From Tabrizicola sp. (GTDB taxonomy: Bacteria > Pseudomonadota > Alphaproteobacteria > Rhodobacterales > Rhodobacteraceae), in NCBI RefSeq assembly GCF_030373185.1, contig NZ_JAUCZH010000002.1:290151-354150 (forward strand): a DNA stretch of 64,000 nucleotides, in the 5' to 3' direction. How positions within the stretch are numbered: position 1 is the first letter of the stretch; the number at the start of each line of letters is the position of its first letter. This document shows, in pieces, positions 1-64,000 of the stretch. A program made the translations under genes and the position numbers. The notes beneath the pieces were generated by a model. The model saw only the letters and a program-made list of their open reading frames with translations, did no database searches and had not been told where the DNA came from.

Positions 1-1
1 T

Positions 2-391
2 GCGGATGTGGGCGGCGCTTGCCAGTTCCAGACCGCCACCAACGACCGCGCCCTTCAACGCCGCGATGATCGGGACGCCGCCATACTCCATCTTGTTGAA
101 CGCCTCGTGCCAGCGCAGGCACAGGTGCATGAAGTCAGCCGGGCCGCGATCAGCGTCATGGTGTTCCACCAGATCAAGACCGGCGCAGAAATGCGCGCCC
201 TCCGCCGTCAGCACCACAGCCCGGACGCCGGCGCGTGGCACAGCCGAAAACAGCGTCACCAGCGCCTCGACTGTCTCGGCATTCAGGGCATTGCGCTTGG
301 CCGGGCGGCTGAGTGTCACGATCAGCACCCCGTCGTCCTGTTGTTCCAGGGCCAGATTGGGCAGAGTCAGAGTGGCGAGATCGACGGTCAT
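2..391 (-). CDS. dmdD: Methylthioacryloyl-CoA hydratase (crotonase family), 5' part; gene runs off the left edge
   Basis: Not in the ORF track. Manual minus-strand translation from ATG at 391 gives MTVDLATL...RPAKRNAL...[64 protein letters not shown], which closely matches the Ruegeria DmdD sequence as I recall it. Confidence 0.8.
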
Positions 392-415
392 TCTTTGGCT
401 TTCAATTCAGTGCTG

Positions 416-1408
416 TCAGGCGTTCAGGTCGATGACGGTGCGACCCTTGATCTGGCCCGCCAGTATCTCTCGGCCCAGACGCGGCAGGTCATCCAGGGTT
501 GCCATGGTGATCATCGCTTCAAGCTTGTCCATTGGCATGTCGGTGGCGACCCGCGCCCAGGCTGCCTGCCGGTTGGCAAAGGGCTGCATCACGCTGTCGA
601 TCCCCAACAGGTTGACCCCCCGCAGCAGGAAGGGGATGACCGTTGCAGGCAGAGCTGCCCCGCCGGCAAGGCCCACGGCGGCGACCGAGGCGCCGTATTT
701 CATCTGGCCCAGAACCCGCGCCAGCATCGCGCCACCGACAGCATCCACGCATCCGGCCCAGGTCTCGGCTTCCAGCGGGCGCTTGACGGTCTCGGCCAGA
801 TCCCCGCGCGGCACAATGCGGGACGCGCCCAGCGATGTCAGGTAACCCTCAGTCTCGGGGCGGCCGGTCACCGCGGCCACCTCGTGTCCCAGATGCGCCA
901 GCATGGCCACGGCCGCCGAGCCGACACCGCCAGCCGCGCCGGTCACCAGAACCGGCCCCTGACCGGGCTTCAGCCCATGCGCTTCAAGTGCCAGAATCGC
1001 CAGCATCGCGGTCAGACCTGCCGTGCCTACGGCCATTGCGGCCCTCGGGGTCAGCGCCGCTGGCAAGGGTACCAGCCAGTCAGCCTTGACCCGCGCCTTC
1101 TGGGCATAGCCACCCCAATACGCCTCGCCCACGCGCCAGCCGGTCAACACGACCTTGTCACCGGGGCTATAGCGCGCGTCGTCGCTGGCCTCCACCGTGC
1201 CGGCAAAGTCGATGCCGGGGACATGCGGATAATTGCGCACCAGCCCACCCCCGGAGCCAAGGCACAGCCCGTCCTTGTAGTTGACGGTGGAATATTCCAC
1301 GCGGACCAGCACCTCGCCCGCGGGCAAGTCCGCTTCGGTCAGTGCCTTGACGGCGGCATGGGTTGTGCCTTCGGGGTCTTTTTCAACGACCAGTGCCTTG
1401 AACGTCAT
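416..1408 (-). CDS. acuI: Acryloyl-CoA reductase (YhdH/AcuI MDR family)
   Basis: Start MTFKALVVEK at 1408 with AAGGAGA RBS; motifs YSTVNYKDGL, PGIDFAG, GTAGLTAML, VTGAAGGVGS, PFLLRGVNLLGIDSV. Confidence 0.9.
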   Translation of the reverse strand: MTFKALVVEKDPEGTTHAAVKALTEADLPAGEVLVRVEYSTVNYKDGLCLGSGGGLVRNYPHVPGIDFAGTVEASDDARYSPGDKVVLTGWRVGEAYWGGYAQKARVKADWLVPLPAALTPRAAMAVGTAGLTAMLAILALEAHGLKPGQGPVLVTGAAGGVGSAAVAMLAHLGHEVAAVTGRPETEGYLTSLGASRIVPRGDLAETVKRPLEAETWAGCVDAVGGAMLARVLGQMKYGASVAAVGLAGGAALPATVIPFLLRGVNLLGIDSVMQPFANRQAAWARVATDMPMDKLEAMITMATLDDLPRLGREILAGQIKGRTVIDLNA

Positions 1409-1428
1409 GTCTTTCTCCTTGACTGTGG

Positions 1429-3045
1429 TCACGCCAAAGGGCCAAGCGCCCGGGCGGTATCCCGCAGGATGAATTTCTGGATCTTGCCGGTAGCCGTTTT
1501 CGGAAGCTCTTGGAACACCACCGATTTCGGCGTCTTGAAGCCCGCGAGATGACTGCGGCAGAAGGCGATCACCTCGGCCTCGGTGGCCCCGGCCCCCTCG
1601 CGCAGTTCGACAAAGGCGCAAGGTGCCTCACCCCAGCGGTCATGCGGACGGGCGACCACGGCGGCAGCCTTGATGGCCGGATGGCGGTAAAGCACTGCCT
1701 CGACCTCGACCGACGAGACGTTTTCACCGCCTGAAATGATCACGTCCTTCAGCCGGTCGCGGATCTGGATATAGCCATCGGGATGCATGACGGCTGCATC
1801 ACCCGACCAGAACCAGCCATCCTGAAACGCCGCCTCGGTCGCCGCGCCATCCTTGTAATAGCCCTTCATCACGGTATTGCCGCGAATGGCGATTTCGCCC
1901 TGCGTCAACCCGTCTGCGGGAACGTCGCGCCCCGTCTCGCGGTCGACAACGCGGATGCCTTCGACCATCGGGAAGGACACGCCCTGCATCGCCTGTTTCG
2001 CGGCCTGCCCGGCAGGGCCAAGGACAGCCCAGTCGTCCTGCCACAGGCATTGCGATATGTGGCCATAGGTTTCGGTCAACCCGTAAACCTGCATCACTTC
2101 CAGCCCAAGGGCCGCCGCCTTTTCCAGCACGGCAGGCGGCGGCGGGGCCCCTGCGGTCATAACCTTGACCTTTGGCGAGAACGCCACGGCACCGGGGCTT
2201 TCGCACAGCATCTGCAATATGACCGGAGCAGCCCCGAGATGCGTCACACCATGGTCGGTCATCGCCCGCAAAAGGGTTTCAGGCGCCATGTCGGCGGCGA
2301 AGATCACATGGCCGCCCACGATCGCCATGGCCCAGGGGTGGTTCCAGCCGTTGCAATGGAACATCGGCACCACCGACAGATAGGTGGGCCGCTGGGGCAA
2401 GGACCAGCCCGCGACCGTACCCATCGCCATCAGGTAGGCCCCGCGGTGATGATAGATCACGCCCTTGGGCCGGCCCGAGGTGCCGGAGGTATAGTTCAGC
2501 GTGATTGCCTGCCATTCATCAGCAGGCAGCACCCAGTCCATTGGTCTTTCCGTCAGCAGATCGTCATAGCTTGTTTCGGCAAACCCCGCTCCCGTACCGA
2601 TGTCGATGCCAATGTCGATGACGGGCAGCGCCCGTCCCAACAGCGCGAAAGCCGCCCGCAGCACGGGCGCAAGCGTCGTGTCGGCGAGGACCAGACGGCA
2701 GTCTGAATGGTCAAGGATATAGGCGATTGTTTCGGGCTCAAGCCGCGTGTTGATGGTGTTCAGAACCGCCCCTGCCAAAGGAACTGCGTAATGCAACTCG
2801 AAAAGCTCTGGCCGGTTCGGTGACAGGACCGAAACGGTATCGCCCGCGCCGATGCCGCGCTTGGCAAGCCCCGCCGCAACAGACCGGACCCGCTCCGCCA
2901 CCTCGGCCCATGTGCGCGTTTTGCCGCCAAAGCTGGTTGCAGGCAGACCGGCATAGACGGTCGAGGCCCTTTGCAGAAAGGACAGCGGCGAAAGGGCGAC
3001 ATGATTTGCCTCGCCCCGGGGGGGTGCCTCGAAATGCGTGCGCAT
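1429..3045 (-). CDS. dmdB: 3-methylmercaptopropionate-CoA ligase, Pelagibacter/DmdB1-type acyl-CoA synthetase
   Basis: AMP-binding motifs YTSGTSGRPKG, YGLTE, SGD, GGEN; family signatures EANHVALSPLSFL and YHHRGAYLMAMG..W...VPMFHCNGW; flanked by acuI and dmdD. Confidence 0.75.
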   Translation of the reverse strand: MRTHFEAPPRGEANHVALSPLSFLQRASTVYAGLPATSFGGKTRTWAEVAERVRSVAAGLAKRGIGAGDTVSVLSPNRPELFELHYAVPLAGAVLNTINTRLEPETIAYILDHSDCRLVLADTTLAPVLRAAFALLGRALPVIDIGIDIGTGAGFAETSYDDLLTERPMDWVLPADEWQAITLNYTSGTSGRPKGVIYHHRGAYLMAMGTVAGWSLPQRPTYLSVVPMFHCNGWNHPWAMAIVGGHVIFAADMAPETLLRAMTDHGVTHLGAAPVILQMLCESPGAVAFSPKVKVMTAGAPPPPAVLEKAAALGLEVMQVYGLTETYGHISQCLWQDDWAVLGPAGQAAKQAMQGVSFPMVEGIRVVDRETGRDVPADGLTQGEIAIRGNTVMKGYYKDGAATEAAFQDGWFWSGDAAVMHPDGYIQIRDRLKDVIISGGENVSSVEVEAVLYRHPAIKAAAVVARPHDRWGEAPCAFVELREGAGATEAEVIAFCRSHLAGFKTPKSVVFQELPKTATGKIQKFILRDTARALGPLA

Positions 3046-3048
3046 GGC

Positions 3049-3672
3049 TCAGGTCGGGCCGTGCCAGTCGATCTGGCAGATCTCGGCCGAACGGCCGTCG
3101 AAGTCCCAGACCCGGCCATGGGCGCGAACCTTGCCCTTGTTGGCGGTGGCAATGGTGATGTCGGGGCCCATCCAGTAACCGGTATTGGTGACCATCACCT
3201 CCTTGTCCGGATCCGGGCCGCCGATCGGTTCGATCTCGCCCTGAATGAACTTGCCCACCATCAGGCGGCGCTTGCGGCCTTCGGTTTCGAAAATGACCGG
3301 CGCGCGCTGCGCTCCCAGAAACTCGGAAACCAGCATCGAGAACAGACCCGTCGTGCCGCGCACCTTGCCCGAGAAGATATCCAGCAAGCCGTCATAGGCC
3401 TTTTCGGACGCCCGCTCATCGATGTAGGCGGCGGCCTTCCAGTTGCCGCGCCCCATGTTGCCCGGAATGTCCAGCACCATGCCGATGTTCAGACCGCCAA
3501 GGTTTTCGCCGTCGAAATGCCCTTCGTCGATGCGCACGCCCATCCAGGCCTGGCAATAGCCCTCGGTCGGGGGGTGCTTGCCCAGCGACACCACGCAGGG
3601 GCAGAACACGGTGCAGTTGCAGTTCAGGATCAGTTCACCTTTGAGGCGCCATTCCGGCAGAGCTTTGGACAT
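3049..3672 (-). CDS. DUF1326 family protein (Cys-rich, putative metal-binding)
   Basis: N-terminal CNCTVFCPC motif plus a further Cys (GYCQAW); about 200 aa; adjacent to DUF2182, its usual partner. Confidence 0.8.
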   Translation of the reverse strand: MSKALPEWRLKGELILNCNCTVFCPCVVSLGKHPPTEGYCQAWMGVRIDEGHFDGENLGGLNIGMVLDIPGNMGRGNWKAAAYIDERASEKAYDGLLDIFSGKVRGTTGLFSMLVSEFLGAQRAPVIFETEGRKRRLMVGKFIQGEIEPIGGPDPDKEVMVTNTGYWMGPDITIATANKGKVRAHGRVWDFDGRSAEICQIDWHGPT

Positions 3673-3675
3673 TCT

Positions 3676-4476
3676 TCATCCTCCCGATGAGAAAACAGAG
3701 ACGACTTGGACTGCTGCGCCGATCAACAGCGCGGCTCCAAGCGGTTTTGTAAGGTAACGCCCGACCTCGGGCAGTTTCTCCAAGACCATGAACAGGGTTG
3801 CGGCACCCATCCACAGAAGGTTCATGGCACCGCCAACAAGCCCCAGAAGCATCAGAAGCCAGCAGCAGCCGACACACCAGACGCCCAGCCGCGCACCCAT
3901 GGCGAGGGCGGGCTTCGTCCCCGGAGCCCAATGCTCCATGAAGAACATCAGGGGGTGTCGGCACTTGGCAAGGCAAGCTTCCTTGGCCGCGCTGAACTGA
4001 TAGGCCCCGGCCCCGGCCAAAAGGCCCGCCGACACCCATGGCGACAGGCTCTGCCCGGCTCCAGTCATCGCGCCAGCCTTGGCAAGCCCCAGTTGCAGGG
4101 CCGACGCCAGGGCGGAAAAAACCAGCCAGACTGCGCCATAACCAATCACCAGCGCCGTCATCGATGCCCCGTCGGTCGCCCGGACCGACCCAAGCTCTCC
4201 AAAGACCCGGACCGCTGGAACGAAAGTCGGCAGCATCATCGCCGCCGACATCAGGCCCCACATGGCGAAAAGCGCCATGGGATCGGCATTTTCGGCCGAG
4301 ATGCACAAGGCCGCCCAATACTCTGCCGCCGTCAGGCCCGGCATCGGCGATGCCGTCATCTGCATCAGGCCAGCCCATCCCAGCAGGATCGCAGCATAAA
4401 AGCCCAACCAGAACAGCCACCGGCCAAGGGAGCCGCGGGGGAAGGTCGCGATCAATGGGGATTGCTCCCGCATCAC
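3676..4476 (-). CDS. DUF2182 predicted metal-binding integral membrane protein
   Basis: Several TM segments; motifs MWGLMSAAMMLP, YQFSAAKEACLAKCRHP, CVGCCWLLM, MNLLWM, EKLP. Confidence 0.85.
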   Translation of the reverse strand: MMREQSPLIATFPRGSLGRWLFWLGFYAAILLGWAGLMQMTASPMPGLTAAEYWAALCISAENADPMALFAMWGLMSAAMMLPTFVPAVRVFGELGSVRATDGASMTALVIGYGAVWLVFSALASALQLGLAKAGAMTGAGQSLSPWVSAGLLAGAGAYQFSAAKEACLAKCRHPLMFFMEHWAPGTKPALAMGARLGVWCVGCCWLLMLLGLVGGAMNLLWMGAATLFMVLEKLPEVGRYLTKPLGAALLIGAAVQVVSVFSSGG

Positions 4477-5576
4477 ACGAACGGAATATCGACGAGCTTG
4501 CCCGCCGTAGGGCCGCCTACGCGGGCTACCGTGACCTCGGTGCCAACGGGAATCGCGGCATCAATCAGCACAAAGCCGATGTTGGCCTTCATCCGCCAGG
4601 ACCAGACGCAGTTCGTCAGCATCCCGATGCGGGTGCCGTTCAGCATGACATCCTCGCGCCGGACGCCCAACGGCGCAGGCAGGTCACCCTCCAGCACGAT
4701 CCCGAGCTGGTGACGTTTGACCCCTTCCGCCTTGATCCGCCGCAAGGCCTGTACGCCGATGGTATCATCGGGGACATGAAGATCGACGTACTTCTCCAGC
4801 CGCACCTCGAAAGGGTTGGTGTCATCATCCGTATCGCCGCCAACGGATACCAACCCGCTTTCCACCCGTTCAGGCGTGGCAGGCGCGCCCGGGCCAATGC
4901 CCCATGGCTGACCCGCTTCCTTGAAAATGTTCCAGAGCTTTGTACCCTTGGAGCCATCCTTGAGGTAAATCTCGAACCCGCCCTGCTTCGACCAGCCTGA
5001 TCGCTGGACGGCGACAGGAATGCCGTCAATCTCGGTTTCCTTGAACCAGAAGTATTTCAGCCCACGCACCCAGGCGCCCAGCACATGCGCCAAGACATCC
5101 TCGGCCTTGGGGCCTTGCAGGGCCATGGGCGACACATCGGGTTCGCAGATCTCGACATTCAGCCCACGCTCGGCGGCGATGGACCTGGCCCAAAGCTCGA
5201 CATCACTGTCGGCGATGGACAGCCAGAACATGTCATCGGCCAGCTTCAAGAGGATGGGATCGTTGAAGATCGTCCCCCGGTGATCGCAGATCGCGACATA
5301 CTTTCCCTGACCGACCTTGCAGGTTGAAAGGTCGCGGACCGCCAGAATCTGCGCCAGCCGGGCCGCGTCCGGACCCTTCAACTGCACTTGCCGCTCGACC
5401 CCCACGTCCCACTGCGACACGCCGTTGATCAGCCGCCAGTATTCTCCTTCGGGATCGCCAAAGGACGTCGGCATGATCATGCGATTGTAGACGTTCGCTG
5501 TTTTCAGCCCCTCCGCAACAGCAGACTCGAAGAACGGGGAAGGTCTGATGCGGGTACTGGGTTGAAATGAAAACAT
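4473..5576 (-). CDS. DmdA-like THF-dependent demethylase (GcvT/aminomethyltransferase family), copy 1
   Basis: Motifs YNRM, WDVGVERQV, NDPIL, EPDVSP, QGP, RSGWSKQGGFEIY, ERVESGL typical of the DmdA branch of the GcvT family; first gene of the operon. Confidence 0.85.
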   Translation of the reverse strand: MFSFQPSTRIRPSPFFESAVAEGLKTANVYNRMIMPTSFGDPEGEYWRLINGVSQWDVGVERQVQLKGPDAARLAQILAVRDLSTCKVGQGKYVAICDHRGTIFNDPILLKLADDMFWLSIADSDVELWARSIAAERGLNVEICEPDVSPMALQGPKAEDVLAHVLGAWVRGLKYFWFKETEIDGIPVAVQRSGWSKQGGFEIYLKDGSKGTKLWNIFKEAGQPWGIGPGAPATPERVESGLVSVGGDTDDDTNPFEVRLEKYVDLHVPDDTIGVQALRRIKAEGVKRHQLGIVLEGDLPAPLGVRREDVMLNGTRIGMLTNCVWSWRMKANIGFVLIDAAIPVGTEVTVARVGGPTAGKLVDIPFV

Positions 5577-5686
5577 GTCTTGCTCCAGGGGTTTGATGCA
5601 CTTGATGCTTTCGGGGGGGCTTGCGTCAAACGACGTTTTCCGGGGTAATGCCCCTACAAAAAGTTATGCGTCTGTTGGGAATAGCC

Positions 5687-6589
5687 ATGAAGTCCGACTT
5701 GCCCCCCCTGACCTGGCTGCGCGCTTTCGAGGCCGCCGCCCGCACGCTCAGCTTCACCAATGCGGGCGCAGAGCTGAACCTGACCCAGGCGGCGGTTTCC
5801 AAGCATGTGAAGGCGCTTGAATTGTACCTGCATCAGCCCCTTTTCATCCGCCGCCCCCGCAGTCTTGAACTGACAAAATTGGGCGAGGCCTATCTGCCCA
5901 AGGTCCAGGACGCGCTGGAACGGCTCGCCACCGGCACGCGCGAGGTGTTTGGACGGCGACGCAGTCAGGTTCTGACCCTGCGCTGTGCGGTGTCCTTCGC
6001 GGTCTACTGGCTGTCGTCGCGGCTGCCCGCCTTTCTGGATGCGTATCCGGATGTTCAGGTCCGGGTGATTTCCAGCGTCTGGAACGACCCGTTCGACAAG
6101 GATGCCTTCGATCTGGATATCCAGTATGGGACCGGCGATTGGCCGGGGTTTTCCCACACTCGCCTGACGCGGGATACGATCACCCCTCTATGCGCCCCGG
6201 GACTTGCCGGGCGGAACGCTTTGCAAAGCCCGGCTGACCTGCGCCATCATCGACTTCTTCATGTGATGGGCTACCAGGAAGGTTGGGGCGTGTGGCTCAA
6301 CGCGGCCGGCGCACGCGGCGTCGATCCCGGTCAGGGCCTGCATCTGGACACGTCGCTGACTGCGTTCCGGATCGCGGCCGACGGGGGCGGCATCGCCCTG
6401 GGGCGCAGTTCGTTGGCAGCTGAAGATCTGGTGGCAGGTCGCCTGATTGCGCCTTTCGCCCTCAAGGTTCCAATCGACGAGGCTTTCTATCTTCTGGAAC
6501 CACAGATCCGACCAGCGCATCCGTTCCGCGATGTGTTCGCCAGTTGGATCAAAGGGCAAGCCTCAGCGCAACTTCCCGGTGTTTCTTGA
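5687..6589 (+). CDS. LysR-family regulator (GcvA-like)
   Basis: Start MKSDLPPLTWLRAFEAAAR; HTH LSFT..ELNLTQAAVS; divergent from the demethylase operon. Confidence 0.9.
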   Translation: MKSDLPPLTWLRAFEAAARTLSFTNAGAELNLTQAAVSKHVKALELYLHQPLFIRRPRSLELTKLGEAYLPKVQDALERLATGTREVFGRRRSQVLTLRCAVSFAVYWLSSRLPAFLDAYPDVQVRVISSVWNDPFDKDAFDLDIQYGTGDWPGFSHTRLTRDTITPLCAPGLAGRNALQSPADLRHHRLLHVMGYQEGWGVWLNAAGARGVDPGQGLHLDTSLTAFRIAADGGGIALGRSSLAAEDLVAGRLIAPFALKVPIDEAFYLLEPQIRPAHPFRDVFASWIKGQASAQLPGVS

Positions 6590-6629
6590 TCATCAGTTGT
6601 CTTTCTCAACGAAGATGGGGGGATTCTGT

Positions 6630-6770
6630 TCGCCTGAAAGCACAGTCAGAACAGGATATCAGCCAAGCGGCTCAACCCCGGGACAGACCCGCCCGGAGCC
6701 TTCCCGGCGTCCCGGCGAAAGCCAAGGCATTTGTCATGGCAAAGGCTCCGGACAAGGACCGTTCAATTCT
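6630..6770 (+). pseudogene. Remnant of the 5' end of an HSL-family esterase (paralog of 24610-25518)
   Basis: DNA aligns by eye with about 24575-24750; peptide SQAAQPRDRPARSLPGVPAKAKAFVMAKAP versus SQAAKPRDRSARNLPGMRAKAKAFAMAEAP; start codon region deleted. Confidence 0.75.
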
Positions 6771-6912
6771 CTGGGGTGGATAATGTGCCGAACCGGACTC
6801 TACTTGCCGCGGACTTCGACAGGGCCGAAGCAGAATGCGCTGGAAAATCAGATTTGAAGGAACGGATGAAGTCGCTCACGGTCGCCAAGAGCGCCAGTGT
6901 GTGCGACGTGGA

Positions 6913-7722
6913 TTACCTGAAAGAAGCACGATCAGAATCCGGCGCGAGAACATTCAGTTGTTCAGAAATCTCGCGCACCCGCGCACTGTTGTCGGGCGCA
7001 AGTCGACCATCAAGCATGTGCAGGTTGTTCTCGAAGCCTACCCTTGCCTTGCCGCCTTGCGACAAGGCGTATCTCAGGCAGGCGGTTTCGGCCTGCCCGA
7101 AGGCGCAGACCGCCCAGTCCGGGCGCAGTCCGGCGTTCTGTGCGGCGTCAAGAAAGGGGGCAAGCATCGCGGGATTGGATTGCTGCCCTGAGGAATACCG
7201 CCCCAGCACAAAGAGAACCTGCACGTCACTCACAGGCACCGTGCCGGCAGCGATTTCTGCCGCAAGCGTCCCCACTTGCGTGGCATCGTAGAGGATATGC
7301 TGCACCGCCACACCGGCCTCTGAAAGCGCATGATAGCTGCGCCGCGCCGCCGCCCGGTCGCCATCGGCCAGCATCTCGGCCAAGGCAATCGAGACACCTT
7401 CGGGCGTGATCTCTCGCAAGAGTGCACGTTGCTGGGTCGCAGTGAAGAAACCGGCGGATTCAGTCGTGATCTGCACTGGCATCGCAGGGATTGCCCGCGC
7501 CATTTCTGCAATCAACTCACGGTAAAGCCCCGCATCCAGAACATGCGCTTCGGCTGCATCGCGCACATGGGCGTGGATCGCCCCGGCCCCCATGGCATGG
7601 CAGGCGCGGGCCGTTTCCACGATCTCGGGTATGGTCACCGGCAGAGCCGGGTGATCCGCCTTGCCGCGCCGCGCGCCATTGGGGGCAACCATAATTGTGG
7701 GCAGGGGGCAAAGGCGGCTCAT
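6913..7722 (-). CDS. Beta-keto acid cleavage enzyme (BKACE/DUF849, Kce-like)
   Basis: IMVAPNGAR start motif, Zn ligands in AIHAHVRD and RVGFENN. Confidence 0.9.
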   Translation of the reverse strand: MSRLCPLPTIMVAPNGARRGKADHPALPVTIPEIVETARACHAMGAGAIHAHVRDAAEAHVLDAGLYRELIAEMARAIPAMPVQITTESAGFFTATQQRALLREITPEGVSIALAEMLADGDRAAARRSYHALSEAGVAVQHILYDATQVGTLAAEIAAGTVPVSDVQVLFVLGRYSSGQQSNPAMLAPFLDAAQNAGLRPDWAVCAFGQAETACLRYALSQGGKARVGFENNLHMLDGRLAPDNSARVREISEQLNVLAPDSDRASFR

Positions 7723-9047
7723 GTGGCCAAGGCGCCGTCAATCGCGTGAGACAGCTTGTCCACCAGTTCGCCAATCTGGTCGGGTGAAATGATGAAGGGC
7801 GGGGCAAGCAGGATATGGTCGCCGCGCTGGCCGTCGATTGTTCCACCCATCGGATAGCAGATCAGCCCTGCCTCCATGGCGCGGGTCTTGATCTGCGCGT
7901 ACAGCTTGCGCGCGGGGTCGAACGGTACCTTGGTCTCACGGTCCGCGACCAGTTCGACCCCGCGAAACAGCCCGCGCCCTCGGATATCCCCGACATGGTG
8001 GTGCTGGCCAAATCGGTCGCGCAGGGCCGTGTCCAGCAGCACGCCCATCTCCTGCACCCGCGCGAGCAAGTCCCTGCGATGGATCGCGCGCAGCACCGCC
8101 CCGGCCCCGGCAGCGGCCATGGCGTGCCCCATATAGGTATGACCGTGCTGGAAAAACCCCGACCCTGCCGCAATCGCATCATGGATCGCGCCCGAGGTCA
8201 GCAACGCGCCAATCGGCTGATAGCCCGCGCCCAGCCCCTTGGCCACGGTGATCATGTCGGGGGCCACGCCATCTTCGGTGCAGGCGTAAAGATGCCCTGT
8301 GCGGCCCATGCCACACATCACCTCGTCGAGGATCAGCAAGACGCCGTAACGGTCACATATCTCGCGGATGCGCGGCAAATAGCCGGGAACGGCAGGCACC
8401 GCGCCCATGGTCGCGCCCACCACGGGTTCGGCGACAAAGGCCATCACCGTCTCAGGCCCGAGCCGCAGGATTTCCGATTCCAGCTCATCGGCAACGCGCG
8501 CGCCATAGGCAGGCAGGCTTTCGCCCTCATGCCGGTTGCGGTAGTCGTAGCAGGGCGAGATATGGCTGGTTTCCACCAGAAGCGGCGCGAACTGCGCCCT
8601 CCGCCAGGCATTGCCGCCCGCCGCCAGCGCGCCCAGCGTATTGCCATGATAGCTTTGCCGCCGCGCAATCACCCGGTGCCGCGCGGGCTGGCCGATTTCC
8701 ATGAAATACTGCCGTGCGAGCTTGATTGCCGCCTCGACCGCCTCGGACCCGCCCGAAACCAGATAGACCCGCGAAATGCCTTCCGGCGCGGCGGCGATCA
8801 GCAGGTCGGCAAGGTCTTCGGCGGGATCCGAGGTGAAAAACCCGGTATGGGCAAAGGCCAGCCGGTCCAACTGCGCATGAAGCGCGGCGCGCACGTCCGG
8901 GTCGGAATGGCCCAGACAGGACACCGCCGCCCCGCCCGAGCCGTCGAGATAGCGCTTGCCCGTACTGTCGATCAAATAGCAGCCATCCCCTGCAGCGGCT
9001 GTCGGTAATTGACCCTTGGTGGTGCGCCCGAATACATGCCCCGGCAT
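7719..9047 (-). CDS. Class III PLP-dependent aminotransferase (omega/beta-amino acid type)
   Basis: YLDGSGGAAV, SGGSEA, SYHG, AEPVVG, DEVMCGMGRTG, TVAKGLG (PLP Lys), HGHTY. Confidence 0.9.
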   Translation of the reverse strand: MPGHVFGRTTKGQLPTAAAGDGCYLIDSTGKRYLDGSGGAAVSCLGHSDPDVRAALHAQLDRLAFAHTGFFTSDPAEDLADLLIAAAPEGISRVYLVSGGSEAVEAAIKLARQYFMEIGQPARHRVIARRQSYHGNTLGALAAGGNAWRRAQFAPLLVETSHISPCYDYRNRHEGESLPAYGARVADELESEILRLGPETVMAFVAEPVVGATMGAVPAVPGYLPRIREICDRYGVLLILDEVMCGMGRTGHLYACTEDGVAPDMITVAKGLGAGYQPIGALLTSGAIHDAIAAGSGFFQHGHTYMGHAMAAAGAGAVLRAIHRRDLLARVQEMGVLLDTALRDRFGQHHHVGDIRGRGLFRGVELVADRETKVPFDPARKLYAQIKTRAMEAGLICYPMGGTIDGQRGDHILLAPPFIISPDQIGELVDKLSHAIDGALAT

Positions 9048-9104
9048 TTGGTCCCCCTATCTGTGCCGACCAAAGAGGCACAGGCGCTTTGCCTCGACAA
9101 GCCT

Positions 9105-9911
9105 TCAGCGACTGAATGCGTTGAATACCGTCGGGCCGGACTGCCGGTTATCGATCATTGCCAAAAGAGCATTCGGCAAATCCGGGCTGTCGGGGGCAAA
9201 AAGGCCGCACATCTGCAACGAAGCGCGGACCGAAGCCCGTGGAGGCGTGCGTTCCAGCACCACGCGAACTGCACAGGGCAGGTGTTCGCTGTTTGCAGCC
9301 ACCCCCAGCTTGACCCCGTGCAGCGTACTCCAGCGCTGCGAATAGTCGGGAACGAGGATTGTCTGCGTCAGCTCGATCCCGGCACCAACTTCGTAATCTT
9401 GCAGAAAGACCCGATCTCCCGTCATGACAGAGGCCCCGACATAGCGGTATTGTCGTCTGCTGGGCTGGCCAATCGGTCCGATCCGTTCCAGCCTGCGATA
9501 CGTCATCAGATCGCCCTTCATCTCGAAGCCGAGGAGCGAGCGCAACACCAGGCCAGGGGTGGACATTGAGTAGTAATACTCAAAGAACGTCCCTTCCAGC
9601 TTGCGAATGCGATGATCGCTGAAGCGGATCACGCGGTCCAGGTGGCTGCGCAGGTCACGGGTCGACGTGTCGCTGGCAATCCCGCGCAGGCTGACCAGTT
9701 CCGCGAAATCCTCATGCGGCATCATCAACTCATGGACCTCGACGCCAAAGTAATCCCCGATGCGCCGCATCAGCGGCGCACGCGGGATCGCGGTACCGGC
9801 AAGGTATCGGTTCAACTGGCTTCGATGAATTCCAAGGTCAGACGCGACCATCGAGATCGAGGGTCGATAGCTGCACAGTAGCCGCATGTTCTGGGAAAAG
9901 TCGCGGAGCAT
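9105..9911 (-). CDS. XRE-family HTH regulator with an uncharacterised C-terminal domain
   Basis: N-terminal HTH SISMVASDLGIHRSQLNRYLAG...IGDYFGV. Confidence 0.75.
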   Translation of the reverse strand: MLRDFSQNMRLLCSYRPSISMVASDLGIHRSQLNRYLAGTAIPRAPLMRRIGDYFGVEVHELMMPHEDFAELVSLRGIASDTSTRDLRSHLDRVIRFSDHRIRKLEGTFFEYYYSMSTPGLVLRSLLGFEMKGDLMTYRRLERIGPIGQPSRRQYRYVGASVMTGDRVFLQDYEVGAGIELTQTILVPDYSQRWSTLHGVKLGVAANSEHLPCAVRVVLERTPPRASVRASLQMCGLFAPDSPDLPNALLAMIDNRQSGPTVFNAFSR

Positions 9912-10077
9912 GTCTCTTTTTGTCTCTTCTTTCGCGTCACATAGAGATCAAGAGAGACAATTTGCTGAATTGTCAACGAGCACGAGCGCAGGCAGCCTTG
10001 CATCAGAGGTCCAGTAGAGACCGCACGAACGGGGAAGATTTGATGCTAGGGACTCGTCCTTTTGGGCGCGCGATCGC

Positions 10078-11148
10078 TTGCCAGCGCACAGGTGTCCGGT
10101 GACAGGGTCCGGTGCAGGTCTTGCCCGCATCGACGTGTCCGGCGATGCCGCCGCGCGCGGAGAGGTTCTGGGCGCCGCTGGTCGCGATGCAGTGGAACGG
10201 ATTGTCAGCCGCACCCCATTGTGGCAACGCTTGACAGCCCCCGAATTGGCCCCGGTGGTGCGGCGGATGGCAGATGCGACCCGCGTGCTGTTTCCGGAGA
10301 TTCACACCGAAATCGCCGCGATGGCCGAGGGTCTGGGATTGCCCTTTGATGTGGTCTTTGCCTGGAACGCGCGGGGCGATTTGCTGGCGGGCCTGGGCGA
10401 TGGCTGTACGACCGTCCAGATGCCCGGCGATGCGCCCGTCATCGCGCATAACGAAGACGGGTTGCCCGGGCTCATGGGTCGGTGCTTCATCGCAGATCTG
10501 CACTCCGATGGCGCGCCAAAAGCCGTAAGCTTCTGCTATCCCGGATCAATCCCCGGCCACAGCTTTGCCGTGACGGGGGCAGGACTTGTGATCACGGTCA
10601 ACAATCTGCGACTTCGGGGTGTCGCCCCTGACATTCCGCGCATGGTGCTGACGCGGGCGCTTCTGGGCGCGCCCGACCGTGACGCGGCGGTGCGACTGTT
10701 GCGCGATGCGCCGCCCAGCGGGGGGTTTCACCTTTCCATCGGGCAGGTTGGCGCAACCGATATCTGGTCGGTCAGTTTTGGCGGCAGCGAGGTGCATGTG
10801 GTCAAGCATGTCCGCCCTGCGTTGCACAGCAACCATGCGTTGGTCAGCGGGCCGGTCATGTCATGTCAGGCCATCACCGCATCTTCGCGGGATCGTTTGC
10901 AGCGCGGTGGCACCCTGCTGGCAGGCGGCGCCGCCGCGCTGACGATCTTGAACGATACCGGTGGCCCCGGCCTTCCGATCTTTCGCGCCGCACCAGACGA
11001 CCCCGATGATGAGAACACCATCGCTCAGTTCCTGGCGCGGATCACGGCAACAGGAATTGCCTGGCAGGTTCACGCACCCGGGCAGGATTTGCCCACACAT
11101 GCAGGGGTCATGCCCCTGCCCGAGAAAGTGCCGACTGCCAGGCACTGA
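10078..11148 (+). CDS. Peptidase C45 / Ntn-hydrolase (acyl-CoA:6-APA acyltransferase-like); true start uncertain
   Basis: WNARGD...DG|CTT autoprocessing site with nucleophile Cys, AHNEDG, PG..F, HSNH. Confidence 0.85.
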   Translation: MPAHRCPVTGSGAGLARIDVSGDAAARGEVLGAAGRDAVERIVSRTPLWQRLTAPELAPVVRRMADATRVLFPEIHTEIAAMAEGLGLPFDVVFAWNARGDLLAGLGDGCTTVQMPGDAPVIAHNEDGLPGLMGRCFIADLHSDGAPKAVSFCYPGSIPGHSFAVTGAGLVITVNNLRLRGVAPDIPRMVLTRALLGAPDRDAAVRLLRDAPPSGGFHLSIGQVGATDIWSVSFGGSEVHVVKHVRPALHSNHALVSGPVMSCQAITASSRDRLQRGGTLLAGGAAALTILNDTGGPGLPIFRAAPDDPDDENTIAQFLARITATGIAWQVHAPGQDLPTHAGVMPLPEKVPTARH

Positions 11149-11229
11149 CCACAGACAAACCCCGATCGGCACGTCTGGCGGGGCGACGTGCCGGCCCTTC
11201 ATTCCCGCAGCCACAGGAGAGAGACTGCC

Positions 11230-12477
11230 ATGACGACACGTTTCCTGACGACAGCCGCAGCATTAGCCATGACGACTGCGCTGACCGTCCCGGCGCTGGC
11301 CGCAGATTGCCCGATCAAGATCGGTGCCACCGCTCCATTGTCCGCCCCCGGCGCCGTCACCGGTGGCGAAGCAATGCGCGACGCCATGGCCATCGCCGAA
11401 GCCGACATCAACGCCGCTGGTGGTGTACTGGGCTGCGAGGTGCAGGTGATCGTCGCAGATGATGAGGGCCTACCCGAACGGGGCCGCGCCGTGATGGAGC
11501 GCCTGATAACGCAGGATGGTGTGGTCGCCGTTGGCGGCGGGTATCATTCTTCGGTTGGTCTGGCGAACATGGAAGTGGCCGATGCGGCAGGCATTCCGGT
11601 TGTCTATGCCGAGACCTGGAACGATGGCATTACCGGCAAGGGCCTCAAGCACATCTTCCGCATCGCGCCCTTGTCATCTGAAGTGGCACGGATCTTTGCA
11701 GACTTTGCCGCGACGGTGCCGGGCGTGAAAAAAGTGGTGCTGGTGGCCGAGAACACCGACTACGGCCTGCCCGCATCGGAACAGACCAAAGCAGGGCTGG
11801 AAAAATCCGGCATCACCTCGTCGGTCTTCACTGTCGATATCGGCACGCAGGATTTCTCGGGGATCATCGAGCGGATCAAGGCCGAAGATCCCGACATGAT
11901 CATCCAGCTTCTGACCGGCGAGGCCAGCTACAACTTTACCCAGCAGTCAGCCGAGGCCGGGATCGGCCCGCAAGACCTGCCCACCACCTGCGACCAGGCT
12001 GCGCTGGAATCCGGTGCCTTCTGGCAGAACGTACCCGACGGCAACCTGTGCTTTGTGAATGCCGTTGGCCTGCCGCGCGCGCTTTACAACGACAAGACCA
12101 ATGCCTTCGTCGCAGCCTATACCGCCCGGACCGGTAAATCGGCGGCTGAATCCTATGCGATGGAAGCTTACGACTCGATCATGATCCTGGCCGAGGCGAT
12201 GAAGATCGCCGGGTCCACCGACGGGGATGCCATCGTCACCGCGCTGGAAAACATCACCTACCAAGGTACACTGGGCGAGATCAGCTTCCCTTACAATTCG
12301 ACAAATCCGCCGGCTGCGGCGGGCGTTGCGCCCTATTTCTGGCATCAGTTCCCGAACCCCGCGGTGACCATGGTTCAGTATCAGGAACCCGGCCAGCTTG
12401 CGGCGGATGCGCCGAACCTTTTCCCACCGCAGTTCAAGACGGGTGAGCCGGTCTGGCCTGCTTCGGTCAAACAGTAA
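11230..12477 (+). CDS. Branched-chain amino acid-type (LivJ/K-like) ABC substrate-binding protein
   Basis: AGGAGA RBS; Sec signal; IKIGATAPLSAPG, GGYHSSV, ENTDYG, YAMEAYD. Confidence 0.9.
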   Translation: MTTRFLTTAAALAMTTALTVPALAADCPIKIGATAPLSAPGAVTGGEAMRDAMAIAEADINAAGGVLGCEVQVIVADDEGLPERGRAVMERLITQDGVVAVGGGYHSSVGLANMEVADAAGIPVVYAETWNDGITGKGLKHIFRIAPLSSEVARIFADFAATVPGVKKVVLVAENTDYGLPASEQTKAGLEKSGITSSVFTVDIGTQDFSGIIERIKAEDPDMIIQLLTGEASYNFTQQSAEAGIGPQDLPTTCDQAALESGAFWQNVPDGNLCFVNAVGLPRALYNDKTNAFVAAYTARTGKSAAESYAMEAYDSIMILAEAMKIAGSTDGDAIVTALENITYQGTLGEISFPYNSTNPPAAAGVAPYFWHQFPNPAVTMVQYQEPGQLAADAPNLFPPQFKTGEPVWPASVKQ

Positions 12478-12484
12478 GAGGGGC

Positions 12485-13729
12485 ATGCCGATGGACCATC
12501 CGGGGTTCTTTTCCTTGGCCATTCTCTGGATGGTCCTGTGGGGTGCGATTGGCGGGGCGGCCATCCGCCGCGCCTATCTTGCCCGCGATCTTGACGTGAC
12601 AGCCGCGCGCACTGTCGGCGTGGCTGTCGGAGCGGCGACGGGGCCGCTTGGCCTTGTCCCGCTTTACCTGCGGACGCCGACGCTGACCCGCGCTTGGCAA
12701 ACGCTGCCCTGGATCGGGGTTCTGCTGGTGTTCCTGCTGGCCTTCCGGGCCTCGGACCCAGACAACGTCTGCTTCGTCTCGGGCGCCTTCGTCGCCTCGC
12801 AGCTTGTGAACGGGCTGATCATGGGCACGATCTATGGGCTGATGGCGCTTGGCCTTGCCCTGATCTTTTCGATCATCGGCATCGTCAGCTTTGCCCATGG
12901 CGAGTTCTACATGATCGGCGGCATAGTGGTGTACTACATGACCGAGGTCTGGGCCCCCGGCCTTGGCCCTATTGCAGCCGTGATCGTTGCCTGCGCGGTC
13001 ACCTTTGGCATCGGCGCCACGTTCGAGCGTGCCTTTTTCACCCCGATCTACTCCGGCAAGGTGGAACGGCCGAACGAATATGCGATCCTTGTTACCTTTG
13101 GGCTGGCCTTTTTCCTGCAATACCTTGTGCAGGGGCTTTCCGGCGCGAACCCGGTCAAGGCATCACCCTTTTTCGAGCTTCCACGCAGCGAATGGCCGGA
13201 AGGCGCCCCCATCATCGAAACAACCCGGTCGAACATCAAGCTGTTCGACATGATTTCCATCTCGACCCCGCGTCTTACGGCGGCGATCCTGTCGGTGGTG
13301 ATGCTGCTTGCGCTGATCTGGTTTCTCTACAACACTTGGACGGGCCGTGCGCTGCGCGCGACCGCGCAAGACAGGCAGGCGGCCGCCGTTGCGGGCATCA
13401 ATCCGGGGCGGATGAACATGCTGGCCTTTGGTCTGGGCTGCATGCTGGCGGGCCTTGCCGGAGCAGTTCTGGTACAGGCGTTTTCCTGGCTACCCCAGAC
13501 AGGTGCCATTCCGGCGCTCCGTGCATTCGTGATCATCGTGCTGGGTGGGCTTGGGTCGCTGCCCGGAGCCTTCATCGGCGGGCTGATCCTTGGCCTGGTC
13601 GAGGCGGCAGGATCAGGCTGTGTGCCGGACCCGACCCGCGCGGCGGCCTATCTGCCGGCCTACGGCATGATCATCCTTACACTTGTTCTTCTCCTGCGTC
13701 CGCAGGGCCTGTTCGGGAGGAAAGCATGA
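12485..13729 (+). CDS. LivH-like ABC permease with an N-terminal extension
   Basis: QLVNGLIMGTIYGLMALGLALIFS, FAHGEFYMIGG, GRALRATAQDRQAA..GINP, LGGLGSLPGA. Confidence 0.9.
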   Translation: MPMDHPGFFSLAILWMVLWGAIGGAAIRRAYLARDLDVTAARTVGVAVGAATGPLGLVPLYLRTPTLTRAWQTLPWIGVLLVFLLAFRASDPDNVCFVSGAFVASQLVNGLIMGTIYGLMALGLALIFSIIGIVSFAHGEFYMIGGIVVYYMTEVWAPGLGPIAAVIVACAVTFGIGATFERAFFTPIYSGKVERPNEYAILVTFGLAFFLQYLVQGLSGANPVKASPFFELPRSEWPEGAPIIETTRSNIKLFDMISISTPRLTAAILSVVMLLALIWFLYNTWTGRALRATAQDRQAAAVAGINPGRMNMLAFGLGCMLAGLAGAVLVQAFSWLPQTGAIPALRAFVIIVLGGLGSLPGAFIGGLILGLVEAAGSGCVPDPTRAAAYLPAYGMIILTLVLLLRPQGLFGRKA

Positions 13730-14912
13730 TTACCCATGCCCCCAAGGCCGCCGGATATGTCGCGGCCGCCCTTCTGGTGCTGTTCCCGCTGGTCTATTCC
13801 GCTGGTAACTATGACTTCGTGATGCATCTCTGGATCACGGCCTTCTATTACGCCATACTCGCTTCAAGCTGGGCCTTGCTGGCGGGCTATGGCGGCCAGT
13901 TTTCCTTTGCCCATCTCGCCTTCATGGCGTTGGGGGCTTACGGAGCGGGCATTCTGGACAATTATGTCGTTCTGACCTCGCTGCCCACCGGCACCTGCAC
14001 AGAGTTTGGGATCCTTGGCACCAACATCGTCCTACTGCCCCCATCGGGGACAGGCGATGCCGCGGCCTGCCTGACGGCGGCCCGCGCGACATGGCCCGAA
14101 GGGGCCACGGTCAGCCGCTTTCCGCTGCTACTGCAGATCGCATTTGGCGCCATCGTGGGCGGTGGGGCTGGCTGGCTGATCGGCACGCTGGTCTTGCGGC
14201 TGCGCGCGGCCTACCTTGCGCTTTTCACCGTGGGTCTGTCGGAAATCCTGCGCGCGGTCCTGTCCGCCGAGATTTGGCTGACCCGCGGGCAGGCCGGAAT
14301 GCCGATGAGCCCGCTCTTTCCCGACGGCGTGACCATCCTGGGAACATCCTATGGCCCGGCGGCCAAACTGCCCGCCTATTACGTCATGCTGGCGCTGTTC
14401 CTTGGGACCCTCGCGTTGCTTCTGTGGGTGGCGCGGTCACGCATCGGGCTGTTCCTGCGGTCCCTGCGCGAGGACGAAGACGCAGCCGAGGCGCTGGGCG
14501 TCAATACCGTGAAATGGAAGCGGGCGGTCTTTGTGTTGACGGCGGCCATCGCGGCCACGGCCGGGGCGGTGCAGGGGCATTATGTCGGGCTTATCACCCC
14601 CAATACCATCGTCCTTCTGCAGATGTCGCTGGTCATCGCCATGGCAGTGATCGGAGGGCTGGAGAACGTGGTGGCCGCCGCAGTAGGCGCGATCCTGATT
14701 TCCTTCGCGCTTGAATTCCTGCGGACGGATTTCACCATCCTTGGCTTTGAAATCGACATGACGACATGGCGCCTCGTCTTCTTTGGCCTGCTCTTGATGC
14801 TGACACTGCGTTTCCTGCGCAACGGGGTCATCCAAGGGGCATTGATGTGGATCGAACGGCGCGGCGTGGGCGCGGAAACCGTCGCCAAGCGACGCGCGGC
14901 GGAGGAAGCGAA

Positions 14913-14916
<4 letters not shown>
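13726..14916 (+). CDS. LivM-like ABC permease
   Basis: GYGGQFSFAH, LRLRAAYLALFT, LTRGQAG, LREDEDAAEALGVN, IGGL. Confidence 0.9.
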
Positions 14917-15672
<756 letters not shown>

Positions 15673-15680
<8 letters not shown>

Positions 15681-16377
15681 AGTGCGCAACATGGACGTCG
15701 GTTATTACCGCGATCTGAACATCCTTTCGGCGCTGAACCTTGATGTGAAGCCGGGGCAGATCGTCACCATCCTGGGCGCGAACGGAGTGGGAAAGTCAAC
15801 TTCTCTCAAGGCGATCTACGGGTTTCTACGCCCCAATGGCGGCACGATCCACTTGAACGGCCAACCCCTGATCAACGTGCCGACGCACGAACGTATCAAC
15901 CTTGGGCTGGCCTATATCCCCCAGCACCCCGGTGTCTTTCGCGAGATGACGGTCGAAGAGAACCTTCTGCTTGGTGCTTGGACCTTCCGCCGCGACAAGG
16001 CCCGCATCGCCCGCAAACTCGAGGAGCAATACAGCCGCTTTCCGGTGCTCAAGGAAAAGCGCAGGCAGCCGTCGGGGCAGTTGTCCGGTGGCCAGCAGCG
16101 CATGATCGAGATCGGCCGCACCCTGATGGGCAACCCCAGGGTGCTCTTGGTCGATGAACCTACGGCAGGTTTGTCCAAGACCTATGCCGAAGAGGTCTAC
16201 CAGATGCTGCGCGACCTGCGCGACCGGGACAATCTGGGCATCCTCCTTGTCGATCAGGAAATCCGCCACGCCCTGCGGATCGCCGATTACGTCTATGTGC
16301 TGGAACTGGGGCGCAACAAGTTCGAAGGCCCCCCGTCGGAGTTCGGCGATCTGCAAAAGGCTTTCTGGGTGGCGTGA
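15673..16377 (+). CDS. LivF-like ABC ATPase
   Basis: GANGVGKST, LSGGQQRM, VDEPTAGL. Confidence 0.92.
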
Positions 16378-17081
16378 GGATGCGCCCCCCAGTCATTCTG
16401 ATCACCTGCGATGTGCAAGAGGCCGAAGGACAGCCCACCGAAACCCTGCTGCGCTTGCGGCTGAACTACACCTCCGCCATCGCGGCGGTGGGAGGGTTGC
16501 CCCTGATCCTGCCGCCTGCGCCCGACATGCTCGAGTCCGCGCTTGACCTGTGCAACGGGGTGCTTTTGTCTGGGTCAGACGCAGGCGTCATCGTTCCGGG
16601 CCTGCGCGCGGACCACGAAAGCCGCCTGATTGCCCGGTCCCTGGCGCGGCGCTTGCCGATCTTTGGCATCTGTCACGGCATGCAGGCGCTGGGGCAGGCT
16701 TTGGGCGGCACTGTGTTGCGCGACGTTCCAGCCTTGCTAGAGCCTCACTCGTCCCACCTGCCAAGCCCCGTGCCGGATCGCACCGCACATCCGGTGCAAG
16801 TCACCCCGGGCAACTTCTTGCACCGTCTGACCGGGGCAGACAGCATTTCCGTAAACTCGCTGCACCGCCATGCGCTGTCCAGTGATGGGCATTACGTTGT
16901 CACCGCTATCGCACCCGATGGGGTGACCGAGGCGATCGATGCAGAACGAGGGTCGTTTTGCGCGGGCGTCCAATGGCATCCCGAATACCAACTGACCGAC
17001 GCCGATACGCGCTTGCTGGAAGCCTTCCTTGCCGCCGCGCGTGACCATCAACAGAAGTCTGAAAGCGAGACCTGCCCATGA
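16374..17081 (+). CDS. Gamma-glutamyl-gamma-aminobutyrate hydrolase family (PuuD-like, peptidase C26)
   Basis: GICHGMQ (Cys nucleophile), VNSLH, VQWHPE. Confidence 0.85.
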   Translation: MRMRPPVILITCDVQEAEGQPTETLLRLRLNYTSAIAAVGGLPLILPPAPDMLESALDLCNGVLLSGSDAGVIVPGLRADHESRLIARSLARRLPIFGICHGMQALGQALGGTVLRDVPALLEPHSSHLPSPVPDRTAHPVQVTPGNFLHRLTGADSISVNSLHRHALSSDGHYVVTAIAPDGVTEAIDAERGSFCAGVQWHPEYQLTDADTRLLEAFLAAARDHQQKSESETCP

Positions 17082-17941
17082 CCCGGATTGTCCATGTGAA
17101 CGGCGAAACCCTGCCCGAAGCCAAGGCCCGAATTTCGATCTTTGACCGCGGGTTCCTGATGGCTGATGCTGTGTACGAGGTAACAAGCGTTCTCGAGCGC
17201 AAGCTGGTCGATTTTTCCGGACACCTGACACGACTGCGCCGGTCATTGGATGCACTCGAGATTCCCGATCCCCATGACGATGCGACCTGGCTTGCCCTGC
17301 ACCGCGAGATGGTGGTGCTGAACAACCTTGGCGAAGGCCTGATCTATCTTCAGGTCACCCGTGGTGCGCCGGGAGACCGTGATTTCGTCTGGCCCGATCC
17401 GGCCCGTTGTCCGCCCAGCGTTGTGCTGTTCACCCAGTCAAAACCGCAGCTTGCCGACAACCCGGACGCGAGGCGCGGCTGGTCGGTCATTGCGCTCGAC
17501 GATATCCGCTGGGGGCGCCGCGACATCAAGACGGTGCAGCTGCTCTCGTCCTCCTGGGCCAAGATGATCGCGCGACGCGCCGGAGCAGACGACGCCTGGC
17601 TGGTGCAGGACGGCTTCGTGACCGAAGGAACATCGAACAACGCCCATATCCTGCGTGGCGACCGGATCATCACAAGACCCTTGTCCAACGAAATCCTTCA
17701 CGGGATCACCCGTGCCGCCCTTCTCAGACTGGCAAGCGACGCTCGGATCAAGATCGAAGAACGCCCCTTTACCCTGTCCGAAGCAAAGGCGGCCGATGAA
17801 GCGTTCGTTACTTCTGCCAGCTCTTTTGTAATGCCTGTCGTGAGCATCGACGGCATCTTGATCGGGAATGGTAGCCCCGGCCCGATATCCGTCGGGCTGC
17901 GTGAGATATATATTGACGAGATGCGGAAATCTGCATTGTGA
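17078..17941 (+). CDS. dat: D-amino-acid transaminase (PLP class IV)
   Basis: ISIFDRGFLMADAVYEV, IYLQVTRG, RWGRRDIKTVQLL, EGTSNN, ILHGITR. Confidence 0.88.
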   Translation: MTRIVHVNGETLPEAKARISIFDRGFLMADAVYEVTSVLERKLVDFSGHLTRLRRSLDALEIPDPHDDATWLALHREMVVLNNLGEGLIYLQVTRGAPGDRDFVWPDPARCPPSVVLFTQSKPQLADNPDARRGWSVIALDDIRWGRRDIKTVQLLSSSWAKMIARRAGADDAWLVQDGFVTEGTSNNAHILRGDRIITRPLSNEILHGITRAALLRLASDARIKIEERPFTLSEAKAADEAFVTSASSFVMPVVSIDGILIGNGSPGPISVGLREIYIDEMRKSAL

Positions 17942-18026
17942 GTCACTTCTTTCGTGGGCTGACACCACGCATGGTCATGACCTGTGACCTGCCATTGGTC
18001 TTTCATCCAGCCACGACCGGAGCCCG

Positions 18027-18623
18027 GTGGTCATTTACGCCTTTCGGCGCGGGTTGAGCAATCGCCCGGCGCGCGGAACTCTTATCGCGTGCGGCGGGAC
18101 GGGCGATTGCGGCGGTCAGGTGCAGGGCAAAGTCTGCGGGGGTCTGGAAGCTGGTGAAACGACCGGGACGATCATCCTGATCCTGCTGTTCTCGTTCATG
18201 ATCGGCCGGATCATGGTGGCTGAAGGTGTGCCACAGGACTTGACCGAGGCCGTGACCGGGGTGACCGACAGCACCATTCTGATCCTTTTGCTGGTGAACG
18301 CCTTCCTGATCTTCGTCGGCATGATCATGGATGACCTGTCCGTAACCGTCGTGATTGCACCGCTGATGATGCCCCTCGTCATTTCGCACGGCGTTGACCC
18401 GGTACACTATGCCTCGATTGTGGCCTGTTCCGCAGTCATCGGGGCGAACAGCCCACCGGTCGCCCCGATCCTTTACATGGCTTGTCGCATAGGCAAGGTC
18501 TCGATCCATCATGCCGTCGTCCCGGCGCTGCAACTGATCGCCTTCGTCGCCTTGCCTGTCATGTTGCTTGTGACCTTTGTCCCGGAACTCTCGCTGTTTC
18601 TGCCCCGACTTCTGGGATTCTGA
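18027..18623 (+). pseudogene. TRAP transporter large permease (DctM), C-terminal fragment
   Basis: Only about 160 C-terminal aa are recognisable (FLIFVGMIMD, GVDPVH, NSPPVAPILY, LVTFVPELSLFLP); no dctP or dctQ nearby. Confidence 0.75.
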
Positions 18624-18636
18624 GCGACGGATCGGC

Positions 18637-19386
18637 ATGATGAAACTGACACTTGCCCTCTGGCAGCGGGCGTCCATGCAATGGTCCGGGGATGAATTTC
18701 TTCAGGCGCTGGACGAAGCAATGGCGCAGACCGAAGCCGATGTGTTCATCACACCCGAGTTGTGTTGGCCGGGCTACGGCGATGCCCGGTCGTCAAGGGA
18801 CGACGCAGTGGGCCAGGCCAGTTCCCTGATAACGTCGGTGCGCGCCATCGTCCTTGGCTATGCCGAGGCCGATGGAGCCAGGCTGTTCAACAGCGCGATG
18901 TGCATAGATGCCCACGGCGCCATCGTTGCGAACTACCGCAAGCAGACCACGGCCAATGACTATGAACGCCTTTGCTTTGGCAAGGGAAGCCATGGACCGA
19001 TTTTCCTGTTGAACGGGGTGCCGACATCGGTCTTGATTTGCCTGGACGTGGAATTCCCCGAACTTGTCCGCCGCGCCAGCCTGGACGGTGCTCATCTGTT
19101 GATCGTGCCAACAGCGCTTGCCCCAAGGTGGCGCGTAGTACCCGAGATGGTTATTCCGACCAGGGCCTACGAGAACGGAATATTTGTAGCCTATTGCAAT
19201 TACGCCACGGGAAGCGATGCCGGTCCTTTCTGCGGCCTGAGCCTTGTGGCAGGCCCGGATGGGCGCACGATTGCAAATGCCCAATTCGGCGACTGCATTC
19301 TGGAGGCGACGATAGAGTCCGGTCAGGTGGCAGAGGCACGCAGTCATCTGGATTACCTTCGGCATCTTGAACTGTTGCGATACTGA
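18637..19386 (+). CDS. Carbon-nitrogen hydrolase (nitrilase superfamily amidase)
   Basis: Triad Glu (TPELCWPGY), Lys (NYRKQ), Cys (LICLDVEFPE); RAYENG. Confidence 0.85.
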   Translation: MMKLTLALWQRASMQWSGDEFLQALDEAMAQTEADVFITPELCWPGYGDARSSRDDAVGQASSLITSVRAIVLGYAEADGARLFNSAMCIDAHGAIVANYRKQTTANDYERLCFGKGSHGPIFLLNGVPTSVLICLDVEFPELVRRASLDGAHLLIVPTALAPRWRVVPEMVIPTRAYENGIFVAYCNYATGSDAGPFCGLSLVAGPDGRTIANAQFGDCILEATIESGQVAEARSHLDYLRHLELLRY

Positions 19387-19820
19387 TGCTGTCCTGCGGG
19401 GCGGCATCGGTGGCCGACTGCTTCGTCCCGCGACCGGGTCGTTGCCGAGGAAAGAATGCTGCGCGATGCAGGAAGGACTGCAATGCGGGACAGAGGTGCA
19501 GTGCGGCGAACGGCAGGTTCGGGCTGAAAGCGGCCACTGGCCTCAGTCGACCGTCACCTGCCAATTCGGCGAAGACGGGATTGCCACATTCTTTCGTGGC
19601 ATGACGCCAATGCCTCTCAAGATCGTTTCCATGGATAGGGCTTGGGCGGCGCAAACTGGAAGGAAACGCCCGCGACATGGCAGAGATTTCCAATAGCCAG
19701 ACCAGTTTACACAGCCTAAGTTGGGCGTGGCTTGCGGAATTTTCACCAGTTCAGAGCCCTGATGCAGTCTGCACTCTGCTGGGTCTCTGACGCAGGCTGA
19801 AAACGGAGAATGGATTTGTC

Positions 19821-20345
19821 ATGAAACTTGCTGTTGTTCTTTGCACAGTTGTCGGCTTTGGCGCTCCGGCACTGGCTTTCGAGATCGAGGAGATCGGAAC
19901 GATTGAAGCGACCTTCGATGGTGAGAGTATCTCCCAACCGACAGTCATGGTGCGCGACGGGGATGTCGAGCAGGCGACGGCGTTTCTGTTTCTGGCCGGT
20001 GCCGGGATTTCGGCCTTCAGCGTGTCAGGCTACAGCGCGGACAACAAACGGCTGAGCGTCGAAGTCAACTTCCTGGCGGAAGATATCGGGCCTGCGACTG
20101 CGCCCTTCGGCCTGACCATCAGTTATGCGCCAGAAGGCACCGCGCTCCATTGGACATCCGAAGAAGCGCCAACACCTCCCAGCGTGACCTTCTCGACGCT
20201 TGAGATCGTCGGTAACGAAGGCCGCGCTACGGGAACCTTCGCGGCCTTGCTTTGCTATGCTGAAGGGTACGAGTCGGGCGGCGACCCCGAAAACTGTCGC
20301 CCGATCGAAGGCCGCTTCGACACGCCGTTCTTTGTCGAGCAATGA
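19821..20345 (+). CDS. Hypothetical exported protein
   Basis: Sec signal MKLAVVLC...PALA; acidic, beta-rich; C-terminal Cys pair. Confidence 0.75.
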   Translation: MKLAVVLCTVVGFGAPALAFEIEEIGTIEATFDGESISQPTVMVRDGDVEQATAFLFLAGAGISAFSVSGYSADNKRLSVEVNFLAEDIGPATAPFGLTISYAPEGTALHWTSEEAPTPPSVTFSTLEIVGNEGRATGTFAALLCYAEGYESGGDPENCRPIEGRFDTPFFVEQ

Positions 20346-20379
20346 TGACTGCCGGGCAAATCCAGGGAAAGGGCTGCCA

Positions 20380-20958
20380 ATGAACTGGGCGTTGACGACA
20401 ATGAGTCTGTTTGTGATGGCCTGCGCCACCAGCTCCATGGCCAATGAATCATCATACTGCGGCAAGTCCGGCGCAGAGACCTGGGACGAGATCGCGGAGT
20501 CCCTTGTCGGTCACTGGACGATCACCCATCAATCCGGCTACGCGCTTGCGGGCGGAATGGTGATACCGTTCCCGGGTGACCCGGAATTGGAAGTGCTGAC
20601 CATCGCCCAGATTGGCGATGTGCTGGAGGCAAGCCACCCCGAAATGCAGGCCCCGATGGTTCTGCGCCTTGCCGATGAGCCGCGCTGGGCAATGGAAACG
20701 GATGATCCCTCTTTGCCCAAACCGACGCTGACCCTCTCGGATCTCGAACTGGTCGTGGGATGTGAACAGATGGAGCTTCCGCGGATCATCGGCACCACAA
20801 CTGCGGTGGTCGATGGCATCAAGATGGATTTCGTGAACCGATTGATATTGATCAATCCCAGAACCCTTTACGGCGTGATGGAAATGAACACCGTCGCGCG
20901 CGGAACGCCGGTAAGGGCCGTGCGTACCGTTTCGTTGACCCGCGATGTCGCGCAATAG
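20380..20958 (+). CDS. Hypothetical exported protein
   Basis: Signal-like N-terminus MNWALTTMSLFVMACATSSMA; in line with neighbouring genes. Confidence 0.7.
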   Translation: MNWALTTMSLFVMACATSSMANESSYCGKSGAETWDEIAESLVGHWTITHQSGYALAGGMVIPFPGDPELEVLTIAQIGDVLEASHPEMQAPMVLRLADEPRWAMETDDPSLPKPTLTLSDLELVVGCEQMELPRIIGTTTAVVDGIKMDFVNRLILINPRTLYGVMEMNTVARGTPVRAVRTVSLTRDVAQ

Positions 20959-21004
20959 CGCGATTGGCCGGGCAGGATCGCCAGAGCAGAGGGGAGACTT
21001 GCCC

Positions 21005-21403
21005 GTGACACATCGGTTTGCACTTGCTGTCGCCTTGGCACTTGCCCCCGGGCTGGCCGCTGCGGCGGATCGCCATACCTGCAAGATGATCGAAAAATTG
21101 TTGGAAACCACCGATCGGGGGCTGGAAGCGGTCGCCGCCGGAACCGCCGCCGGGCTGCCCGCAAGCGGCATCGCCACTTATGCGCGACAAGCGCAGGAGT
21201 TCGCGGCCCAATTCTCGACCAGAGACCCGCTTCCGGACAATGTGGTTGCTGCCTTGTCGGATATGGCGGAAGCTGCCGCATCGGTATTCTCGATTGCCGA
21301 GGCGGCTCCGGCCTTGCTTGACCCCGCACTGGTCGTCCATCAGGCGATGCCACAGGTTTGCCCGCAGTCAGAGGTGCCGGATCTGACGCGCCATCGGGTG
21401 TAG
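21005..21403 (+). CDS. Hypothetical exported protein
   Basis: AGGGGGAG RBS, GTG start, signal MTHRFALAVALALAPGLAAA; two Cys. Confidence 0.7.
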   Translation: MTHRFALAVALALAPGLAAAADRHTCKMIEKLLETTDRGLEAVAAGTAAGLPASGIATYARQAQEFAAQFSTRDPLPDNVVAALSDMAEAAASVFSIAEAAPALLDPALVVHQAMPQVCPQSEVPDLTRHRV

Positions 21404-21479
21404 GTCGGGCGGCATTTGCGGCCTCGCGCCAGGATTTTTTCCTCGACCTTCGAGGTCGCGGACCAGGAAAGGACTGCCG

Positions 21480-22529
21480 ATGGCGGGATATTCGGATTTC
21501 TCCTTCACATCGCTTTGGGCGCGGATCGGTGGTGGCGCGGACAAGATGGTGGCGGCAAGCGGAAACGCGCCGCGCGGTGTGGTGGTTGGCCTGCCCGAGG
21601 CGGAGCGGGCAGCCCTTGCAGCCCAGATCACGCCGCATCTTGCAGGGCTGGAAGACCTTCGGCGGCAGACCCTGAACACGGTGGACAGCCGCGCCCGTCT
21701 ATTGGTGCCTCTGGTCGGTGGCGGGGTGTTTGCTGCTTTGCTGGTTGGCGGACAAGACGCGACCCAGGCGGTGATCTTTGGGGTTCTTGGGGCCGTGGTC
21801 GGCTGGTTCATCGCAATGGGAAATCGGTCTGGCAGCTATCAAGCCGCAGTGAAGTCCCGCTTTGCCACGGTGATATCGGCACATCTTTCCGGCTTTGACC
21901 ACGTCGTGGAGCCTGAAACCGACCTTGCGCATCTTCGCGCTTGGCGCCTGTTTCCCGACCTGCAATCCGCGCGGACCCTTGACCGGATCAAGGGCGCCCG
22001 CGACGGCAGATCGCTGTCGCTTTCGGAAATGTCGGTGGCCTATGCACCGGGCAGGCGCGGCAGTATCGACAACAGCCTCAGCCTGACGGTCGTCGAGGTG
22101 GCATCCGGCGCGGTTGACGGCGCGGTCATCGTGCTGACGCCAAAGAATGCACCGCGTCGGTTGCTTGAAACGCAGGCCAGATCGTCCGATTTGCCCATTG
22201 CAACCACGGGTGATGCCGATTTCGATGCGACCTATAGCCTGCGCGCCAGCCCGCCTGACACTGCGGGCGAGCTGTCGCCTGCGATGCGGTCTGCGATCCT
22301 TGGCTTGGGCGAACAGGGGCCTGCTGGCCGTCCATACCTTGTGTTCCTGCCGGGATATCTGGCGGTTCTGTTTCCGACAAGATTGTCAGACCTCGCCTTT
22401 CATGTTCCACCCTACTGGGTGCCAATGGATGCAGACGCCCTTCTGGCGCAGTTTGCTTCCGACCTTGCTGTCAGGAACAGCCTGATAAATGCCGTGCTGG
22501 CATTGCCAGATGGGACTGGGTCGGCCTGA
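21480..22529 (+). CDS. Membrane-anchored hypothetical protein, DUF3137-like
   Basis: Two TM helices near aa 75-115 followed by a soluble domain with DADFDATY. Confidence 0.55.
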   Translation: MAGYSDFSFTSLWARIGGGADKMVAASGNAPRGVVVGLPEAERAALAAQITPHLAGLEDLRRQTLNTVDSRARLLVPLVGGGVFAALLVGGQDATQAVIFGVLGAVVGWFIAMGNRSGSYQAAVKSRFATVISAHLSGFDHVVEPETDLAHLRAWRLFPDLQSARTLDRIKGARDGRSLSLSEMSVAYAPGRRGSIDNSLSLTVVEVASGAVDGAVIVLTPKNAPRRLLETQARSSDLPIATTGDADFDATYSLRASPPDTAGELSPAMRSAILGLGEQGPAGRPYLVFLPGYLAVLFPTRLSDLAFHVPPYWVPMDADALLAQFASDLAVRNSLINAVLALPDGTGSA

Positions 22530-22559
22530 TGCCGGTGGGCCTTGGCGTTATTTTCGGCA

Positions 22560-22735
22560 AGGCGACCGAATGGGTCGGTCAGCGATCACGTCGAGGATCT
22601 CCGCCGGGTCGCGTTTCCACCAGTTTTCGGTCGAGAATATCTCTGCTTCGCAGGGGCCGTCGTATCTGGCCCGATCCTCGACGGATTGCCGTATCATGCG
22701 CGAGTCAGCCACACCGTCGCCCATGATGCCGCGTT
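22560..22735 (-). pseudogene. C-terminal remnant of a sugar-phosphate isomerase/epimerase (xylose-isomerase-like TIM barrel)
   Basis: ERGIMGDGVADSRMIRQSVEDRARYDGPCEAEIFSTENWWKRDPAEILDVI resembles the family C-terminus (RGMMGDG...GY.G..EVEIFS..NWW). Confidence 0.6.
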
Positions 22736-22840
22736 CGGGCGCCCCCCCGGCCACGGCCGCTTTGTCGATACGGCGCCCAGCCCGGTAGCTTTGGTTCCGT
22801 CAAAGACCAAGCATGGCAGCTGCGCCCGTATATGAACCGT

Positions 22841-22965
22841 CAGATTGGTTCGGACCTGCCCAACCAATCTGCCCCCGGACACGGGTTTCATCTGCGTGGG
22901 CAACCAATCTGCCGCCCCCACGGAAAAAACTTACCATTTACATTTTAACTGACTATCGGTTAGTT
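22841..22965. promoter_or_regulatory. Cluster of inverted and direct repeats, putative operators upstream of the enolase-superfamily gene
   Basis: CAGATTGGTT-N11-AACCAATCTG at 22841-22871; CAACCAATCTGCC at 22861 and again at 22901; AACTGAC-N5-GTTAGTT at 22947-22965. Confidence 0.4.
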
Positions 22966-22994
22966 TTTGTAGCAATATCCGATGGACGCTTTGA

Positions 22995-24206
22995 ATGCAG
23001 CCACTTGCCGATCTGCCCTTGGTGCTGTCGCAATCGAACCTGCAAGCGCGCGCAGGGTTGCCAGAATTCACTTTGGCGCAGGTGGAAACCTGGATCACCG
23101 CCCCCGCCGAGGGCGGTGAAGGTTGGGGTGAGGTAAAACCCTGTTTGCTGGTTCGCGTGACCACCAACGCCGGAATAGCCGGCTGGGGCGAGGCCTTTGT
23201 CCTGCCTTGTCGCGAGAAAGCAGTCGCTGAAATCATCCATGCGCTTGGCCAAGCATCGGTTTCGCTGCAACCCGCCTGGCCTTGGGTGTTTCGTGACATG
23301 GCACTTCGGATCGCCTCGAAACACCGAGGTCTGGACTTTTCTGCCGCCTCAAGCGCGTTGGAAATGGCCTTGTGGGACATCTACGGCAAGCTTGCCGAAG
23401 AACCGCTCTGCAAAGTTCTTGGCGGCCACACCAGGAGGGCCGTTCCGGTCTACGCGAATATCTGGAGCGACATGCAATGGGATGCCACTTCTCTGGCCAT
23501 GCGGGCATCCGGGCTGGTCGCTGCGGGATACACTGCTGTCAAGGTCCATCCCATGTTGAACCATTCGGTGACGGAGGCTGTGCAGGCTGTGGCGCGCGTC
23601 CGCGCCGCTATCGGCGATGAAATTCATCTTATGGTCGATCTGGACACTCAGGACGACCCAGAGACGTCGCTGTCCGTGGCTGAAAGAATCGCATCAGTTC
23701 GCCCTTACTGGTTTGAAGAACCGGTTGACGGACAAGACATTGAGGGCCTTGCAAGAATCCGCAAGACCACTGGAATGCGGATCGTTACTGGCGAAAAGCA
23801 TTGTGGCCTGCCGCATTTCCGTGCGGTCCTGACGGCAGGTGCGGCAGATATCCTCAACCCGGACATCGCTGGACTAGGGGGCCTTCTGGATATGATTGAG
23901 GTGGCTGAACTGGCCAATCGGCAAGGTGTCAAGGTCTCGCCACATTGCTGGAACTCGATGACTGTGGCGGCGGCGGCGATGTTGCATGTCTGCGCGGCAA
24001 TCCCCAACGCAGAGATGGCCGAGATATACCCGGAATATGTCGAGCACGGCGCCAGATACGCGACCACCGGCTTTCGCCTGGACGGCGCGCACGCCCATCT
24101 TTCCGGAAGGCCTGGTCTTGGTGTCGATATCGATACAAATGCGTTGCGCGATCTGTCCAGACACTTTCGGTCAAGCCGCCTGACCACGGCAAGGGCGACC
24201 CGGTAG
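22995..24206 (+). CDS. Mandelate racemase/muconate lactonising enzyme family (enolase superfamily)
   Basis: GWGE, ALEMALWDI.GK, metal ligands in MVD, WFEEP and GEK, DILNPD, PH at strand 7, PGLGV. Confidence 0.88.
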   Translation: MQPLADLPLVLSQSNLQARAGLPEFTLAQVETWITAPAEGGEGWGEVKPCLLVRVTTNAGIAGWGEAFVLPCREKAVAEIIHALGQASVSLQPAWPWVFRDMALRIASKHRGLDFSAASSALEMALWDIYGKLAEEPLCKVLGGHTRRAVPVYANIWSDMQWDATSLAMRASGLVAAGYTAVKVHPMLNHSVTEAVQAVARVRAAIGDEIHLMVDLDTQDDPETSLSVAERIASVRPYWFEEPVDGQDIEGLARIRKTTGMRIVTGEKHCGLPHFRAVLTAGAADILNPDIAGLGGLLDMIEVAELANRQGVKVSPHCWNSMTVAAAAMLHVCAAIPNAEMAEIYPEYVEHGARYATTGFRLDGAHAHLSGRPGLGVDIDTNALRDLSRHFRSSRLTTARATR

Positions 24207-24231
24207 TGTCGCCAATCGGATTCATGTCCAG

Positions 24232-24534
24232 TTGCCGGCCTTTGATGCCAGCGCGGTCTGGGGGCTGTTCCGGGTGCGCATCCGGAGGTTCAGGTCCGGG
24301 TATTTTCCCGCGCCGGGAACGACCCTTTCAACTATGACGCCTTCGATCTGGATATCCGGCATGGCACCGGGGTTCTACCAGAGGCGGCGGCTTGCGCCCC
24401 TGGCCCTGTGGGTTCCAATCGACGAAGCCTTCTTCCTGTCAGAGCCATGTACCGGGCCGACTCATTTGTTCCGGGATGTGTTCGCCAATTGCTTCAAGGC
24501 AGAAGCCGCGCCCCAGATTTCAGGTCTCTCTTGA
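24232..24534 (+). pseudogene. Decayed copy of the GcvA-like LysR at 5687-6589 (effector-domain fragments)
   Basis: DNA blocks match about 6020-6155 and 6450-6589 (e.g. gttcaggtccgggt, gccttcgatctggatatcc, ggttccaatcgacga); HTH missing, frameshifts, internal deletion. Confidence 0.8.
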
Positions 24535-24609
24535 CCATAGGTCACTATTCTTACCAATGGCTGGAGAATACTTTTCGCCTGAAAGCACCGTCAGAACAGG
24601 ATCCCAGTC

Positions 24610-25518
24610 ATGCAGCCCTTCTCCGGACTGAGCAGCGAAGCCCTGAGTTTGCTCAGTCAAGCGGCAAAACCGCGGGACAGATCCGCCCGGAACCTTCCCG
24701 GCATGCGGGCGAAAGCCAAGGCATTTGCCATGGCCGAGGCTCCGCGCATCTGTCGGGCGTATGGCACAACGATTGACGAGACGATCCTTGGTGGGGTGCG
24801 CTGCCTTGACGTGAGTCCGCCGGACCTGCGGGTTGACTGGCCCATCCTCTATGGCTTTGGCGGAGGAATGGTCGAAGGCAGCCCGGTGGAGGATCTGCCG
24901 ATCATTGCCCCCCTCTCGGCCCTGACCGGCGCAAGGGTCATCGTCCCCGATTATCGGCTGGCCCCCGAACATCCCTGGCCTGCCGCCCTTGACGATGGCT
25001 TTGCGGTCTATCGCGAAATTGCCGACCAGCCCTTTGCCACCGTGGGCGAATCCGCCGGGGGCAACCTGTCGCTTGCCTGGATGCTCAAGGCCAAAGCCGA
25101 AGGTCTGCGCCTGCCAGATACTGCGGCCCTGCTGTCGCCATGGTGCGACCTGAGCAACGCCGGTGACAGCCTGACCTTCAACGAAGGCCGCGATCTGACA
25201 CTGACGCGGCGCAATTCGCACCTTGCGGCGGGCTATTATGCCGGGGCGAACAAGGTGGATCAGCCGTTGATTTCGCCGATCCACGGCTCGTTCGACACCA
25301 GCTTTCCGCCCTGCCTGATCACCTCAGGAACCCGCGACCTGCTGCTCAGCCAGGCGGTGCGGCTGTCGCAAAGACTGCGCGACTGCGGAGCGACGGTCGA
25401 CTTGCAGATCTGGGAAGGGCTTTGGCATGTCTTTGAATGGTATGAAGACCTGCCCGAGGCACGAGAATCCATTCGGCGGGTTGCAGACCACCTGACCCGC
25501 GGCATGACCGCTTGCTGA
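24610..25518 (+). CDS. Alpha/beta hydrolase, HSL/lipase family IV esterase
   Basis: YGFGGG oxyanion region, DYRLAPEHPWPA, GESAGG nucleophile, SPW, GTRD, WHVF. Confidence 0.88.
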   Translation: MQPFSGLSSEALSLLSQAAKPRDRSARNLPGMRAKAKAFAMAEAPRICRAYGTTIDETILGGVRCLDVSPPDLRVDWPILYGFGGGMVEGSPVEDLPIIAPLSALTGARVIVPDYRLAPEHPWPAALDDGFAVYREIADQPFATVGESAGGNLSLAWMLKAKAEGLRLPDTAALLSPWCDLSNAGDSLTFNEGRDLTLTRRNSHLAAGYYAGANKVDQPLISPIHGSFDTSFPPCLITSGTRDLLLSQAVRLSQRLRDCGATVDLQIWEGLWHVFEWYEDLPEARESIRRVADHLTRGMTAC

Positions 25519-25521
25519 CCG

Positions 25522-26205
25522 TCAGCGTGCCATGGAATTTTCCAGAAAGGCGCGCGTGCCAAGTGCTATGCGCGCGACGTTCTCAATCTTTTCTCGTGCA
25601 GCCCGGTGATGCCCAAGGCTAGCGTCATCCGTTGGCAGGAACTTCATCAACTCGTATTCAAGGTCGCCGATCGCGCGCGCACCGTCCAGCGGCTCCACCC
25701 GCGAGCCGACGCGAACCCAGATGCCATCAATGAGAAGGTTCAGTTGGCGCGCGATGATCCTCGCCTCGTCCCTTGGCACGAAGCTCTTCAGCTCATGCGC
25801 AAAATTGCTGGCCACTCGCGCATAATTGGCGATCTGCACACGCTGGCATTCCCGGTTGTGGGGAACCTCTGCCATCAGTGATACCCAAGCCTGGCAGACC
25901 GCCTGATTGAAGATCGACTCGTGGAAGTTCGCGATGATGATTGCCCAAAGCCGTTCATAGGGTGTCTCGGCATGCCGGTAGAGTTCGACCAGAGATGTGC
26001 TGAGCATGCCGTTGGTTCGGCGGATCACGGCTTCAAGGAGAGAGCTCTTGTCCTTGAAATGGTGCAGGACGACGCCTTTGGACACCCCTGCGATTTCGCC
26101 AACCTTCTCAAGCGTCGTGCCGCGCAGCCCATAGCGCACGACCGCCTCGAACGCCGCGTTGGAAAGTTCGGCACGTCGGATCGTGCGGATCGACCTTGAT
26201 CGCAA
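25522..26205 (-). CDS. TetR-family regulator, BetI-like
   Basis: Probable TTG start at 26205 with GAAGGG RBS; IRRAEL, TTLEKVGEIAGVSKGVVLHHFKDK; BetI-type C-terminus (AWVSL, LIDGIWVR). Confidence 0.8.
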   Translation of the reverse strand: MRSRSIRTIRRAELSNAAFEAVVRYGLRGTTLEKVGEIAGVSKGVVLHHFKDKSSLLEAVIRRTNGMLSTSLVELYRHAETPYERLWAIIIANFHESIFNQAVCQAWVSLMAEVPHNRECQRVQIANYARVASNFAHELKSFVPRDEARIIARQLNLLIDGIWVRVGSRVEPLDGARAIGDLEYELMKFLPTDDASLGHHRAAREKIENVARIALGTRAFLENSMAR

Positions 26206-26375
26206 TTGGTGCCACCCTTCAGCAGTTGGTGTCCAAGGATCAGATATCCCGAACAGCACAGCAATACCTGATCAGAGTATCAAATACTTACTGAAAGAAA
26301 AGAACCAGCCTTTCCGGTCGCCTCGATGCCATCACTCCCTCGGAAGTCGGCCAGATACGAATTCGACTGCGGGCA

Positions 26376-26690
26376 TCAACCATTTTGCTCGTTGCCCGAC
26401 CGTTCTGCCAGCAGCCGATTCAGCCTGTCGGGGTCCATTTCCGGGACGGAGGAGAGGAGGAGGAGGTTTGTGTAGGCTTCTTTCGGATTGGCAAAGAGCT
26501 CTGCCTTTGGTCCGCGTTCGATCACGACGCCGTGTTGCATGACCACCACCTCGTCGGCGATGAATTTCACGGCGGCGAGGTCATGCGGAATGAACATGTA
26601 GGCGAGGTTCAGCTCGCCTTTCCTCGGTCGCCGACCGGCCCAGAAGCTCACGCGCAAGGTCGCCCGGCGGAAGCTCGGTCGCCCCGCTTG
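26376..26690 (-). pseudogene. Fused remnants of dppB (5' part) and the ABC ATPase (3' part); inverted duplicate of the 38774-42267 operon
   Basis: Reverse complement matches 38854-38931 and then jumps directly to 42037-42251 (ELNLAYMFI.HDLA...SSVPEMDPD.LNRLLAER). Confidence 0.88.
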
Positions 26691-26824
26691 CCGTTGTTCT
26701 TGCCCTGCGGTCTTTGCGCCGCATTGGCAGAAAGGCCCCGGCAGGCAGAACCCGCCGGGGCCATGTCGTCAGATCCGAAGGATCACGCGAACCACCACCG
26801 CTCCACGCAACGGAACCCGTCAAG
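26682..26824. repeat. 143-bp perfect inverted repeat, partner at 38624-38766
   Basis: Base-by-base comparison: last 42 nt of the SBP gene plus the intergenic region are identical. Confidence 0.9.
26729..26762 (-). terminator. GC-rich stem-loop after SBP gene 1
   Basis: GGCCCCGGC...GCCGGGGCC followed by TTTCT on the minus strand. Confidence 0.55.
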
Positions 26825-28354
26825 ATCCCAGTTCGCGCCGACTACATCGGGGGTCGCGACGGCGTTCGAGACGCCCATGACAAAGCTTGCGAACATCGGG
26901 ATCACCACGCCGCCCTCGTTCGACACGATGGCCTGCATCTCGTGATAGATCTCGGCCCGCTTGGCCTCGTCCAGTTCGGACCGGCCTTGCAGCAGCAAGG
27001 TATTGAACCGCTCGTTGTCCCAGTAGCTTTCGTTCCAGGGTGCGCCTGCGGCATAGGCGGTCGAGAACATCCAGTCACAGGTAGCACGGCCGCCCCAGTA
27101 GGATGCACACCACGGCTTCTGCATCCAGACGTTGCTCCAGTACCCGTCGTTGGGCGCGCGTTCGACCGTGATGTTGATGCCGCCGGCAGCGGCCCGTTCG
27201 GCATAGAGCGAGCCTGAATCCGTCGCGCCCGTGAAGCCGGCCTCGGCCACCCACAAGGAAACATCGAGCGAGGTCAGCCCAGCCTTTCCCAGATGGAACC
27301 TGGCCTTGTCAGGGTCATAGCTGTTCACCGGCAGATCGGCCGCGTAGTATTGCTGCGTCGGTCCGATCGGGTTGTCATTCCCGACGGCGCCATAGCCGTA
27401 GAGGATCTTGTCGACCATCTCCTGGCGGTCGAGGGCATGCTTCAGCGCAAGCCGGACGTTATTGTCGTTGAACGGTGCTGCTCGCGTGTCCATCGGGAAG
27501 CAGAAGTGCTGGTTGCCAGTGACAGAGATGACCCGGATAGAAGGGTCGCGGGACATCATCGAGACCGTGGTCAGGTCAAGCTGGTTGACGACGTCTACCT
27601 CGCCGGTCAGGAGCGCGTTCTGCCGCGCTACCGGATCGGTAAGGGCCAGCAGCAACAGCCCGTCGAAATGCGCACGATCGGTCTTCCAGTAGCCCGCATG
27701 CCTGCTCAGCGTGGCGTTGATGCCGGGCTCGAAGCTGTCCACCCTGTAAGGCCCGCAGCCGTCCGGAGAGGTCGGATCGATCTTGCCGTCTTTCGCGGGC
27801 ATGATCGGCAGGTGGTAGTCCGACATCAGATAGGGGAAGTCGGCATTGCCGCCACTCAGGGTGACGATCATCGTGTTCGGTCCGTCGGCCTTGATCTCGA
27901 CGATCGGATCGACGATCGGCTTGGCCGCAGAGGTGCTGTCCGGGCCGCGATGATAGTTGATCGAGGCGATCACGTCGTCGGCTGTAAGTGTGCCGCCGCT
28001 GTGGAAAGTGATCCCCTGCCGGATCTTCAGGGTCCAGGTCGTGGCATCTGCACTGGCTTCCCAGCTTTCCGCGACTTCGCCAACCAGCGAGCCGTCAGCC
28101 GCGATTTCCGTCAGATAGTTGTGCCGCGCCTGGGCAAAGACCTGGACAAAGTTCGTGTCCCAGACGCCCGGGTCGTAATTGTCGACCGTGCTGCCCGAGT
28201 TGAAGCCGATCCGCAGGGTCCCACCCTTTTTCGGTTCGGTCTGGGCCATTGCCATGCCGGCGGGCAGCATCAGCCCTGCCGCCGTCATGGCCATCCCGCT
28301 TTTCAACAGGCCGCGACGGGTCATTCCGCCTTGGCCGATCAGATGGTTGGTCAT
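26783..28354 (-). CDS. ABC transporter substrate-binding protein, family 5 (OppA/DppA), TAT signal; copy 1
   Basis: MTRRGLL twin-Arg leader; ELAESW-like, IRQGITFHSG, GCGPY, WMQKPW, YWGGR. Confidence 0.9.
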   Translation of the reverse strand: MTNHLIGQGGMTRRGLLKSGMAMTAAGLMLPAGMAMAQTEPKKGGTLRIGFNSGSTVDNYDPGVWDTNFVQVFAQARHNYLTEIAADGSLVGEVAESWEASADATTWTLKIRQGITFHSGGTLTADDVIASINYHRGPDSTSAAKPIVDPIVEIKADGPNTMIVTLSGGNADFPYLMSDYHLPIMPAKDGKIDPTSPDGCGPYRVDSFEPGINATLSRHAGYWKTDRAHFDGLLLLALTDPVARQNALLTGEVDVVNQLDLTTVSMMSRDPSIRVISVTGNQHFCFPMDTRAAPFNDNNVRLALKHALDRQEMVDKILYGYGAVGNDNPIGPTQQYYAADLPVNSYDPDKARFHLGKAGLTSLDVSLWVAEAGFTGATDSGSLYAERAAAGGINITVERAPNDGYWSNVWMQKPWCASYWGGRATCDWMFSTAYAAGAPWNESYWDNERFNTLLLQGRSELDEAKRAEIYHEMQAIVSNEGGVVIPMFASFVMGVSNAVATPDVVGANWDLDGFRCVERWWFA

Positions 28355-28470
28355 CAGTCTCTCCTCCCTTGGTTTGTCCGTTGCGGCGCCTTCCTCCTCG
28401 AAGGTCACCTTGGTCTTTTCAGCATCCAGCCGTGATGAATCCTCCAGAGTTCGTCGGGTCGATCGACGTG

Positions 28471-29988
28471 TCAGGCCGGATGGAACGCATCCTTGAACTG
28501 TCCCCTGAGAATGTTCTTCTGCACCTTGGCCATCGTGTTGCGCGGCAGCTCCGGCACCACGACCAGCCGTCTGGGATGCTTGAAGCGGGCCAGGGATGTC
28601 TGGACCGCCGCCATTATGCGGTCGAGGTCCGGCGACTGGCCGGGTTCGGCCACGATCACCCCGATCACGGTCTCTCCCAGGTCGCGGTGCGGTACGCCGA
28701 TGACCGCGCTTTCCAGCACCCCAGCTTGCGCATCCAGCACCAGTTCGATTTCCTTGGGATAGATGTTGTAGCCGCCGGAAATGATCAGGTCCTTGTTGCG
28801 CCCAAGGATGTGCAGATAGCCGTCCTCGTCGATCTTCCCCAGATCACCGGTGATGAAGAACCCATCTTCCCGCAGTTCTGCCGCGGTTTTCTCGGGCATC
28901 TGCCAATAGCCCTTGAAGACGTTCGGCCCGCGAACCTCGATCTGGCCCACCGTGTCACCGGGCAAGGTGGCGCCGGTGACAGGGTCGGTGACCTTTACCT
29001 CCACTCCGGGAAGTGGAAGGCCTACGGAGCCTGCGCGCCGGTCCCCCTCATAGGGGTTCGACGTGTTCATGTTGGTTTCGGTCATGCCGTAGCGTTCAAG
29101 GATGCGGTGGCCCGTGCGCTCTTCGAACTGGATATGCGTCTCGGCCAGAAGGGGCGCAGAACCAGAAACGAATAGGCGCATGCCAGATGCCAGCCCGCGG
29201 TCGAAACGCGGGTGGTCCAGAAGCCGCGTGTAGAAGGTCGGCACCCCCATCAGGACCGTTGACTGCGGCACAAGGTCGACAATCTGATCGACGTTGAACT
29301 GGGGCAGGAAGATCATCGACGCGCCCGCAACCAGTGTCACATTGGTCGCCACGAACAGGCCGTGAGTGTGAAAGATCGGCAGGGCGTGCAGCAGGACATC
29401 CGCAGAGGTGAACCGCCATTGCTTCGCCAGCGTCACGGCATTCGTCAGAAGGTTCCCCTGGCTGAGCATTGCCCCCTTGGAGCGTCCGGTCGTACCAGAC
29501 GTGTAAAGCAGTGCCGCAAGGTCATCGGCTGATCGCTCCACAGTCGGGAAAGCCTCGGGCATCACCCGCGCGCTGTCCGTCAATGTGCCGGATCCATCCG
29601 CGTTCAGTGTCTCCAGGCTTGCCCCTGCCCGCTTGGCGACGGAGGACAAGGCCTGCTCGGCCTTCGCATCGCAGACAATCATCCGCGCGCCGCTGTCTTC
29701 GACAAAGTAGCGAAGTTCGTCGGTGGTATAGGCGGTGTTCAGCGGCAGGAACACAACACCAGCCTGGACGCAGGCGGCGTAAAGGGCCAAGGCTTCGGGT
29801 GATTTCTGCACCTGAGCAGCAAGCCGGTCGCCAGACCGCAGGCCGCCTTGCGCGAGAACATGCGCCATCTGCGCGGCAAGGCCAAGAAAGGCCGCGTAAG
29901 TCACGACCGAGCCGTCCGCCAGCCGCAGCAACGGACTGCCCTTGCCGATGTGACTTCCGAACAACTGATCGTAGAGCGGGTTGGTCAT
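28471..29988 (-). CDS. matB: Malonyl-CoA synthetase
   Basis: YTSGTTGRSKGAML, LHALPIFHTHGLFVA, ERYGMTET, GRNKDLIISGGYN; adjacent to malonyl-CoA decarboxylase. Confidence 0.9.
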   Translation of the reverse strand: MTNPLYDQLFGSHIGKGSPLLRLADGSVVTYAAFLGLAAQMAHVLAQGGLRSGDRLAAQVQKSPEALALYAACVQAGVVFLPLNTAYTTDELRYFVEDSGARMIVCDAKAEQALSSVAKRAGASLETLNADGSGTLTDSARVMPEAFPTVERSADDLAALLYTSGTTGRSKGAMLSQGNLLTNAVTLAKQWRFTSADVLLHALPIFHTHGLFVATNVTLVAGASMIFLPQFNVDQIVDLVPQSTVLMGVPTFYTRLLDHPRFDRGLASGMRLFVSGSAPLLAETHIQFEERTGHRILERYGMTETNMNTSNPYEGDRRAGSVGLPLPGVEVKVTDPVTGATLPGDTVGQIEVRGPNVFKGYWQMPEKTAAELREDGFFITGDLGKIDEDGYLHILGRNKDLIISGGYNIYPKEIELVLDAQAGVLESAVIGVPHRDLGETVIGVIVAEPGQSPDLDRIMAAVQTSLARFKHPRRLVVVPELPRNTMAKVQKNILRGQFKDAFHPA

Positions 29989-31247
29989 GCTTTCTTCCCC
30001 GGCTGAATTGTCTTGTCCGCCAAGGCACACAGCGCACGGATCTGCGTCGAGTGGGCGACGTCGCCCTTCGTGGCGAAAAGCTCGTGGTTCTGTGCCACGC
30101 AGCCCAGGTCATAGAGGTAATTGACCATCAGCCCCGCCGACTGCCCCAGACCCTTTGCAGAGGTATCGGCATCGGCATGGACCTGATGCACGATGGCCCC
30201 GTTGCCGAGGTGAAACCGCGCGACCGGATCGATGGGCATGCCGGTTCGGTCTTTCGCATGGACAAGATAGTGGGCGCCAAAAGCGCAAAGAAGCTGCCGG
30301 TCCGCCGTCGCGGCATCAATCCCGGTCTCGGCCAACCATTTGGCGAAACCGGGCAGTGGGGACAGTGTCACAAAGGTCCGAAGTCCGGGCAGTTCCTGCG
30401 ACAGATCCGCCGCAACTTGCTTGATCAGCGAATTGCCGAACGAGATCCCCGCAAGGCCTGGCTGGCAGTTGGATATCGAATAGAATACCGCCGTATCCGC
30501 CTCTTCCGCAGGCCGCACCTCTCGGCTTTCCGCCAGCAGGGTCTGGATCGACTGTGCGACGCCTCTCATCAGCGCAACCTCGACGAAGATCAGCGGCTCG
30601 TCCGGCATTGCAGGATGAAAGAAGGCGAAGCAGCGGCGGTCGGCAGGCTCCAGCCGCCGCCGCAGGTCGTCCCAACTGTCGATCGCATGAACCGCCTCAT
30701 AGGCGATGATCTTTTCAAGAACATGCGCCGGGCTTTCCCAGCTGATCGGGCGCAGCACCAGAAAGCCACGGTTGAACCACGACGCCAGAAGATGGCGGAA
30801 ATCCAGATCCAGCGCCTCAAGGCCCGGCTCGCCCCGGCCCAGACGCAAGAGATCGGCGCGCATCCGTACCAGACCACCGGTCGCTCCCGGAGCCCGGTTC
30901 AGCCGTCTGATCAACTCCTGCCGAGGCGGTTCTGCGGCCGCCGCAAAGTCCCGGTAAGTGACCTTCGACGGCGAGGCTTCATAGGCGTCCAGCGCCTGAC
31001 GCACTTTGTCCGCAGAGATGTTCATCTCGACAGCCATCATCCGGAAGAAAGCAAGCTTGCCGGCATCGTCAAGCGAGTCATAACCGGAAAGGATCGCAAA
31101 TGCCGAGGCGAGCCCCGACGCCTCCCCTGCCCCCCCGACCAGGTCGCATGCCAGTTCAGAAAGCGTCTTCTCGCTCGGCCCGGCAGGAGCCTGCCGCACC
31201 TTGCGGCGGTCGAACACGCTGGCCAGAAGATCGGCCAACATGGTCAT
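29985..31247 (-). CDS. matA: Malonyl-CoA decarboxylase
   Basis: LLASWFNRGFL, EKIIAYEAVH, PDEPLIFVEVAL, FYSISNCQPGL.GISFGNSLIK, TLSP.PGF, DPVARFHLGNGA. Confidence 0.93.
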   Translation of the reverse strand: MTMLADLLASVFDRRKVRQAPAGPSEKTLSELACDLVGGAGEASGLASAFAILSGYDSLDDAGKLAFFRMMAVEMNISADKVRQALDAYEASPSKVTYRDFAAAAEPPRQELIRRLNRAPGATGGLVRMRADLLRLGRGEPGLEALDLDFRHLLASWFNRGFLVLRPISWESPAHVLEKIIAYEAVHAIDSWDDLRRRLEPADRRCFAFFHPAMPDEPLIFVEVALMRGVAQSIQTLLAESREVRPAEEADTAVFYSISNCQPGLAGISFGNSLIKQVAADLSQELPGLRTFVTLSPLPGFAKWLAETGIDAATADRQLLCAFGAHYLVHAKDRTGMPIDPVARFHLGNGAIVHQVHADADTSAKGLGQSAGLMVNYLYDLGCVAQNHELFATKGDVAHSTQIRALCALADKTIQPGKKA

Positions 31248-31621
31248 GATGTGCCTTCGCGGTCAGCTTGGCGCAGGAAGGGGGATCGCTCCGCCATTTC
31301 CCTGGACGCGCAGCGCTGCTTTGGCAGGCCCTGACAGATGCTGAGAACTCGCCTCGCCCCCGCGTTCATGTTTGGCACATCTCCTGAGTGACCCGTCGCA
31401 GCAACTCCACTGATCTGCGAAAGAACAGGTGCATGGTTGCGCAACTCGCTACGCCATCCCGTGAACTTACCAATGGTCAGTATTTTGTGTCAATAGATCA
31501 TGATCTGCCCATTGGCACGCAATTTTGGCATCTTCCGTCGGCTCCTTCATCACCTGTCGCCATCAAGGCGAAGAGCCAAGCCAGGACATGCCCACGCATC
31601 AGCATGACCACCGCGCTCGGA

Positions 31622-32155
31622 TCACCCCGTCGCAGCGGTGAATGCCAGATAGTTCAGCACCGCGACCACGGCCCAGAATGGAGCGAAAACGATGCCGATA
31701 TTGCGGCCGTTGCGGCTGATTTTCGGGTGATGACCCAGACCGGGAATGCCGGCATGATTGGCATTCACCACTGCAAACAAGCCCGCCATGATCCCCAGGA
31801 CGAAATGCAGCGCATGGCGATCCGCCAGAGGCAGGCCCAACCCATAGATCGCGCCCGCGGCCAACGCGATGAAAGCCAGCGCGCCCTGACGCTGCTCGAA
31901 CAGCATCAGGAAGATGTAATCTGCCCCAACGGGATACTTGCCCTTTGGTGCAGCGTCCAACGCCGCATCAAGCATCGCGACCTGTTCGTCAAGGGTCAGT
32001 CCGTTGGACAGGCGTGGAAGGCCGGGTGCAAAGACGGGCATTACCCAGTTCACCACCCAACGCGCCCAGAGCGGGCGATAGACTTCGACCGCGTGAACAA
32101 GCGCTGGGGCGAGGCAAAGTATCAGGCCAAGCGACGAGGCGAGGTATGTCGGCAT
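31622..32155 (-). CDS. Hypothetical membrane protein
   Basis: 177-aa ORF with 3-4 hydrophobic helices and a GGAG RBS. Confidence 0.65.
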   Translation of the reverse strand: MPTYLASSLGLILCLAPALVHAVEVYRPLWARWVVNWVMPVFAPGLPRLSNGLTLDEQVAMLDAALDAAPKGKYPVGADYIFLMLFEQRQGALAFIALAAGAIYGLGLPLADRHALHFVLGIMAGLFAVVNANHAGIPGLGHHPKISRNGRNIGIVFAPFWAVVAVLNYLAFTAATG

Positions 32156-32311
32156 TCAGGGCGCTCCTTCGGATCAGGGCAGGAACGGAGCAAGCTGTGC
32201 CAAGATCGAAAAGGCCGGGCTTCCGTTCCTCATTCAGCCGTCATCATTCAGACGGCACTTCGGACGTACTCGTTGCCAAAGAAATCTGGCACCGAGTTGC
32301 AGGTCGCCTGC

Positions 32312-32734
32312 CTATTCTGCCAGTGCGACGTCGCGGGGGCCGGTGAAGGCGAGGAGACCGATGCAGGGGATGTTGCTGTCGCAGCGATCACCATGCACAA
32401 CGCCTCCTTCGACCAGGGAATAATCGCCGGGAGCGGTTGAGACCTCGGTACCATCCGCTTCGATGTGGACCCAGGTGCCGGAAATGCTGAGTCCCCGGTA
32501 GTCATGCGTATGCGTGTGCATCGGCACGGCAACACCCGGATCCATCTTGATCAGCCATGCGGCGCCGGTCGCGTCATCGCCCCAAGCCAGCGCAAGTTGC
32601 ACGCCGGGGATCGGCGCATCGACCCATTGCACGCTTTCAAGGGCAACATGGTTTCCGCCGTGGGCATGGCTTTCCGCAAAAGCAGCCGTCGTCAGCAGGG
32701 TTGCGGCAGCTGCGGCGGCGAGGGTCTTCGTCAT
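32312..32734 (-). CDS. Exported cupin protein (DUF4437-like)
   Basis: Signal MTKTLAAAAAATLL...AFA; cupin motif 1 PMHTHTHDY and motif 2 GGVVHGD. Confidence 0.75.
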   Translation of the reverse strand: MTKTLAAAAAATLLTTAAFAESHAHGGNHVALESVQWVDAPIPGVQLALAWGDDATGAAWLIKMDPGVAVPMHTHTHDYRGLSISGTWVHIEADGTEVSTAPGDYSLVEGGVVHGDRCDSNIPCIGLLAFTGPRDVALAE

Positions 32735-32793
32735 CTCAGTGATCCTTTCAGTCGAGGGTGCGTTTCCGGCAGAGGCTCTGGCGGGCAAGCCTT

Positions 32794-33672
32794 TCAGGCG
32801 TCCGTGCCGCTCAGAACGGTGTCGAGCCGCATTTCTTTCAGGATTGCATCCTGGATCGGCTGGGTGAGGCGGTTGATCTCGTCCGTACCCCAGGTGATGC
32901 CGACCACGGTGCGGGTCGGGCGTTTGCCTGCGGACAGGTTGGCCAGCTTGAGGTAAGCGTCGACCACCCACTGCGGATCGGGCGCGCCTTCGCTGGTCAG
33001 CAGCTCGGCGAAATGCGCGCCCATGGCCGTCGGCACCCCTGCAAGATCGCCGTAAGCCGACAACACGTCTTGGCGCACCGGCGGCTTTCCGGCCCCGAGA
33101 AGCCCAGTGCCGAAGGGGCCGGGCTCCACAATCGCGATATCGACACCAAACGCCGCGACTTCGTATCGCAGCGCCTGGGAATAGCCCTCGAGCGCGTGCT
33201 TGGTGGCCGTATAGGTACCGAAGAATGGCGGCGAGATGCGCCCGACCAGAGATGAGGTGTTGATGATCAGCCCAGCGCCCGCTGCCCGCATGCCCGGCAG
33301 AACAGCTTGCATTGCACGGATGGCCCCGAAGTAGTTCGTCTCCATCTGCTCTTGCGCCTGGGCCACGCTAAAAGCCTCGGAGATGCCAAGATACATCACC
33401 CCAGCATTGTTGATCAGGATATCAACCGATCCTTCAGCAATGATCGTGTCAAAGCCAACCTTGACCGAGGCGTCATTGGTCACATCCATCTCAATGATGG
33501 AAACGAGCGGTGAATGCGCCTCCAGTGCTGCCTTTTTGGCCGCATTGCGTCCTTTGGCATCACGCATGGTTCCCCAAACCCGGTCCCCGCGGTCAGCAAA
33601 TGCGCGAACCGCCGACTCGCCGAAACCGCTGCTGGCGCCAGTGATAACGACTGTTTTTCCGGTGTTTGCCAT
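32794..33672 (-). CDS. Short-chain dehydrogenase/reductase
   Basis: TGASSGFG, NNAG, YTATK, VEPGPF. Confidence 0.9.
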   Translation of the reverse strand: MANTGKTVVITGASSGFGESAVRAFADRGDRVWGTMRDAKGRNAAKKAALEAHSPLVSIIEMDVTNDASVKVGFDTIIAEGSVDILINNAGVMYLGISEAFSVAQAQEQMETNYFGAIRAMQAVLPGMRAAGAGLIINTSSLVGRISPPFFGTYTATKHALEGYSQALRYEVAAFGVDIAIVEPGPFGTGLLGAGKPPVRQDVLSAYGDLAGVPTAMGAHFAELLTSEGAPDPQWVVDAYLKLANLSAGKRPTRTVVGITWGTDEINRLTQPIQDAILKEMRLDTVLSGTDA

Positions 33673-33699
33673 GTCGCGCTCTCCTGCTTGCAAGTTTAG

Positions 33700-33757
33700 G
33701 TACTGACTGGTACGAATATCCGCAATGCATCGTCAAGGTAAAAATACCATGTGGTAT
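33700..33757. promoter_or_regulatory. Putative TetR operators in the divergent SDR/TetR promoter
   Basis: GTAC-TGACTG-GTAC at 33700-33713 and the perfect inverted repeat ATACCA-TG-TGGTAT at 33744-33757. Confidence 0.5.
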
Positions 33758-33761
33758 AAAA

Positions 33762-34367
33762 ATGAGTGACAAGGAGGCCAGATCCGCGCGAGGCCGGCCA
33801 AAGACGATGGACGCCGACAAGGTGCTCGACGTCGCGATGAGCGCCTATTGGCAGAGTGACCCGGCCGACGTGTCGGTCAACGCGATCTGTCAGATGGCGG
33901 GCATCTCAAAGCCCTCGCTATACCGCGAGTTCGGAAGCGAGGACGGGCTGACGCGGGCGGTTCTCGACAGCTACGCCGAGCGGGTCCTCTCAGCCATATT
34001 CGCAATTCTGCATGGCGGAATGGGGTTGCCGGACACGCTCGCTGCCCTGATCAACTTTGCCAGCGCGGACCCGCGCATGGAAACCGGCTGCCTGTTCTAC
34101 AAGATGCGCGTGGGCAAGCACCGCCTGGGTCCAGAGACACGCGCGCGGGTTGAAGAAATCGATGCAGCCGCGCAGGAGGCGTATGTGGCGTTCCTGAAAT
34201 CCTGTCGCGCGGCCGGTGATCTGCCAGCCGGGTTGTCGGTCGAGGCCGGCGCAAGATACCTTGGCGAACAGATCGCGCTGGCCATCACACAACGTGCCTC
34301 GGGTGAAGACCCGACCCGCATCCGCGAGATGCTCGGTCTGGCACTTTCGGTCTTCACCCGTCCATGA
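33762..34367 (+). CDS. TetR/AcrR-family regulator
   Basis: RGRPK, SVNAICQMAGISKPSLYREFGSEDGL. Confidence 0.9.
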   Translation: MSDKEARSARGRPKTMDADKVLDVAMSAYWQSDPADVSVNAICQMAGISKPSLYREFGSEDGLTRAVLDSYAERVLSAIFAILHGGMGLPDTLAALINFASADPRMETGCLFYKMRVGKHRLGPETRARVEEIDAAAQEAYVAFLKSCRAAGDLPAGLSVEAGARYLGEQIALAITQRASGEDPTRIREMLGLALSVFTRP

Positions 34368-35479
34368 CCGGCCCGCCGCGCGCGCTTATGCCCGACTACC
34401 TGAGGCTGATCGCGCTGTTCGGAATCGTCGTGGTAAATGTGCAGTTCATCGCCTTTTCTTCGTTTACCGGCTTTTCGAAGCCCGCCGGGGACTCGACCCT
34501 GGACTCGGTTGCGCTCTGGCTCGTCAACGGCCTGGCGTCGCTCAAGACCTATGGTCTGTTCTCTTTCATGTTCGGTGTCGGCCTCGGGCTCATGATGCGC
34601 TCAGCAGTGCGGCAGGGTCTCTCCTTCGGTCGGCTCTATCGAAACCGCATGATTGGGCTGCTGATCCTCGGGCTCGCCCATGGTTGCCTGCTATTTCCCG
34701 GTGACATACTGACGACCTATGCCGTGACGGGGTCGATTTTCTACCTTTTCAGGAACTTGCCGGTCACGCGCCTTGCCCGGGTTGGCGCGGGGCTCTTGTT
34801 GCTCCAGGCCATCATCGCGCCCATGCTGATCTTGTCCCTACCCGAAACGCCAGCGGACATTGTCGCGCTGGAGAGGTTGATCCTGACCGAGGGCAGTTTC
34901 CTGGACGTGGTCTTGCTGCGCAGTGCCAGTTACGCATTCACTGTCCCTTTCTTCCTGTTGATCCAGGGGACGGCGGCGCTTGGCTGGTTCTGCCTCGGGC
35001 TGGCTGCTGTCAAGTCCGGCATGATCGACAATGCAGCCCACCCTTGCTGGCGACTTGCGCGGAACTTGTGCCTGGTTCCCGGGGTCGCCCTTGGCCTGAC
35101 CGGCGCGGCGATCTGGCAATGGGGGCCGCACTTGCCGGGCGTCGTGCTGACCATTGTTGCCGCACCGATTGCAACGCTGGGCTATTTGGGACTGATTTCT
35201 GCGATCGTCCGCCCTCCGGGGCCGGCAATGGCGCGCGTACTGGCAGCGGGCGGGTCATCGCTCAGCGTCTATCTCGGCCAGTCGATCCTCCTGACGACCC
35301 TCTTTTCGGGCTACGGCTTCGGCCTATGGGACGAAGTCAGCCGGGTGACAGCCATCATCATTGCCGTCGCCGTGACGACAGCACTGATCCTGGCCCTTTC
35401 GATCTGGCGAACGCGCCTTGCACTCGGGCCTTTCGAATGGGTGCTTCGAAAAATCACATCTGCGAGGCACCACATCTAA
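34364..35479 (+). CDS. DUF418 (YeiB-like) membrane protein
   Basis: DYLRLIALFGI, KTYGLFSFMFGVG, GDILTTYA, SLSVYLGQS, GPFEWVLR. Confidence 0.88.
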   Translation: MTGPPRALMPDYLRLIALFGIVVVNVQFIAFSSFTGFSKPAGDSTLDSVALWLVNGLASLKTYGLFSFMFGVGLGLMMRSAVRQGLSFGRLYRNRMIGLLILGLAHGCLLFPGDILTTYAVTGSIFYLFRNLPVTRLARVGAGLLLLQAIIAPMLILSLPETPADIVALERLILTEGSFLDVVLLRSASYAFTVPFFLLIQGTAALGWFCLGLAAVKSGMIDNAAHPCWRLARNLCLVPGVALGLTGAAIWQWGPHLPGVVLTIVAAPIATLGYLGLISAIVRPPGPAMARVLAAGGSSLSVYLGQSILLTTLFSGYGFGLWDEVSRVTAIIIAVAVTTALILALSIWRTRLALGPFEWVLRKITSARHHI

Positions 35480-35948
35480 CGCTTTCGTCCAGTGCCTTTC
35501 TGCAAGGCACAGCGACTTGGAAAAATAACATTCCTGCACTTGCACATGTCAAAAATGGTTGATCGATCCGCAAGTGACGACAGTTGGTCAGGGACTGGGT
35601 GTCGGATGGGGTGATCATCGGGGCCTCGGTGGCTTTGGGCGCGCGCCGTGCGCCTTCTACCGACCCGCTCTGCTGAGCGTCTCAATCAACTGAATGGCAA
35701 TCGGTATCATCATATCGATCGGATGATCCGCACCATGAAGTGCATGAACGAGCGGGAGCATGCGGCCCATTCCGGGCTGTCACGCAGCGGGGGCGGCAGT
35801 ACGTTGTTGTCAATCATCAGGAAAAACCGGCCGTCGCATATGGCCAACTTCGATATGGCCAATGGCTGAACTATTGTCGTTTGCGCGGCGACGCGATGCG
35901 CAAGACGCTGGGGCGGAACGAACCGTTCGAGAACGCAAACGAGGCCCG

Positions 35949-37106
35949 ATGAACCGCATTGTCCGTTTGGAGACATTCCACAACGAGTTTGTTTGCTTCG
36001 TGCGTGTGACGGCAGAGGATGGAGCCGTCGGTTGGGGTCAAACTTCGACTTATAACGCCGATATCACGGCGCAGGTCTTTCACCGGCAGGTCGTCCCCTG
36101 GGCTCTGGGTGCCGACAGCGGTGATGTCGCCGGGCTTGTACACTTGATTGAGCGGCGCGAACACAAATACCCCGGAAGCTACCGCGCCCGTGCGCTTGCC
36201 GGTCTGGACACCGCTTTGTGGGATCTGGCCGGGAAGCGTGCTGGCAAGCCGGTCGCAAGCCTGATCGGCGGTGGGCCGGGGCCTGTGCGGGCCTATGCCA
36301 GTTCGATGAAGCGCGACATTTCGGCCAGAGACGAGGCCGAGCGGCTGGTGCGTCTTTGTGCCGAACAGGGTTTCACGGCGGCCAAATGGCGGATCGGCGC
36401 CGAATGCGGCGAAGACATCGACGAATGGCCCGGCAGGACAGAGGAGATCATTCCTGTTGTCTCGCGCGCCCTTGGCGATGGCATCGACAAGCTTGTCGAT
36501 GCCAATTCCGGCTTTTCGGTACCGCGTGCCATTGCGGTGGGCAGGATGCTGGAAGACAACGGTATCGGCCATTACGAGGAGCCGGTTCCCTACTGGGATC
36601 TTGAGGCCACGCGCGAAGTCACGGCGGCGCTCGACATTGATGTGACCGGCGGCGAACAGGACTGGGATTTGTCGACGTGGAAGCGCATCATCGACACGCG
36701 CGCCGTCGATGTGGTTCAGCCAGACATCATGTACATGGGCGGCCTGTCGCGCTCGCTTGAAGTGGCGCGCATGGCTGCGGCAGCAGGCCTGACCTGCACG
36801 CCGCATGCAGCCAATCTTTCGCTTGTCACGATCTGCACCATGCATCTGATGGCCGCGATTCCCAATGCCGGGAAGTACCTCGAACTGTCGATCGAGGGGG
36901 ATGACTACTACCCGTGGCAACGCGATCTGTTCCGCGGTCGCCCCTTCAAGGTCGTGGACGGCCATGTCACCGTGACCGACGCCCCCGGATGGGGTGTTGA
37001 CATAAGCCCCGCATGGCTCGACCGTGCCACTTACACCGAAGCCGCCATCGAGAGCTTCAGACCAAGCGCCTATGGCGCACTTTATTGCAAGGGAGGAAAA
37101 CCATGA
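35949..37106 (+). CDS. Mandelate racemase/MLE family enzyme (enolase superfamily)
   Basis: GLDTALWDLAGK, KWRIG, VDAN, YEEP, GGEQ, VVQPD, TPHAAN, PGWGV. Confidence 0.88.
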   Translation: MNRIVRLETFHNEFVCFVRVTAEDGAVGWGQTSTYNADITAQVFHRQVVPWALGADSGDVAGLVHLIERREHKYPGSYRARALAGLDTALWDLAGKRAGKPVASLIGGGPGPVRAYASSMKRDISARDEAERLVRLCAEQGFTAAKWRIGAECGEDIDEWPGRTEEIIPVVSRALGDGIDKLVDANSGFSVPRAIAVGRMLEDNGIGHYEEPVPYWDLEATREVTAALDIDVTGGEQDWDLSTWKRIIDTRAVDVVQPDIMYMGGLSRSLEVARMAAAAGLTCTPHAANLSLVTICTMHLMAAIPNAGKYLELSIEGDDYYPWQRDLFRGRPFKVVDGHVTVTDAPGWGVDISPAWLDRATYTEAAIESFRPSAYGALYCKGGKP

Positions 37107-38665
37107 CGAACACGATGACTCCGCGCGGGATGACCCGCCGCGGCATGTTGAAAAGCGGTATGGCCATGACGGCGGCCGGGCTGATCCTGCCGACCGGTAT
37201 GGCGATGGCTCAGTCAGAACCGAAAAAGGGCGGGGTGTTTCGCATCGGTCTCGGCCACGGCTCGACCACCGACAGCTACGATCCCGGCCTCTGGGACCAG
37301 CTCTATGTGCAGACCTTTGCTGCGGCGCGGGTCAACTATCTCATCGAGATTGCTGCCGACGGCAACCTTGCGCCCGAGCTTGCCGAAAGCTGGGATTCGA
37401 CCGATGGCGCCACCTGGGTGTTCAAGATCCGCGAAGGCGTCAGCTTCCATTCCGGCAAACCGATGACTCCCGATGACGTCGTGGCCTCGCTGAACCACCA
37501 CCGCGGCGACGCGTCGACTTCGGCGGTGAAGCCGTTCTTCGACCCGGTCACCGACATCAAGGTTGACGGGCAAAATGTCGTCGTCACCTTGAACGCGGCG
37601 AACGCCGACTTCCCCTATCTGATGTCGGACTATCACCTGCCCATCCTGCCAAGTGCCGAAGGCAAGATCGACCCCACCACTACCGATGGCACCGGCGGCT
37701 ATATCGTCGAGAGCTACGAGCCCGGCGTACAGGCGACGATGAATCGCAACCCGAACTACTGGAAGGCGGACCGGGCGCATTTCGACCAGATCATCATTCT
37801 GACCATCCTCGACCCGGCGGCACGTCTCAACGCCCTGATGACCGGCGAGGTGGACCTGATCGACCAGGTTGATCCGGCCGCGATTGCGCTGCTGGAAAGC
37901 CGTGGCGTGTCCAAGATCCTGTCGGTTTCGGGCAACGCACACTATGTCTTCCCGATGGATGCGCGCACTGCACCTTTCAACGACAACAACGTGCGTTTGG
38001 CTCTGAAATACGCCTTCGACCGTCAGGAGCTGGTCGACAAGATCCTTGCCGGTCACGGCTCGGTCGCCAATGACAACCCGATCGGCCCGGCGAACCGCTA
38101 CTACTTCGCCGAGATGGAGGCAAAGACCTACGATCCGGACAAGGCGAAGTTCCACCTCAAGGAAGCCGGTATGGACACGCTGGAGGTCACGCTGTCGGCC
38201 GCCAACGCCGCCTTCTCGGGCGCGGTCGATGCCGCTGTTCTGATGAGCGAAAAGGCCGCCGCTGCCGGCATCACGATCAATGTCGACCGGGTGCCGGACG
38301 ATGGCTACTGGGACAACGTCTGGATGAAGAAACCGTTCTGCGCGTCCTACTGGGGCGGCCGGCCGGTGGAAGACCAGATGTTCACCACCGCCTACGTCTC
38401 TGGCGCGGAGTGGAACGAGAGCTTCTGGTCGAACGAGTCCTTCGACAAGCTGCTCGTCGCCGCCCGGTCGGAACTGGACGACACCAAGCGCCGCGAGATG
38501 TATCAGGAAATGCAGCGGCTGGTGTCCTTTGAAGGCTCGACCATCATCCCGATGTACAACAACTATGTGATGGCCGTGGCAAACTCGGTCAGCACCCCCG
38601 AGAAGATCTCGGCCAACTGGAACCTTGACGGGTTCCGTTGCGTGGAGCGGTGGTGGTTCGCGTGA
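37103..38665 (+). CDS. ABC substrate-binding protein, family 5, TAT signal; copy 2
   Basis: GGGAGG RBS; MTRRGML leader; PELAESW, IREGVSFHSG, GTGGY, YWGGR. Confidence 0.92.
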   Translation: MTNTMTPRGMTRRGMLKSGMAMTAAGLILPTGMAMAQSEPKKGGVFRIGLGHGSTTDSYDPGLWDQLYVQTFAAARVNYLIEIAADGNLAPELAESWDSTDGATWVFKIREGVSFHSGKPMTPDDVVASLNHHRGDASTSAVKPFFDPVTDIKVDGQNVVVTLNAANADFPYLMSDYHLPILPSAEGKIDPTTTDGTGGYIVESYEPGVQATMNRNPNYWKADRAHFDQIIILTILDPAARLNALMTGEVDLIDQVDPAAIALLESRGVSKILSVSGNAHYVFPMDARTAPFNDNNVRLALKYAFDRQELVDKILAGHGSVANDNPIGPANRYYFAEMEAKTYDPDKAKFHLKEAGMDTLEVTLSAANAAFSGAVDAAVLMSEKAAAAGITINVDRVPDDGYWDNVWMKKPFCASYWGGRPVEDQMFTTAYVSGAEWNESFWSNESFDKLLVAARSELDDTKRREMYQEMQRLVSFEGSTIIPMYNNYVMAVANSVSTPEKISANWNLDGFRCVERWWFA

Positions 38666-38766
38666 TCCTTCGGATCTGACGACATGGCCCCGGCGGGTTC
38701 TGCCTGCCGGGGCCTTTCTGCCAATGCGGCGCAAAGACCGCAGGGCAAGAACAACGGCAAGCGGGG
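38624..38766. repeat. 143-bp perfect inverted repeat, partner at 26682-26824
   Basis: Direct comparison. Confidence 0.9.
38686..38719 (+). terminator. Stem-loop between the SBP and permease genes (attenuator or mRNA stabiliser)
   Basis: GGCCCCGGC...GCCGGGGCC-TTTCT. Confidence 0.55.
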
Positions 38767-38773
38767 GGATGGG

Positions 38774-39727
38774 ATGAACGATATCTGGCGAATGATCGGG
38801 CAGCGGCTGCTTTTGGGGGTTCTGACCCTGTTCATCATATCGGTGGTGATCTTCGGGGCGACCGAGCTTCTGCCGGGCGACCTTGCGCGTGAGCTTCTGG
38901 GCCAATCTGCGACCGAGGAAACCCTGGCCGCGCTGCGCGAGCAGCTGGGGCTCAATGATCCTGCACCCCTTCGCTACTGGAACTGGCTGACCGGCGTCTT
39001 GCAGGGCGATTTCGGCGTGTCGATGGCGACGCAAAAGCCGATATCGGAACTGGTCGGCACCCGGCTGGGCAACACGCTGTTCCTGGCGCTTTATGCTGCG
39101 GCCCTGTCGGTGCCGCTGTCTCTGCTGCTGGGCGTGCTGGCGGCCTTGTGGCGCAATTCGATCTTTGACCGCGCCTCGAACGCGCTGGCGCTGACGGCCA
39201 TCTCGTTCCCCGAATTCTTCGTGGCCTACATTCTTGTCCTGTGGCTGGCGCAGACCGGCATTTTCCCGTCGATGGTGCGCATCACCAGCGCGACGACGAC
39301 GGGCGATCTTCTCTATTCGGCTTTCCTACCGGCGCTGACGCTGACCCTTGTCGTCACCGCCCACATGATGCGGATGACGCGGGCGGCGATCATCAACCTT
39401 CTGGCCTCGCCCTATATCGAGATGGCCCGGCTGAAGGGCATGTCGCCGATGCGCGTCGTGCTGCGCCACGCGGTGCCGAACGCGCTGGCCCCGATCATCA
39501 ACGTGGTCGCGCTGAACCTTGCCTATCTCATTACGGGCGTAGTGGTGGTCGAGGTGGTCTTTGTCTACCCGGGCCTTGGCCAGTTGATGATCGACGCGGT
39601 CACCAACCGCGACATTGCGGTGGTGCAGGCCATCGCGCTGATCTTCGCGGCGGCCTATGTCCTGCTCAACCTTCTCGCGGATGTGCTCTCGACGATCACG
39701 AACCCGCGCCTGATGCACAGGAAGTAG
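38774..39727 (+). CDS. DppB/OppB-like permease
   Basis: LPGDLA, GDFGVS, EAA-loop region YIEMARLKG, HAVPNA, VEVVFVYPGLG. Confidence 0.92.
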   Translation: MNDIWRMIGQRLLLGVLTLFIISVVIFGATELLPGDLARELLGQSATEETLAALREQLGLNDPAPLRYWNWLTGVLQGDFGVSMATQKPISELVGTRLGNTLFLALYAAALSVPLSLLLGVLAALWRNSIFDRASNALALTAISFPEFFVAYILVLWLAQTGIFPSMVRITSATTTGDLLYSAFLPALTLTLVVTAHMMRMTRAAIINLLASPYIEMARLKGMSPMRVVLRHAVPNALAPIINVVALNLAYLITGVVVVEVVFVYPGLGQLMIDAVTNRDIAVVQAIALIFAAAYVLLNLLADVLSTITNPRLMHRK

Positions 39728-39731
39728 GGCC

Positions 39732-40646
39732 ATGACCATTCTTCTTTCCATCTTCATCGGGCTGGGCCTGTTCTTCCTCGTGGGCTTTGCTGGCCGGACC
39801 GCCCTTCATGCGGCGGCACCGGCCCATCACAAGCCCATGTTCCGCGACATGCCGCTAACCGCATCCTTCGGGCTGGCGGTGATCGCGATCTATGTCGTCG
39901 TGGCCATCCTTGCCCCGGTCATCGCCCCCTTCGGCGAGGGGCAGGTTCTGGGCGCCGCCTATCAGCCATGGGCAGCCCCCCATTACCTTGGGACGGACAA
40001 GCTGGGCCGTGACATGCTGACCCGCCTGATCTACGGCGCGCGCAATACCGTGGGCATCGCCTTTGCCACCACCGCGCTGGCCTTTGTCCTCGGGTCGGTC
40101 CTTGGCATCTGGGCGGCCTTGGTGGGTGGCCGCCTCGACCAGTGGATGTCGCGCTTTGTCGATGCGCTGATGGCCATTCCGGCGCTGATCTTCTCGCTTC
40201 TGCTCCTGACAATCTTCGGCACCTCGGTCCTGACGCTGATCCTTGTGATCGCCGCCGTCGATGCCACCCGCGTCTACCGCCTGGCCCGATCCGTCGCCCA
40301 GGGCATCGTGGTGATGGATTACATCGAGGCAGCACGCCTGCGCGGCGAAGGCATGTGGCGCCTGATCCGGCGCGAGATTCTTCCCAATGCGATGGCACCT
40401 CTGGTGGCCGAGTTCGGGCTGCGCTTCTGCTTTGTCTTCCTGTCGATCTCGGCGCTGTCGTTCCTTGGCCTTGGCATCAAGCCCCCCACCGCCGACTGGG
40501 GCTCCATGGTGCGCGAGAATGCCACGCTGATCACTTTCGGGGACATCACGCCCTTGCTGCCCGCCGGGGCCATCGCGCTCTTGACCGTGGCGGTGAACTT
40601 CGTGGTCGACTGGCAATTGCACCGCGCCAGCGGGTTGAAGGAGTAA
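39732..40646 (+). CDS. DppC/OppC-like permease
   Basis: LGTDKLGRDMLTRLIYGAR, YIEAARLRGE, LSFLGLG, PPTADWG. Confidence 0.92.
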   Translation: MTILLSIFIGLGLFFLVGFAGRTALHAAAPAHHKPMFRDMPLTASFGLAVIAIYVVVAILAPVIAPFGEGQVLGAAYQPWAAPHYLGTDKLGRDMLTRLIYGARNTVGIAFATTALAFVLGSVLGIWAALVGGRLDQWMSRFVDALMAIPALIFSLLLLTIFGTSVLTLILVIAAVDATRVYRLARSVAQGIVVMDYIEAARLRGEGMWRLIRREILPNAMAPLVAEFGLRFCFVFLSISALSFLGLGIKPPTADWGSMVRENATLITFGDITPLLPAGAIALLTVAVNFVVDWQLHRASGLKE

Positions 40647-40650
40647 GCCC

Positions 40651-42267
40651 ATGGAAAAACCGGTGCTTCTGACCATCAAGGGCATGCAGATCGAGGGGCG
40701 GTCCGGCGATGCCTGGCACCCGATCATCAAGGGTGTGGACCTGACCCTGCACAAGGGCGAGGTTCTGGGCCTGATCGGGGAATCCGGGGCGGGCAAGTCG
40801 ACGCTGGGTCTGGCCGCAATGGGCTTTGCCCGTGACGGCTGCCGCATCTCGGGCGGGACCATCGACTTTGACGGCATCGACCTGCGGACGGCGCCCGAGG
40901 CGGCGCGCCGGGGACTGCGCGGCAAGCGCATCGCCTATGTCGCGCAATCGGCGGCAGCGAGCTTCAACCCTGCGCACAAACTGATCGACCAGTATTGCGA
41001 GGGGCCTGTCGTGCATGGCGTCATGTCACGCGAAAAGGCCGAGGCCGACGCGGTAGAGCTTTACCGCCGCATGCGCCTGCCAAACCCCGAGGAGATCGGG
41101 TTCCGCTATCCGCATCAGGTCTCGGGCGGGCAGTTGCAGCGGGCTATGACGGCGATGGCCATGGCCTGCCGGCCTGACCTGATCATCTTCGACGAACCGA
41201 CCACCGCGCTGGACGTTACCACCCAGATCGAGGTGCTGGCCGCGATCCGTGATATCGTGCGCCAGTTCGGCACCGCGGCCATCTACATCACCCATGACCT
41301 TGCCGTGGTCGCCCAGATGGCCGACCGCATCAAGGTGCTCTTGCGCGGCGACGAGGTGGAGGAGGCCGATACCCGGTCGATGCTGGCCGCCCCGCGCGAG
41401 GACTACACCAAAAGCCTCTGGGCCGTGCGGAGCTTTGCCCGCACCGAACAGCCGCCCGCGACCGGAACGCCCGTCGTCTCGGTGCGCAACGTGACTGCGG
41501 CCTATGGTACGGTCGATGTGCTGAAAAATGTCAGTTTTGACATCCACGCCCGCCGCACCGTGGCCGTGGTCGGCGAAAGCGGGTCGGGCAAATCCACCAC
41601 GGCGCGGGTGATCACAGGCCTTCTGTCGCCGCGAAAGGGCGAAGTGCTGTTCAACGGCAAACCCTTGCCCCCCAGCTTCAAGGCCCGCTCGCGCGAGGAG
41701 TTGCGCCAGTGCCAGATGATCTACCAGATGGCCGACACCGCGCTGAACCCGAAACTGCGCCTGCGAGAGTTGATCGGGCGACCGGCCGAGATGTATCTGG
41801 GCCTGAAGGGCAAGGCGCTGGAAACCCGTATCCGTGACCTTCTGGCGCTGATCGAACTGGAACCGGACAAGTATATCGACCGGCTGCCGGGCGAACTTTC
41901 TGGCGGCCAGAAACAGCGCATCGGCATCGCCCGCGCCCTTGCCGCCGAGCCGCAGCTGATCATCTGCGACGAGGTGACCTCTGCGCTCGACCAGATCGTG
42001 CAGGAAGGCATCCTGAAACTGCTCGACCGCCTGCAAGGCGAGCTGAACCTCGCCTACATGTTCATCACGCATGACCTCGCCACAGTGAAATCCATCGCCG
42101 ACGAGGTGGTGGTCATGCAACACGGCGCCGTGGTCGAACGCGGACCAAAGGCAGAGCTCTTTGCCGATCCGAAGGAAGACTACACAAACCTCCTTCTTTC
42201 CTCCGTCCCGGAAATGGACCCCGACTGGCTGAATCGGCTGCTGGCAGAACGGGGCGAACTTGCGTGA
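40651..42267 (+). CDS. Fused DppD/DppF double-domain ABC ATPase
   Basis: Two Walker A motifs (GESGAGKS, GESGSGKS) and two signature motifs (SGGQLQR, SGGQKQR). Confidence 0.93.
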   Translation: MEKPVLLTIKGMQIEGRSGDAWHPIIKGVDLTLHKGEVLGLIGESGAGKSTLGLAAMGFARDGCRISGGTIDFDGIDLRTAPEAARRGLRGKRIAYVAQSAAASFNPAHKLIDQYCEGPVVHGVMSREKAEADAVELYRRMRLPNPEEIGFRYPHQVSGGQLQRAMTAMAMACRPDLIIFDEPTTALDVTTQIEVLAAIRDIVRQFGTAAIYITHDLAVVAQMADRIKVLLRGDEVEEADTRSMLAAPREDYTKSLWAVRSFARTEQPPATGTPVVSVRNVTAAYGTVDVLKNVSFDIHARRTVAVVGESGSGKSTTARVITGLLSPRKGEVLFNGKPLPPSFKARSREELRQCQMIYQMADTALNPKLRLRELIGRPAEMYLGLKGKALETRIRDLLALIELEPDKYIDRLPGELSGGQKQRIGIARALAAEPQLIICDEVTSALDQIVQEGILKLLDRLQGELNLAYMFITHDLATVKSIADEVVVMQHGAVVERGPKAELFADPKEDYTNLLLSSVPEMDPDWLNRLLAERGELA

Positions 42268-43012
42268 TCTGTCGGGCCTTGCCGCCCTTGTAACCGGCGG
42301 GGCGTCGGGCCTTGGCCTTGCCACGGCACAAATCCTCGCCGCTGCGGGCGCCCGGGTCGCGGCCCTTGACCTGCGGCCGGGCGAGGCAAGACCCGGTGTC
42401 CTGCCCGTTGCCTGTAATGTGGCGGACGAAGCCTCGGTCATCGCGGCGCTCGATGTGGCACAGGCCGCGCATGGTGTGGCGCGGATCGTGGTGAATTGCG
42501 CGGGCATACCGGGCTCGATGCGTCTGGTCGGGCGCGAAGGACCGGTGGACATGGCCCGGTTTTCGCAGGTGATCGGCGTCAATCTTCTGGGCACGGTCAG
42601 CGTAATGACCAAGGCCGCGGCCCGGATGATGACACTGGACCCGCTCGACCCGGACGCCGAGCGCGGGGTCATCGTCAACACGTCCTCGATCACCGCTTAC
42701 GAGGGGCAGATCGGTCAGGGGGCCTATGTCGCCTCGAAGGGCGCGATTGCCGCCATGACGATCCAGGCGGCGCGGGAGTTCGCGGCCAAGGGTGTTCGGG
42801 TTCTGGCCATCGCGCCCGGGCTTTTCCACACGCCCATGGCCGCAGAAGTCCCGCCCGAGGTGGTGGAAGCGATCACATCGGACGCGATCTTCCCCCGTCG
42901 CTTTGGTGAGCCGGAAGACTTCGCCGACCTCTGCCTGTCGATGATCCGCAACCCGATGCTGAACGGCGAGGTGATCCGGCTGGACGCCGGGGTGAGGTTG
43001 CGGGCGCATTAA
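42260..43012 (+). CDS. SDR, type II 3-hydroxyacyl-CoA dehydrogenase (HSD17B10-like)
   Basis: TGGASGLG, VVNCAGI, RGVIVNTSS, QIGQGAYVASKG, NPMLNGEVIRLD. Confidence 0.85.
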   Translation: MRDLSGLAALVTGGASGLGLATAQILAAAGARVAALDLRPGEARPGVLPVACNVADEASVIAALDVAQAAHGVARIVVNCAGIPGSMRLVGREGPVDMARFSQVIGVNLLGTVSVMTKAAARMMTLDPLDPDAERGVIVNTSSITAYEGQIGQGAYVASKGAIAAMTIQAAREFAAKGVRVLAIAPGLFHTPMAAEVPPEVVEAITSDAIFPRRFGEPEDFADLCLSMIRNPMLNGEVIRLDAGVRLRAH

Positions 43013-43035
43013 GCTGGCCCCGAACGCAGTATAGC

Positions 43036-43071
43036 TTGCAGTCTGCGCCATAACACTTGCGGATTGCGCCA
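43036..43071 (-). promoter_or_regulatory. Tandem 15-bp repeats with 21-bp period (AraC-type sites)
   Basis: Minus strand TGGCGCAATCCGCAA (43071-43057) and TGGCGCAGACTGCAA (43050-43036). Confidence 0.55.
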
Positions 43072-43135
43072 GGACCGTTGAATTCGGCCCACTTCCGCCG
43101 CAAGTCGCAACCAGACAGCGAAGGGGATACATGGC

Positions 43136-44143
43136 ATGGCGCAGGCCCCGCACTACCGGATCGGCAGCCTAGTTCGCTTTGCGGCGGCCAGGCTTGGTCT
43201 TTCGACAGCCCGCATTCTGGCGCGTGCGGGCCTGGCGGACGACCACCTTCAGCATGAGACGCGCGGGGTCGACGCGCGCGGCTGGTTTTCAGTCATCAAC
43301 GCCATTGCCACCGAGGCCGGGTCGCCCGATGTCGCGCTGACCCTGGGGCGGGAGGCCGCCAAGGGGCCGCTTCAACCGGCGATTCTGGCCTTTGCCGCCA
43401 GCCCCACGGTGGGCGAGGGATTGAGCCGGATCCAGCTTTTCAAACCCCTCATCGCCCCGATACGGCTGGCAATTGCCAAAGATGCCGACGGGCTTGCAGT
43501 GGAATTCCGCTCGGCAGACCCCGCCTGCCCCATCGGCGCGGTGACCGCAACGATGGAGATTGCCTATTTCGTCGAACTCACCCGCATCCTGACGGCCCAT
43601 CCGGTCATCCCCCGGCTGATCACCCTGCCCGATGCCGCGCGGGCGACACCTGCCTTCCGCGCCTTTGTCGGCAGCCCGCTTGCGACCGGTCCGACAACCC
43701 GCATCCTTCTGTCGCGGGAAGACGCGGAGCGCCATATCATTTCGGCCGATACCGGACTGCGGCGGATCATTGAAGCCGAACTATTCGCACGGCTGAAGAC
43801 TGTCGAGGATCCCCTGGCGCTGGCGGTCAGAGTCCGTCGCGAGATTGGTGCTGGCCTCGCATCGGGCCGGGTGTCGATCGACCATCTCAGCCGCCGTCTG
43901 GGGACCAGCCGACGCAGTCTGCAACGCAAGCTGGCCGGGGAGGGTACCTCGTTTCAGACCCTTCTGGACGAGACCCGAACCGAACTTGCGCTGGCCTATC
44001 TGCAAGACCAGAAGCTGACCGCCGAGGAGACGAGCTATCTGCTTGGCTTTGGCGACCCCAATTCCTTTTACCGGGCGTTCCTGGGCTGGACCGGCATGAC
44101 TCCGGCCACAGCCCGTGCCGCTGTCAGCCGGCGATTGGCGTGA
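43136..44143 (+). CDS. AraC-family regulator (OruR/ornithine-type N-terminal domain)
   Basis: C-terminal double HTH: LSRRLGTSRRSLQRKL..EG, LLGFGDPNSFYRAF..WTG.TP. Confidence 0.9.
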   Translation: MAQAPHYRIGSLVRFAAARLGLSTARILARAGLADDHLQHETRGVDARGWFSVINAIATEAGSPDVALTLGREAAKGPLQPAILAFAASPTVGEGLSRIQLFKPLIAPIRLAIAKDADGLAVEFRSADPACPIGAVTATMEIAYFVELTRILTAHPVIPRLITLPDAARATPAFRAFVGSPLATGPTTRILLSREDAERHIISADTGLRRIIEAELFARLKTVEDPLALAVRVRREIGAGLASGRVSIDHLSRRLGTSRRSLQRKLAGEGTSFQTLLDETRTELALAYLQDQKLTAEETSYLLGFGDPNSFYRAFLGWTGMTPATARAAVSRRLA

Positions 44144-44171
44144 TCGGTTATACCGCTGGCACCATCCGCAA
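44136..44171 (+). promoter_or_regulatory. Tandem 15-bp repeats with 21-bp period upstream of the SDR
   Basis: TGGCGTGATCGGTTA (44136) and TGGCACCATCCGCAA (44157), the same motif as at 43036-43071. Confidence 0.55.
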
Positions 44172-44228
44172 TTGTCCGGTATCCGCCCCGCGCCTAGCTC
44201 GGTCTGGTCAGAAGCCAAAGGAGCAGAC

Positions 44229-45047
44229 ATGACCAGCACTATCCTTATCACCGGCGCATCCAGCGGGATCGGCAGGGCCGCCGCCCGGCATTTCCATGAC
44301 AAGGGCTGGAACGTGGTTGCCACCATGCGCCGCCCCGAAGCCGATACCGCCCTTGCCGGGCTGGAGCGGGTTCTCGTCACCCGTCTGGATGTCGAGGATG
44401 CGGGCTCGATCACCCCGGCAATCGCAGCGGGGATCGCCCGGTTCGGCCGGATCGACGCGCTTTTGAACAACGCGGGCTACGGTGCCTATGGGCCGCTGGA
44501 GGCCACCCCGCCGGAAAAGATCCGTCGTCAGTTTGATGTCAACGTGATCGGCCTTCTCGCCGTTACGCAAGCCGTGCTGCCGCACTTTCGCAGGCAGCGT
44601 TCCGGGCTGATCCTGAATGTCTCGTCGATCGGGGGGCGGATGACCTTTCCGCTTGGCAGCCTTTACCACGGCACCAAGTTCGCTGTCGAAGGTCTGTCCG
44701 AGGCCCTGCATTACGAACTTTTGCCGCTGGGCGTCAGGGTCAAGATCATCGAGCCGGGCATGGTGCGCACCGATTTCGCCGGGCGGTCCTTTGACTTCAG
44801 CAATGATCCGGGCCTGACCGAGTATCAGCCGCTGGTGCAGGCGCTGATGACGGCTATGCCCGAGATGGCCGCGCAGGCTTCGACCCCCGAAGCCATTGCC
44901 GCCGAAATCTATGCTGCTGCAACCGACCCCGAAGACCGCCTTCGGTATGCCGCCGGACCGGACGCGGTTCAGATGCTTGCGGCACGGCAAGCGACCGATG
45001 ACGCCACCTTCCTTGCCGGCCTTCGCGCGCAGTTCGGCCTTGCCTGA
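44229..45047 (+). CDS. Short-chain dehydrogenase/reductase
   Basis: AAGGAG RBS; TGASSGIG, NNAGYG, YHGTK, IEPG. Confidence 0.9.
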   Translation: MTSTILITGASSGIGRAAARHFHDKGWNVVATMRRPEADTALAGLERVLVTRLDVEDAGSITPAIAAGIARFGRIDALLNNAGYGAYGPLEATPPEKIRRQFDVNVIGLLAVTQAVLPHFRRQRSGLILNVSSIGGRMTFPLGSLYHGTKFAVEGLSEALHYELLPLGVRVKIIEPGMVRTDFAGRSFDFSNDPGLTEYQPLVQALMTAMPEMAAQASTPEAIAAEIYAAATDPEDRLRYAAGPDAVQMLAARQATDDATFLAGLRAQFGLA

Positions 45048-45072
45048 TGCGATTGGCGGACGGGCCTGGATC

Positions 45073-45405
45073 TCAGGCTCGCCCGCCAGAACCATAGGGC
45101 ATCCGGGGTGGACTGATTTCGCGAAGGGTGGACTGCACGAAGTCCAGAAGAAACCGGATCTTGGCCGGATGCGCCCTGGTCGCGGTGACGGCGTATACCG
45201 GGACCGGGCGGATTGACCAATCCGGCAGGAGGCGCGTCAGTTGGCATTCCGCGACAAAACCAGAGCCCGGTCTTGGGTGTCTTCTTCCAGGCGATGGGGG
45301 CCGAAGGCGTGTTCGAAGCCTGTGCAAAGGGGAACCGGCGTTGATGGCTTCGCCCGGACCCAAGGGCGCTGATCTTTTGGCGGCAGGGCGACGGTGCTGG
45401 CCCAT
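45073..45405 (-). pseudogene. C-terminal remnant of a CrgA/DmlR-type LysR regulator
   Basis: LTRLLPDWSIRPVPVYAVTATRAHPAKIRFLLDFV is a typical LysR C-terminus; no HTH upstream. Confidence 0.65.
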
Positions 45406-45459
45406 GCCTTGCCTTGGGCAAGCAATAGGGCAGCGTATTGGCCGGGTAGTTGACCAGAT

Positions 45460-46347
45460 TCAAGCCTGACCCTTGGCGACTTCCGCCAGAAGCCAGTCGC
45501 GAAACGGCGTGGCATCTGGGTGGCCAAGACCTTCGTCGGGCGTCAGGATGTAGAAGGACTCCTCCACCGGGACCGAAAGCGTGAAGGGCCGAACCAGACG
45601 TCCCGAGCGCAACTCGGTCGCGGACATTGAAGTCCGGCCCAATGCCACGCCGCCACCATGAGCGGCAACTTCATAAGCCATGAGAGAGGAATCGAAATGC
45701 GCCCCTGATCCGGCATTGATCCTTGTCACCCCGGCCGCCGCGAGCCAGGTCGCCCAGCCTTCCTGATAACCAAGGACATGCAACAGCCGTTCAGCTTCCA
45801 GATCTTCGGGCGAATGAAGTCGCTTTGCGATTTCGGGCGCGCAGAGCGGTTCAAGGCTCTCCCAGCTTACCCGGTCAGCCCGAATGCCCGGCCATTTTCC
45901 GGTTCCATAGCGGATGTCCAGATCGTACCGCTCGGTTTCAGCTTCTTCGGACCAGACAGACGAAACGATCCTGACCGGAATTTGCGGACAGTGATCCATG
46001 AAGGCTGGAAGCCGTTCGGCAATCCAGTTCACCGCCCAACCGATTGGCGCGCGCACGGTCAGGATGCCCTTGCGCCGACCGCCAAAGACTTCGAGCGTTC
46101 CAGCGGACAACCTTTCGAAGGCGTCGTTCACCTTGGGCAGATAGGCAGCTCCGGCTTTGGTGAGTATCAGGCTGCGCGGCAGCCGCTCGAACAGCGGCTC
46201 GCGCAGATAATGCTCCAGAAGTTTGACCTGCTTTGATATGGCCGCCTGCGTCAGGTGGAGCTCGGTGGCGGCGTTCGTGAAACTGAGGTGCCGCGCAGAG
46301 GCCTCGAACGCCCGCAGCCACGGCAGTGGTGGCATCTGATGTCCCAT
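45460..46347 (-). CDS. LysR-family regulator (GcvA-like), paralog of 5687-6589
   Basis: MPPLPWLRAFEASARHLSFT; shared LLHVLGYQEGW motif. Confidence 0.9.
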   Translation of the reverse strand: MGHQMPPLPWLRAFEASARHLSFTNAATELHLTQAAISKQVKLLEHYLREPLFERLPRSLILTKAGAAYLPKVNDAFERLSAGTLEVFGGRRKGILTVRAPIGWAVNWIAERLPAFMDHCPQIPVRIVSSVWSEEAETERYDLDIRYGTGKWPGIRADRVSWESLEPLCAPEIAKRLHSPEDLEAERLLHVLGYQEGWATWLAAAGVTRINAGSGAHFDSSLMAYEVAAHGGGVALGRTSMSATELRSGRLVRPFTLSVPVEESFYILTPDEGLGHPDATPFRDWLLAEVAKGQA

Positions 46348-46511
46348 GACAGCGATCTCCCTCCTTCACAGAGCGCCTGGCGTGTTGCCGGCCAATTCCT
46401 GGCCTGAAAGAGACGCAGGTCATATCGTGGGCGAAGCTTAGCCCCCTTTTTCGTCATGTGTAAGTTGGTCTTGATGGGGCTACCCTTCAGCGACAGTCAA
46501 AAGAGTCAGCC

Positions 46512-48119
46512 ATGGACCCACGCTTCGACCTGAACATTCGGCAGATCCTGCATGCGCCGGCCGGACGCAATCCTGATCAGGTGATCGTCGATGGAAGCGG
46601 TCAGGCGCGGACCTACCGGATTTTTCACGAACGGATTGCCCGTCTGGCTGCGCTTCTGGTCGGCCAGGGGCTTGGTGAAGGCAAGACCATCGCCGTGATG
46701 GACTGGGACACCTCGCGCTATCTGGAGTGCTTCTTCGCCATTCCGATGGTTGGGGCGACGCTGCACACGGTCAATATCCGACTGGCGCCCGAGCAGATCA
46801 TTTTCACGATCAATCACGCCGAAGATGACGCGATCCTTTGTCATGAGGATTTCCTGCCCATCCTCCTGCCTTTGCTATCCCGGGTCGAGCGGCCGGTGAA
46901 ACTGATCCTTCTTGCCGAAGGCAAGCCTGCGGCTGTGCCAGAGGGATTCATTGGCGAATATGAAACTCTTCTGGCGGAACAGCCGGTCGCTTTCGACTTT
47001 CCTGCCCTGCCCGAGGAGACAAGGGCGACCCTGTTTTACACCACCGGAACAACAGGCGATCCCAAGGGGGTGAGTTACACCCATCGCCAGTTGGTCCTGC
47101 ATACGCTTGCCCTCGCGGCTGACCTTGGCACGGTTCCCGGAAAAGGCGGCCTCAAACGCGATGACGTCTACATGCCGATCACGCCGCTGTTCCACGTCCA
47201 TGGCTGGGGCTTTCCCTATATCGCCACCTTCCTCGGCCTGAAGCAGGTCTATCCCGGCCGCTATGATCCCGCACGGCTGCTGGCTTTGATCCGGGACCAC
47301 GGCGTCACCTTCTCGCATTGCGTGCCGACGATCCTGGCCATGGTCATTGGAGCGCCCGAAGCGGCCGCCACCGACCTGACGGGATGGAAGGTGCTGATCG
47401 GTGGCTCTGCCTTGTCAGAAGGGCTGGCCGGTCAGGCGCGCGCGCATGGCATTGATGTGCATGCGGCCTACGGCATGTCCGAAACCTGCCCCTTCGTCAC
47501 GCATGCCGACATGGTGGCCAGCCAGACCAGCGATGACCTGACCCTCCGCACGGCAACGGGACGGCCGTCGCCCCTGGTCGAGGTTCGTGTGGTGGACCCG
47601 GACATGGCGGATGTCCCGAAGGATGGCGCGACCACTGGCGAGATCGTTGCCCGTGCGCCATGGCTGACCCAAGGCTATCTCAAGAACGTCAGCGCAAGTG
47701 CCGATCTCTGGCAGGGAGGCTGGCTGCATACGGGCGATGTCGGGCATCTGTCCCCGGATGGCACCTTGCGCATCACCGACCGGCTGAAGGACGTGATCAA
47801 GTCGGGCGGCGAATGGGTATCTTCTCTGACCCTTGAAAACCTTGCCTCCACCGTGCCGGGCCTGATCGAGGTCGCCGCCGTCGGGGTTCCAGACTCTCGC
47901 TGGGGCGAACGGCCGGTCCTTGTGGCGGTGATGGAGCCGTCAGATTCCGTCGGGACCGCCATCCGGCAAAAGATCAGCGCGGCAATCGAACGGGGCGAGT
48001 TGCCAAAATGGGCCAACCCGGACCGGATCTGTCGGGTTGCCGCCCTGCCCCGTACCTCGGTCGGAAAGATCGACAAGAAACGTATTCGCCAGATGCTGGA
48101 AAGCGGAGAAATCGCCTGA
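46512..48119 (+). CDS. Medium/long-chain fatty acid-CoA ligase (AlkK/DmdB2-related)
   Basis: [46 protein letters not shown]. Confidence 0.88.
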
Positions 48120-49303
48120 TGCGGGAAGCCGTCATCGTATCCTTTGCCCGTACGCCCATCGGGCTGGCCTACAAGGGCAGCCTGAACAACGTCAAATCCC
48201 CGACCCTTGCCGCCCATGCCATTTCGGCCGCGATCAGCCGGGCCGGGATAGATCCGGGCGAGGTCGAGGATCTGGTCATGGGAAGCGTCCTGACCGCAGG
48301 CACCGCCGCGATGAACCTTGGCCGTCTCGCCGCCCTTGCGGCAGGGCTTCCGGTCAGCGTTTCGGGCCAGACCGTGGACCGGCAATGCGCGTCGGGCCTT
48401 CAGGCCATCGCCATCGCGGCCCATGCCATCGAACAGGGCGGGATGGATGTCGTCATCGCGGCGGGGCAAGAGAATGTCTCGGCCATTCAGACGCCCTACT
48501 TTGATTGGGCCTTCCGCGACCTTGACCCGGCCGTAACCGCGCAGCAGCCGATGGCCTATCTGCCAATGCTCGATACGGCGGAGGCTGTCGCAAAGGTCTG
48601 GGGCGTCAGCCGTGAGGCACAGGACGAATTCGCGCTTCAATCGCAGCGGAAGGTCGCTGCGGCGCAGGAGGCGGGCCGGTTCGATGCCGAGATCGTGCCA
48701 GTGACGGCAACACGGTTGGTCAAGGACAAGGCTACCGGTGACCTTCGCTCCGAACTGGTCACGCTTTCCAAGGACGAAGGAAACCGCCCGCAGACCACCG
48801 CCGAAGGACTTGCCGCGCTGAAGCCAGTGCGCGACGGTGGCCTTGTCACCGCAGGCAATGCCAGTCAGTTGTCGGACGGGGCCGCAGCCATGGTCCTGAT
48901 GGAGCGCCGGGCTGCCGAGCGCCGCAATCTGCCGATCCTTGGGGCCTTGCGCATGATGGCGGTGGCGGGCTGTCCGCCCGAACACATGGGCATCGGCCCG
49001 ATCCACGCGGTTCCGCGCCTGATGCAACGCACAGGCCGCCGCGTCGCGGACATCGACCTTTGGGAGTTGAACGAGGCCTTTGCGGCGCAGGCCCTGCCAT
49101 GCATCGCCGAGCTTGGCCTTGATCCTGCCCGCGTGAATGTCGACGGCGGCGCGATCTCGGTTGGCCATCCTTACGGGATGACCGGGGTTCGGCTTGCCGG
49201 ACACGTCTTGCTGGAGGGCCGCAGCCGGGGTGCATCCCAAGGCGTCGTGACCATGTGTGTGGGTGGCGGGATGGGCGCCGCCGGCCTCTTCGAGATCGCA
49301 TGA
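48119..49303 (+). CDS. Acetyl-CoA C-acyltransferase (thiolase)
   Basis: [22 protein letters not shown]. Confidence 0.92.
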
Positions 49304-49499
49304 GGCACGGCATGACGAAATCGGGGCCTTAGCGTGAAAACCGGTTGTTTGAACTTCTGGTCAATGCTGGCCAACGTAGGGTCATGCAGACCGGGGGTCG
49401 GCCTGCAATCCCTGTCAGTTGATCTGGCACACCTTCCTGCCGATTGGGTGCCAATCCAGTCGGCAGGGGTTTTCAACAAGGCAAGCAAGGAAAAGGCAG

Positions 49500-50549
49500 A
49501 TGAAGTACGAAAGGATCACACCCACGTCGATCATTGCTGCGTTCCTCGCCATCCTCGGGACGCCGCTAATTGCCGAAACGCCCAGCGAAGGGTGCGGCAA
49601 GGCCGTTCCAGCGAGCGGCGCCTTCCAGTTGCCCGACGGGGAACAGACCCGGACCTGGCGGCTCCATGTTCCTGCCGGGGTCGACGCGGCCCAGCCTGCG
49701 CCGCTGGCGCTAATCTTCCATGGCTGGGGCGAGGATGAGAATGCGTTTCTAGATGTACCCGTCGTCACCGCCGAAGCCGACCTGAAGGGTTTTTACCTGG
49801 CAGCGGCGCGCGGGGTCGGATCGGAAGGCGGTGATGAAAGTTACAACTCCTGGACCTTCAGCGGCTCGGCCACCGGCATCGGTGGCGACGGTCAGCCCAT
49901 CTGCTCGGGCGCCGAGACGAACTATTCCTACAAGTCATGCGGCCCGTTGGGTGAAGGCGTGGCCCAGAACGGCTGTTCCTGGACCCAATGCCAGACCGAT
50001 GATGCGGCCTTTGTAAGCACCCTGATCGCCGAGATCGGCAAGTCGGCCTGCATCGACCTTGACCGGGTTTTCATGGCTGGCGGCTCGAATGGCGGGATGT
50101 TCACCTGGGACATGGGTCAAACCCCGGCCGTTGCCAGCCAACTTCGTGCCATCGCGCCGCTGATCGGGCTGCCGCATCGCGGCTTTCTGGAAGGACCCGG
50201 TCGGCCCGATGGGCTGCCGGTGCTGCTCATTACCGGCGTGGACGATCCGACCGTTCCGCCTGGCACATGGGACGAGACCGGGTTCACAACCACCGCTGAC
50301 ACGGATCTCTACCACTACACCGGTGCCGGGGCGATCACCGATGTCTGGGCTAATGCGCAGGGCTGCACCGCCGAGTTGGCGAAGGTCGACTTCGGGGCAG
50401 AAGGCATCGAATGCCGCTCTTCTTGCGCACCGGACGGGTCGGGGCTGCCACCTGTTCTCGATTGCCGGGCGAACATGGCACATGACTACGACCTGGAAAA
50501 AACCTGGCCGATGATCCTGGATTTCTTCGCAAACCAGCCCCCCCGCTGA
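49500..50549 (+). CDS. Exported esterase, LpqC/PHB-depolymerase-like
   Basis: Signal peptide; FHGWG, DDAAFV, GGSNGG nucleophile, DPTVP, C-terminal His (MAHDY); Cys-rich. Confidence 0.75.
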   Translation: MKYERITPTSIIAAFLAILGTPLIAETPSEGCGKAVPASGAFQLPDGEQTRTWRLHVPAGVDAAQPAPLALIFHGWGEDENAFLDVPVVTAEADLKGFYLAAARGVGSEGGDESYNSWTFSGSATGIGGDGQPICSGAETNYSYKSCGPLGEGVAQNGCSWTQCQTDDAAFVSTLIAEIGKSACIDLDRVFMAGGSNGGMFTWDMGQTPAVASQLRAIAPLIGLPHRGFLEGPGRPDGLPVLLITGVDDPTVPPGTWDETGFTTTADTDLYHYTGAGAITDVWANAQGCTAELAKVDFGAEGIECRSSCAPDGSGLPPVLDCRANMAHDYDLEKTWPMILDFFANQPPR

Positions 50550-50572
50550 CAGCCATATGACCGGAGTTTCAA

Positions 50573-51676
50573 TTGTACGGCATCACGCCCTCTGCCCGCC
50601 TGCGGCCGTCGCCCTTCTACGAGGCGACGGTTCGCGAAGGGGTCACCAACTTTACCACCTACAACCACATGCTGATGCCAACCGCCTTCGGCAACCCTGA
50701 AGCCGAATACTGGCGCTTGATCAACGGAGTCAGCCAATGGGACGTTGCGGTGGAACGCCAGGTCCAGTTGAAAGGCCCCGACGCAGGCAGGCTGGCGCAG
50801 ATCCTCGCCCCCCGCGATCTGGCGAAACAGAAGGTCGGGCAAGGGAAATACGTTCCGCTCTGCAATCATCAAGGCATTCTCATCAACGATCCGATCTGCC
50901 TGAAGCTGGCCGACGACCTGTATTGGCTGTCGATTGCTGACAGCAACATCTGGTTCTGGGCCGGGGCCATCGCCGCAGAGCGGGGTCTGCGCGTCGAGGT
51001 CAGCGAACCCGATGTCTCGCCCATGGCCATCCAAGGACCGAAGGCCGAGGACGTCGTTGCCCATGTCTGTGGCGACTGGGTGCGTGACGTGAAGTACTTC
51101 TGGTTCCGCGAGACGGACATCAACGGCATCCCCGTTGTAGTGCAGCGATCCGGCTGGTCGAAACAGGGCGGGTTCGAGATCTACCTGCGCGACGGGACCA
51201 AGGGCGCCCGGCTCTGGAACATCTTCCGCGAGGCTGGCCAGCCCTGGGGCATCGGCCCGGGCGGACCCAACTGGTGCGAACGGGTCGAGTCGGGGTTGAT
51301 TTCCTATGGCGGGGACACAGACGCCACCACGAACCCGTTCGAGGTTCGGATGGGCAAGTTTGTCGATCTGCATGTGCCAGATGACACCATCGGCATCCAG
51401 GCCTTGCGCGTAGTGGCCACCGAAAGGCCCAAGCGGCATTCGCTGGGGGTTGTTCTGGATGCAGGCGACCCGGTGGCGCCAGGCTTTCATTGGAACCCGG
51501 TTTTCATGGACGGAAAGAAGGTTGGCTGCATGACCAACTGCATCTTTTCCTACCGGATGAAGAAGAACATCGGGTTTGCCCTGATCGATGCCGACTGCGC
51601 CATCGGGGACCGGGTCGAAACCCGGGTCAGCGGTGCGATGCAGCCCGGCGAGCTGACCGACCTACCCTTCCTGTGA
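50573..51676 (+). CDS. DmdA-like THF-dependent demethylase (GcvT family), copy 2
   Basis: TTG start with GGAG RBS; YNHM, WDVAVERQV, EPDVSP, RSGWSKQGGFEIY, PNWCERVESGLISYG. Confidence 0.85.
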   Translation: MYGITPSARLRPSPFYEATVREGVTNFTTYNHMLMPTAFGNPEAEYWRLINGVSQWDVAVERQVQLKGPDAGRLAQILAPRDLAKQKVGQGKYVPLCNHQGILINDPICLKLADDLYWLSIADSNIWFWAGAIAAERGLRVEVSEPDVSPMAIQGPKAEDVVAHVCGDWVRDVKYFWFRETDINGIPVVVQRSGWSKQGGFEIYLRDGTKGARLWNIFREAGQPWGIGPGGPNWCERVESGLISYGGDTDATTNPFEVRMGKFVDLHVPDDTIGIQALRVVATERPKRHSLGVVLDAGDPVAPGFHWNPVFMDGKKVGCMTNCIFSYRMKKNIGFALIDADCAIGDRVETRVSGAMQPGELTDLPFL

Positions 51677-51772
51677 AATCATGAATGACTTCATGCGCAA
51701 TCCCCGTGACCTGCCCCCCGGAAGTTCCCTCAGTCTGATGTAGAGTCTGCCCAACCTGAGGGAGCAGACGAC

Positions 51773-52039
51773 ATGAGGAAAAGCCGTTTCACCGAGGCGC
51801 AGATTATCGGAATGATCAAGGAGCACGAGGCCGGGATTTCCGTCGCCGATCTGTGCCGCAAGCATGGCGTCAGTGATGCGACCGTTTACAAGTGGAAGGC
51901 CAAGTATGGCGGCATGGATGTCAGCGAGGCCAAACGGCTGAAGGGTCTCGAGGACGAGAACGCGCGCCTGAAACGGCTCCTCGCCGATGCGATGCTCGAC
52001 AATGCCGCGCTGAAGGATCTCTTGGGAAAAAAGTGGTGA
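51773..52039 (+). CDS. IS3 transposase OrfA
   Basis: [44 protein letters not shown]. Confidence 0.92.
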
Positions 52040-52962
52040 CGCCCGCCGGAAAGCGGCAAGCGGTTGCGCATCTGGTGGAGGGCCATGGGATGAGCGAGCG
52101 GCGGGCGTGCCGGGTGATCGGCTGTTGCCGGATGACCATGCGCTATGAGGTGGTCCGCCAGGACAACCCTGTGCTGCGGGAACGGCTGAAGGAATTGGCC
52201 AAAGCCAGACGCCGGTTCGGGTATCGTCGGCTGCATGTCTTCCTGCGGCGCGAGGGTCACGAGGTGAACCACAAGCGCCTGTTTAGGATCTACCGCGAAG
52301 AACAGCTGCATGTGCGCCGCCGCGGTGGGCGCAAGCGGGCCATGGGTACACGGGCATCGGTGGTGCTGCCGCTGCTGCCAAACCAGCGCTGGTCGCTGGA
52401 TTTTGTCTCGGATCAGTTGACGGACGGCCGCCGGTTCAGGATCCTGACCGTGGTCGATGACTGCACCCGCGAATGCCTTGCCCTGATCGCCGACACTTCG
52501 CTATCGGGGGCACGGGTGGCGCGGGAACTGGCGGCGCTGTTCGATACCCGTGGCAAGCCCCAGACGATTGTCAGCGATAATGGGACCGAGTTCACCTCGA
52601 ATGCGATCCTGAAGTTCGTGGATGATCGCAAGTTTGACTGGCACTACATCGCACCCGGCAAGCCGACCCAGAATGCCTTCATCGAGAGCTTCAACGGCCG
52701 CCTGCGCGACGAACTCTTGAACGAGACCCTGTTCCCGTCCCTGCATCATGCCCGCGCCACGCTCGCCGCCTGGCGCACCGACTACAACACCGAACGGCCC
52801 CACTCCCGCCTCGGCTGGCAGACCCCAGCCGAGTTCGCACAAACCTTCGCCCCGCAACGGGGCCTGACGCTGCGAAATCTGCAAAGCTCCGCGCCAGTCC
52901 CCGTTGCCCAACCCGCCCGATTGGGCAAAACTCAAACCCGGTGTCTCGCTCACGCTGGATAA
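52036..52962 (+). CDS. IS3 transposase OrfB (DDE), joined to OrfA by -1 frameshift
   Basis: [40 protein letters not shown]. Confidence 0.92.
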
Positions 52963-52980
52963 AAGCTGGGGGCAACGTCA

Positions 52981-53424
52981 GCCGAAACCGTCTGTCGCTG
53001 TGATCGAGGATCTGGATTACCCCAATTGCATCGGTGCTTATTGGGGCGAGATAAACACAACCGTTCACAAGGGCTTTGGCGTGTCGGGCGCGCTGACCAA
53101 TGGCGTCGTGCGCGATCTCGGCGACCTGCCTTCCGGCTTTCCGGTTATCGCGGGTAGCGTTGGGCCAAGCCACGGCTACGTCTATGTCCGTTCAGTTGGA
53201 CTGCCGGTGCGACTGATGGGCCTTGAGGTGCGGCAGGGCGATCTGGTCCATGCAGATCGCCATGGTGCGGTCGTAGTGCCGTCAGATGTTGTCGCAGCGC
53301 TTGGGCAGGCTATTGGCAAGCTGCAGGCGACTGAGCGGATATCCTGGACCCCGCCCGAACGCCTGGCTTCGACTTCACGGCCTTCGAACAGGCTTGGGCC
53401 GACTTCGAAGCCGCGCGGACCTGA
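52981..53424 (+). pseudogene. RraA/HMG-aldolase family gene, 5'-truncated at the IS end and frameshifted
   Basis: VAVIEDLDYP..GAYWGE...GALTNGVVRD...GDLVHADRHGAVV; 1-nt shift near 53340 before ILDPARTPGFDF...AART*. Confidence 0.8.
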
Positions 53425-53437
53425 AAGGGCACCGCCA

Positions 53438-53908
53438 TTAGACCTTAGGGTCGGGGTTCTCGGTGTGGCCGTCGATCACCATGACCTGCCCCGATACTCG
53501 TGAGCCGCTGTCGGATGCGAGGAATAGCGCCATGGACGCGACTTCGTTAGGGCGCGCGAAGCAGCGAAGCGACGTGCCTTCCAGGTAGGCGTTGCGGACG
53601 GCCCTGGGTGTCGTGCCTTTCGCCGCAGCTTCGCGCGCGATGACACCGTCCATGCGCGGCCCCTCAACACAAGCGGGAGCGATAACATTGGCGCGGATGC
53701 CGAATGGCCCCGCCTCCATAGCCACGGTTTTCATCAGGCCGTTGATCGCCCATTTCGATACGACATAGGGGGCGCGATAGGGAGTGCCGAAAATGCCGGA
53801 CGTCGACCCCGTGAAAAGGATGCAACCCCGCCTAGCGGCCTTCATCATCGGCAGCTCACCTTGCACGGCTAAGATGGCACCCGTCAGGTTGACATCCAGA
53901 CAACGGCG
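53438..53908 (-). pseudogene. SDR C-terminal half
   Basis: DVNLTG, GSTSG, PYVVSKWA, RANVIAP, FLASD..SRVSGQVMVIDG; no Rossmann GxxxGxG motif. Confidence 0.8.
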
Positions 53909-54429
53909 ATAGGCATCATAGATGCCTCGCTGTTCGGGGGTCAGCGCATGTTCCAGCATCTCATACTCGACGCCATCGCCGGAGAGCGACCGAGCGGTGT
54001 AGAGGCCAAGCGACCGCAGGTCGCGGGCGAGGACTTCCATCGCGGCGACCCCACCCGCCTCAATGGCCTCGACGAATTCCGACCTGGTGGCGAACGGAAA
54101 GTCCTCCCCGCCCCAAAGGCCGAGGCGCTGCGCACAGGCGAGGTTGTGCACCGAAGTAGCACCCGTGGCCGAAACGTAGGCCACGCGGGCATTCGGCAAT
54201 TTGTGCTGGAGGCGCAAGCCCGCCCTGCCCTGCTACGACGCCTCGGTATCACCGCGCTCGCACTTCGACCCGGCGGCGTTCGCAATGGCATGCCTTTCGT
54301 CAAGCAGGATCACCCCGTCGAAATCCGCCCCCAACCAGTCGACGATCTGGTCAACGCGAGATTTCTTGGCGCCGCGTTCTTCGGACCGCAGCGTCGCGTA
54401 GGTGGTGAAGAGAACGCCCTCGGTGAGGC
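53909..54429 (-). pseudogene. Internal fragment of a strawberry-notch-like helicase/NTPase (ICE/plasmid type)
   Basis: EGVLFTTYATLRS, RVDQIVDWLG.DFDGVILLDE.H, RVAYVSATGAT..HNL, RLGLWGGEDFPF, ARDLRSLGLY.ARSLS; in-frame TAG at 54233. Confidence 0.8.
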
Positions 54430-54660
54430 CACGTCCATCGTGATGCCATCGCAAAGGCCCCGCACAGTGCGCGCCAGGGTCACGCGGTGGCACCACGGGC
54501 AATTCAGCGCCACGAACAGGTGATAGCGGCCCGGCTCGGGCGGGAAGTCCGGATCGCCTATGGAATGGCGAAAGCCGCTGACGCCGCGCACGAATTCGCC
54601 CCGTGCGCGGCGTTCTCCGGCATCCGACTGGTCTTCTTCGGTCGAGATGTCCCTTGTCAT
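54426..54660 (-). pseudogene. 5' fragment of a glutathionyl-hydroquinone reductase (YqjG/ECM4-type GST)
   Basis: GEFVR..SGFR...PEPGRYHLFVALNCPWCHRVTL; breaks off after ITMDVA. Confidence 0.8.
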
Positions 54661-54662
54661 GG

Positions 54663-55229
54663 CTATCCTCTCAGCCGGTGGTGCAGGATGATCGGGACGG
54701 CCAGGTCTTCTTCATCCGTCAGGTGGCGGTTCAGAAAGGCCTCGATGACACGGCTTGTGCCATGCACGGCACCGGCCTCGTCGCGGGCCTGCGACTCGTC
54801 CAGCACCGCCAGCTTGATCACGCGGTTGGCTTGCCGGGTAAAGTCATCCAGCACCCTGTCCAGATCCGCGTGATCCTGTTCCAGCACATCGAGGCCGGCC
54901 GCGAACTGCGGATCAGCTGCCGCTAGCTCGGGGAAATAGCTGCGGTCTTCCCAGCGATGATGGCCATGCAGGTTCCCGACCAGGTTGCCGCCACAATAGG
55001 ACAGACGCCCGGCATAGTCGTCAAGGTCCATGTCCTTGTTCAGCACGGCTTCGGTATCCAGCCGGATGCGTTCGGCCACGCGGCGGAACATCCGGTGCGC
55101 GCCCAGCCAGTGCCGGGTCTTGCCGCGGAAACCGGGGTGCGCTTCCCAGCTGTCGCGAGGATAGCGCGCCAGCAAGGTCTGCATCTCTGGGGGCATTCCG
55201 GTTTCGCGGATAGGATAGGTATCAAGCAT
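54663..55229 (-). CDS. Hemerythrin-like (HHE) domain protein
   Basis: Diiron-type motifs AH..FR, HGHHRWED, EQDH, HLTDEE. Confidence 0.8.
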   Translation of the reverse strand: MLDTYPIRETGMPPEMQTLLARYPRDSWEAHPGFRGKTRHWLGAHRMFRRVAERIRLDTEAVLNKDMDLDDYAGRLSYCGGNLVGNLHGHHRWEDRSYFPELAAADPQFAAGLDVLEQDHADLDRVLDDFTRQANRVIKLAVLDESQARDEAGAVHGTSRVIEAFLNRHLTDEEDLAVPIILHHRLRG

Positions 55230-55300
55230 GTTTCAGCTCCTTTCGGCGCAGAGATGGGGCCGTTCTGATCGTCCCACCAGATTGCCTGCCGCCATGGCCG

Positions 55301-56839
55301 CTATGCAATTGGCGAAACACCTGCGAAGCGAATGCCGCTCAACTCGGCGACGTCACGTTTCCACGCGGTGATGTCGCGCGGGGTGAAGCCCGACAAGCTG
55401 TCATGGCCACAGGCGCGGGCCAGCACCTGCATCAGTTCCACGCTGGCCCCGAAATACCGCGCCAGACGTTCGGCGCCGATTTGCACATCCAGCCGCTTGC
55501 GCAGTTCCGGTTTTTGCGTCGCCACGCCCACGGGGCAGTTGTTGGAATTACACATGCGCGCTGCGATGCAGCCCACGGCCTGCATGGCGGAATTACTGAC
55601 CGCAACAGCATCCGCACCAAGCGCCATGGCCTTGGCGAAATCCTCGGGCATGCGCAGACCGCCCGTAATCACAAGCGTGACCTCGCGCCCGGCCCTTGCG
55701 TCGAGGTGCCTGCGGGCGCGTGCCAAGGCGGGGATCGTCGGGATCGAGATGTGGTCGCGGAAGATCAGAGGGGCCGCCCCCGTGCCGCCGCCGCGCCCGT
55801 CGAGGATGATGTAATCGGCACCGGCCTCCAGCGCGAAGTCGATGTCATCCTCGATATGATTTGCCGACAGTTTGAAGCCGATGGGAATGCCGCCAGAGCG
55901 TTCGCGCACCTGATCGGCCAGCCGCCGGAAATCGGCGGGCGTCCGAAGGTCGGTGAAAGTGGCAGGCGAGATCGCGGCCTGTCCCGGCTCCAGGCCGCGC
56001 ACTTCGGCGATCCTGCCTTGCACCTTTTCCCCGGGCAGATGGCCGCCGGTGCCCGTCTTGGCCCCTTGGCCGCCCTTGAAGTGGAACGCCTGCACCCGCG
56101 CGACATGTTCAAGCGACCAGCCAAACCGCGCCGAGGCCAGCTCGTAGAAATACCGCCTGTTTTCAGCCTGTTCTTCGGGCAGCATGCCGCCTTCGCCCGA
56201 GCAAATGCCCGTGCCCGCCATCTGGGCACCCCGCGCAAGGGCTGTCTTGGCCTCCTCCGACAAGGCGCCAAAGCTCATGTCGGATACGAACAGCGGGATA
56301 TCCAGCTGCAACGGCTTGGCTGCGCGCGGGCCGATGGTGACAGAGGTCGCCACGGCCGCGTCATCCAGCAGCGGCTTGCGCGCCATCTGGGCGGGCAGAA
56401 TCTGAATGTCGTCCCAACGCGGCAGGTCTTTGCGCGGCACACCCATCGAGCCCATCTCGCCGTGGTGGCCGAGCTTAGACAGCCCGTCTTTCGCCAAGGC
56501 ATGGATCCGCGCGACAGTGGGTTCTTCGGGCGTCGCTCTGGCTTGCGGAATGTCGGATTGAGGTGCAGGTGCCGGATTTCCGACCGTCGCCTCACCAAGC
56601 CGAATGTGCGAGCCGTCACAAAACGGGCCGTTCGCGGTGGCCTTGCACTGGCACAATGCGGCATCGCCATCCTTTTCGGCGGTGAATTTTAAAGGGCCGA
56701 TGTCGGTGCCCGCATGACTGCCATCACAAAAGGGCTGGCTTTTGGACCTGCCACACTGGCACCAGAAGTAGTCCTTGCCCTTTTCGAGCGCGACCTTGGA
56801 CGGTGCTTTGCCCGCAATGATGGGAACGGCTTGGGTCAT
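55301..56839 (-). CDS. FMN-dependent glutamate-synthase-like protein (GlxD-like) with two N-terminal CDGSH Fe-S domains
   Basis: CQCGRSKSQPFCDGSH and CQCKATANGPFCDGSH; SDMSFGALS, GEGG, GQGAKTGTGG, DGRGGGTG, CIAARMCNSNNCPVG. Confidence 0.85.
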   Translation of the reverse strand: MTQAVPIIAGKAPSKVALEKGKDYFWCQCGRSKSQPFCDGSHAGTDIGPLKFTAEKDGDAALCQCKATANGPFCDGSHIRLGEATVGNPAPAPQSDIPQARATPEEPTVARIHALAKDGLSKLGHHGEMGSMGVPRKDLPRWDDIQILPAQMARKPLLDDAAVATSVTIGPRAAKPLQLDIPLFVSDMSFGALSEEAKTALARGAQMAGTGICSGEGGMLPEEQAENRRYFYELASARFGWSLEHVARVQAFHFKGGQGAKTGTGGHLPGEKVQGRIAEVRGLEPGQAAISPATFTDLRTPADFRRLADQVRERSGGIPIGFKLSANHIEDDIDFALEAGADYIILDGRGGGTGAAPLIFRDHISIPTIPALARARRHLDARAGREVTLVITGGLRMPEDFAKAMALGADAVAVSNSAMQAVGCIAARMCNSNNCPVGVATQKPELRKRLDVQIGAERLARYFGASVELMQVLARACGHDSLSGFTPRDITAWKRDVAELSGIRFAGVSPIA

Positions 56840-56971
56840 GACAAATATCCTTGGTGATCTGGCCAAAGCCTTGGCCATGTGCGGGTCGCGAACTTGCAAG
56901 CTGCGGGCGGGAACGGGCCTTGCATGATCTGGCTGCAAGGCTCGCCCATCTGTCGAATGCTCCTGCTGATT

Positions 56972-57352
56972 TTAGTCCTTTTGACTTTCCCGAACGCGCT
57001 TTCCTGAAGAATAAGCAAGAAGGCTCAGAATGATGGCAGAGCCGGACACAAGCGTCATCAACGTTCCGGGAACGAAATTCACAAAGTCACCCAAATCCAT
57101 GAAGACGAAATAGCCAATATCAGCCAGACCACCGACGATTCCGGTGAACAACATCGCCGTCACTGACCCACTCCAGATGTAGAACGCACCCACCAGGGTG
57201 AATGTCCCGATCCAGAGCAGATTCAATCCATGCTGGTTGATCAGGACCCCCACGGCTTCGTGATAGGGGGCGAGAAGCAGTGCCGGATCGACTGCATCCG
57301 CAACGGTCGCGATGGCAATGATATTGCAAGGTAAGGACGTGACGGCTTCCAA
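56972..57352 (-). pseudogene. Membrane protein of unknown function, probably 5'-truncated
   Basis: Hydrophobic C-terminal part looks genuine, but the ORF begins immediately after the DoxX stop with no RBS. Confidence 0.45.
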
Positions 57353-57724
57353 TCAGGAGCGCAGGTCTTTCGCTTGGCCCAGAACCTCGGGGATCTGATC
57401 GCGATGAACGTAGAGAACCGCAGTGCAGAGCAGTCCCAGGACAATCGCGGGAACCGCGGAGGGGCCGAGGACAAGCCAGTGTGTCAGAACCGCGCCGACC
57501 ATCGTGCCGCCCAGAACGGCGGCCCCGATGACCTGGCGGCGCGGCAGCCAGAGCAGACCGGCGCCGACGATCTCGACGATACCAGTGAAGTAACGAAAGC
57601 CCTGACCGAACCCGATCTGATCGAAGGTAGCGACCATCATCTCGACCCCGGCAAGCTTTGCGCCGCCTGCGCCGAAGAATGCGAGGGTCAGGAAGGCGCG
57701 AAGGCCGAGTGAAAGATACGTCAT
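57353..57724 (-). CDS. DoxX-family membrane protein
   Basis: GGAG RBS; GGAKLAG, FDQIGFG, GIVEIVGA, GAVLTH. Confidence 0.85.
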   Translation of the reverse strand: MTYLSLGLRAFLTLAFFGAGGAKLAGVEMMVATFDQIGFGQGFRYFTGIVEIVGAGLLWLPRRQVIGAAVLGGTMVGAVLTHWLVLGPSAVPAIVLGLLCTAVLYVHRDQIPEVLGQAKDLRS

Positions 57725-57834
57725 GTCTTTCTCCAACAAAGAGTGTTTGCGTTGGCCCTAACGTGCTATGTACAATCTCTGCAGACAATGCGCGGAAACC
57801 CGTCATTTGATGCGCGCAAAATTGGCATAGAGTC

Positions 57835-58722
57835 ATGGACAAATGGGCAGAGCTGCGGACAGCGTACCATGTTGCCAGGTTAGGCACCGTCAGCGCGGCG
57901 GCCGAGGCGCTGGGTTTCCATCGCGCGACGGTGAACCGCCATATCGACGTGCTCGAGGCTGAACTGGGCGCACGGATCTTCATTCGCCACAGCCGAGGCT
58001 ACGCGCTGACCGAGTTGGGGCAGGACGTACTGCGAGTCGCGAGGAAGACCGAAGAACTGACCGAGGATCTTGCTGGGCGGGTCAAGGGCGCGGGTTCGCA
58101 GATCGAAGGCGAGATCAAGCTGACACTCCTCGCCCCTTTTGCGGCGATACTGATGCAACCGATTGCCAGTTTCAGAGCCAAGAACCCCAATTGCATGGTT
58201 TCGATCAACGTAAGCGAAGACCTAGCCCGGCTCGAATACGGCGAGGCGCATATTGCGCTTCGCGCCGGGCCAAAACCGGACCACCCTGACTATGTCGTCA
58301 GCAGTTTTGGACGGGTCGGGTTCAAGCTCTATGCCCATGACAGCTATGTTCGCCGGCTTGGGCGGCCGGAAAGCGAGGCCGATCTTCAGGGCCACCAGTT
58401 TGTCGTCCCGCAATCCTTGAACGGCCGTCAGCCGTATTTGCCTTGGATCCATGAGCACGTCCGGCCTGAAATGATCGCACTGTCATGCCGCCATTTCGAA
58501 ATTACCCATTCCGCAGTTCGCGCAGGCATCGGCATGGGCTTCCTGGCCGACCATGAGGTGCAGGGCGATCCGGATTTCCACCGCATACTGACCCCGAACA
58601 AGGCCTGGTCCGGAACCCTATGGCTCGTCACCCATGTCGATCTGCACCGCACCGAGAAAGTGCAGGCAATGCTTTCATGCATCAGGTCGGCGCGTCAGGG
58701 CTCTGTTGCACAAATCGGGTGA
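57835..58722 (+). CDS. LysR-family regulator; last codons supplied by the IS5 end
   Basis: HTH GTVSAAAEALGFHRATVNRHIDVLE; C-terminal GSVAQIG* is read from the IS inverted repeat. Confidence 0.88.
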   Translation: MDKWAELRTAYHVARLGTVSAAAEALGFHRATVNRHIDVLEAELGARIFIRHSRGYALTELGQDVLRVARKTEELTEDLAGRVKGAGSQIEGEIKLTLLAPFAAILMQPIASFRAKNPNCMVSINVSEDLARLEYGEAHIALRAGPKPDHPDYVVSSFGRVGFKLYAHDSYVRRLGRPESEADLQGHQFVVPQSLNGRQPYLPWIHEHVRPEMIALSCRHFEITHSAVRAGIGMGFLADHEVQGDPDFHRILTPNKAWSGTLWLVTHVDLHRTEKVQAMLSCIRSARQGSVAQIG

Positions 58723-59723
58723 TGGATGGGGTTCCCCTCACCCCGGACGGACTCATCTCACGGCTTCAGTGACAGGTATGCCAAGCGCGGTGAAGCCGTT
58801 CAGCACGGCAACCCGGATCTGGAACTCTGCAACCTGACGGTCAAAGTCCCGTGCGGCCAGTCGCTGACCCAGCAGTTTCACACAGTGCATTTTGGTTTCG
58901 ACGCGGCTTCGGCGGTGATAGCCGCTCCATCGTCGCCAGATGGTTCGGCCGAAGCGCTTTGACGCTCGCAAGGCTTCATTGCGGGCGATTGCGCCCGGGG
59001 TGTCTGGCTTCCACGGCTTGGCGTTCTTGCGGGGCGGAATGATGGCGGCAGCACCTCGGGCAGCGATGGCATCGTAGCACTTGCGAGTGTCGAAGGCGCC
59101 ATCGGCGGTGACGCTGGCGATCTTCTGGTCGGGCAGCATGGGCGCGTCGCCGACGTCGCTAGTGGTGAACTCGGCAGCCTGGATTTCGAGTGTTTTCTCG
59201 TCAATTCCGATGTGGATCTTGCGCCAGACGCGGCGCTTCGTGCCACCGTGCTTGCGGGCGTTCCATTTCCCTTCGCCTTCAACCTTGATGCCGGTGCTGT
59301 CGATCAGCAGGTGCAGGGGGCCCTGCGACCCGCGATAGGGGATGTTGACCTTCAGTGACTTCTGGCGGCGGCTGAGGGTGCTGAAGTTCGGCACCGCCCA
59401 GTCAAGGTCGATCAGGTGCAGCAGGCTCTCGACGAAGCCGGTCGTCTGCCTCAGTGCCATGCCGAACAGCACCTTCATTGTCAGACAGGTCTGGATATCA
59501 GCGTCGCTGTAGTCAGGCTGTCGGCCGCGTTTGCCTGTCGGCGCAGCCTCCCGGATCATGGAGGGATCGAACCAGATCGTCAGCGAGCCACGGCGCTTGA
59601 GCGCTTCGTTATAGGCTGGCCAGTTTCGGGTTTTGTAGGAGGGGGTATGGGTCTGCTCATGCCCACCAGCTACCACACTGGATTCACAAGATGAATCCCT
59701 CTTGGGATTTGTGCAACAGAGTC
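58699..59723 (-). mobile_element. IS5-family (IS903-like) insertion sequence
   Basis: 18-bp IRs GGCTCTGTTGCACAAATC / GACTCTGTTGCACAAATC; no flanking duplication. Confidence 0.92.
58753..59660 (-). pseudogene. IS5/IS903-type DDE transposase, probably defective
   Basis: NWPAYNEALKRRGSLT, LLIDSTGIK, WRKIHIG, TADGAFD, YHRRS.VET; native ATG at 59660 is out of frame; segment before ADG looks shortened. Confidence 0.75.
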
Positions 59724-59791
59724 ATCTGGAGAGGTTATTTCACCGTCGTGGCCGCCTGAAAGAGGCTTGCCGGGCAAAATTTTTTCGACAT

Positions 59792-60922
59792 CTACTCACT
59801 ACAGCAGATCTCTTGAAGTCCGTCGATCACCGATGCCATATAATCATCATCATAGCCTGAGTCATTCTCCAGTACGCTGAGAAAGGCGGCGACGCGCCCG
59901 GATGGGATGTCGATCATCAGAAACTGGCCGCCGTATCCGGCATGGCCAATCCAGCGGCCATTGGTCATGAGGTGGTTTGAATAGCGGATGGTCCCACGCT
60001 TGGGCCCGAGGAAGGGCCCCGCATGTGTCATCGTCGTTCCAAGGAAATCGGCCGACCCGACGGGCGCACCAAATACCGCACGCCCTTTGCGCGCCAACAG
60101 CAGACCAAAGCGGGCCAAATCACGGGCAGACAGGCACCCGCCGCCCGAGAACGCCGGAAGATGTTCAGGGCTGAGGCTGATGTGAAAAGCGCCCTCATAG
60201 CCGGCAGCATCTGCAATTGTCTCGATCTTTGACTGAAGATCAACGAAAGCTGCGGCGATCAACGTCAGCACATCGGTATTGGCGGATTTGTATCGCGCAT
60301 ACCCGGTTCGCGGCATCGTGCCGCTGCCTGTCAGGCTGGCAGTGAAATCGCGCAACGTCTGTTCCGGCCGGTCGTCGTGGGGAAGCCGCCATCCCAGCGC
60401 CTCTTCTTCGCGAAAGCAATCGGCCTGCGCATCGCTGTAATCTTCGGAAAAGTCATTGTCGACGTTCATGTCAAGAACGTCCTGCACCCGTGCTGTGGCA
60501 TAGGCAGAGCCGATCCAGGGAAGCAGATCCCCAATCCGATCATCGGGGTGAATATGGCCGTCGGCAATCAGTTCCCCGATGATCAGGTGGATGTGCATCT
60601 TGCTTATGGATTGCAGCGAATGCACGCGATCGGAGGCAAAGTCGGCGGCGGCGGCTTCGAAAAGGCTGGTCGTTTCCTGGGCCACGACAAGTGCTGAAAA
60701 TGCAGGATGCGCAGTCAGGCCTGAGTTTGCGACCTGCCGGGCGATATCGGCATCTGGCAGGACGTTCAGATCCAGCACTCGACGCGCGCGCACCATCAGC
60801 GTGCGGCGAAACAAGAGATGCGCGTTGTGAAACCCGGCCCGTCGCTGGTGCGGCTGGTTCCAGCCTTGCTTGTTGTCCTCTCCGACGGTCAAAGCCGGGT
60901 TTGGGTGACTGGGCAGGGTCAT
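59792..60922 (-). CDS. Serine hydrolase, beta-lactamase/NylB (6-aminohexanoate-dimer hydrolase)-like
   Basis: SxxK (QSISK), YKSANTDVL, SARDLARFG, GHAGYGGQ. Confidence 0.82.
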   Translation of the reverse strand: MTLPSHPNPALTVGEDNKQGWNQPHQRRAGFHNAHLLFRRTLMVRARRVLDLNVLPDADIARQVANSGLTAHPAFSALVVAQETTSLFEAAAADFASDRVHSLQSISKMHIHLIIGELIADGHIHPDDRIGDLLPWIGSAYATARVQDVLDMNVDNDFSEDYSDAQADCFREEEALGWRLPHDDRPEQTLRDFTASLTGSGTMPRTGYARYKSANTDVLTLIAAAFVDLQSKIETIADAAGYEGAFHISLSPEHLPAFSGGGCLSARDLARFGLLLARKGRAVFGAPVGSADFLGTTMTHAGPFLGPKRGTIRYSNHLMTNGRWIGHAGYGGQFLMIDIPSGRVAAFLSVLENDSGYDDDYMASVIDGLQEICCSE

Positions 60923-63018
60923 GCGGCCCCTGTTGTCTGGATAAGGGCATCGACGACCCAGAGCCCGGTTTGGGTCACGAACAGGGGGTTGATCTCGATC
61001 TCTGTCAACGTTCGCGCTTCGGTCTCATAGATCGTGGCCAGCCGCATAAGGAACTGCGCAAGGGCGGGCAGATCTGCCTGCGCACTGCCCCGATAGCCTG
61101 TCAGCAGACGCGCGATTTTCAGACGCTGCAAGGCGTGCAGAACATCTGCTTCGGTTGCAGGCAAAAGCAGCGTTTCGGCATCGTCCAGCAACTCAACCAG
61201 CACGCCGCCCGCGCCCAGCGTCAGGATCAGGCCAAATTGTGGATCGCGCCGCAGGTTCACCAGCAACTCTGCGAAAGGGTGGGGGGCCATCTGTTCGACC
61301 AGAAAGCGGTCGGTGACGGCAAGGGAATCGTGATGCGAAACATCGTCGCACATCTTTGCCAACGCCTTGGCAACCGCGTCGGCGTTGCCAAGACCCACTG
61401 CCACGGCGCCCGCTTCGGATTTGTGGGCAAGCCTTGGCCCCATCATTTTCAGCACGACCGGATAGCCGATGCGCGTGGCCGCGGCGACGACGTTGCTGCC
61501 GCCAACCACCTCGCCTTGCGGGATCGGCAGACCAAGGCGGCGCAGGTGCTGCTTGCCCGCAGCCTCGTCCATGATGGTCGGGTCGGCAGTCCGGGAAAGG
61601 ACATGCAGCGGTTTGGGCAGCTCAGAAAGGATCTGCGTGCGCCGCGCCTGCCAAATCGTGGCGGCGTGGATGGCATCCAGCGTTTCGGTGAGGCCCTGCA
61701 TCGGGGCAACTCCTTGCGAGATCAGCCAGTCGCGGGTTTCCGCGTCCAAGTTTTCGGGCAAGGTGGCGCAGATGGCCGCCGGTATGCCCCGCGCTTTGGC
61801 TGCAGCGATGAAGGCACCAGCATCGGCAAGGTAATACCCCCTGGACTCGTCCAGCCCTGCGGCCGGATAATCTTGCACGAGTACGGCAGAGGCCGCCTGA
61901 AGACCATCCATCGCGCCACCAAAGACCGGGCCGGTGCGTACCGGATCGCCCCAGATCGGTGTGGTGTAATCCAGCGGGTTCGACACAGTGGCGATGTCTG
62001 GCAAAAGGGCGGTCAACGATCTTCGCGCCGGGTCGGAAAAGGTGGGAAACGTTAGTCCAATGGTCTCGGCATGGTCGGCAAGCATGGTGGCCCCGCCCCC
62101 AGAACAGGTAAAACCTGAGACCCGGTTGTCTTTTGGCGCACCTGCGACGCAGAGGAATTTCAACGTCTCCAGCAGTTGCGCGGGGGATTTCACACGAATG
62201 ACTCCGACACGCGCAAACAACGCATCGTAAAGGTCATCAGTGCCGGACAACGAGCCGGTATGACTGACCGTCAGCGCGGCGCCGATCTGCGACGATCCGG
62301 TTTTCAGCGCGACCAGAGGGATACCCTTTTGCGCCGCCCGCAGGGCAACCTCGGCAAAGCGGGGAACGTCGCGCAGACCTTCGATATGCATGCCGATGGC
62401 GCGCACGGCAGGATGATCGACAAGATGATCGACGAAATCCTCCAGGCTGAGAACCGACTGGTTGCCGCAGGAAATCATATGGGTCAACGGCAAGGACCGC
62501 TGGCTCATGGTGATGTCGGAACTGAGCATGCCGCTTTGCGTGATGATGGCCGCGCCATAGCCGGGCGATCCCCCGCCATGGGCAAAGGGCCACATCGCGG
62601 CACGGTCAAGATAGTTGATTACGCCATAGCAATTGGGGCCGACCAGTGCGAGATCGCCCGCGGAGCGGATCAGATCTGCCTCCAACGCCTCTCCGGCCTT
62701 GCCGGCTTCGCGAAAGCCCGCCGCATAGCACACGATGCCCCCCGCCCCGCGTGCTGAAAGCCGTTCGGTGGTGGCGATGGCCGCAGCGGCGGGCACGGCC
62801 AGAAAGCAACCGTCCGGCGCGTCGGGCAGATCGTCCACTGATGCGTAGCAGCGATGCCCCCCCAAGGTTTCGCGGCGCGGATTGACGGGCCAAATCAGGC
62901 CTTTGAAGCCGATCCTTTCGGCCTCTTTGATGGCGACTTCGGCGTCACGGCCGCCGACAAAGGCAATATGACGGGGCGAAAGCAGACGGGCAAGGTTTGT
63001 GCGGCGCGTGGGCGTCAT
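60919..63018 (-). CDS. ADP-forming acyl-CoA synthetase, fused CoA-binding and ATP-grasp domains
   Basis: WPVNP, GPNCYG, QSG, SCGNQ, SHTGSL, NPLDY, HKSEAGAV, EINPL; operon start MTPTRR overlaps the ACAD stop. Confidence 0.88.
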   Translation of the reverse strand: MTPTRRTNLARLLSPRHIAFVGGRDAEVAIKEAERIGFKGLIWPVNPRRETLGGHRCYASVDDLPDAPDGCFLAVPAAAAIATTERLSARGAGGIVCYAAGFREAGKAGEALEADLIRSAGDLALVGPNCYGVINYLDRAAMWPFAHGGGSPGYGAAIITQSGMLSSDITMSQRSLPLTHMISCGNQSVLSLEDFVDHLVDHPAVRAIGMHIEGLRDVPRFAEVALRAAQKGIPLVALKTGSSQIGAALTVSHTGSLSGTDDLYDALFARVGVIRVKSPAQLLETLKFLCVAGAPKDNRVSGFTCSGGGATMLADHAETIGLTFPTFSDPARRSLTALLPDIATVSNPLDYTTPIWGDPVRTGPVFGGAMDGLQAASAVLVQDYPAAGLDESRGYYLADAGAFIAAAKARGIPAAICATLPENLDAETRDWLISQGVAPMQGLTETLDAIHAATIWQARRTQILSELPKPLHVLSRTADPTIMDEAAGKQHLRRLGLPIPQGEVVGGSNVVAAATRIGYPVVLKMMGPRLAHKSEAGAVAVGLGNADAVAKALAKMCDDVSHHDSLAVTDRFLVEQMAPHPFAELLVNLRRDPQFGLILTLGAGGVLVELLDDAETLLLPATEADVLHALQRLKIARLLTGYRGSAQADLPALAQFLMRLATIYETEARTLTEIEINPLFVTQTGLWVVDALIQTTGAA

Positions 63019-64000
63019 GCTCCATATGGCCTCAGGATAGAGCGCGTGATGATGTGGCGCTGAATCTCTGAGGTGCCATCCCAGATCCGTTCCAGCCGAC
63101 TGTCCCGCCACAGGCGCTGAATTGGTAGTTCCTCCATCAGGCCCATGCCGCCAAAGATCTGAACCGCGTCATCCGCAACCCGGTTCAGCATTTCCGAACA
63201 GTAGACCTTCACCATCGAGACATCGGCATCGGTCAAACGACCTTCTTCAGCGCGGGTGACCGCATCGGCCACCAGCAGATCGGCCGTACGCAGGCCGATG
63301 GCCATATCCGCCAGCTTGAAACCCGTCGCCTGAAACTGGCCGATCGGCTGGCCGAATTGCTTGCGGCTGGCGGCCCATTCGGTGGCCAGACCTATGATCC
63401 GTTCGGCTTTGCCACAACAACAGGTGCCGACCCAGACACGGCCCATACCGAGCCATTGGCCCGCCAGCTCAAACCCCTTGCCCTCTTCGCCCAAGACCTG
63501 CCCCGGCCCCAGCCGCACATCGTTGAAGGCCAGTTGAAAGGTCTTGTAGCCACGATAGCTGACCGACTTGTTACCCTCACGAATATCGAACCCCGGTGTT
63601 CCGACATCGACCAGAAAGGCGGTGATGCGCTTTCGCGGGCCGCGCTTGGTTTCATCAACCCCGGTCACGGCAAAGACGATCGCGAAATCGGGCATGCAGG
63701 GGCCCGAGATGAAGTGCTTTGAGCCGTTCAGGATCCAGTCCGCGCCATCGCGGCGGGCGTTGGATTTCATGCCCATGGCGTCCGATCCTGCCTCAGGTTC
63801 GGTCAGCGCGAACAATTCTCGCTTTTCGCCGCGGACGGCCGGCATCAGGTAGTTGTCGATCTGATCACCTTCGCAGGCCAGAAGCAGTTCTGTCGGCCGC
63901 CCGATCCAGCTGTGCAGCGCATGGCTGGTCTTGCCGTATTCGCGTTCGATCAGCGACATCGCCTTCATCGACAGCCCGCCTCCGCCCACCCGTTCGGGCA
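63015..64000 (-). CDS. Acyl-CoA dehydrogenase, 5' end beyond the window
   Basis: FALTEPEAGSD, LNGSKHFIS, RKQFGQPIGQFQ, AVQIFGGMG, RIWDGTSEIQR. Confidence 0.92.
   Translation of the reverse strand, partial: PERVGGGGLSMKAMSLIEREYGKTSHALHSWIGRPTELLLACEGDQIDNYLMPAVRGEKRELFALTEPEAGSDAMGMKSNARRDGADWILNGSKHFISGPCMPDFAIVFAVTGVDETKRGPRKRITAFLVDVGTPGFDIREGNKSVSYRGYKTFQLAFNDVRLGPGQVLGEEGKGFELAGQWLGMGRVWVGTCCCGKAERIIGLATEWAASRKQFGQPIGQFQATGFKLADMAIGLRTADLLVADAVTRAEEGRLTDADVSMVKVYCSEMLNRVADDAVQIFGGMGLMEELPIQRLWRDSRLERIWDGTSEIQRHIITRSILRPYGA

Follow-up and report, generated by a model that had tools for sequence, protein, structure and literature searches.

Two DmdA-like paralogues of Tabrizicola sp. in a clade beside the canonical DMSP demethylase

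Genes at the two loci

The window, that is, the whole stretch of 64,000 nucleotides of DNA that was analysed from Tabrizicola sp., a bacterium of freshwater type, carries two genes for DmdA-like proteins of 367 amino acids each. The first, referred to here as copy 1, lies near the left edge among the following features:

1..391, minus strand: DmdD, methylthioacryloyl-CoA hydratase; N-terminal 130 codons, the gene continuing beyond the window's left end (C2:289735-290541 in the genome)
416..1420, minus strand: AcuI, acryloyl-CoA reductase (PDB 5gxe/5gxf AcuI, E = 1.7e-166)
1429..3045, minus strand: acyl-CoA ligase of the PRK08162 type (NCBIfam, 750 bits), candidate MMPA-CoA ligase
3049..3672, minus strand: DmdF-like protein (DUF1326; PF07040, 183 bits)
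3676..4476, minus strand: DmdE-like membrane protein (DUF2182 / PpoB2; PF09948, 196.7 bits); 4-bp overlap between its start and the copy 1 stop
4473..5576, minus strand: copy 1, ATG start; predicted DmdA-like, THF-dependent demethylase with GCV_T and GCV_T_C domains, clade c1
5621..6589, plus strand: GcvA-type LysR regulator (PRK11139, 272.7 bits), divergent from copy 1

By its gene content this is a complete, putatively LysR-controlled operon of dmdA-like, dmdE, dmdF, ligase, acuI, and dmdD genes, with copy 1 as the predicted resident demethylase. A preliminary description of the DNA had placed copy 1 within a dmdB-acuI-dmdD operon, and as far as AcuI and DmdD are concerned this is correct at the level of orthologues. 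Full-length DmdD matches Ruegeria pomeroyi DmdD (PDB 4izb) with an E value of 2.3e-127 and about 73% identity over 261 residues, and its second-best PDB match reaches just 220 bits. The enzyme DmdD is specialised for MTA-CoA, towards which it has high affinity (Km of 8 uM; PMC6850173). AcuI is 70-81% identical to the acuI products adjoining canonical dmdA. The adjacent DUF2182 and DUF1326 genes are orthologous to pairs found beside dmdA, the former product being 45-65% identical to those of genes flanking canonical dmdA and the latter 57-78% identical to those of DUF1326 genes adjoining canonical dmdA at 24 loci. The DUF2182 protein has been named DmdE, DmdF has peroxidase activity in Ruegeria lacuscaerulensis, and both are required in that organism for growth on DMSP via demethylation (PMC12992908).

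Orthologues of the ligase adjoin c1 genes in Mesorhizobium, Thioclava, and others (69-86%), as well as canonical dmdA at two loci (L033 and L040, 62-63%). The ligase scores 311 bits against the NCBIfam DmdB type, below the cut-off of 822, and belongs to another AMP-ligase subfamily than the solved DmdB. It was rejected as an orthologue of that protein (6ihk), which is too distant (261 bits).

The second gene, copy 2, lies further right in the window on the opposite strand:

45460..46347, minus strand: second LysR regulator of the GcvA type, transcribed divergently from the copy 2 cassette; 91% identical to its Alitabrizicola equivalent
46512..48119, plus strand: acyl-CoA ligase 2, PRK06187 type; 78% identical at loci L087 and L078, 64% at L048
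48120..49303, plus strand: thiolase (acetyl-CoA C-acyltransferase); start approximate, the listed open reading frame running from 48008
49419..50549, plus strand: 376-aa esterase-like protein with a weak PHA-depolymerase-type match only
50573..51676, plus strand: copy 2, TTG start; predicted DmdA-like demethylase, clade c2
51773..52962, plus strand: IS3-family insertion sequence (transpos_IS3, 247.8 bits), directly after copy 2

Synteny with Alitabrizicola ends at 51694. In Alitabrizicola the same cassette continues into dmdE-dmdF-acuI-dmdD, and this full c2 cluster is accompanied by no other DmdA-like gene in the genome. Copy 2 is part of a separate cassette (LysR, ligase, thiolase, esterase-like protein, and demethylase) that was truncated by the IS3 element. 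The esterase-like protein is a conserved member of the cassette (69-77% identical at L078 and L087), and both its gene and that of the thiolase would be superfluous to DMSP catabolism. A third DmdA-like gene of the same genome is found on another contig (C6:48017-49258).

The two 367-residue paralogues, the long identical blocks, and the four motif differences noted previously were all recovered from the open reading frames and by BLASTP, which gives 241/367 identities (66%) with 0 gaps and E = 0. Identical blocks include EYWRLINGVSQWDV (residues 45-58), QRSGWSKQGGFEIYL (residues 191-205), and VDLHVPDDTIG (residues 264-274). The differences, copy 1 being given first, are YNRM/YNHM (residues 30-33), ADSDVELW/ADSNIWFW (residues 122-129), GAPATPER/GGPNWCER (residues 230-237), and SVGGD/SYGGD (residues 244-248).

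Relationship to canonical DmdA

Both proteins have the architecture of DmdA as known from R. pomeroyi (SPO1913) and Pelagibacter ubique (SAR11_0246, PDB 3tfh/3tfi/3tfj), namely about 367 residues in a three-domain GcvT fold. Their PF01571 and PF08669 domains exceed the Pfam gathering scores (125.3/33.4 for copy 1 and 128.9/47.0 for copy 2), the best PDB match is Pelagibacter DmdA 3tfh (E = 6e-72), and an AF2 model of copy 1 superimposes on this structure with a TM score of 0.92. The motifs N-D, W/Y-S-K-Q-G-G-F-E-I-Y, and E-R-x-E are common to these proteins and DmdA. Residues N105, D106, W195, E202, Y204, R237, E239, and D248 are invariant in both copies and throughout their clades; in Pelagibacter DmdA, W197, E204, and Y206 are DMSP and folate residues (PMC7487153).

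Despite this likeness, neither copy is a canonical DmdA. The DmdA equivalog model of NCBIfam, NF009133, has a curated cut-off of 410 bits, and copies 1 and 2 score 349.9 and 367.0 bits, respectively. Scores for this model are bimodal across the family, with canonical proteins at 460-704 bits and the class of copies 1 and 2 at 350-398 bits. Identity to Pelagibacter DmdA is 35.5-36.7% for the two copies and 42-48% for canonical Rhodobacteraceae DmdAs. In the phylogenetic tree, copies 1 and 2 fall in a separate 54-row clade (support 100/97) beside the canonical clade that includes 3tfh (support 100/100). Membership of the canonical clade was defined by 3tfh and the NCBIfam cut-off, the R. pomeroyi sequences SPO1913 and SPO1648 lying outside the tree set; SPO1648 is a DmdA-like protein that is experimentally inactive. 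The proposal that both copies belong to a sister clade, for which a phylogeny had been suggested as a check, is borne out by bit scores, identity, and tree, and on these sequence comparisons c1 and c2 are assigned to a real clade beside, not inside, canonical DmdA.

The copies share Pfam domains and the folate-binding fold with GcvT, but they score only 103.6 and 110.6 bits against the aminomethyltransferase model TIGR00528 (cut-off 235.85). No gcvH or gcvP lies near either copy, and the genome's own GcvT is encoded elsewhere (L005). In relatives, PGAP annotates these genes merely as glycine-cleavage-T-domain proteins, and a literature search for this sister clade in Mesorhizobium or freshwater taxa returned no match.

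Lineage-specific motif changes

Pelagibacter DmdA carries GCPNLIER and SYGND, and 30 Rhodobacteraceae DmdAs above the NCBIfam cut-off carry GCPN(L/G/A)IER and SYGND. The canonical motifs given in the preliminary description, CPNNIER and SYGND, come close to these forms. Neither copy has GCPN-x-IER or SYGND. Both have GGD for GND; in addition, copy 1 has neither the CPN Asn nor the SYG Tyr, and copy 2 retains only PN and Y and has ADSN for ADSD.

The loss of Asn and Tyr in copy 1, as previously pointed out, extends to its whole clade. SVGGD occurs in 120/120 members, and in all 22 of the broader members position 233 is A, T, or M and position 245 is V or C. Elsewhere, across canonical DmdA and the remaining sister clade, N233 and an aromatic residue at 245 are retained. 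The clade-defining changes are N233A and Y245V for copy 1 and D125N for copy 2. An unbiased scan returned very few clade-specific departures (L34I and N233A in c1; D125N and L260M in c2), with 51 further positions at which c1 and c2 together differ from canonical clade A. Judged from these alignments, N233A/Y245V and D125N are real lineage-specific changes in the most conserved motifs of the family. Their probable effect is an adjustment of binding or kinetics and not a change of pathway.

The rest of the originally described contrast did not stand. Positions 32 (H/R) and 126-128 are variable within each of the clades, also in canonical DmdA, and were rejected as specificity markers; H/R32 and DVELW/NIWFW are not supported as such because canonical DmdAs carry YNRM as well as YNHM. 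The paper on TMAO demethylase names only F582, F672, R480, and K782, and these residues map to F178 and about K262 here, outside the four motifs.

Distribution and gene context

A LysR regulator, CoA ligase, DmdC-like dehydrogenase, or DmdD adjoins the gene at 16/17 c1-core loci, and the divergent LysR is orthologous at 13 of the 17. The order in Mesorhizobium is LysR / c1-ligase-DmdC-like-DmdD, the DmdC-like dehydrogenase of this operon matching 6ijc with 448 bits; Thioclava, Roseobacter sp., and a Paracoccaceae MAG have c1 contexts of the same logic. Genes of the copy 2 type have neighbours like those of the copy 1 type in Alitabrizicola and others, and their contexts include LysR / c2-DmdD and ligase-c2-DmdE-DmdF-AcuI. 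Among more distant groups, dmd neighbours are found at 1/8 c1-broad (deep) loci, 6/23 c2-broad loci, and 1/13 loci of a third group.

Strict mutual exclusion with canonical DmdA was considered and rejected. Within the sample of the window's family, about 17 genomes have a gene of the c1 or c2 kind, and canonical DmdA is present in just one of them (base rate 133/301), but outside the family sample 6 of 16 carriers also have it (two Planktomarina, Pseudahrensia, SAR116, Roseibium, and a Paracoccaceae MAG). Because these six hold both, the sister-clade type and canonical DmdA are not simply interchangeable. Many carriers live in DMSP-poor habitats, namely soil or fresh water.

Predicted function

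Copies 1 and 2 probably do the job of DmdA, not two different jobs, because both sit among genuine DMSP-breakdown genes. We consider it rather likely, from sequence and gene context, that each removes a single methyl group from its substrate, DMSP or a very close sulfonium analogue, and releases MMPA. The methyl group would be transferred to THF, and MMPA would be activated by the adjacent CoA ligase and then oxidised by a DmdC-like dehydrogenase whose gene lies in another part of the genome. The last step would fall to DmdD at the end of the copy 1 operon, with DmdE/DmdF and AcuI predicted to act as in marine Roseobacter dmdA operons. Weighing against this reading are the scores below the DmdA equivalog cut-off and the PGAP names of the relatives, the six carriers that have canonical DmdA as well, the scarcity of dmd neighbours in the broader groups, the replaced Asn and aromatic residue of the copy 1 clade, the extra thiolase and esterase-like genes beside copy 2, the distance of the ligase from DmdB, and the existence of the inactive SPO1648 in R. 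pomeroyi.

Among the closest described arrangements is dmdE-dmdF-dinB-dmdA-acuI of R. lacuscaerulensis (PMC12992908), in which orthologous DmdE, DmdF, and AcuI accompany a DmdA-type gene, as here. In Rhodobacterales, dmdEF has been reported always near dmdR with a bona fide dmdA and/or acuI (PMC12992908). Here, in contrast, dmdEF lies beside a divergent GcvA-type LysR gene instead of the GntR-type DmdR of DmdA systems, the demethylase is non-canonical, and the ligase and DmdD are encoded in the same operon; dinB was not identified at the copy 1 operon. In R. pomeroyi, dmdB-dmdC-dmdD is not adjacent to dmdA.

A less probable reading is that the paralogues are subfunctionalised, one acting on DMSP and the other on some further onium compound, the demethylation product of which would still be converted to MMPA-CoA. 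One such compound could be a sulfonium of longer chain length, for example gonyol, handled by the ligase, thiolase, and esterase-like enzymes of copy 2. Both copies are intact in this genome and likewise in one other (G229), fixed changes in conserved motifs are particular to each clade, the thiolase and esterase-like genes of the copy 2 cassette are kept in three genomes, and marine carriers hold a sister-clade gene besides canonical DmdA, all of which would fit such a division. However, c1 and c2 share the minimal module LysR / demethylase-DmdD and the dmdEF-acuI setting across genomes, Alitabrizicola has c2 alone with dmdEF-acuI-dmdD, and no transporter or enzyme was identified that would be dedicated to another substrate.

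It is improbable that the clade acts on no sulfonium at all, being instead active on an N-methyl betaine (e.g. beta-alanine betaine) or inactive or regulatory, with an incidental dmd linkage. The scores below the equivalog cut-off, the many carriers from DMSP-poor habitats, the lack of dmd context at most c2-broad and third-group loci, and one c1 locus close to MttB and B12-binding genes are consistent with this idea. On the other side, catalytic and folate residues are conserved, terminal branches are short, which indicates purifying selection, and genes of Alpha- and other Proteobacteria are repeatedly associated with DmdD, DmdEF, and AcuI. This fold is not known to methylate THF directly from quaternary amines.

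The preliminary description had suggested different substrates for the two copies, with copy 1 acting on a DMSP analogue or demethylating the neutral thioether MMPA to 3-mercaptopropionate, and this did not find support; the MMPA reaction in particular is very hard to credit. In its favour are the loss of Asn233 and Tyr245 in the copy 1 clade and the fact that MMPA demethylation is a known process for which no enzyme is known. However, these losses run throughout the clade with the most DMSP-like context and the tightest linkage to MMPA-consuming genes, and the DmdD orthologues immediately downstream and the DmdC-like genes both require an intact methylthio group (DmdD would thus be deprived of its substrate). 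It is also thermodynamically unfavourable to move a methyl group from a neutral thioether onto THF, the methionine synthase reaction running the opposite way.

Implications

Estimates of DMSP demethylators, and of the sulfur diverted from dimethylsulfide, depend on recognising dmdA. We tentatively raise the possibility, doubtful as it still is, that c1 and c2 form an unrecognised second family of DMSP-type demethylases, missed by dmdA surveys and annotation, and the sole such demethylase of many Alpha-, Beta-, and Gammaproteobacteria from fresh water, soil, and the rhizosphere, and of Acidimicrobiia. The lineage of copy 1 would then have rebuilt the Asn/Tyr pair, and for this reason its mode of substrate binding might differ or its preference might be for another natural sulfonium compound with a product that still feeds DmdB/DmdC/DmdD. 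If so, the pathway would be uncounted in many non-marine bacteria, since the clade fails the curated DmdA model; these would include Mesorhizobium, Aminobacter, Thioclava, Tabrizicola-like freshwater Rhodobacteraceae, Steroidobacteraceae, Rhodoferax, and Acidimicrobiia. In marine Planktomarina and SAR116 the sister-clade gene would provide a second enzyme, and the DmdE/DmdF/AcuI module would prove to be independent of DmdR. Because several strains in culture have only one copy, the question can be tested directly.

Placement relative to canonical DmdA

The DmdA-like genes of this Tabrizicola genome are as follows:

4473-5576 (-), copy 1, a 367-codon ORF with an ATG start
50573-51676 (+), copy 2, a 367-codon ORF with a TTG start
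contig C6:47445-52198 (L011 7445-12198), locus of a third paralogue, 47% identical to copy 1

Copies 1 and 2 align end to end with zero gaps at 66% identity, and the identical blocks and motif differences listed in the preliminary description were all found in this alignment. Both carry GCV_T and GCV_T_C domains (Pfam), and the closest solved relative of both is Pelagibacter DmdA (PDB 3tfh, E 6e-72). The predicted fold of copy 1 (AlphaFold2, mean pLDDT 81.7) superposes on 3tfh with a TM of 0.92; the lowest confidence in the model is in the 244-249 loop, which holds the SVGGD motif.

The NCBIfam equivalog model for DmdA has a cut-off of 410 bits, and copy 1 (349.9), copy 2 (367.0), and the contig C6 paralogue (374.8) all fall below it. 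Scores against this model are bimodal among 301 same-family genomes: a gene scoring 460-704 bits is present in 133 of them, and a second class at 350-398 bits includes the paralogues of this genome. Identity to Pelagibacter DmdA is 42-48% for canonical Rhodobacteraceae DmdAs and 35.5-36.7% for the three paralogues. In an IQ-TREE phylogeny of 93 sequences, the canonical clade (support 100/100) contains Pelagibacter DmdA along with those Rhodobacteraceae genes that exceed the cut-off. Copies 1 and 2 lie outside it in a distinct 54-sequence clade (100/97), a split that a quicker tree also recovered, and the third paralogue is placed further out than both clades. Copies 1 and 2 are thus not DmdA by curated criteria, in agreement with the preliminary description. 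It had spoken of a sister clade; the node joining the two clades has moderate support only (93/45), so "neighbouring clade" is the safer wording.

Motif differences between the copies

The contrast drawn earlier between putative pocket motifs holds in part. The loss of Asn233 and Tyr245 is real across the clade of copy 1 (c1; that of copy 2 is c2), and position 32 and residues 126-128 vary within clades. Position 32 was rejected as a specificity marker: it varies between H and R inside every clade, canonical DmdAs divide into 16 YNRM and 14 YNHM, and Q, N, S, G, or K is found in some further members. Residues 126-128 read VEL, IWF, IWL, or MWL within c1 itself. A scan that required a position to be conserved at 90% or more in canonical clade A, in c1 (n=121), and in c2 (n=121) alike returned only L34I and N233A as specific to c1, and only D125N and L260M as specific to c2; 51 further positions, including N247G, are common to c1 and c2 against canonical DmdA. 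At residue 245, canonical DmdA has Y, c2 has F or Y, and c1 has V in 120/120 sequences.

Throughout the wider c1-broad clade (22 sequences in the tree, including marine Planktomarina and Ahrensia), position 233 carries A, T, or M in place of Asn, and position 245 has V or C where an aromatic residue stood; the remainder of the 54 sequences retain N at 233 together with Y, F, or W at 245. An unrelated outer sequence, rep_P0258, has lost both residues as well (T with C). Two loss events are no more than a hint that residues 233 and 245 may act together. As a lead only, by alignment to the E. coli sequence, the two motifs presumably correspond to GARDxLRLEAG and LYGxE/D, the most conserved T-protein signatures.

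The operon of copy 1

The other genes of the copy 1 operon are:

3676-4476 (-), DUF2182/PpoB2 protein (DmdE), by domain match; second gene of the operon
3049-3672 (-), DUF1326 protein (DmdF), by domain match
1429-3045 (-), AMP-dependent ligase
416-1420 (-), AcuI (E 1.7e-166 to PDB 5gxe)
running off the window edge (-), crotonase-family gene (DmdD), with approximately 73% identity to the solved DmdD of R. pomeroyi (PDB 4izb) across 261 residues (E 2.3e-127)

The DUF2182/DUF1326 pair was named DmdE/DmdF in 2026; Ruegeria lacuscaerulensis needs the pair to grow on DMSP by demethylation, and DmdF is active as a peroxidase (PMC12992908). Compared with genes beside canonical dmdA in the family sample, the window proteins are 57-78% (DmdF), 45-65% (DmdE), and 70-81% (AcuI) identical. 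The accessory set is thus the standard one, orthologous to the genes flanking canonical dmdA, and the demethylase and regulator alone differ. In Rhodobacterales, dmdEF has been described as "always" near the GntR regulator dmdR (PMC12992908), whereas the copy 1 locus (3049-6589) has a divergently transcribed GcvA-type LysR, as do three further loci (L045, L048, L050), contrary to the published rule.

Beside this LysR, at 6913-9911 (-), genes for a beta-keto acid cleavage enzyme of the BKACE family, an aminotransferase of class III (PRK07483, 779 bits), and an HTH/XRE regulator appear to form a separate unit. Elsewhere in the genome are a second AcuI (C2:161462-162457, 73% identical to that of the operon) and two DmdC-like acyl-CoA dehydrogenases (C5:36137-37705 and C8:118302-119846), 41-43% identical to the dehydrogenase of a Mesorhizobium operon.

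Gene neighbourhoods in other genomes and the probable substrate

In that Mesorhizobium erdmanii operon, the order is LysR | c1-ligase-DmdC-like dehydrogenase-DmdD (dehydrogenase 448 bits to PDB 6ijc; DmdD E 1.7e-135 to 4izb). Thioclava has LysR | c1-ligase-DmdD, and Roseobacter sp. HKCCA0882 has LysR | c1-DmdE-DmdF-ligase; arrangements with c2 include LysR | c2-DmdD and LysR | ligase-c2-x-DmdE-DmdF-AcuI. From 87 loci of named genomes, only those with 3 kb or more of sequence on each side were counted; among these, dmd-type neighbours occur at 16/17 c1-core loci, 6/23 c2-broad, 1/8 deep c1-broad, and 1/13 of the third group.

DmdD is specialised for methylthioacryloyl-CoA, on which it acts with high affinity (Km 8 uM; PMC6850173). 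A regulator | demethylase-DmdD module is sensible if the demethylase supplies MMPA. As MMPA arises in one step only from DMSP demethylation, this context argues that both clades, that of copy 1 above all, are DMSP-type demethylases. The preliminary description had instead suggested different substrates, with MMPA as one possibility for copy 1; this reading is not supported. Removing the methyl group of MMPA would starve DmdC and DmdD, and a thioether is a thermodynamically unfavourable methyl donor to THF, both of which speak directly against MMPA as the substrate of copy 1. By its sequence and setting, the DMSP-type candidate is an uncharacterised LysR-linked DmdA relative that sits within genuine dmd operons and has a wide distribution beyond marine settings.

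Other surroundings also occur. A lone c1 gene in a Hyphomicrobiaceae MAG (L046 2350-4894) is separated by approximately 3 kb from genes for a methyltransferase of the MttB family and a B12-binding protein, a corrinoid methyl-transfer pair in place of the usual dmd neighbours. Planktomarina carries, besides canonical DmdA, a c1-broad gene with a divergent LysR (L094 3134-10862); it is flanked by hydantoinase A/B genes and by one for a GMC oxidoreductase, and dmd genes are absent nearby.

The cassette of copy 2

Copy 2 closes a cassette in the order LysR, ligase, thiolase, esterase-like gene, c2. The same cassette in Alitabrizicola rongguiensis runs on into dmdE-dmdF-acuI-dmdD, and no DmdA-like gene other than c2 was found in that genome. 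Synteny of the window with Alitabrizicola, and likewise with a Rhodobacterales MAG, stops at 51694, 18 bp past the copy 2 stop codon, close to the following element:

51773-52962, IS3-family element, starting 97 bp after the copy 2 stop codon

Since the Alitabrizicola cluster continues to dmdD, the element would mark where a formerly longer cluster, or an acquired cassette, breaks off.

Co-occurrence with canonical DmdA and the third paralogue

Approximately 17 genomes of the window's family have a c1- or c2-like gene, and canonical DmdA is present in 1 of them, against a base rate of 44%; this rarity fits functional replacement. Carriers reached via named loci have both types in 6/16 cases, and their sister-clade genes are without dmd neighbours, so some divergence of roles within the wider clade is possible. 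The only other genome of the genus in the collection, G256, lacks all three DmdA-like genes; the presence of the clusters thus varies within the genus, in line with horizontal gain or with recent loss.

The third paralogue lies with an AsnC regulator, a GcvT-like gene, an OsmC-like gene, an enoyl-CoA hydratase, and an AMP-ligase. Its type, outside both clades, is freely combined with canonical DmdA in other genomes. For this reason SPO1648, the inactive DmdA-like protein of R. pomeroyi, would more probably belong to it.

Follow-up and report, generated by a model that had tools for sequence, protein, structure and literature searches.

Kce, the 3-keto-5-aminohexanoate cleavage enzyme (PDB 2Y7D), and BKACE15 of Paracoccus denitrificans (PDB 8RIO) are described members of the Pfam family PF05853, whose solved members have a TIM-barrel fold. 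In Kce, the reference residues are the Zn ligands His46, His48 and Glu230 together with Arg226, and the catalytic glutamate E143 corresponds to E171 of BKACE15, where the exchange E171L kills activity (PMC11961710). Group G6 of this family (Bastard et al. [quoted passage not shown] In that 2014 screen of 20 substrates, carried out on family members other than the protein considered here, G6 showed no acetyl-CoA cleavage and only decarboxylation of beta-ketoglutarate, and oxaloacetate is absent from the activity table (PMC4922564). According to the NetSyn supplement, the neighbours of G6 genes encode a class III aminotransferase, RpiR, a TRAP binding protein, UspA and a Glu/Asp transporter subunit. 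A demonstration of the physiological substrate of G6 loci was not found in the literature.

In the window, i.e. the whole stretch of 64,000 nucleotides of Tabrizicola sp. that was analysed, a G6-type gene is part of two divergent gene groups separated by a control region (9912..10098) with repeated TTGTC and AATTGTC boxes. On the minus strand are located the genes for an XRE-family regulator (9105..9911; HTH_3), after a gap of 57 bp a class III aminotransferase (7719..9047; NF005685, 778.7 bits vs a cut-off of 485), and the G6 protein (6913..7722); the last two share an ATGA, confirming the 4-bp overlap reported in the original prediction. The plus strand encodes a C45 Ntn-hydrolase (10099..11148, in an ORF opening at 10078), a Liv-type (HAAT) periplasmic binding protein (11230..12477; Peripla_BP_6) and the permeases and ATPases of the importer (12485..16377; BPD_transp_2 and ABC_tran), namely livH (about 12485-13729), livM (13726-14916), livG (14913-15680) and livF (15673-16377). 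These are followed by a peptidase C26/class I amidotransferase-like hydrolase (16374..17081; PF07722, 132.4 bits) and a class IV (D-amino-acid type) aminotransferase (17078..17941). From livH to the latter gene every junction is a 4- or 8-bp overlap, with 4 bp each between livF and C26 and between C26 and the class IV aminotransferase. Further downstream on the same strand are a dctM fragment (18027..18623) and a nitrilase-superfamily amidase gene (CN_hydrolase; PF00795) at 18637..19386, for which 18637 and not 18577 is the likely start. The ORF and family check of the window agreed with the gene list made beforehand: every gene listed was present and intact, with no internal stop in any core gene. 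The whole island is bracketed by direct repeats, the left copy (6033..6750, the LysR 3′ half plus spacer) being 83-87% identical to the right copy (24268..24744), which lies about 18 kb away. The locus is best read as two joined modules, A (C45, class III aminotransferase and G6) and B (XRE regulator and Liv ABC importer).

The G6 protein reached 171.9 bits with PF05853 (cut-off 24.8), compared to about 338 bits for the two canonical BKACEs of the same genome, and is only about 22% identical to canonical members. As in Kce and BKACE15, the Zn ligands (H50, H52 and E231) and the equivalent of Arg226 (R227) are kept, and they are invariant across 27 subfamily members. In contrast, alignments by phmmer (vs 2Y7D and 3NO5) and MAFFT (vs the canonical BKACEs of the genome) revealed Ile143 in the position of the catalytic Glu, and Asp231 and Glu14 are exchanged for N232 and R18. 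All six G6 signature residues were recovered as R18, E88, I143, R175, F208 and N232 and are invariant or nearly so; they were mapped by alignment and not on a structure, with logo positions 14, 19, 20 and 21 anchored by the logos of the NetSyn supplement and E6 as the least certain assignment. Judged from these residues, the product of 6913..7722 is predicted to be a Zn-dependent 3-oxoglutarate decarboxylase; acetyl-CoA chemistry, and with it the cleavage reaction that depends on acetyl-CoA, is not expected. An identity as canonical BKACE, which the Zn ligands and the Pfam match would fit, was rejected in view of Ile143 and the G6 signature.

The same residues bear on two other readings. In the original prediction, three amidases release a beta-amino acid together with a D-amino acid from an imported conjugate, and a true BKACE cleaves the beta-keto acid with acetyl-CoA. 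The gene content fits this scheme, Dpp-type importers and M20 peptidases are found at some G6 loci, and C26 followed by a putative FAD-dependent oxidoreductase recurs behind amino-acid importers of Rhizobiaceae; however, its acetyl-CoA step failed at the catalytic Glu, and we regard the scheme as a whole as improbable. Alternatively, the substrates may be of the aspartate type, with D-Asp or an Asp analogue converted to oxaloacetate, also a beta-keto diacid, and G6 acting as oxaloacetate decarboxylase to give pyruvate. An Arg-rich G6 pocket with invariant R18, R99 and R175, the linkage to an Asx-type importer and regulator in the window, and the missing oxaloacetate in the published G6 table speak for this route. 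Yet the sole measured G6 activity is on a C5 acid, GlnHPQ-type and TAXI importers elsewhere point to C5 compounds, and class III aminotransferases are not known to use the alpha-amino group of aspartate. We give this route little credence.

The class III aminotransferase belongs to the PRK07483 family (above the NCBIfam cut-off), a family without assigned substrate, and is 84% identical to a copy on Paracoccus pPAN2. It adjoins G6 in 61 of 80 loci (60-86% identity). Among the 57 loci of G6 relatives with full flanks, an aminotransferase was present in 45, a TAXI-TRAP system in 27 and Usp in 23. The published G6 context of class III aminotransferase, RpiR, TRAP binding protein and Usp was thus found in the relatives, while the window shares with G6/NetSyn cluster 14 the signature residues and the aminotransferase only. 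In place of RpiR and TAXI-TRAP or GlnHPQ, it has the XRE regulator and the Liv-type ABC importer, and C26 and the D-type aminotransferase are extra. In the original prediction, the combination was not recognised as a described pathway; the core combination of this putative pathway is already contained in the published NetSyn supplement.

A similar arrangement is the operon RpiR-aminotransferase-CMD-family decarboxylase-GlnHPQ-C45 on Pantoea dispersa plasmids, with 59% identity for the aminotransferase and 38-39% for C45. Like the window, it combines an importer and an amidase with an aminotransferase and a putative decarboxylase; it differs by RpiR, a glutamine-type importer and a CMD-family protein non-homologous to G6. 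On Pantoea and E. coli plasmids, the gene that takes the place of G6 overlaps the end of the orthologous aminotransferase gene (aligned without gaps) by 4 bp and is annotated by NCBI as carboxymuconolactone decarboxylase family protein, which would favour a decarboxylation step. Pieces of the Pantoea-type operon broken by IS elements occur on plasmids of E. coli, Salmonella and Klebsiella.

Among the window's other partners, only C45 recurs with the aminotransferase-G6 pair, usually together with a GlnHPQ-type importer. The C45 translation has an intact Gly-Cys processing site (GDGCTT) and matched NF040521 with 189.7 bits (cut-off 85). Homologues (42-56% identical) adjoin the pair in 8 of the 80 species loci. 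They do so likewise on plasmids of Paracoccus and Rhizobium and in a collinear metagenome contig (L015). In Paracoccus, Rhizobium and Fuscovulum, C45 is located behind genes named glnH, glnP and glnQ by NCBI and opposite the pair, which by analogy would favour a glutamine-like substrate. C45 is a candidate for an amidase releasing a beta-amino acid. An amide hydrolase feeding a beta-amino acid to the class III aminotransferase, as proposed originally, is plausible for C45. The other genes of the window (the XRE regulator, the Liv importer, C26, the class IV aminotransferase and the nitrilase-family gene) did not turn up in any of the 80 loci of BKACE-like genes, and joint conservation of the left and right operons is not general.

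The most likely substrate of module A is beta-glutamate (3-aminoglutarate), which would reach it in amide form, e.g. as beta-glutamine. C45 would remove the amide or acyl group of an imported beta-glutamine-like amide, the aminotransferase would convert beta-glutamate to 3-oxoglutarate, as suggested by the strict gene pairing, and G6 would yield acetoacetate and CO2 without acetyl-CoA, an activity that the 2014 screen recorded for group G6 and not for the window protein. We propose this sequence of steps tentatively, with a confidence just short of even. Acetoacetate could then enter acetyl-CoA via 3-oxoacid CoA-transferases, of which the host carries two pairs of subunits, and thiolase. Beta-glutamate occurs in nature as an osmolyte, and so does beta-glutamine (PMC1224877). 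For beta-glutamate catabolism, a paper for comparison was not found in the literature. The sources of beta-glutamate known so far are marine or halophilic. RpiR regulators usually sense sugar phosphates, and their presence in the relatives fits an amino-acid substrate poorly. Also, a pure beta-glutamine route leaves C26 and the D-aminotransferase without a function.

Module B is, judged from sequence comparison, a paralogue of the genome's own aspartate/asparagine-type uptake locus, a canonical XRE-racemase-LivJHMGF-asparaginase-Na/Ala symporter-aspartase locus on contig C11 (L190). The regulator combines an N-terminal HTH with a predicted eight-stranded beta-barrel sensor domain (model pLDDT 82.7; weak lipocalin-like fold matches) and belongs to a small family of 141 clusters. 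Its relatives are 34-61% identical over the full length; in 41 of the 53 loci with enough flank, they have the normal neighbours of the family, i.e. Asp/Glu-type racemase, asparaginase, Na/Ala symporter or aspartase. Compared with L190, itself a locus of putative function, and its relatives (L103, L105, L106 and L112), the window shows the same regulator family and divergent layout, similar AATTGTC boxes and Liv proteins of 80-97% identity. By eye, AATTGTC(A/T)A and TTGTC(T/C)CTTCTTT were found at matching places in the control regions of L015, L103 and L190. The window differs by C45 in place of the racemase, by C26 and the class IV aminotransferase in place of asparaginase and aspartase, and by the aminotransferase-G6 pair appended behind the regulator. 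With the binding proteins encoded by L103 and L112, which are racemase-type operons, the one in the window shares 92-93% amino-acid identity; with the C11 copy, it shares 80%. At the DNA level, the block 11308-16386 is 86% identical to L103 and L112, with homology ending at the block edges. Since the identity to the racemase-type proteins is this high, the binding protein may still bind Asp/Asn and not the beta-homologue, which argues against the beta-glutamine route. The same identity, and the fact that Liv-type binding proteins characterised so far are known to take single amino acids, also speak against an imported conjugate. Recruitment of importer and regulator for beta-glutamate/beta-glutamine is plausible, because these are the one-carbon-longer beta-homologues of Asp/Asn.

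The two parts might also be independent units set side by side by rearrangement. One of them, a variant of the canonical locus made up of the XRE regulator, Liv, C26 and class IV aminotransferase, would then serve uptake and deamination of D/L-Asn, Asp or Gln-type compounds, and the other, the aminotransferase-G6 pair with or without C45, would act on another, separately imported amino acid. In line with this, aminotransferase, G6 or C45 were not found beside the XRE family/Liv block in any of the 53 loci. Racemase-type operons encode Liv proteins that share 92-97% identity with those of the window. The repeats flanking the island, other partial duplicates inside, and the absence of G6, binding protein and nitrilase-family gene from the 36-40 genomes of the genus searched point in the same direction. 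On the other hand, the layout of G6-aminotransferase-XRE opposite C45-Liv is kept in L015 at a uniform DNA identity of 76%, which suggests that it is older than a recent accident. Moreover, the Liv operon begins with C45, which is the gene that recurs with the pair, and beside the pair no TAXI or GlnHPQ importer was found in the Tabrizicola genome. We consider an arrangement of independent units rather doubtful.

In the beta-glutamine reading, C26 and the class IV aminotransferase would probably form a side branch that deamidates and transaminates a D-amino-acid amide. They do not recur with the aminotransferase-G6 pair (none of 80 loci). The class IV aminotransferase passed NF005209 (338.2 bits vs 320) and stayed below TIGR01121 (197 bits vs 277). 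C26, called PuuD-like beforehand, is not a PuuD orthologue (NF008471, 95.6 bits vs a cut-off of 266) and is assigned by Pfam Peptidase_C26 membership only. With its C26 hydrolase and class III aminotransferase, the locus resembles the E. coli Puu pathway (PuuD, gamma-Glu-GABA hydrolase; PuuE, GABA aminotransferase), but PuuA, PuuB and PuuC are missing in the window and its aminotransferase is PRK07483, not GabT/PuuE. A close C26 homologue was not found among 300 genomes of the order. In Rhizobiaceae, a 44%-identical homologue lies between the amino-acid ABC importer and the oxidoreductase mentioned above, an order that echoes the pairing of C26 and D-aminotransferase in the window.

The dctM fragment marks a rearrangement junction. 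As had been noted, it is broken, covering only DctM profile positions 266-413 of 413, i.e. the C-terminal third, and homology to a copy on contig C1 starts at 18143. On C1, the dctM copy is followed by a nitrilase-family paralogue with 67-68% identity. The nitrilase-family gene, located on a truncated copy of this TRAP unit, is thus probably outside the pathway, and both it and the dctM fragment would be debris of a separate duplication. That the gene belongs to a truncated, foreign unit speaks against its proposed role as third hydrolase of a conjugate. Candidate motifs of an E-K-C catalytic triad were found by eye in its translation, and to the nitrilase-family gene in L017 it shows remote similarity only.

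Every gene named in the original prediction was present, as judged from ORF and profile evidence. On the minus strand, an XRE regulator (9105–9911) is separated by a 57-bp gap from a class III aminotransferase of the PRK07483 family (7719–9047), which shares an ATGA overlap with a BKACE-family gene (6913–7722; PF05853). On the plus strand, a C45 Ntn-hydrolase gene with a likely GTG start at 10099 is followed by the gene for a Liv-type binding protein (start at 11230, with a signal peptide after the start), livH, livM, livG, livF, a Peptidase_C26 gene (C26) and a class IV aminotransferase gene, with 4- or 8-bp overlaps at all junctions from livH through the class IV aminotransferase. Further downstream are a dctM piece, matching no more than the final third of the profile, and a nitrilase-superfamily gene (likely start 18637). 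A scan for promoters and terminators yielded sites no more numerous than in shuffled sequence.

The BKACE-family protein scored 172 bits against PF05853, compared to ~338 bits for the two canonical BKACEs of the genome. In agreeing alignments with Kce (2Y7D), 3NO5 and these canonical paralogues, the Zn ligands H50, H52 and E231 as well as R227 were retained, while Ile143 occupies the position of the catalytic glutamate (E143 in Kce, E171 in BKACE15), N232 that of D231 and R18 that of E14; all these residues were invariant or nearly so among 27 subfamily members. The activity of BKACE15 is abolished by the exchange E171L (PMC11961710). A summary of the 2014 family screen describes group G6 as "not BKACE, presenting decarboxylation activity", with 16 cases of activity on beta-ketoglutarate and essentially nothing else, and with R2, E6, I14, R17, F18 and N21 as distinguishing active-site residues (PMC4922564). 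The logos in the NetSyn supplement have the two histidines at positions 3 and 4, the catalytic glutamate at 14 and Arg-Glu-Asp at 19–21. On this numbering the corresponding residues of the window protein are R18, E88, I143, R175, F208 and N232, so that the G6 signature is matched. Judged by these residues, the protein is a G6 member and not a cleavage enzyme; with isoleucine in place of the catalytic glutamate, the assumption of a true BKACE cleaving with acetyl-CoA is not supported. "3-Keto-5-aminohexanoate cleavage protein" is the wrong annotation for the G6 branch. In its G6 entries, the NetSyn supplement annotates the enzyme as decarboxylating beta-ketoglutarate, and it lists a class III aminotransferase, RpiR, a TRAP solute receptor, UspA and a Glu/Asp transporter subunit as conserved neighbors.

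The G6 subfamily was matched in at least 590 GTDB species genomes, mostly of marine Rhodobacterales and Hyphomicrobiales and some of Gammaproteobacteria. Neighbors were counted in 80 loci, 57 of which extended 6 kb or more to either side. Their identification relied on tblastn panels, on Pfam checks and on clusters formed from all ORFs, as gene calling by longest ORF or GC3 score proved unreliable in DNA of 62% GC, with false calls on the antisense strand or genuine genes overlooked. A class III aminotransferase (60–86% identity) was found beside G6 in 61 of the 80 loci and in 45 of the 57 with full flanks, Usp in 27 and 23, respectively, and C45 in eight of either set; a TAXI-TRAP transporter, counted in the full-flank loci, was present in 27 of 57. 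XRE, Liv binding protein, livH, livM, C26, class IV aminotransferase and nitrilase-family genes occurred in none of the 80 loci. The proposed check of the neighborhood of this subgroup therefore bore out C45 as a recurrent partner, but not the joint conservation of the left and right operons. At the level of sequence, both the coupling of aminotransferase and G6 and the recurrence of C45 with this pair are established. The C45 and nitrilase-family genes of a further locus (L017) were only remotely related to those of the window and were not counted.

Three layouts were distinguished. In the first, RpiR lies opposite a TAXI binding protein, a fused TRAP permease, Usp, aminotransferase and G6. 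In the second, of which Fuscovulum, Paracoccus pantotrophus pPAN2 and a Rhizobium plasmid provided examples, aminotransferase-G6 lies opposite GlnH-GlnP-GlnQ-C45-RpiR. The third is that of the window; a metagenome contig (L015) retains it as far as the contig end, with DNA identity uniformly at 76%. Rarer neighbors of the pair were Dpp-type importers, M20 peptidases, an acyl-CoA ligase with thiolase, and an aldehyde dehydrogenase. With four importer types beside the pair (TAXI-TRAP, GlnHPQ-type, Dpp-type and Liv-type), the window is an example of a catabolic core exchanging its importer and regulator.

Plasmids of Pantoea dispersa carry an orthologous aminotransferase (59% identity, gap-free); the next gene, which overlaps it by 4 bp, encodes a protein assigned by name to the carboxymuconolactone decarboxylase (CMD) family and precedes GlnHPQ and C45. 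The CMD-named protein, whose Pfam match is weak (20 bits; cut-off 23), is not homologous to G6 although it takes its place, and this decarboxylase-named protein in the slot of G6 supports decarboxylation as the step following transamination. Pieces of the Pantoea-type RpiR-aminotransferase-CMD-GlnHPQ-C45 operon, broken by IS26 and ISKpn26, were also seen on antibiotic-resistance plasmids of E. coli (L194, L199) and of many Salmonella, Shigella and Klebsiella; there, a C45 remnant adjoins aph(3')-Ia and a Tn3 transposase, with gltS nearby.

We propose a route in which C45, acting as beta-glutaminase, would hydrolyse beta-glutamine, or an amide like it, to beta-glutamate, the class III aminotransferase would convert beta-glutamate to 3-oxoglutarate, and G6 would decarboxylate the latter in a Zn-dependent reaction to acetoacetate, an activity taken from the published screens of its relatives. 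Acetoacetate might then be activated by one of the two 3-oxoacid CoA-transferase pairs of the host. Beta-glutamine is an isomer of glutamine, and beta-glutamate and beta-glutamine are the beta-homologues of aspartate and asparagine, which makes the GlnHPQ-type, TAXI and aspartate/asparagine-type (Asx-type) Liv importers beside the pair intelligible. Both compounds are natural osmolytes (PMC1224877) of archaeal and marine origin. The in vitro chemistry of G6 points at exactly these compounds, and the pair is common. Tentatively, and with some doubt on our part, the C45/aminotransferase/G6 trio could be the first aerobic route to be genetically defined for beta-glutamine and beta-glutamate, and in the window it would have been captured by an importer of Asx type and a novel XRE/beta-barrel regulator. 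A search of a literature library on the catabolism of the two compounds gave nothing relevant and no account of aerobic bacterial consumption. The view that the combination is not a described pathway holds in so far as the pathway itself has not been demonstrated, but its core is already in the literature as genomic context with in vitro activity. New would be the XRE/Liv/C45/C26/class IV mosaic, the apparent Asx linkage of the regulator family, the putative displacement of G6 by CMD and the specific beta-glutamine/beta-glutamate proposal, for which the search found no publication.

The XRE family is small (141 clusters among 5.8 billion proteins). Its members neighbor an Asp/Glu-type racemase and LivJHMGF in L103, a racemase and an asparaginase with an aspartase close by in Tistrella, and a Na/Ala symporter and an asparaginase in Halomonas. 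Among 53 loci with enough flank, a set exclusive of the contigs of the closest XRE relatives (75–87% identity), an asparaginase, symporter or aspartase lay within 6 kb of XRE in 35 and a racemase nearby in 15, and the class III aminotransferase, G6, C45, C26 and the class IV aminotransferase in none. A canonical locus (L190) is intact on contig C11 of the same genome (~8300–19100 of the extract 5282–25281), with XRE2 opposite a racemase, LivJHMGF, asparaginase, Na/Ala symporter and aspartase; XRE2 is 59% and LivJHMGF 80–83% identical at the protein level to the window counterparts. The L190 racemase is of the acidic-amino-acid type, its nearest named model being cysteate racemase CuyB, far under the cut-off. 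The Liv block of the window (11308–16386) shares 86% DNA and 92–97% protein identity with the racemase-type operons L103 and L112, and this homology stops exactly at the block edges, indicating that C45 stands in the place of the racemase, and C26 and the class IV aminotransferase in those of asparaginase and aspartase. AATTGTC-type boxes, identified by eye, are common to the control regions of the window and canonical-type loci. The sequences thus establish an Asx-type ancestry of regulator and importer. For the C-terminal 160 residues of the XRE regulator an eight-stranded beta-barrel was predicted (pLDDT 82.7), with weak matches to lipocalin-type barrels and no matching Pfam family. In this model, the combination of HTH and barrel resembles a sensor of small molecules, one that in Alpha- and Gammaproteobacteria is tied to Asp/Asn genes.

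The beta-glutamine/beta-glutamate route leaves C26 and the class IV aminotransferase unexplained. A C26 domain of 44% identity in Rhizobiaceae lies downstream of an amino-acid ABC importer and upstream of an FAD-dependent oxidoreductase, which makes deamidation by C26 and subsequent D-amino-acid deamination by the class IV aminotransferase a reasonable side branch. On Rhizobium and Neorhizobium plasmids (L196, L197), the C26 domain is part of a 400-aa fusion protein named Atu1372/SO_1960 family, located after the importer and before the oxidoreductase, under a GlxA-type regulator; this set is a candidate for another amide-utilisation module. The enolase-superfamily gene at 22995–24206, within the island described below, resembles gluconate/galactonate dehydratases, far below every equivalog cut-off; a link to the enolase-superfamily gene near the Rhizobium C26 gene was rejected because of only 26% identity and the resemblance to sugar-acid dehydratases.

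At the right end, the dctM piece together with the nitrilase-family gene duplicates part of a unit that lies on contig C1 of the same genome (protein identity 83% for the dctM part, 67–68% for the amidase). The homology begins at 18143, which places a rearrangement junction just after the class IV aminotransferase; being part of this copy and not found in the 80 G6 loci, the nitrilase-family gene is probably not a third amidase of the pathway. Direct repeats at 6033–6750 and 24268–24744 (83–87% identity), made up of the 3' half of LysR and a spacer, enclose about 17.5 kb including the whole cluster, consistent with insertion or duplication-mediated rearrangement. The G6, binding protein and nitrilase-family genes were not found in 36–40 other genomes of the genus, nor were close C26 homologues among 300 genomes of the order, which argues for an accessory, patchwork island. 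The ~3.5 kb at 19400–22900 carry ORFs (19821–20345, 20200–20958, 21480–22529 and others) with weak codon-position GC patterns and no Pfam or NCBIfam match and may be decayed sequence. Elsewhere in the window, 51731–52854 is 81.6% identical to 12214–13335 of L112, a metagenome contig with a racemase-type XRE-Liv operon, which may point to a related genome or to a mobile region common to both.

Follow-up and report, generated by a model that had tools for sequence, protein, structure and literature searches.

The only methyl transfer known for enzymes of the DmdA type starts from a sulfonium (PMC5395565). Clade iii, the non-canonical DmdA branch relevant here, is large and was found mostly in ordinary dmdB/C/D or dmdEF-acuI operons. 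Another sulfonium compound, gonyol (5-dimethylsulfonio-3-hydroxypentanoate), is widespread in haptophytes and dinoflagellates, the survey having covered marine ones, and was metabolised by all four bacteria tested, by unknown routes and with no MeSH released from it by R. pomeroyi, Sulfitobacter or Halomonas (PMC7221440). The original prediction for this DNA knew of no described gene set for gonyol catabolism; among the 36 papers that mention gonyol, none of the 20 ranked best deals with catabolic genes, combined searches gave no hit, and no published description of the layout reported below was found either. Within the window (the whole 64,000-nt stretch of Tabrizicola sp. DNA that was analysed), we describe a region that is most likely a mosaic, horizontally acquired two-operon cassette for the breakdown of a DMSP-type sulfonium acid.

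Gene content of the cassette

Gene content, catalytic motifs, synteny, phylogeny, co-occurrences and the insertion, deletion and IS events described here are direct observations. All of the genes listed by the original prediction were found where it had placed them and appear intact by Pfam and NCBIfam profiles (Table 1).

Table 1. Features of the cassette and its flanks (positions within the window)
Feature	Position	Strand	Evidence or remark
Enolase-superfamily enzyme, mandelate-racemase subgroup type	35949..37106	+	MR_MLE_N/C; first operon gene
Family-5 (Dpp/Opp-type) periplasmic SBP, Tat-type leader	37103..38665	+	SBP_bac_5 257.7 bits
First ABC permease	38774-39727	+	BPD_transp_1 and BPD_transp_1_N
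Second ABC permease	39732-40646	+	BPD_transp_1 and BPD_transp_1_N
Fused double ABC ATPase, oligo_HPY tail	40651..42267	+	two ABC_tran stretches
SDR1, type II 3-hydroxyacyl-CoA dehydrogenase-like	42260..43012	+	PDB matches, motifs
AraC-SDR2 insertion, 2.47 kb	43008..45481	+	outside ancestral cassette; missing from nine relatives
AraC	43136-44143	+	within insertion
SDR2	44229-45047	+	within insertion
LysR2, GcvA-like, divergent from ligase operon	45460..46347	-	HTH_1, LysR_substrate
Conserved box CTTAGCCCCCTTTTTCGTCATGTGTAAGTTGG	46437..46468	+	near-invariance in relatives
Ligase2, acyl-CoA (AMP) ligase	46512..48119	+	NF004837; holds dmdB position in relatives
3-Ketoacyl-CoA thiolase, degradative FadA subfamily	48119..49303	+	TIGR01930 406 bits, cut-off 240
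Predicted exported serine esterase	49500..50549	+	signal-peptide-like N-terminus, GGSNG motif
DmdA2, THF-dependent demethylase family, non-canonical clade iii	50573..51676	+	GCV_T, GCV_T_C; tree
FAD_oxidored (PF12831) gene start, first ~8 codons	51681..51704	+	gene follows dmdA2 in relatives
IS3-family element	51705..52979	+	rve, rve_3, HTH_21; truncates operon
IS3-family orfA and orfB	51773-52039; to 52962	+	
SDR remnant, inverted	53445..53915	-	SDR closing Pseudogemmobacter operon

The six genes from the enolase-superfamily enzyme to SDR1 overlap or lie 4 nt apart, save that 108 nt separate the SBP gene from that of the first permease, and the 8-nt overlap of the SDR1 and ATPase genes is identical in the relative L008. 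The enolase-superfamily enzyme matched the structures 3T9P, 3TCS, 3U4F and 3T8Q at 538-561 bits, whose names are generic (mandelate racemase/muconate lactonizing enzyme family protein; putative racemase). Its residues K146-x-R148, D184, E210, E236, D259 and H286 are invariant among 89 homologues and suggest a one-base active site typical of dehydratases. For the SBP, no NCBIfam equivalog scored above its cut-off; its best PDB match was AapF (124 bits), and a paralogue at 26783-28408 is 61% identical. The nearest solved relatives of SDR1 were 1UAY (196 bits), 1U7T and 4XGN (range 189-196 bits) and human HSD10 (~190 bits), with FabG scores at or below 118 bits. With the motifs TGGASGLG, Asp37 and Y156-x3-K160 also present, SDR1 reads as an HADH2-like enzyme of NAD type, in agreement with its earlier assignment as a type II 3-hydroxyacyl-CoA dehydrogenase.

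In the second operon, ligase2 passed the NF004837 cut-off (564 bits against 476), fell under that of the MMPA-CoA ligase equivalog NF005426 (358 bits against 822), and matched AasS (8HSY, 535 bits) and DmdB (6IHK, 307 bits) in the PDB. Ligases of its type are the sole ligase in LysR-ligase-dmdA-dmdEF-acuI operons. The thiolase start codon shares one base with the ligase2 stop codon, and its catalytic triad (Cys90, His350, Cys380) is intact. It was noted from the tree that other FadA members of this subfamily follow FadB, and that in other genera its closest homologues belong to ordinary fadBA pairs unlinked to DmdA. The esterase gave weak matches to NF050058 and PDB 9J07, of the PHB-depolymerase and feruloyl-esterase families, and has orthologues in four loci (L007, L008, L190, L031). 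DmdA2 scored 367.4 bits against NF009133 (cut-off 410), shares 37% identity with the P. ubique enzyme and 42-44% with the canonical DmdA of roseobacters, and retains the residues that PMC7487153 reports as DMSP-specific.

LysR2 scored 282.6 bits against NF008352 (cut-off 288) and is 55% identical to LysR1. The conserved box between LysR2 and ligase2 is near-invariant in 13 of 14 relatives regardless of the downstream genes, being weakest in L004, and probably combines a promoter (-35, 17 nt, extended -10) with a LysR2 site. It occurs once in the window and in the genome and, in searches of both, was not repeated upstream of the enolase operon.

Conservation and probable transfer

No fewer than nine relatives (contigs or genomes) were found to have the block together, so the linkage on which the original prediction depended is real. 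Nine carriers (L007 in part, L008, L009, L110, L116, L117, L118, L120 and L122) have the order enolase-Dpp-SDR1, LysR2, ligase-thiolase-hydrolase-dmdA2 in common at 72-85% nucleotide identity, with the enolase-Dpp-SDR1 operon placed tail to tail with LysR2. A chance neighbourhood is ruled out for this arrangement. Because carriers differ in what lies left of the enolase gene, the block appears to have been inherited or moved as a unit. The thiolase was not found in any of 36 congeners and a dmdA2-type gene in only three, and acquisition by transfer is therefore indicated. We hold with good confidence that the DmdA-type sulfonium module is real and was transferred as a unit.

The locus L001 is a deletion derivative that retains the enolase, Dpp, LysR2 and dmdA2 genes and has lost SDR1, ligase, thiolase and esterase; of the thiolase gene, the final ~25 codons persist, fused to the promoter box. 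This joint loss fits SDR1, ligase, thiolase and esterase working together. Outside this lineage, thiolase and SDR1 show no co-variation: SDR1 occurs without the thiolase in L004 and L106, and the thiolase without SDR1 in Ruegeria and Rhizobium.

Parallels in other genomes

An independent recurrence of the grouping was found in Ruegeria faecimaris (L030) and Rhizobium sp. FKL33 (L081), where ligase2, thiolase, SBP and DmdA lie in that order with 62-64% identity for ligase2 and 63-65% for the thiolase; in the Rhizobium locus, ECH and ACAD genes follow. A DmdC-like ACAD and a DmdD-like ECH lie later in the same operon in Pseudogemmobacter and Rhizobium, and could finish MMPA-CoA. Tritonibacter mobilis, Leisingera thetidis and a third genome (G103) have LysR divergent from a ligase followed by a PF16867 DMSP-lyase-family cupin, FadB and FadA. 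In this marine roseobacter operon the ligase belongs to the NF004837 subfamily and FadA to the cassette's thiolase subfamily, and an OpuAC-type or family-5 importer adjoins it.

Members of the enolase family turn up repeatedly next to THF-dependent demethylases, MttB/DMGDH-type islands included; of 47 enolase-anchored loci of at least 8 kb, 17 had GcvT-fold demethylases nearby (~6% expected). In the MttB-type islands, its members (72% identity) lie with an SDR and an HIBADH-like gene among three MttB-family methyltransferases, three DMGDH-like enzymes and an Hcy-S-methyltransferase-domain protein. The gene is present in 53 of the 201 genera of the family, far commoner than clade iii DmdA; within the family, this genome and G012 alone have them side by side.

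Both a canonical DmdA (643-686 bits) and a clade iii copy are carried by Ruegeria and Pseudogemmobacter, which is compatible with different substrates. A Marivivens plasmid has LysR divergent from a clade iii dmdA, followed by a ligase, an ACAD and a PGAP-named dmdD.

Proposed function and alternative explanations

The cassette probably lets its freshwater host use a relative of DMSP; we infer the substrate, the reaction order and the effector of the regulator. LysR2 would control the operon of the dmdB-like CoA ligase and the non-canonical DmdA. The substrate, perhaps first freed from an ester in the periplasm, would lose one S-methyl to tetrahydrofolate through DmdA2, and ligase2 would convert the resulting methylthio-acid to its CoA ester. 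On the likeliest reading, SDR1 and the thiolase would then carry out the two closing reactions of a single beta-oxidation round on this ester. This would make the natural substrate a compound with two more carbons than DMSP, a 3-hydroxy group, or both; its shortening would give MMPA-CoA and acetyl-CoA, and completion would fall to DmdC-/DmdD-type enzymes, which relatives encode within this operon and the present genome at other sites. The thiolase and predicted exported esterase inside the ligase2-dmdA2 operon would be lineage-specific additions, as would the tail-to-tail enolase-Dpp-SDR1 operon, whose enolase-superfamily member may be a dehydratase- or lyase-type enzyme. A link of the cassette to beta-oxidation is plausible: the Ruegeria and Rhizobium loci, the marine roseobacter operon, the L001 deletion and the recurrence of the enolase family near demethylases speak for it, and the separate occurrence of SDR1 and thiolase elsewhere and the lack of a second LysR2 box before the enolase operon speak against. 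That its enzymes act on the carbon skeleton of the sulfonium compound is close to an even call, just on the doubtful side; shortening of a C5 or 3-hydroxy homologue, within that reading, is rather unlikely. A sulfonium cassette with chain-shortening is, tentatively, our best overall explanation, although it leaves the exported esterase and the enolase-superfamily enzyme without a part to play.

DMSP is the default substrate of DmdA2 because its clade is found mostly in ordinary operons. The nearest clade members lie in thiolase-free operons (L004, L106, L107, L189-L191), and plain DMSP demethylation would therefore explain the core. The locus could thus hold a second dmdB-dmdA operon, the thiolase, esterase, SDR1 and enolase-Dpp genes being a separate co-packed unit; as one candidate role, that unit might import and oxidise 3-hydroxyalkanoate oligomers by means of an exported PHB-depolymerase-like esterase, CoA ligase, HADH and thiolase. 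We consider this division somewhat improbable but the most serious competitor. It draws on the complete DMSP-type operons formed by clade iii DmdA and ligase2-type ligases, the esterase's weak PHB-depolymerase matches, the ordinary fadBA setting of the thiolase subfamily elsewhere, an enolase family that, across the genera of the family, mostly lies apart from DmdA, and the retention of dmdA2 in L001 after the other losses. However, the thiolase and hydrolase genes are flanked by ligase2 and dmdA2 within a single transcription unit in at least nine relatives, behind one conserved promoter box and with ligase2 as the only ligase; ligase, thiolase and DmdA came together in a different order in R. 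faecimaris and Rhizobium, and the same pairing was found with the DMSP-lyase-family cupin.

The original prediction named gonyol: after its demethylation and activation with CoA, SDR1 would oxidise it and the thiolase would split the product into MMPA-CoA and acetyl-CoA. Linkage, the HADH2-like SDR and the FadA-subfamily thiolase support the scheme in part, but nothing identifies gonyol, and we regard it as an improbable substrate. Its enzyme needs match those present exactly, with neither ACAD nor hydratase required; a one-base enolase-superfamily enzyme might dehydrate or epimerise a beta-hydroxy acid; and its wide occurrence, its use by all four tested bacteria and the want of catabolic genes in the best-ranked gonyol papers also speak for it. 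Yet the lineage is freshwater with its closest relatives from lakes, R. pomeroyi, Sulfitobacter and Halomonas released no MeSH from gonyol, the esterase is left without a role, congeners are without the thiolase, the ACAD and ECH of the Rhizobium and Pseudogemmobacter versions fit a saturated chain or MMPA-CoA equally, and the DmdA2 clade is usual in plain dmdB/C/D or dmdEF-acuI operons. The left-hand operon, which had been suggested to finish MMPA-CoA, encodes ligase1, AcuI and a DmdD-like ECH, but DmdC is absent there. Slightly less credible again is DMSP itself with the beta-oxidation enzymes acting on acryloyl-CoA and methylthioacryloyl-CoA: hydration (with SDR1/FadB oxidation in the acrylate branch) would give 3-oxopropionyl-CoA, thiolysis would yield acetyl-CoA and formyl-CoA, and beta-eliminating lyase or hydratase activity on DMSP, MMPA or 3-hydroxypropionate would fall to the enolase-superfamily enzyme. 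The ligase-cupin-FadB-FadA operon does read as DMSP to acrylate to acryloyl-CoA to beta-oxidation, an AcuI-like gene lies directly upstream of the enolase gene in five loci (L159, L161, L163, L172, L179), and the active site looks dehydratase-like. Against this, we know of no report of 3-oxopropionyl-CoA thiolysis, a DmdD-type ECH already disposing of MTA-CoA accompanies the thiolase in L008, L009 and L081, and a cupin DMSP lyase is encoded elsewhere in the genome. A nitrogen betaine, for example a carnitine-like or C5 one, is very unlikely: the same enolase family sits inside the MttB-type islands and the window encodes a BetI-type TetR at another site, but DmdA-type methyl transfer is known from a sulfonium alone, clade iii is tied to dmdB/C/D, dmdEF and acuI, and the residues reported as DMSP-specific are retained.

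Rearrangements at the locus

The original prediction that an AraC-SDR cassette looked inserted was correct. Synteny is lost at 43007 and regained at ~45482, points only 30-100 bp apart in all nine relatives; the AraC-SDR pair is missing from each, the SDR1 and LysR2 stops there nearly abutting. Beyond dmdA2, synteny with L007 and L008 extends to 51694, and the downstream operon genes have been lost here to an IS3-family element, whose ends match those of contigs C9 and C11. The inverted SDR remnant that lies past it is 72% identical in nucleotides to L009 16290-16698 and 74% identical in amino acids to residues 135-293 of the Pseudogemmobacter SDR.

Gene content and conservation of the cassette

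It had originally been predicted from the sequence that a second demethylase module in this stretch is coupled to one round of beta-oxidation, with gonyol (5-dimethylsulfonio-3-hydroxypentanoate) as candidate substrate. Through Pfam, NCBIfam and PDB comparisons, all of the genes named in that proposal were found in the window, which spans C2:290151-354150 of the host genome (3.6 Mb, 63% G+C). The importer showed a Dpp/Opp-type architecture in Pfam, with a family-5 binding protein (SBP1), two permeases and an ATPase; the NCBIfam search for the ligand class of SBP1 returned no binding-protein equivalog above cut-off. The regulator LysR2 scored 282.6 bits against the GcvA-type subfamily NF008352, slightly under the cut-off of 288.

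Features of the cassette in the window and of the related marine loci
Feature	Position	Strand or orientation	Remarks
Enolase-superfamily enzyme	35949-37106	+	first gene of tight operon 1
Family-5 binding protein (SBP1)	37103-38665	+	operon 1
Two permeases	38774-40646	+	BPD_transp_1; operon 1
Fused double ATPase	40651-42267	+	oligo_HPY tail; operon 1
SDR1	42260-43012	+	end of operon 1
AraC	43136-44143		between SDR1 and LysR2
SDR2	44229-45047		after AraC
LysR2, GcvA-like	45460-46347	-	HTH_1 and LysR_substrate domains
Ligase2	46512-48119	divergent from LysR2	catalytic signature intact
Thiolase	48119-49303	divergent from LysR2	C90, H350, C380
Exported esterase	49500-50549	divergent from LysR2	GGSNG intact
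DmdA2	50573-51676	divergent from LysR2	GCV_T and GCV_T_C
Inverted remnant of operon-terminal SDR	53445-53915	inverted	
Marine LysR<>ligase-cupin-FadB-FadA locus, L101	8318-16228		
Marine LysR<>ligase-cupin-FadB-FadA locus, L194	5240-14521		
Marine LysR<>ligase-cupin-FadB-FadA locus, L195	5236-11999		

The loci fetched via DmdA2 and via the enolase gene were surveyed by tblastn and blastn. The proposed linkage was borne out by an identical gene order in nine relatives, including Alitabrizicola rongguiensis, Pseudogemmobacter sp. and lake metagenome contigs, while gene content left of the enolase gene varied among relatives. Contig L001 is a deletion derivative that has lost SDR1, the ligase and thiolase, and the esterase and has retained the enolase, Dpp, LysR2 and dmdA2 genes; at its junction, the last ~25 thiolase codons are fused to a conserved promoter box. 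Among 36 species of the same genus, a thiolase orthologue was found in none and a dmdA2-type gene in only three, arranged differently in each (with ligase2 and an oxidoreductase, with ligase2 and an esterase, or with dmdEF-acuI); two of these three carried an enolase orthologue a few kb upstream. The locus is a horizontally mobile mosaic, a view in keeping with the insertion sequence and with duplicated fragments found in other parts of the window.

The box, 32 nt long at 46437-46468 in the LysR2-ligase2 spacer, showed almost no variation in 13 of 14 relatives, L004 having the weakest version, and had no second copy in the genome. Its layout resembles a -35 element, 17 nt, an extended -10 element and an operator, and it is probably a promoter plus LysR2 site. 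A motif search of the window and genome found no recurrence of it before the enolase operon or dmdA1, the copy in the left-hand operon, and a promoter/terminator consensus scan gave nothing beyond chance.

Ligase2 scored 358.5 bits against the MMPA-CoA ligase DmdB equivalog NF005426, under its cut-off of 822, and passed the subfamily model NF004837 (564 against a cut-off of 476). Its PDB matches included AasS (535 bits) and the Ruegeria lacuscaerulensis DmdB 6IHK (307 bits). An aromatic or ferulate route was rejected, as LigM and DesA models gave 39-44 bits versus 367 for DmdA, and ligase2 matched feruloyl-CoA synthetase 8WEV at 153 bits versus the AasS score.

DmdA2 lies in a non-canonical DmdA clade

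We assessed the relationship of DmdA2 to the known DMSP demethylases. DmdA2 scored 367.4 bits against the equivalog NF009133, under the curated cut-off of 410, and all three DmdA-like genes of the genome fell under this cut-off; the canonical DmdA of Ruegeria and Pseudogemmobacter reached 643-686 bits. In the tree, dmdA1 and dmdA2 were placed within one clade of 93 rows (SH-aLRT 98), whose members are Alpha-, Beta- and Gammaproteobacteria of lakes, soils and, in some cases, the sea. A separate clade (SH-aLRT 99) held the P. ubique DmdA and canonical roseobacter DmdA, and the third copy of the genome fell in another. The identity of DmdA2 to validated DmdAs was 37-44%, close to the 42-46% among those DmdAs themselves. 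The folate and DMSP contact residues of DmdA are the Trp, Glu and Tyr of the SGWSKQGGYEVY block (PMC7487153), and alignment to P. ubique DmdA (3TFH) showed this block retained in DmdA2 as SGWSKQGGFEIY. DmdA2 thus combines the GCV_T plus GCV_T_C architecture of DmdA with the predicted contact residues.

Linkage to dmdB/C/D, acuI or dmdEF was found in members of the clade, while the dmdA2 operon of the window has the ligase only. By default, we read DmdA2 as a predicted DMSP-type sulfonium demethylase, because clade members sit in the layouts LysR<>dmdA, ligase, ACAD, dmdD (a Marivivens plasmid, dmdD as named by PGAP) and LysR<>ligase2, dmdA, dmdE, dmdF, acuI. Ruegeria faecimaris, R. alba and Pseudogemmobacter additionally possess a canonical DmdA, which leaves room for a different DmdA2 substrate.

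Like the dmdA-dmdB-dmdC-dmdD/acuH pathway of Ruegeria pomeroyi and Pelagibacter ubique, the cassette has a GcvT-fold, predicted THF-dependent demethylase (DmdA2, ~367 aa) and a CoA ligase in the same operon, with DmdC-like ACAD and DmdD-like ECH genes downstream in relatives. However, that pathway lacks the thiolase, exported esterase, HADH2-like SDR, enolase-superfamily enzyme and Dpp importer, all of which the cassette has. It was noted that the dmdE-dmdF-acuI genes of the dmdR/dmdE-dmdF-dinB-dmdA-acuI operon, described in Ruegeria lacuscaerulensis and other roseobacters (EMBO J 2026, PMC12992908), stand behind relatives of dmdA2 (L004, L008, L106, L107, L191), and the left-hand operon of the window has dmdE, dmdF and acuI with dmdA1. 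In contrast, the dmdA2 operon lacks dmdEF and acuI, and the regulator gene of the cassette encodes a GcvA-like LysR in place of DmdR; the paper makes no mention of a thiolase or of freshwater.

A possible link of the cassette to beta-oxidation through its thiolase and dehydrogenase genes

The thiolase belongs to the degradative family, with 406 bits against TIGR01930 (cut-off 240) and an intact catalytic triad. Its subfamily is distinct, with 38-41% identity to the other thiolases of the genome, and the remaining subfamily members follow FadB. The closest solved proteins to SDR1 were type II 3-hydroxyacyl-CoA dehydrogenases (189-196 bits versus at most 118 for FabG); it has the NAD-type Asp37 and Y156-x3-K160, and all curated NCBIfam models fell under cut-off. 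In the nine relatives, the thiolase gene is placed between ligase2 and dmdA2 under one promoter. Ruegeria faecimaris and Rhizobium sp. FKL33 both have the series ligase2-like gene, thiolase, SBP, DmdA, with Dpp-type genes for permease and ATPase lying opposite; in the Rhizobium strain ECH and ACAD genes come next.

A tight operon of AMP ligase, PF16867 DMSP-lyase-family cupin, FadB and FadA, divergent from a LysR gene, was found in three marine roseobacters: genome G103, Tritonibacter mobilis and Leisingera thetidis. Its FadA is of the cassette thiolase subfamily and its ligase of the NCBIfam subfamily of ligase2; an OpuAC-type or family-5 importer is adjacent, with T4SS or transposase genes around, and AraC and ACAD genes come next in two of the three loci. 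Both systems share a GcvA-like LysR and an osmolyte-type or family-5 importer close by, and in both the beta-oxidation genes surround a DMSP-type enzyme. However, the marine operon has a cupin lyase where the cassette has DmdA and FadB where it has an SDR, and it lacks the enolase-superfamily enzyme and esterase. The AraC behind the marine fadA was considered as an orthologue of the window AraC and rejected, since the likeness is confined to the HTH region. The cassette resembles fadBA/FadD fatty-acid beta-oxidation in its ligase, predicted 3-hydroxyacyl-CoA dehydrogenase and FadA-subfamily thiolase, yet it lacks FadB, its dehydrogenase being an HADH2-type SDR in the neighbouring operon, and in the window it has no hydratase or ACAD and mixes these genes with a demethylase.

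With these comparisons (the nine relatives, Ruegeria and Rhizobium, and the marine operon), the proposed coupling of demethylation to beta-oxidation gained support in part. Co-variation of SDR1 and the thiolase did not stand: the nine close relatives were the only ones with both genes, L004 and L106 having SDR1 without the thiolase, and L030 and L081 the thiolase without SDR1. A universal link of thiolase orthologues to DmdA was likewise rejected, as the best homologues in 200 genera did not adjoin a DmdA-like gene. Literature searches found no paper joining dddL or DmdA with a thiolase, and no published description of the marine operon.

The enolase-superfamily enzyme and a variable hydrolase slot

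The enolase-superfamily enzyme matched four structures at 538-561 bits, all under generic family names (PDB 3T9P, 3TCS, 3U4F, 3T8Q), on which the literature search found nothing relevant. Acid-sugar dehydratase models were its top NCBIfam matches, far under their cut-offs. D184, E210, E236, D259, H286 and K146-x-R148 were invariant in 89 of 89 homologues, with K-x-R in place of KxK. We take D184, E210 and E236 to be metal ligands and D259 and H286 to be the His/Asp pair of strands 7 and 6, as in the mandelate-racemase subgroup; this pattern presumably points to a one-base dehydratase or lyase more than to a racemase.

Within the bacterial family, 53 of the 201 genera carry the gene, mostly without DmdA linkage. 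It adjoins a DmdA of the non-canonical clade in unrelated Alpha- and Betaproteobacteria (L013, L027, L031, L036, L107, L175), and a GcvT-fold gene was present in 17 of 47 enolase-anchored loci of at least 8 kb versus ~6% expected. In six lake metagenome contigs (L147, L151-L154, L157), a 72%-identical orthologue at about 10001-11100 has an SDR gene on one side and a HIBADH-like gene on the other. The island around these genes also encodes three methyltransferases of the MttB family, three DMGDH-like FAD+GcvT enzymes, a protein with a Hcy-S-methyltransferase domain, GFA and CobS/CobT. In five contigs (L159, L161, L163, L172, L179), an AcuI-like gene stands just before the enolase gene. These recurrent demethylase and AcuI-like neighbours suggest that the substrate of the enzyme is a methylated onium acid, or the carbon skeleton of one.

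The gap between thiolase and dmdA2 is filled by an exported GxSxG esterase in the window, L007, L008 and L031 (inverted in L031), and by a 600-aa exported SxxK protein in L009, L010 and L013. The Ruegeria and Rhizobium clusters instead carry a beta-lactamase-fold hydrolase beside transporter genes. The filling of one slot by different hydrolases suggests that ester or amide hydrolysis may belong to the route.

Weighing of candidate routes and their significance

On the gene content and its conservation, it is plausible that a DMSP-type demethylase is coupled to beta-oxidation enzymes for the use of a DMSP relative. Plain DMSP demethylation, with the neighbours unrelated, would agree with the clade layouts and the separate occurrence of SDR1 and thiolase; set beside the conserved order in nine relatives and the similar Ruegeria, Rhizobium and marine arrangements, it appears somewhat doubtful. 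Gonyol would suit the ligase, dehydrogenase and thiolase set, but its scheme does not predict ester or amide hydrolysis, and as the cassette substrate we judge it quite improbable. A C3 route drawing on these enzymes via 3-oxopropionyl-CoA is very unlikely.

A nitrogen betaine as substrate seems highly improbable. The cassette does resemble betaine catabolic clusters of the HpbD (4-hydroxyproline betaine 2-epimerase) type, in which the gene of an enolase-superfamily enzyme has an importer and demethylases of onium compounds as neighbours. It differs from them in that its enzyme has K-x-R and a one-base-type His/Asp pair where the epimerase has a two-lysine pattern. Returning to the coupled route, an extended version would have DMSP-type enzymes (DmdA, or the marine DddL-like cupin) wired to a beta-oxidation turn for sulfonium osmolytes of greater length or with a hydroxyl group, gonyol among them. 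The enolase family would then be a new type of dehydratase or lyase whose substrates are onium, thioether or hydroxy acids with a beta substituent. This version is unlikely as a whole; such an activity would explain why the family recurs next to onium demethylases of three different mechanisms.

Bacterial consumption extends to DMSP analogues, among them gonyol and dimethylsulfonioacetate, and these alter the release of DMS and methanethiol. The searchable literature describes no genes for the breakdown of analogues of this type, and our search found no published account of a gene set for gonyol catabolism or of the present cassette. The cassette and the parallel DddL-type operon are concrete candidate gene sets for analogue catabolism, with cultured carriers in Alitabrizicola rongguiensis J26, Pseudogemmobacter sp. 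W21_MBD1_M6, Ruegeria faecimaris DSM 28009 and Tritonibacter mobilis. Because a large lake and soil DmdA-like clade lies under the annotation cut-off, non-marine organosulfur demethylation may be under-counted. The neighbourhoods also give a clue to the function of an enolase-superfamily family whose four solved structures bear generic names only.

Changes specific to this genome and additional features

The AraC-SDR pair had been described as looking inserted, and the comparison confirmed this: synteny ends at 43007 and restarts near 45482, points that lie 30-100 bp apart in all nine relatives, so that AraC and SDR2 form a 2.47-kb insertion between the convergent SDR1 and LysR2 stops. On the 3' side of dmdA2, relatives carry a PF12831 FAD-dependent oxidoreductase and a small protein of about 165-167 aa, 4-8 nt apart (L008 11109-12973; L009 11112-12976; also L189 and L190). 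The small protein has no Pfam match and is also found in the Ruegeria alba cluster (L024 3039-3533). The pair might replace DmdC or serve a second demethylation. Further downstream lie dmdE-dmdF-acuI-ECH (L008) or ACAD-ECH-SDR (L009). In the window, a single-copy IS3-family element at about 51705-52979, its ends set by matches to the ends of contigs C9 and C11, interrupts the oxidoreductase gene after ~8 codons. The stretch behind it (52980-54217) contains an RraA-like gene truncated at the N-terminus (52904-53503) and a chimeric minus-strand ORF (53438-54217) in which an AAA_34 fragment is joined to the SDR remnant.

A cupin DMSP_lyase gene (PF16867, 144 bits) was found on contig C3 (291819-292238). 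With this gene besides the demethylases, the genome probably both cleaves and demethylates DMSP; the gene also weakens the idea of the enolase enzyme as the sole DMSP lyase of the organism. A third demethylase module on contig C6 (47400-52200; L006 7446-12199) comprises an AsnC regulator, DmdA-like copy 3, OsmC, ECH and an AMP ligase; copy 3 scored 375 bits, forms its own clade and has orthologues in Ruegeria alba and Pseudogemmobacter.

The window region 22995-31247 holds a second enolase-superfamily gene (22995-24206), rejected as a paralogue of the cassette enzyme at 27% identity, and an Abhydrolase_3 esterase (24610-25518). These are followed by a BetI-type TetR (25522-26259), an orphan family-5 SBP (26783-28408) that is 61% identical to SBP1 and has permease and ATPase gene fragments alongside, and a matB/matA-like ligase and malonyl-CoA decarboxylase (28471-31247).
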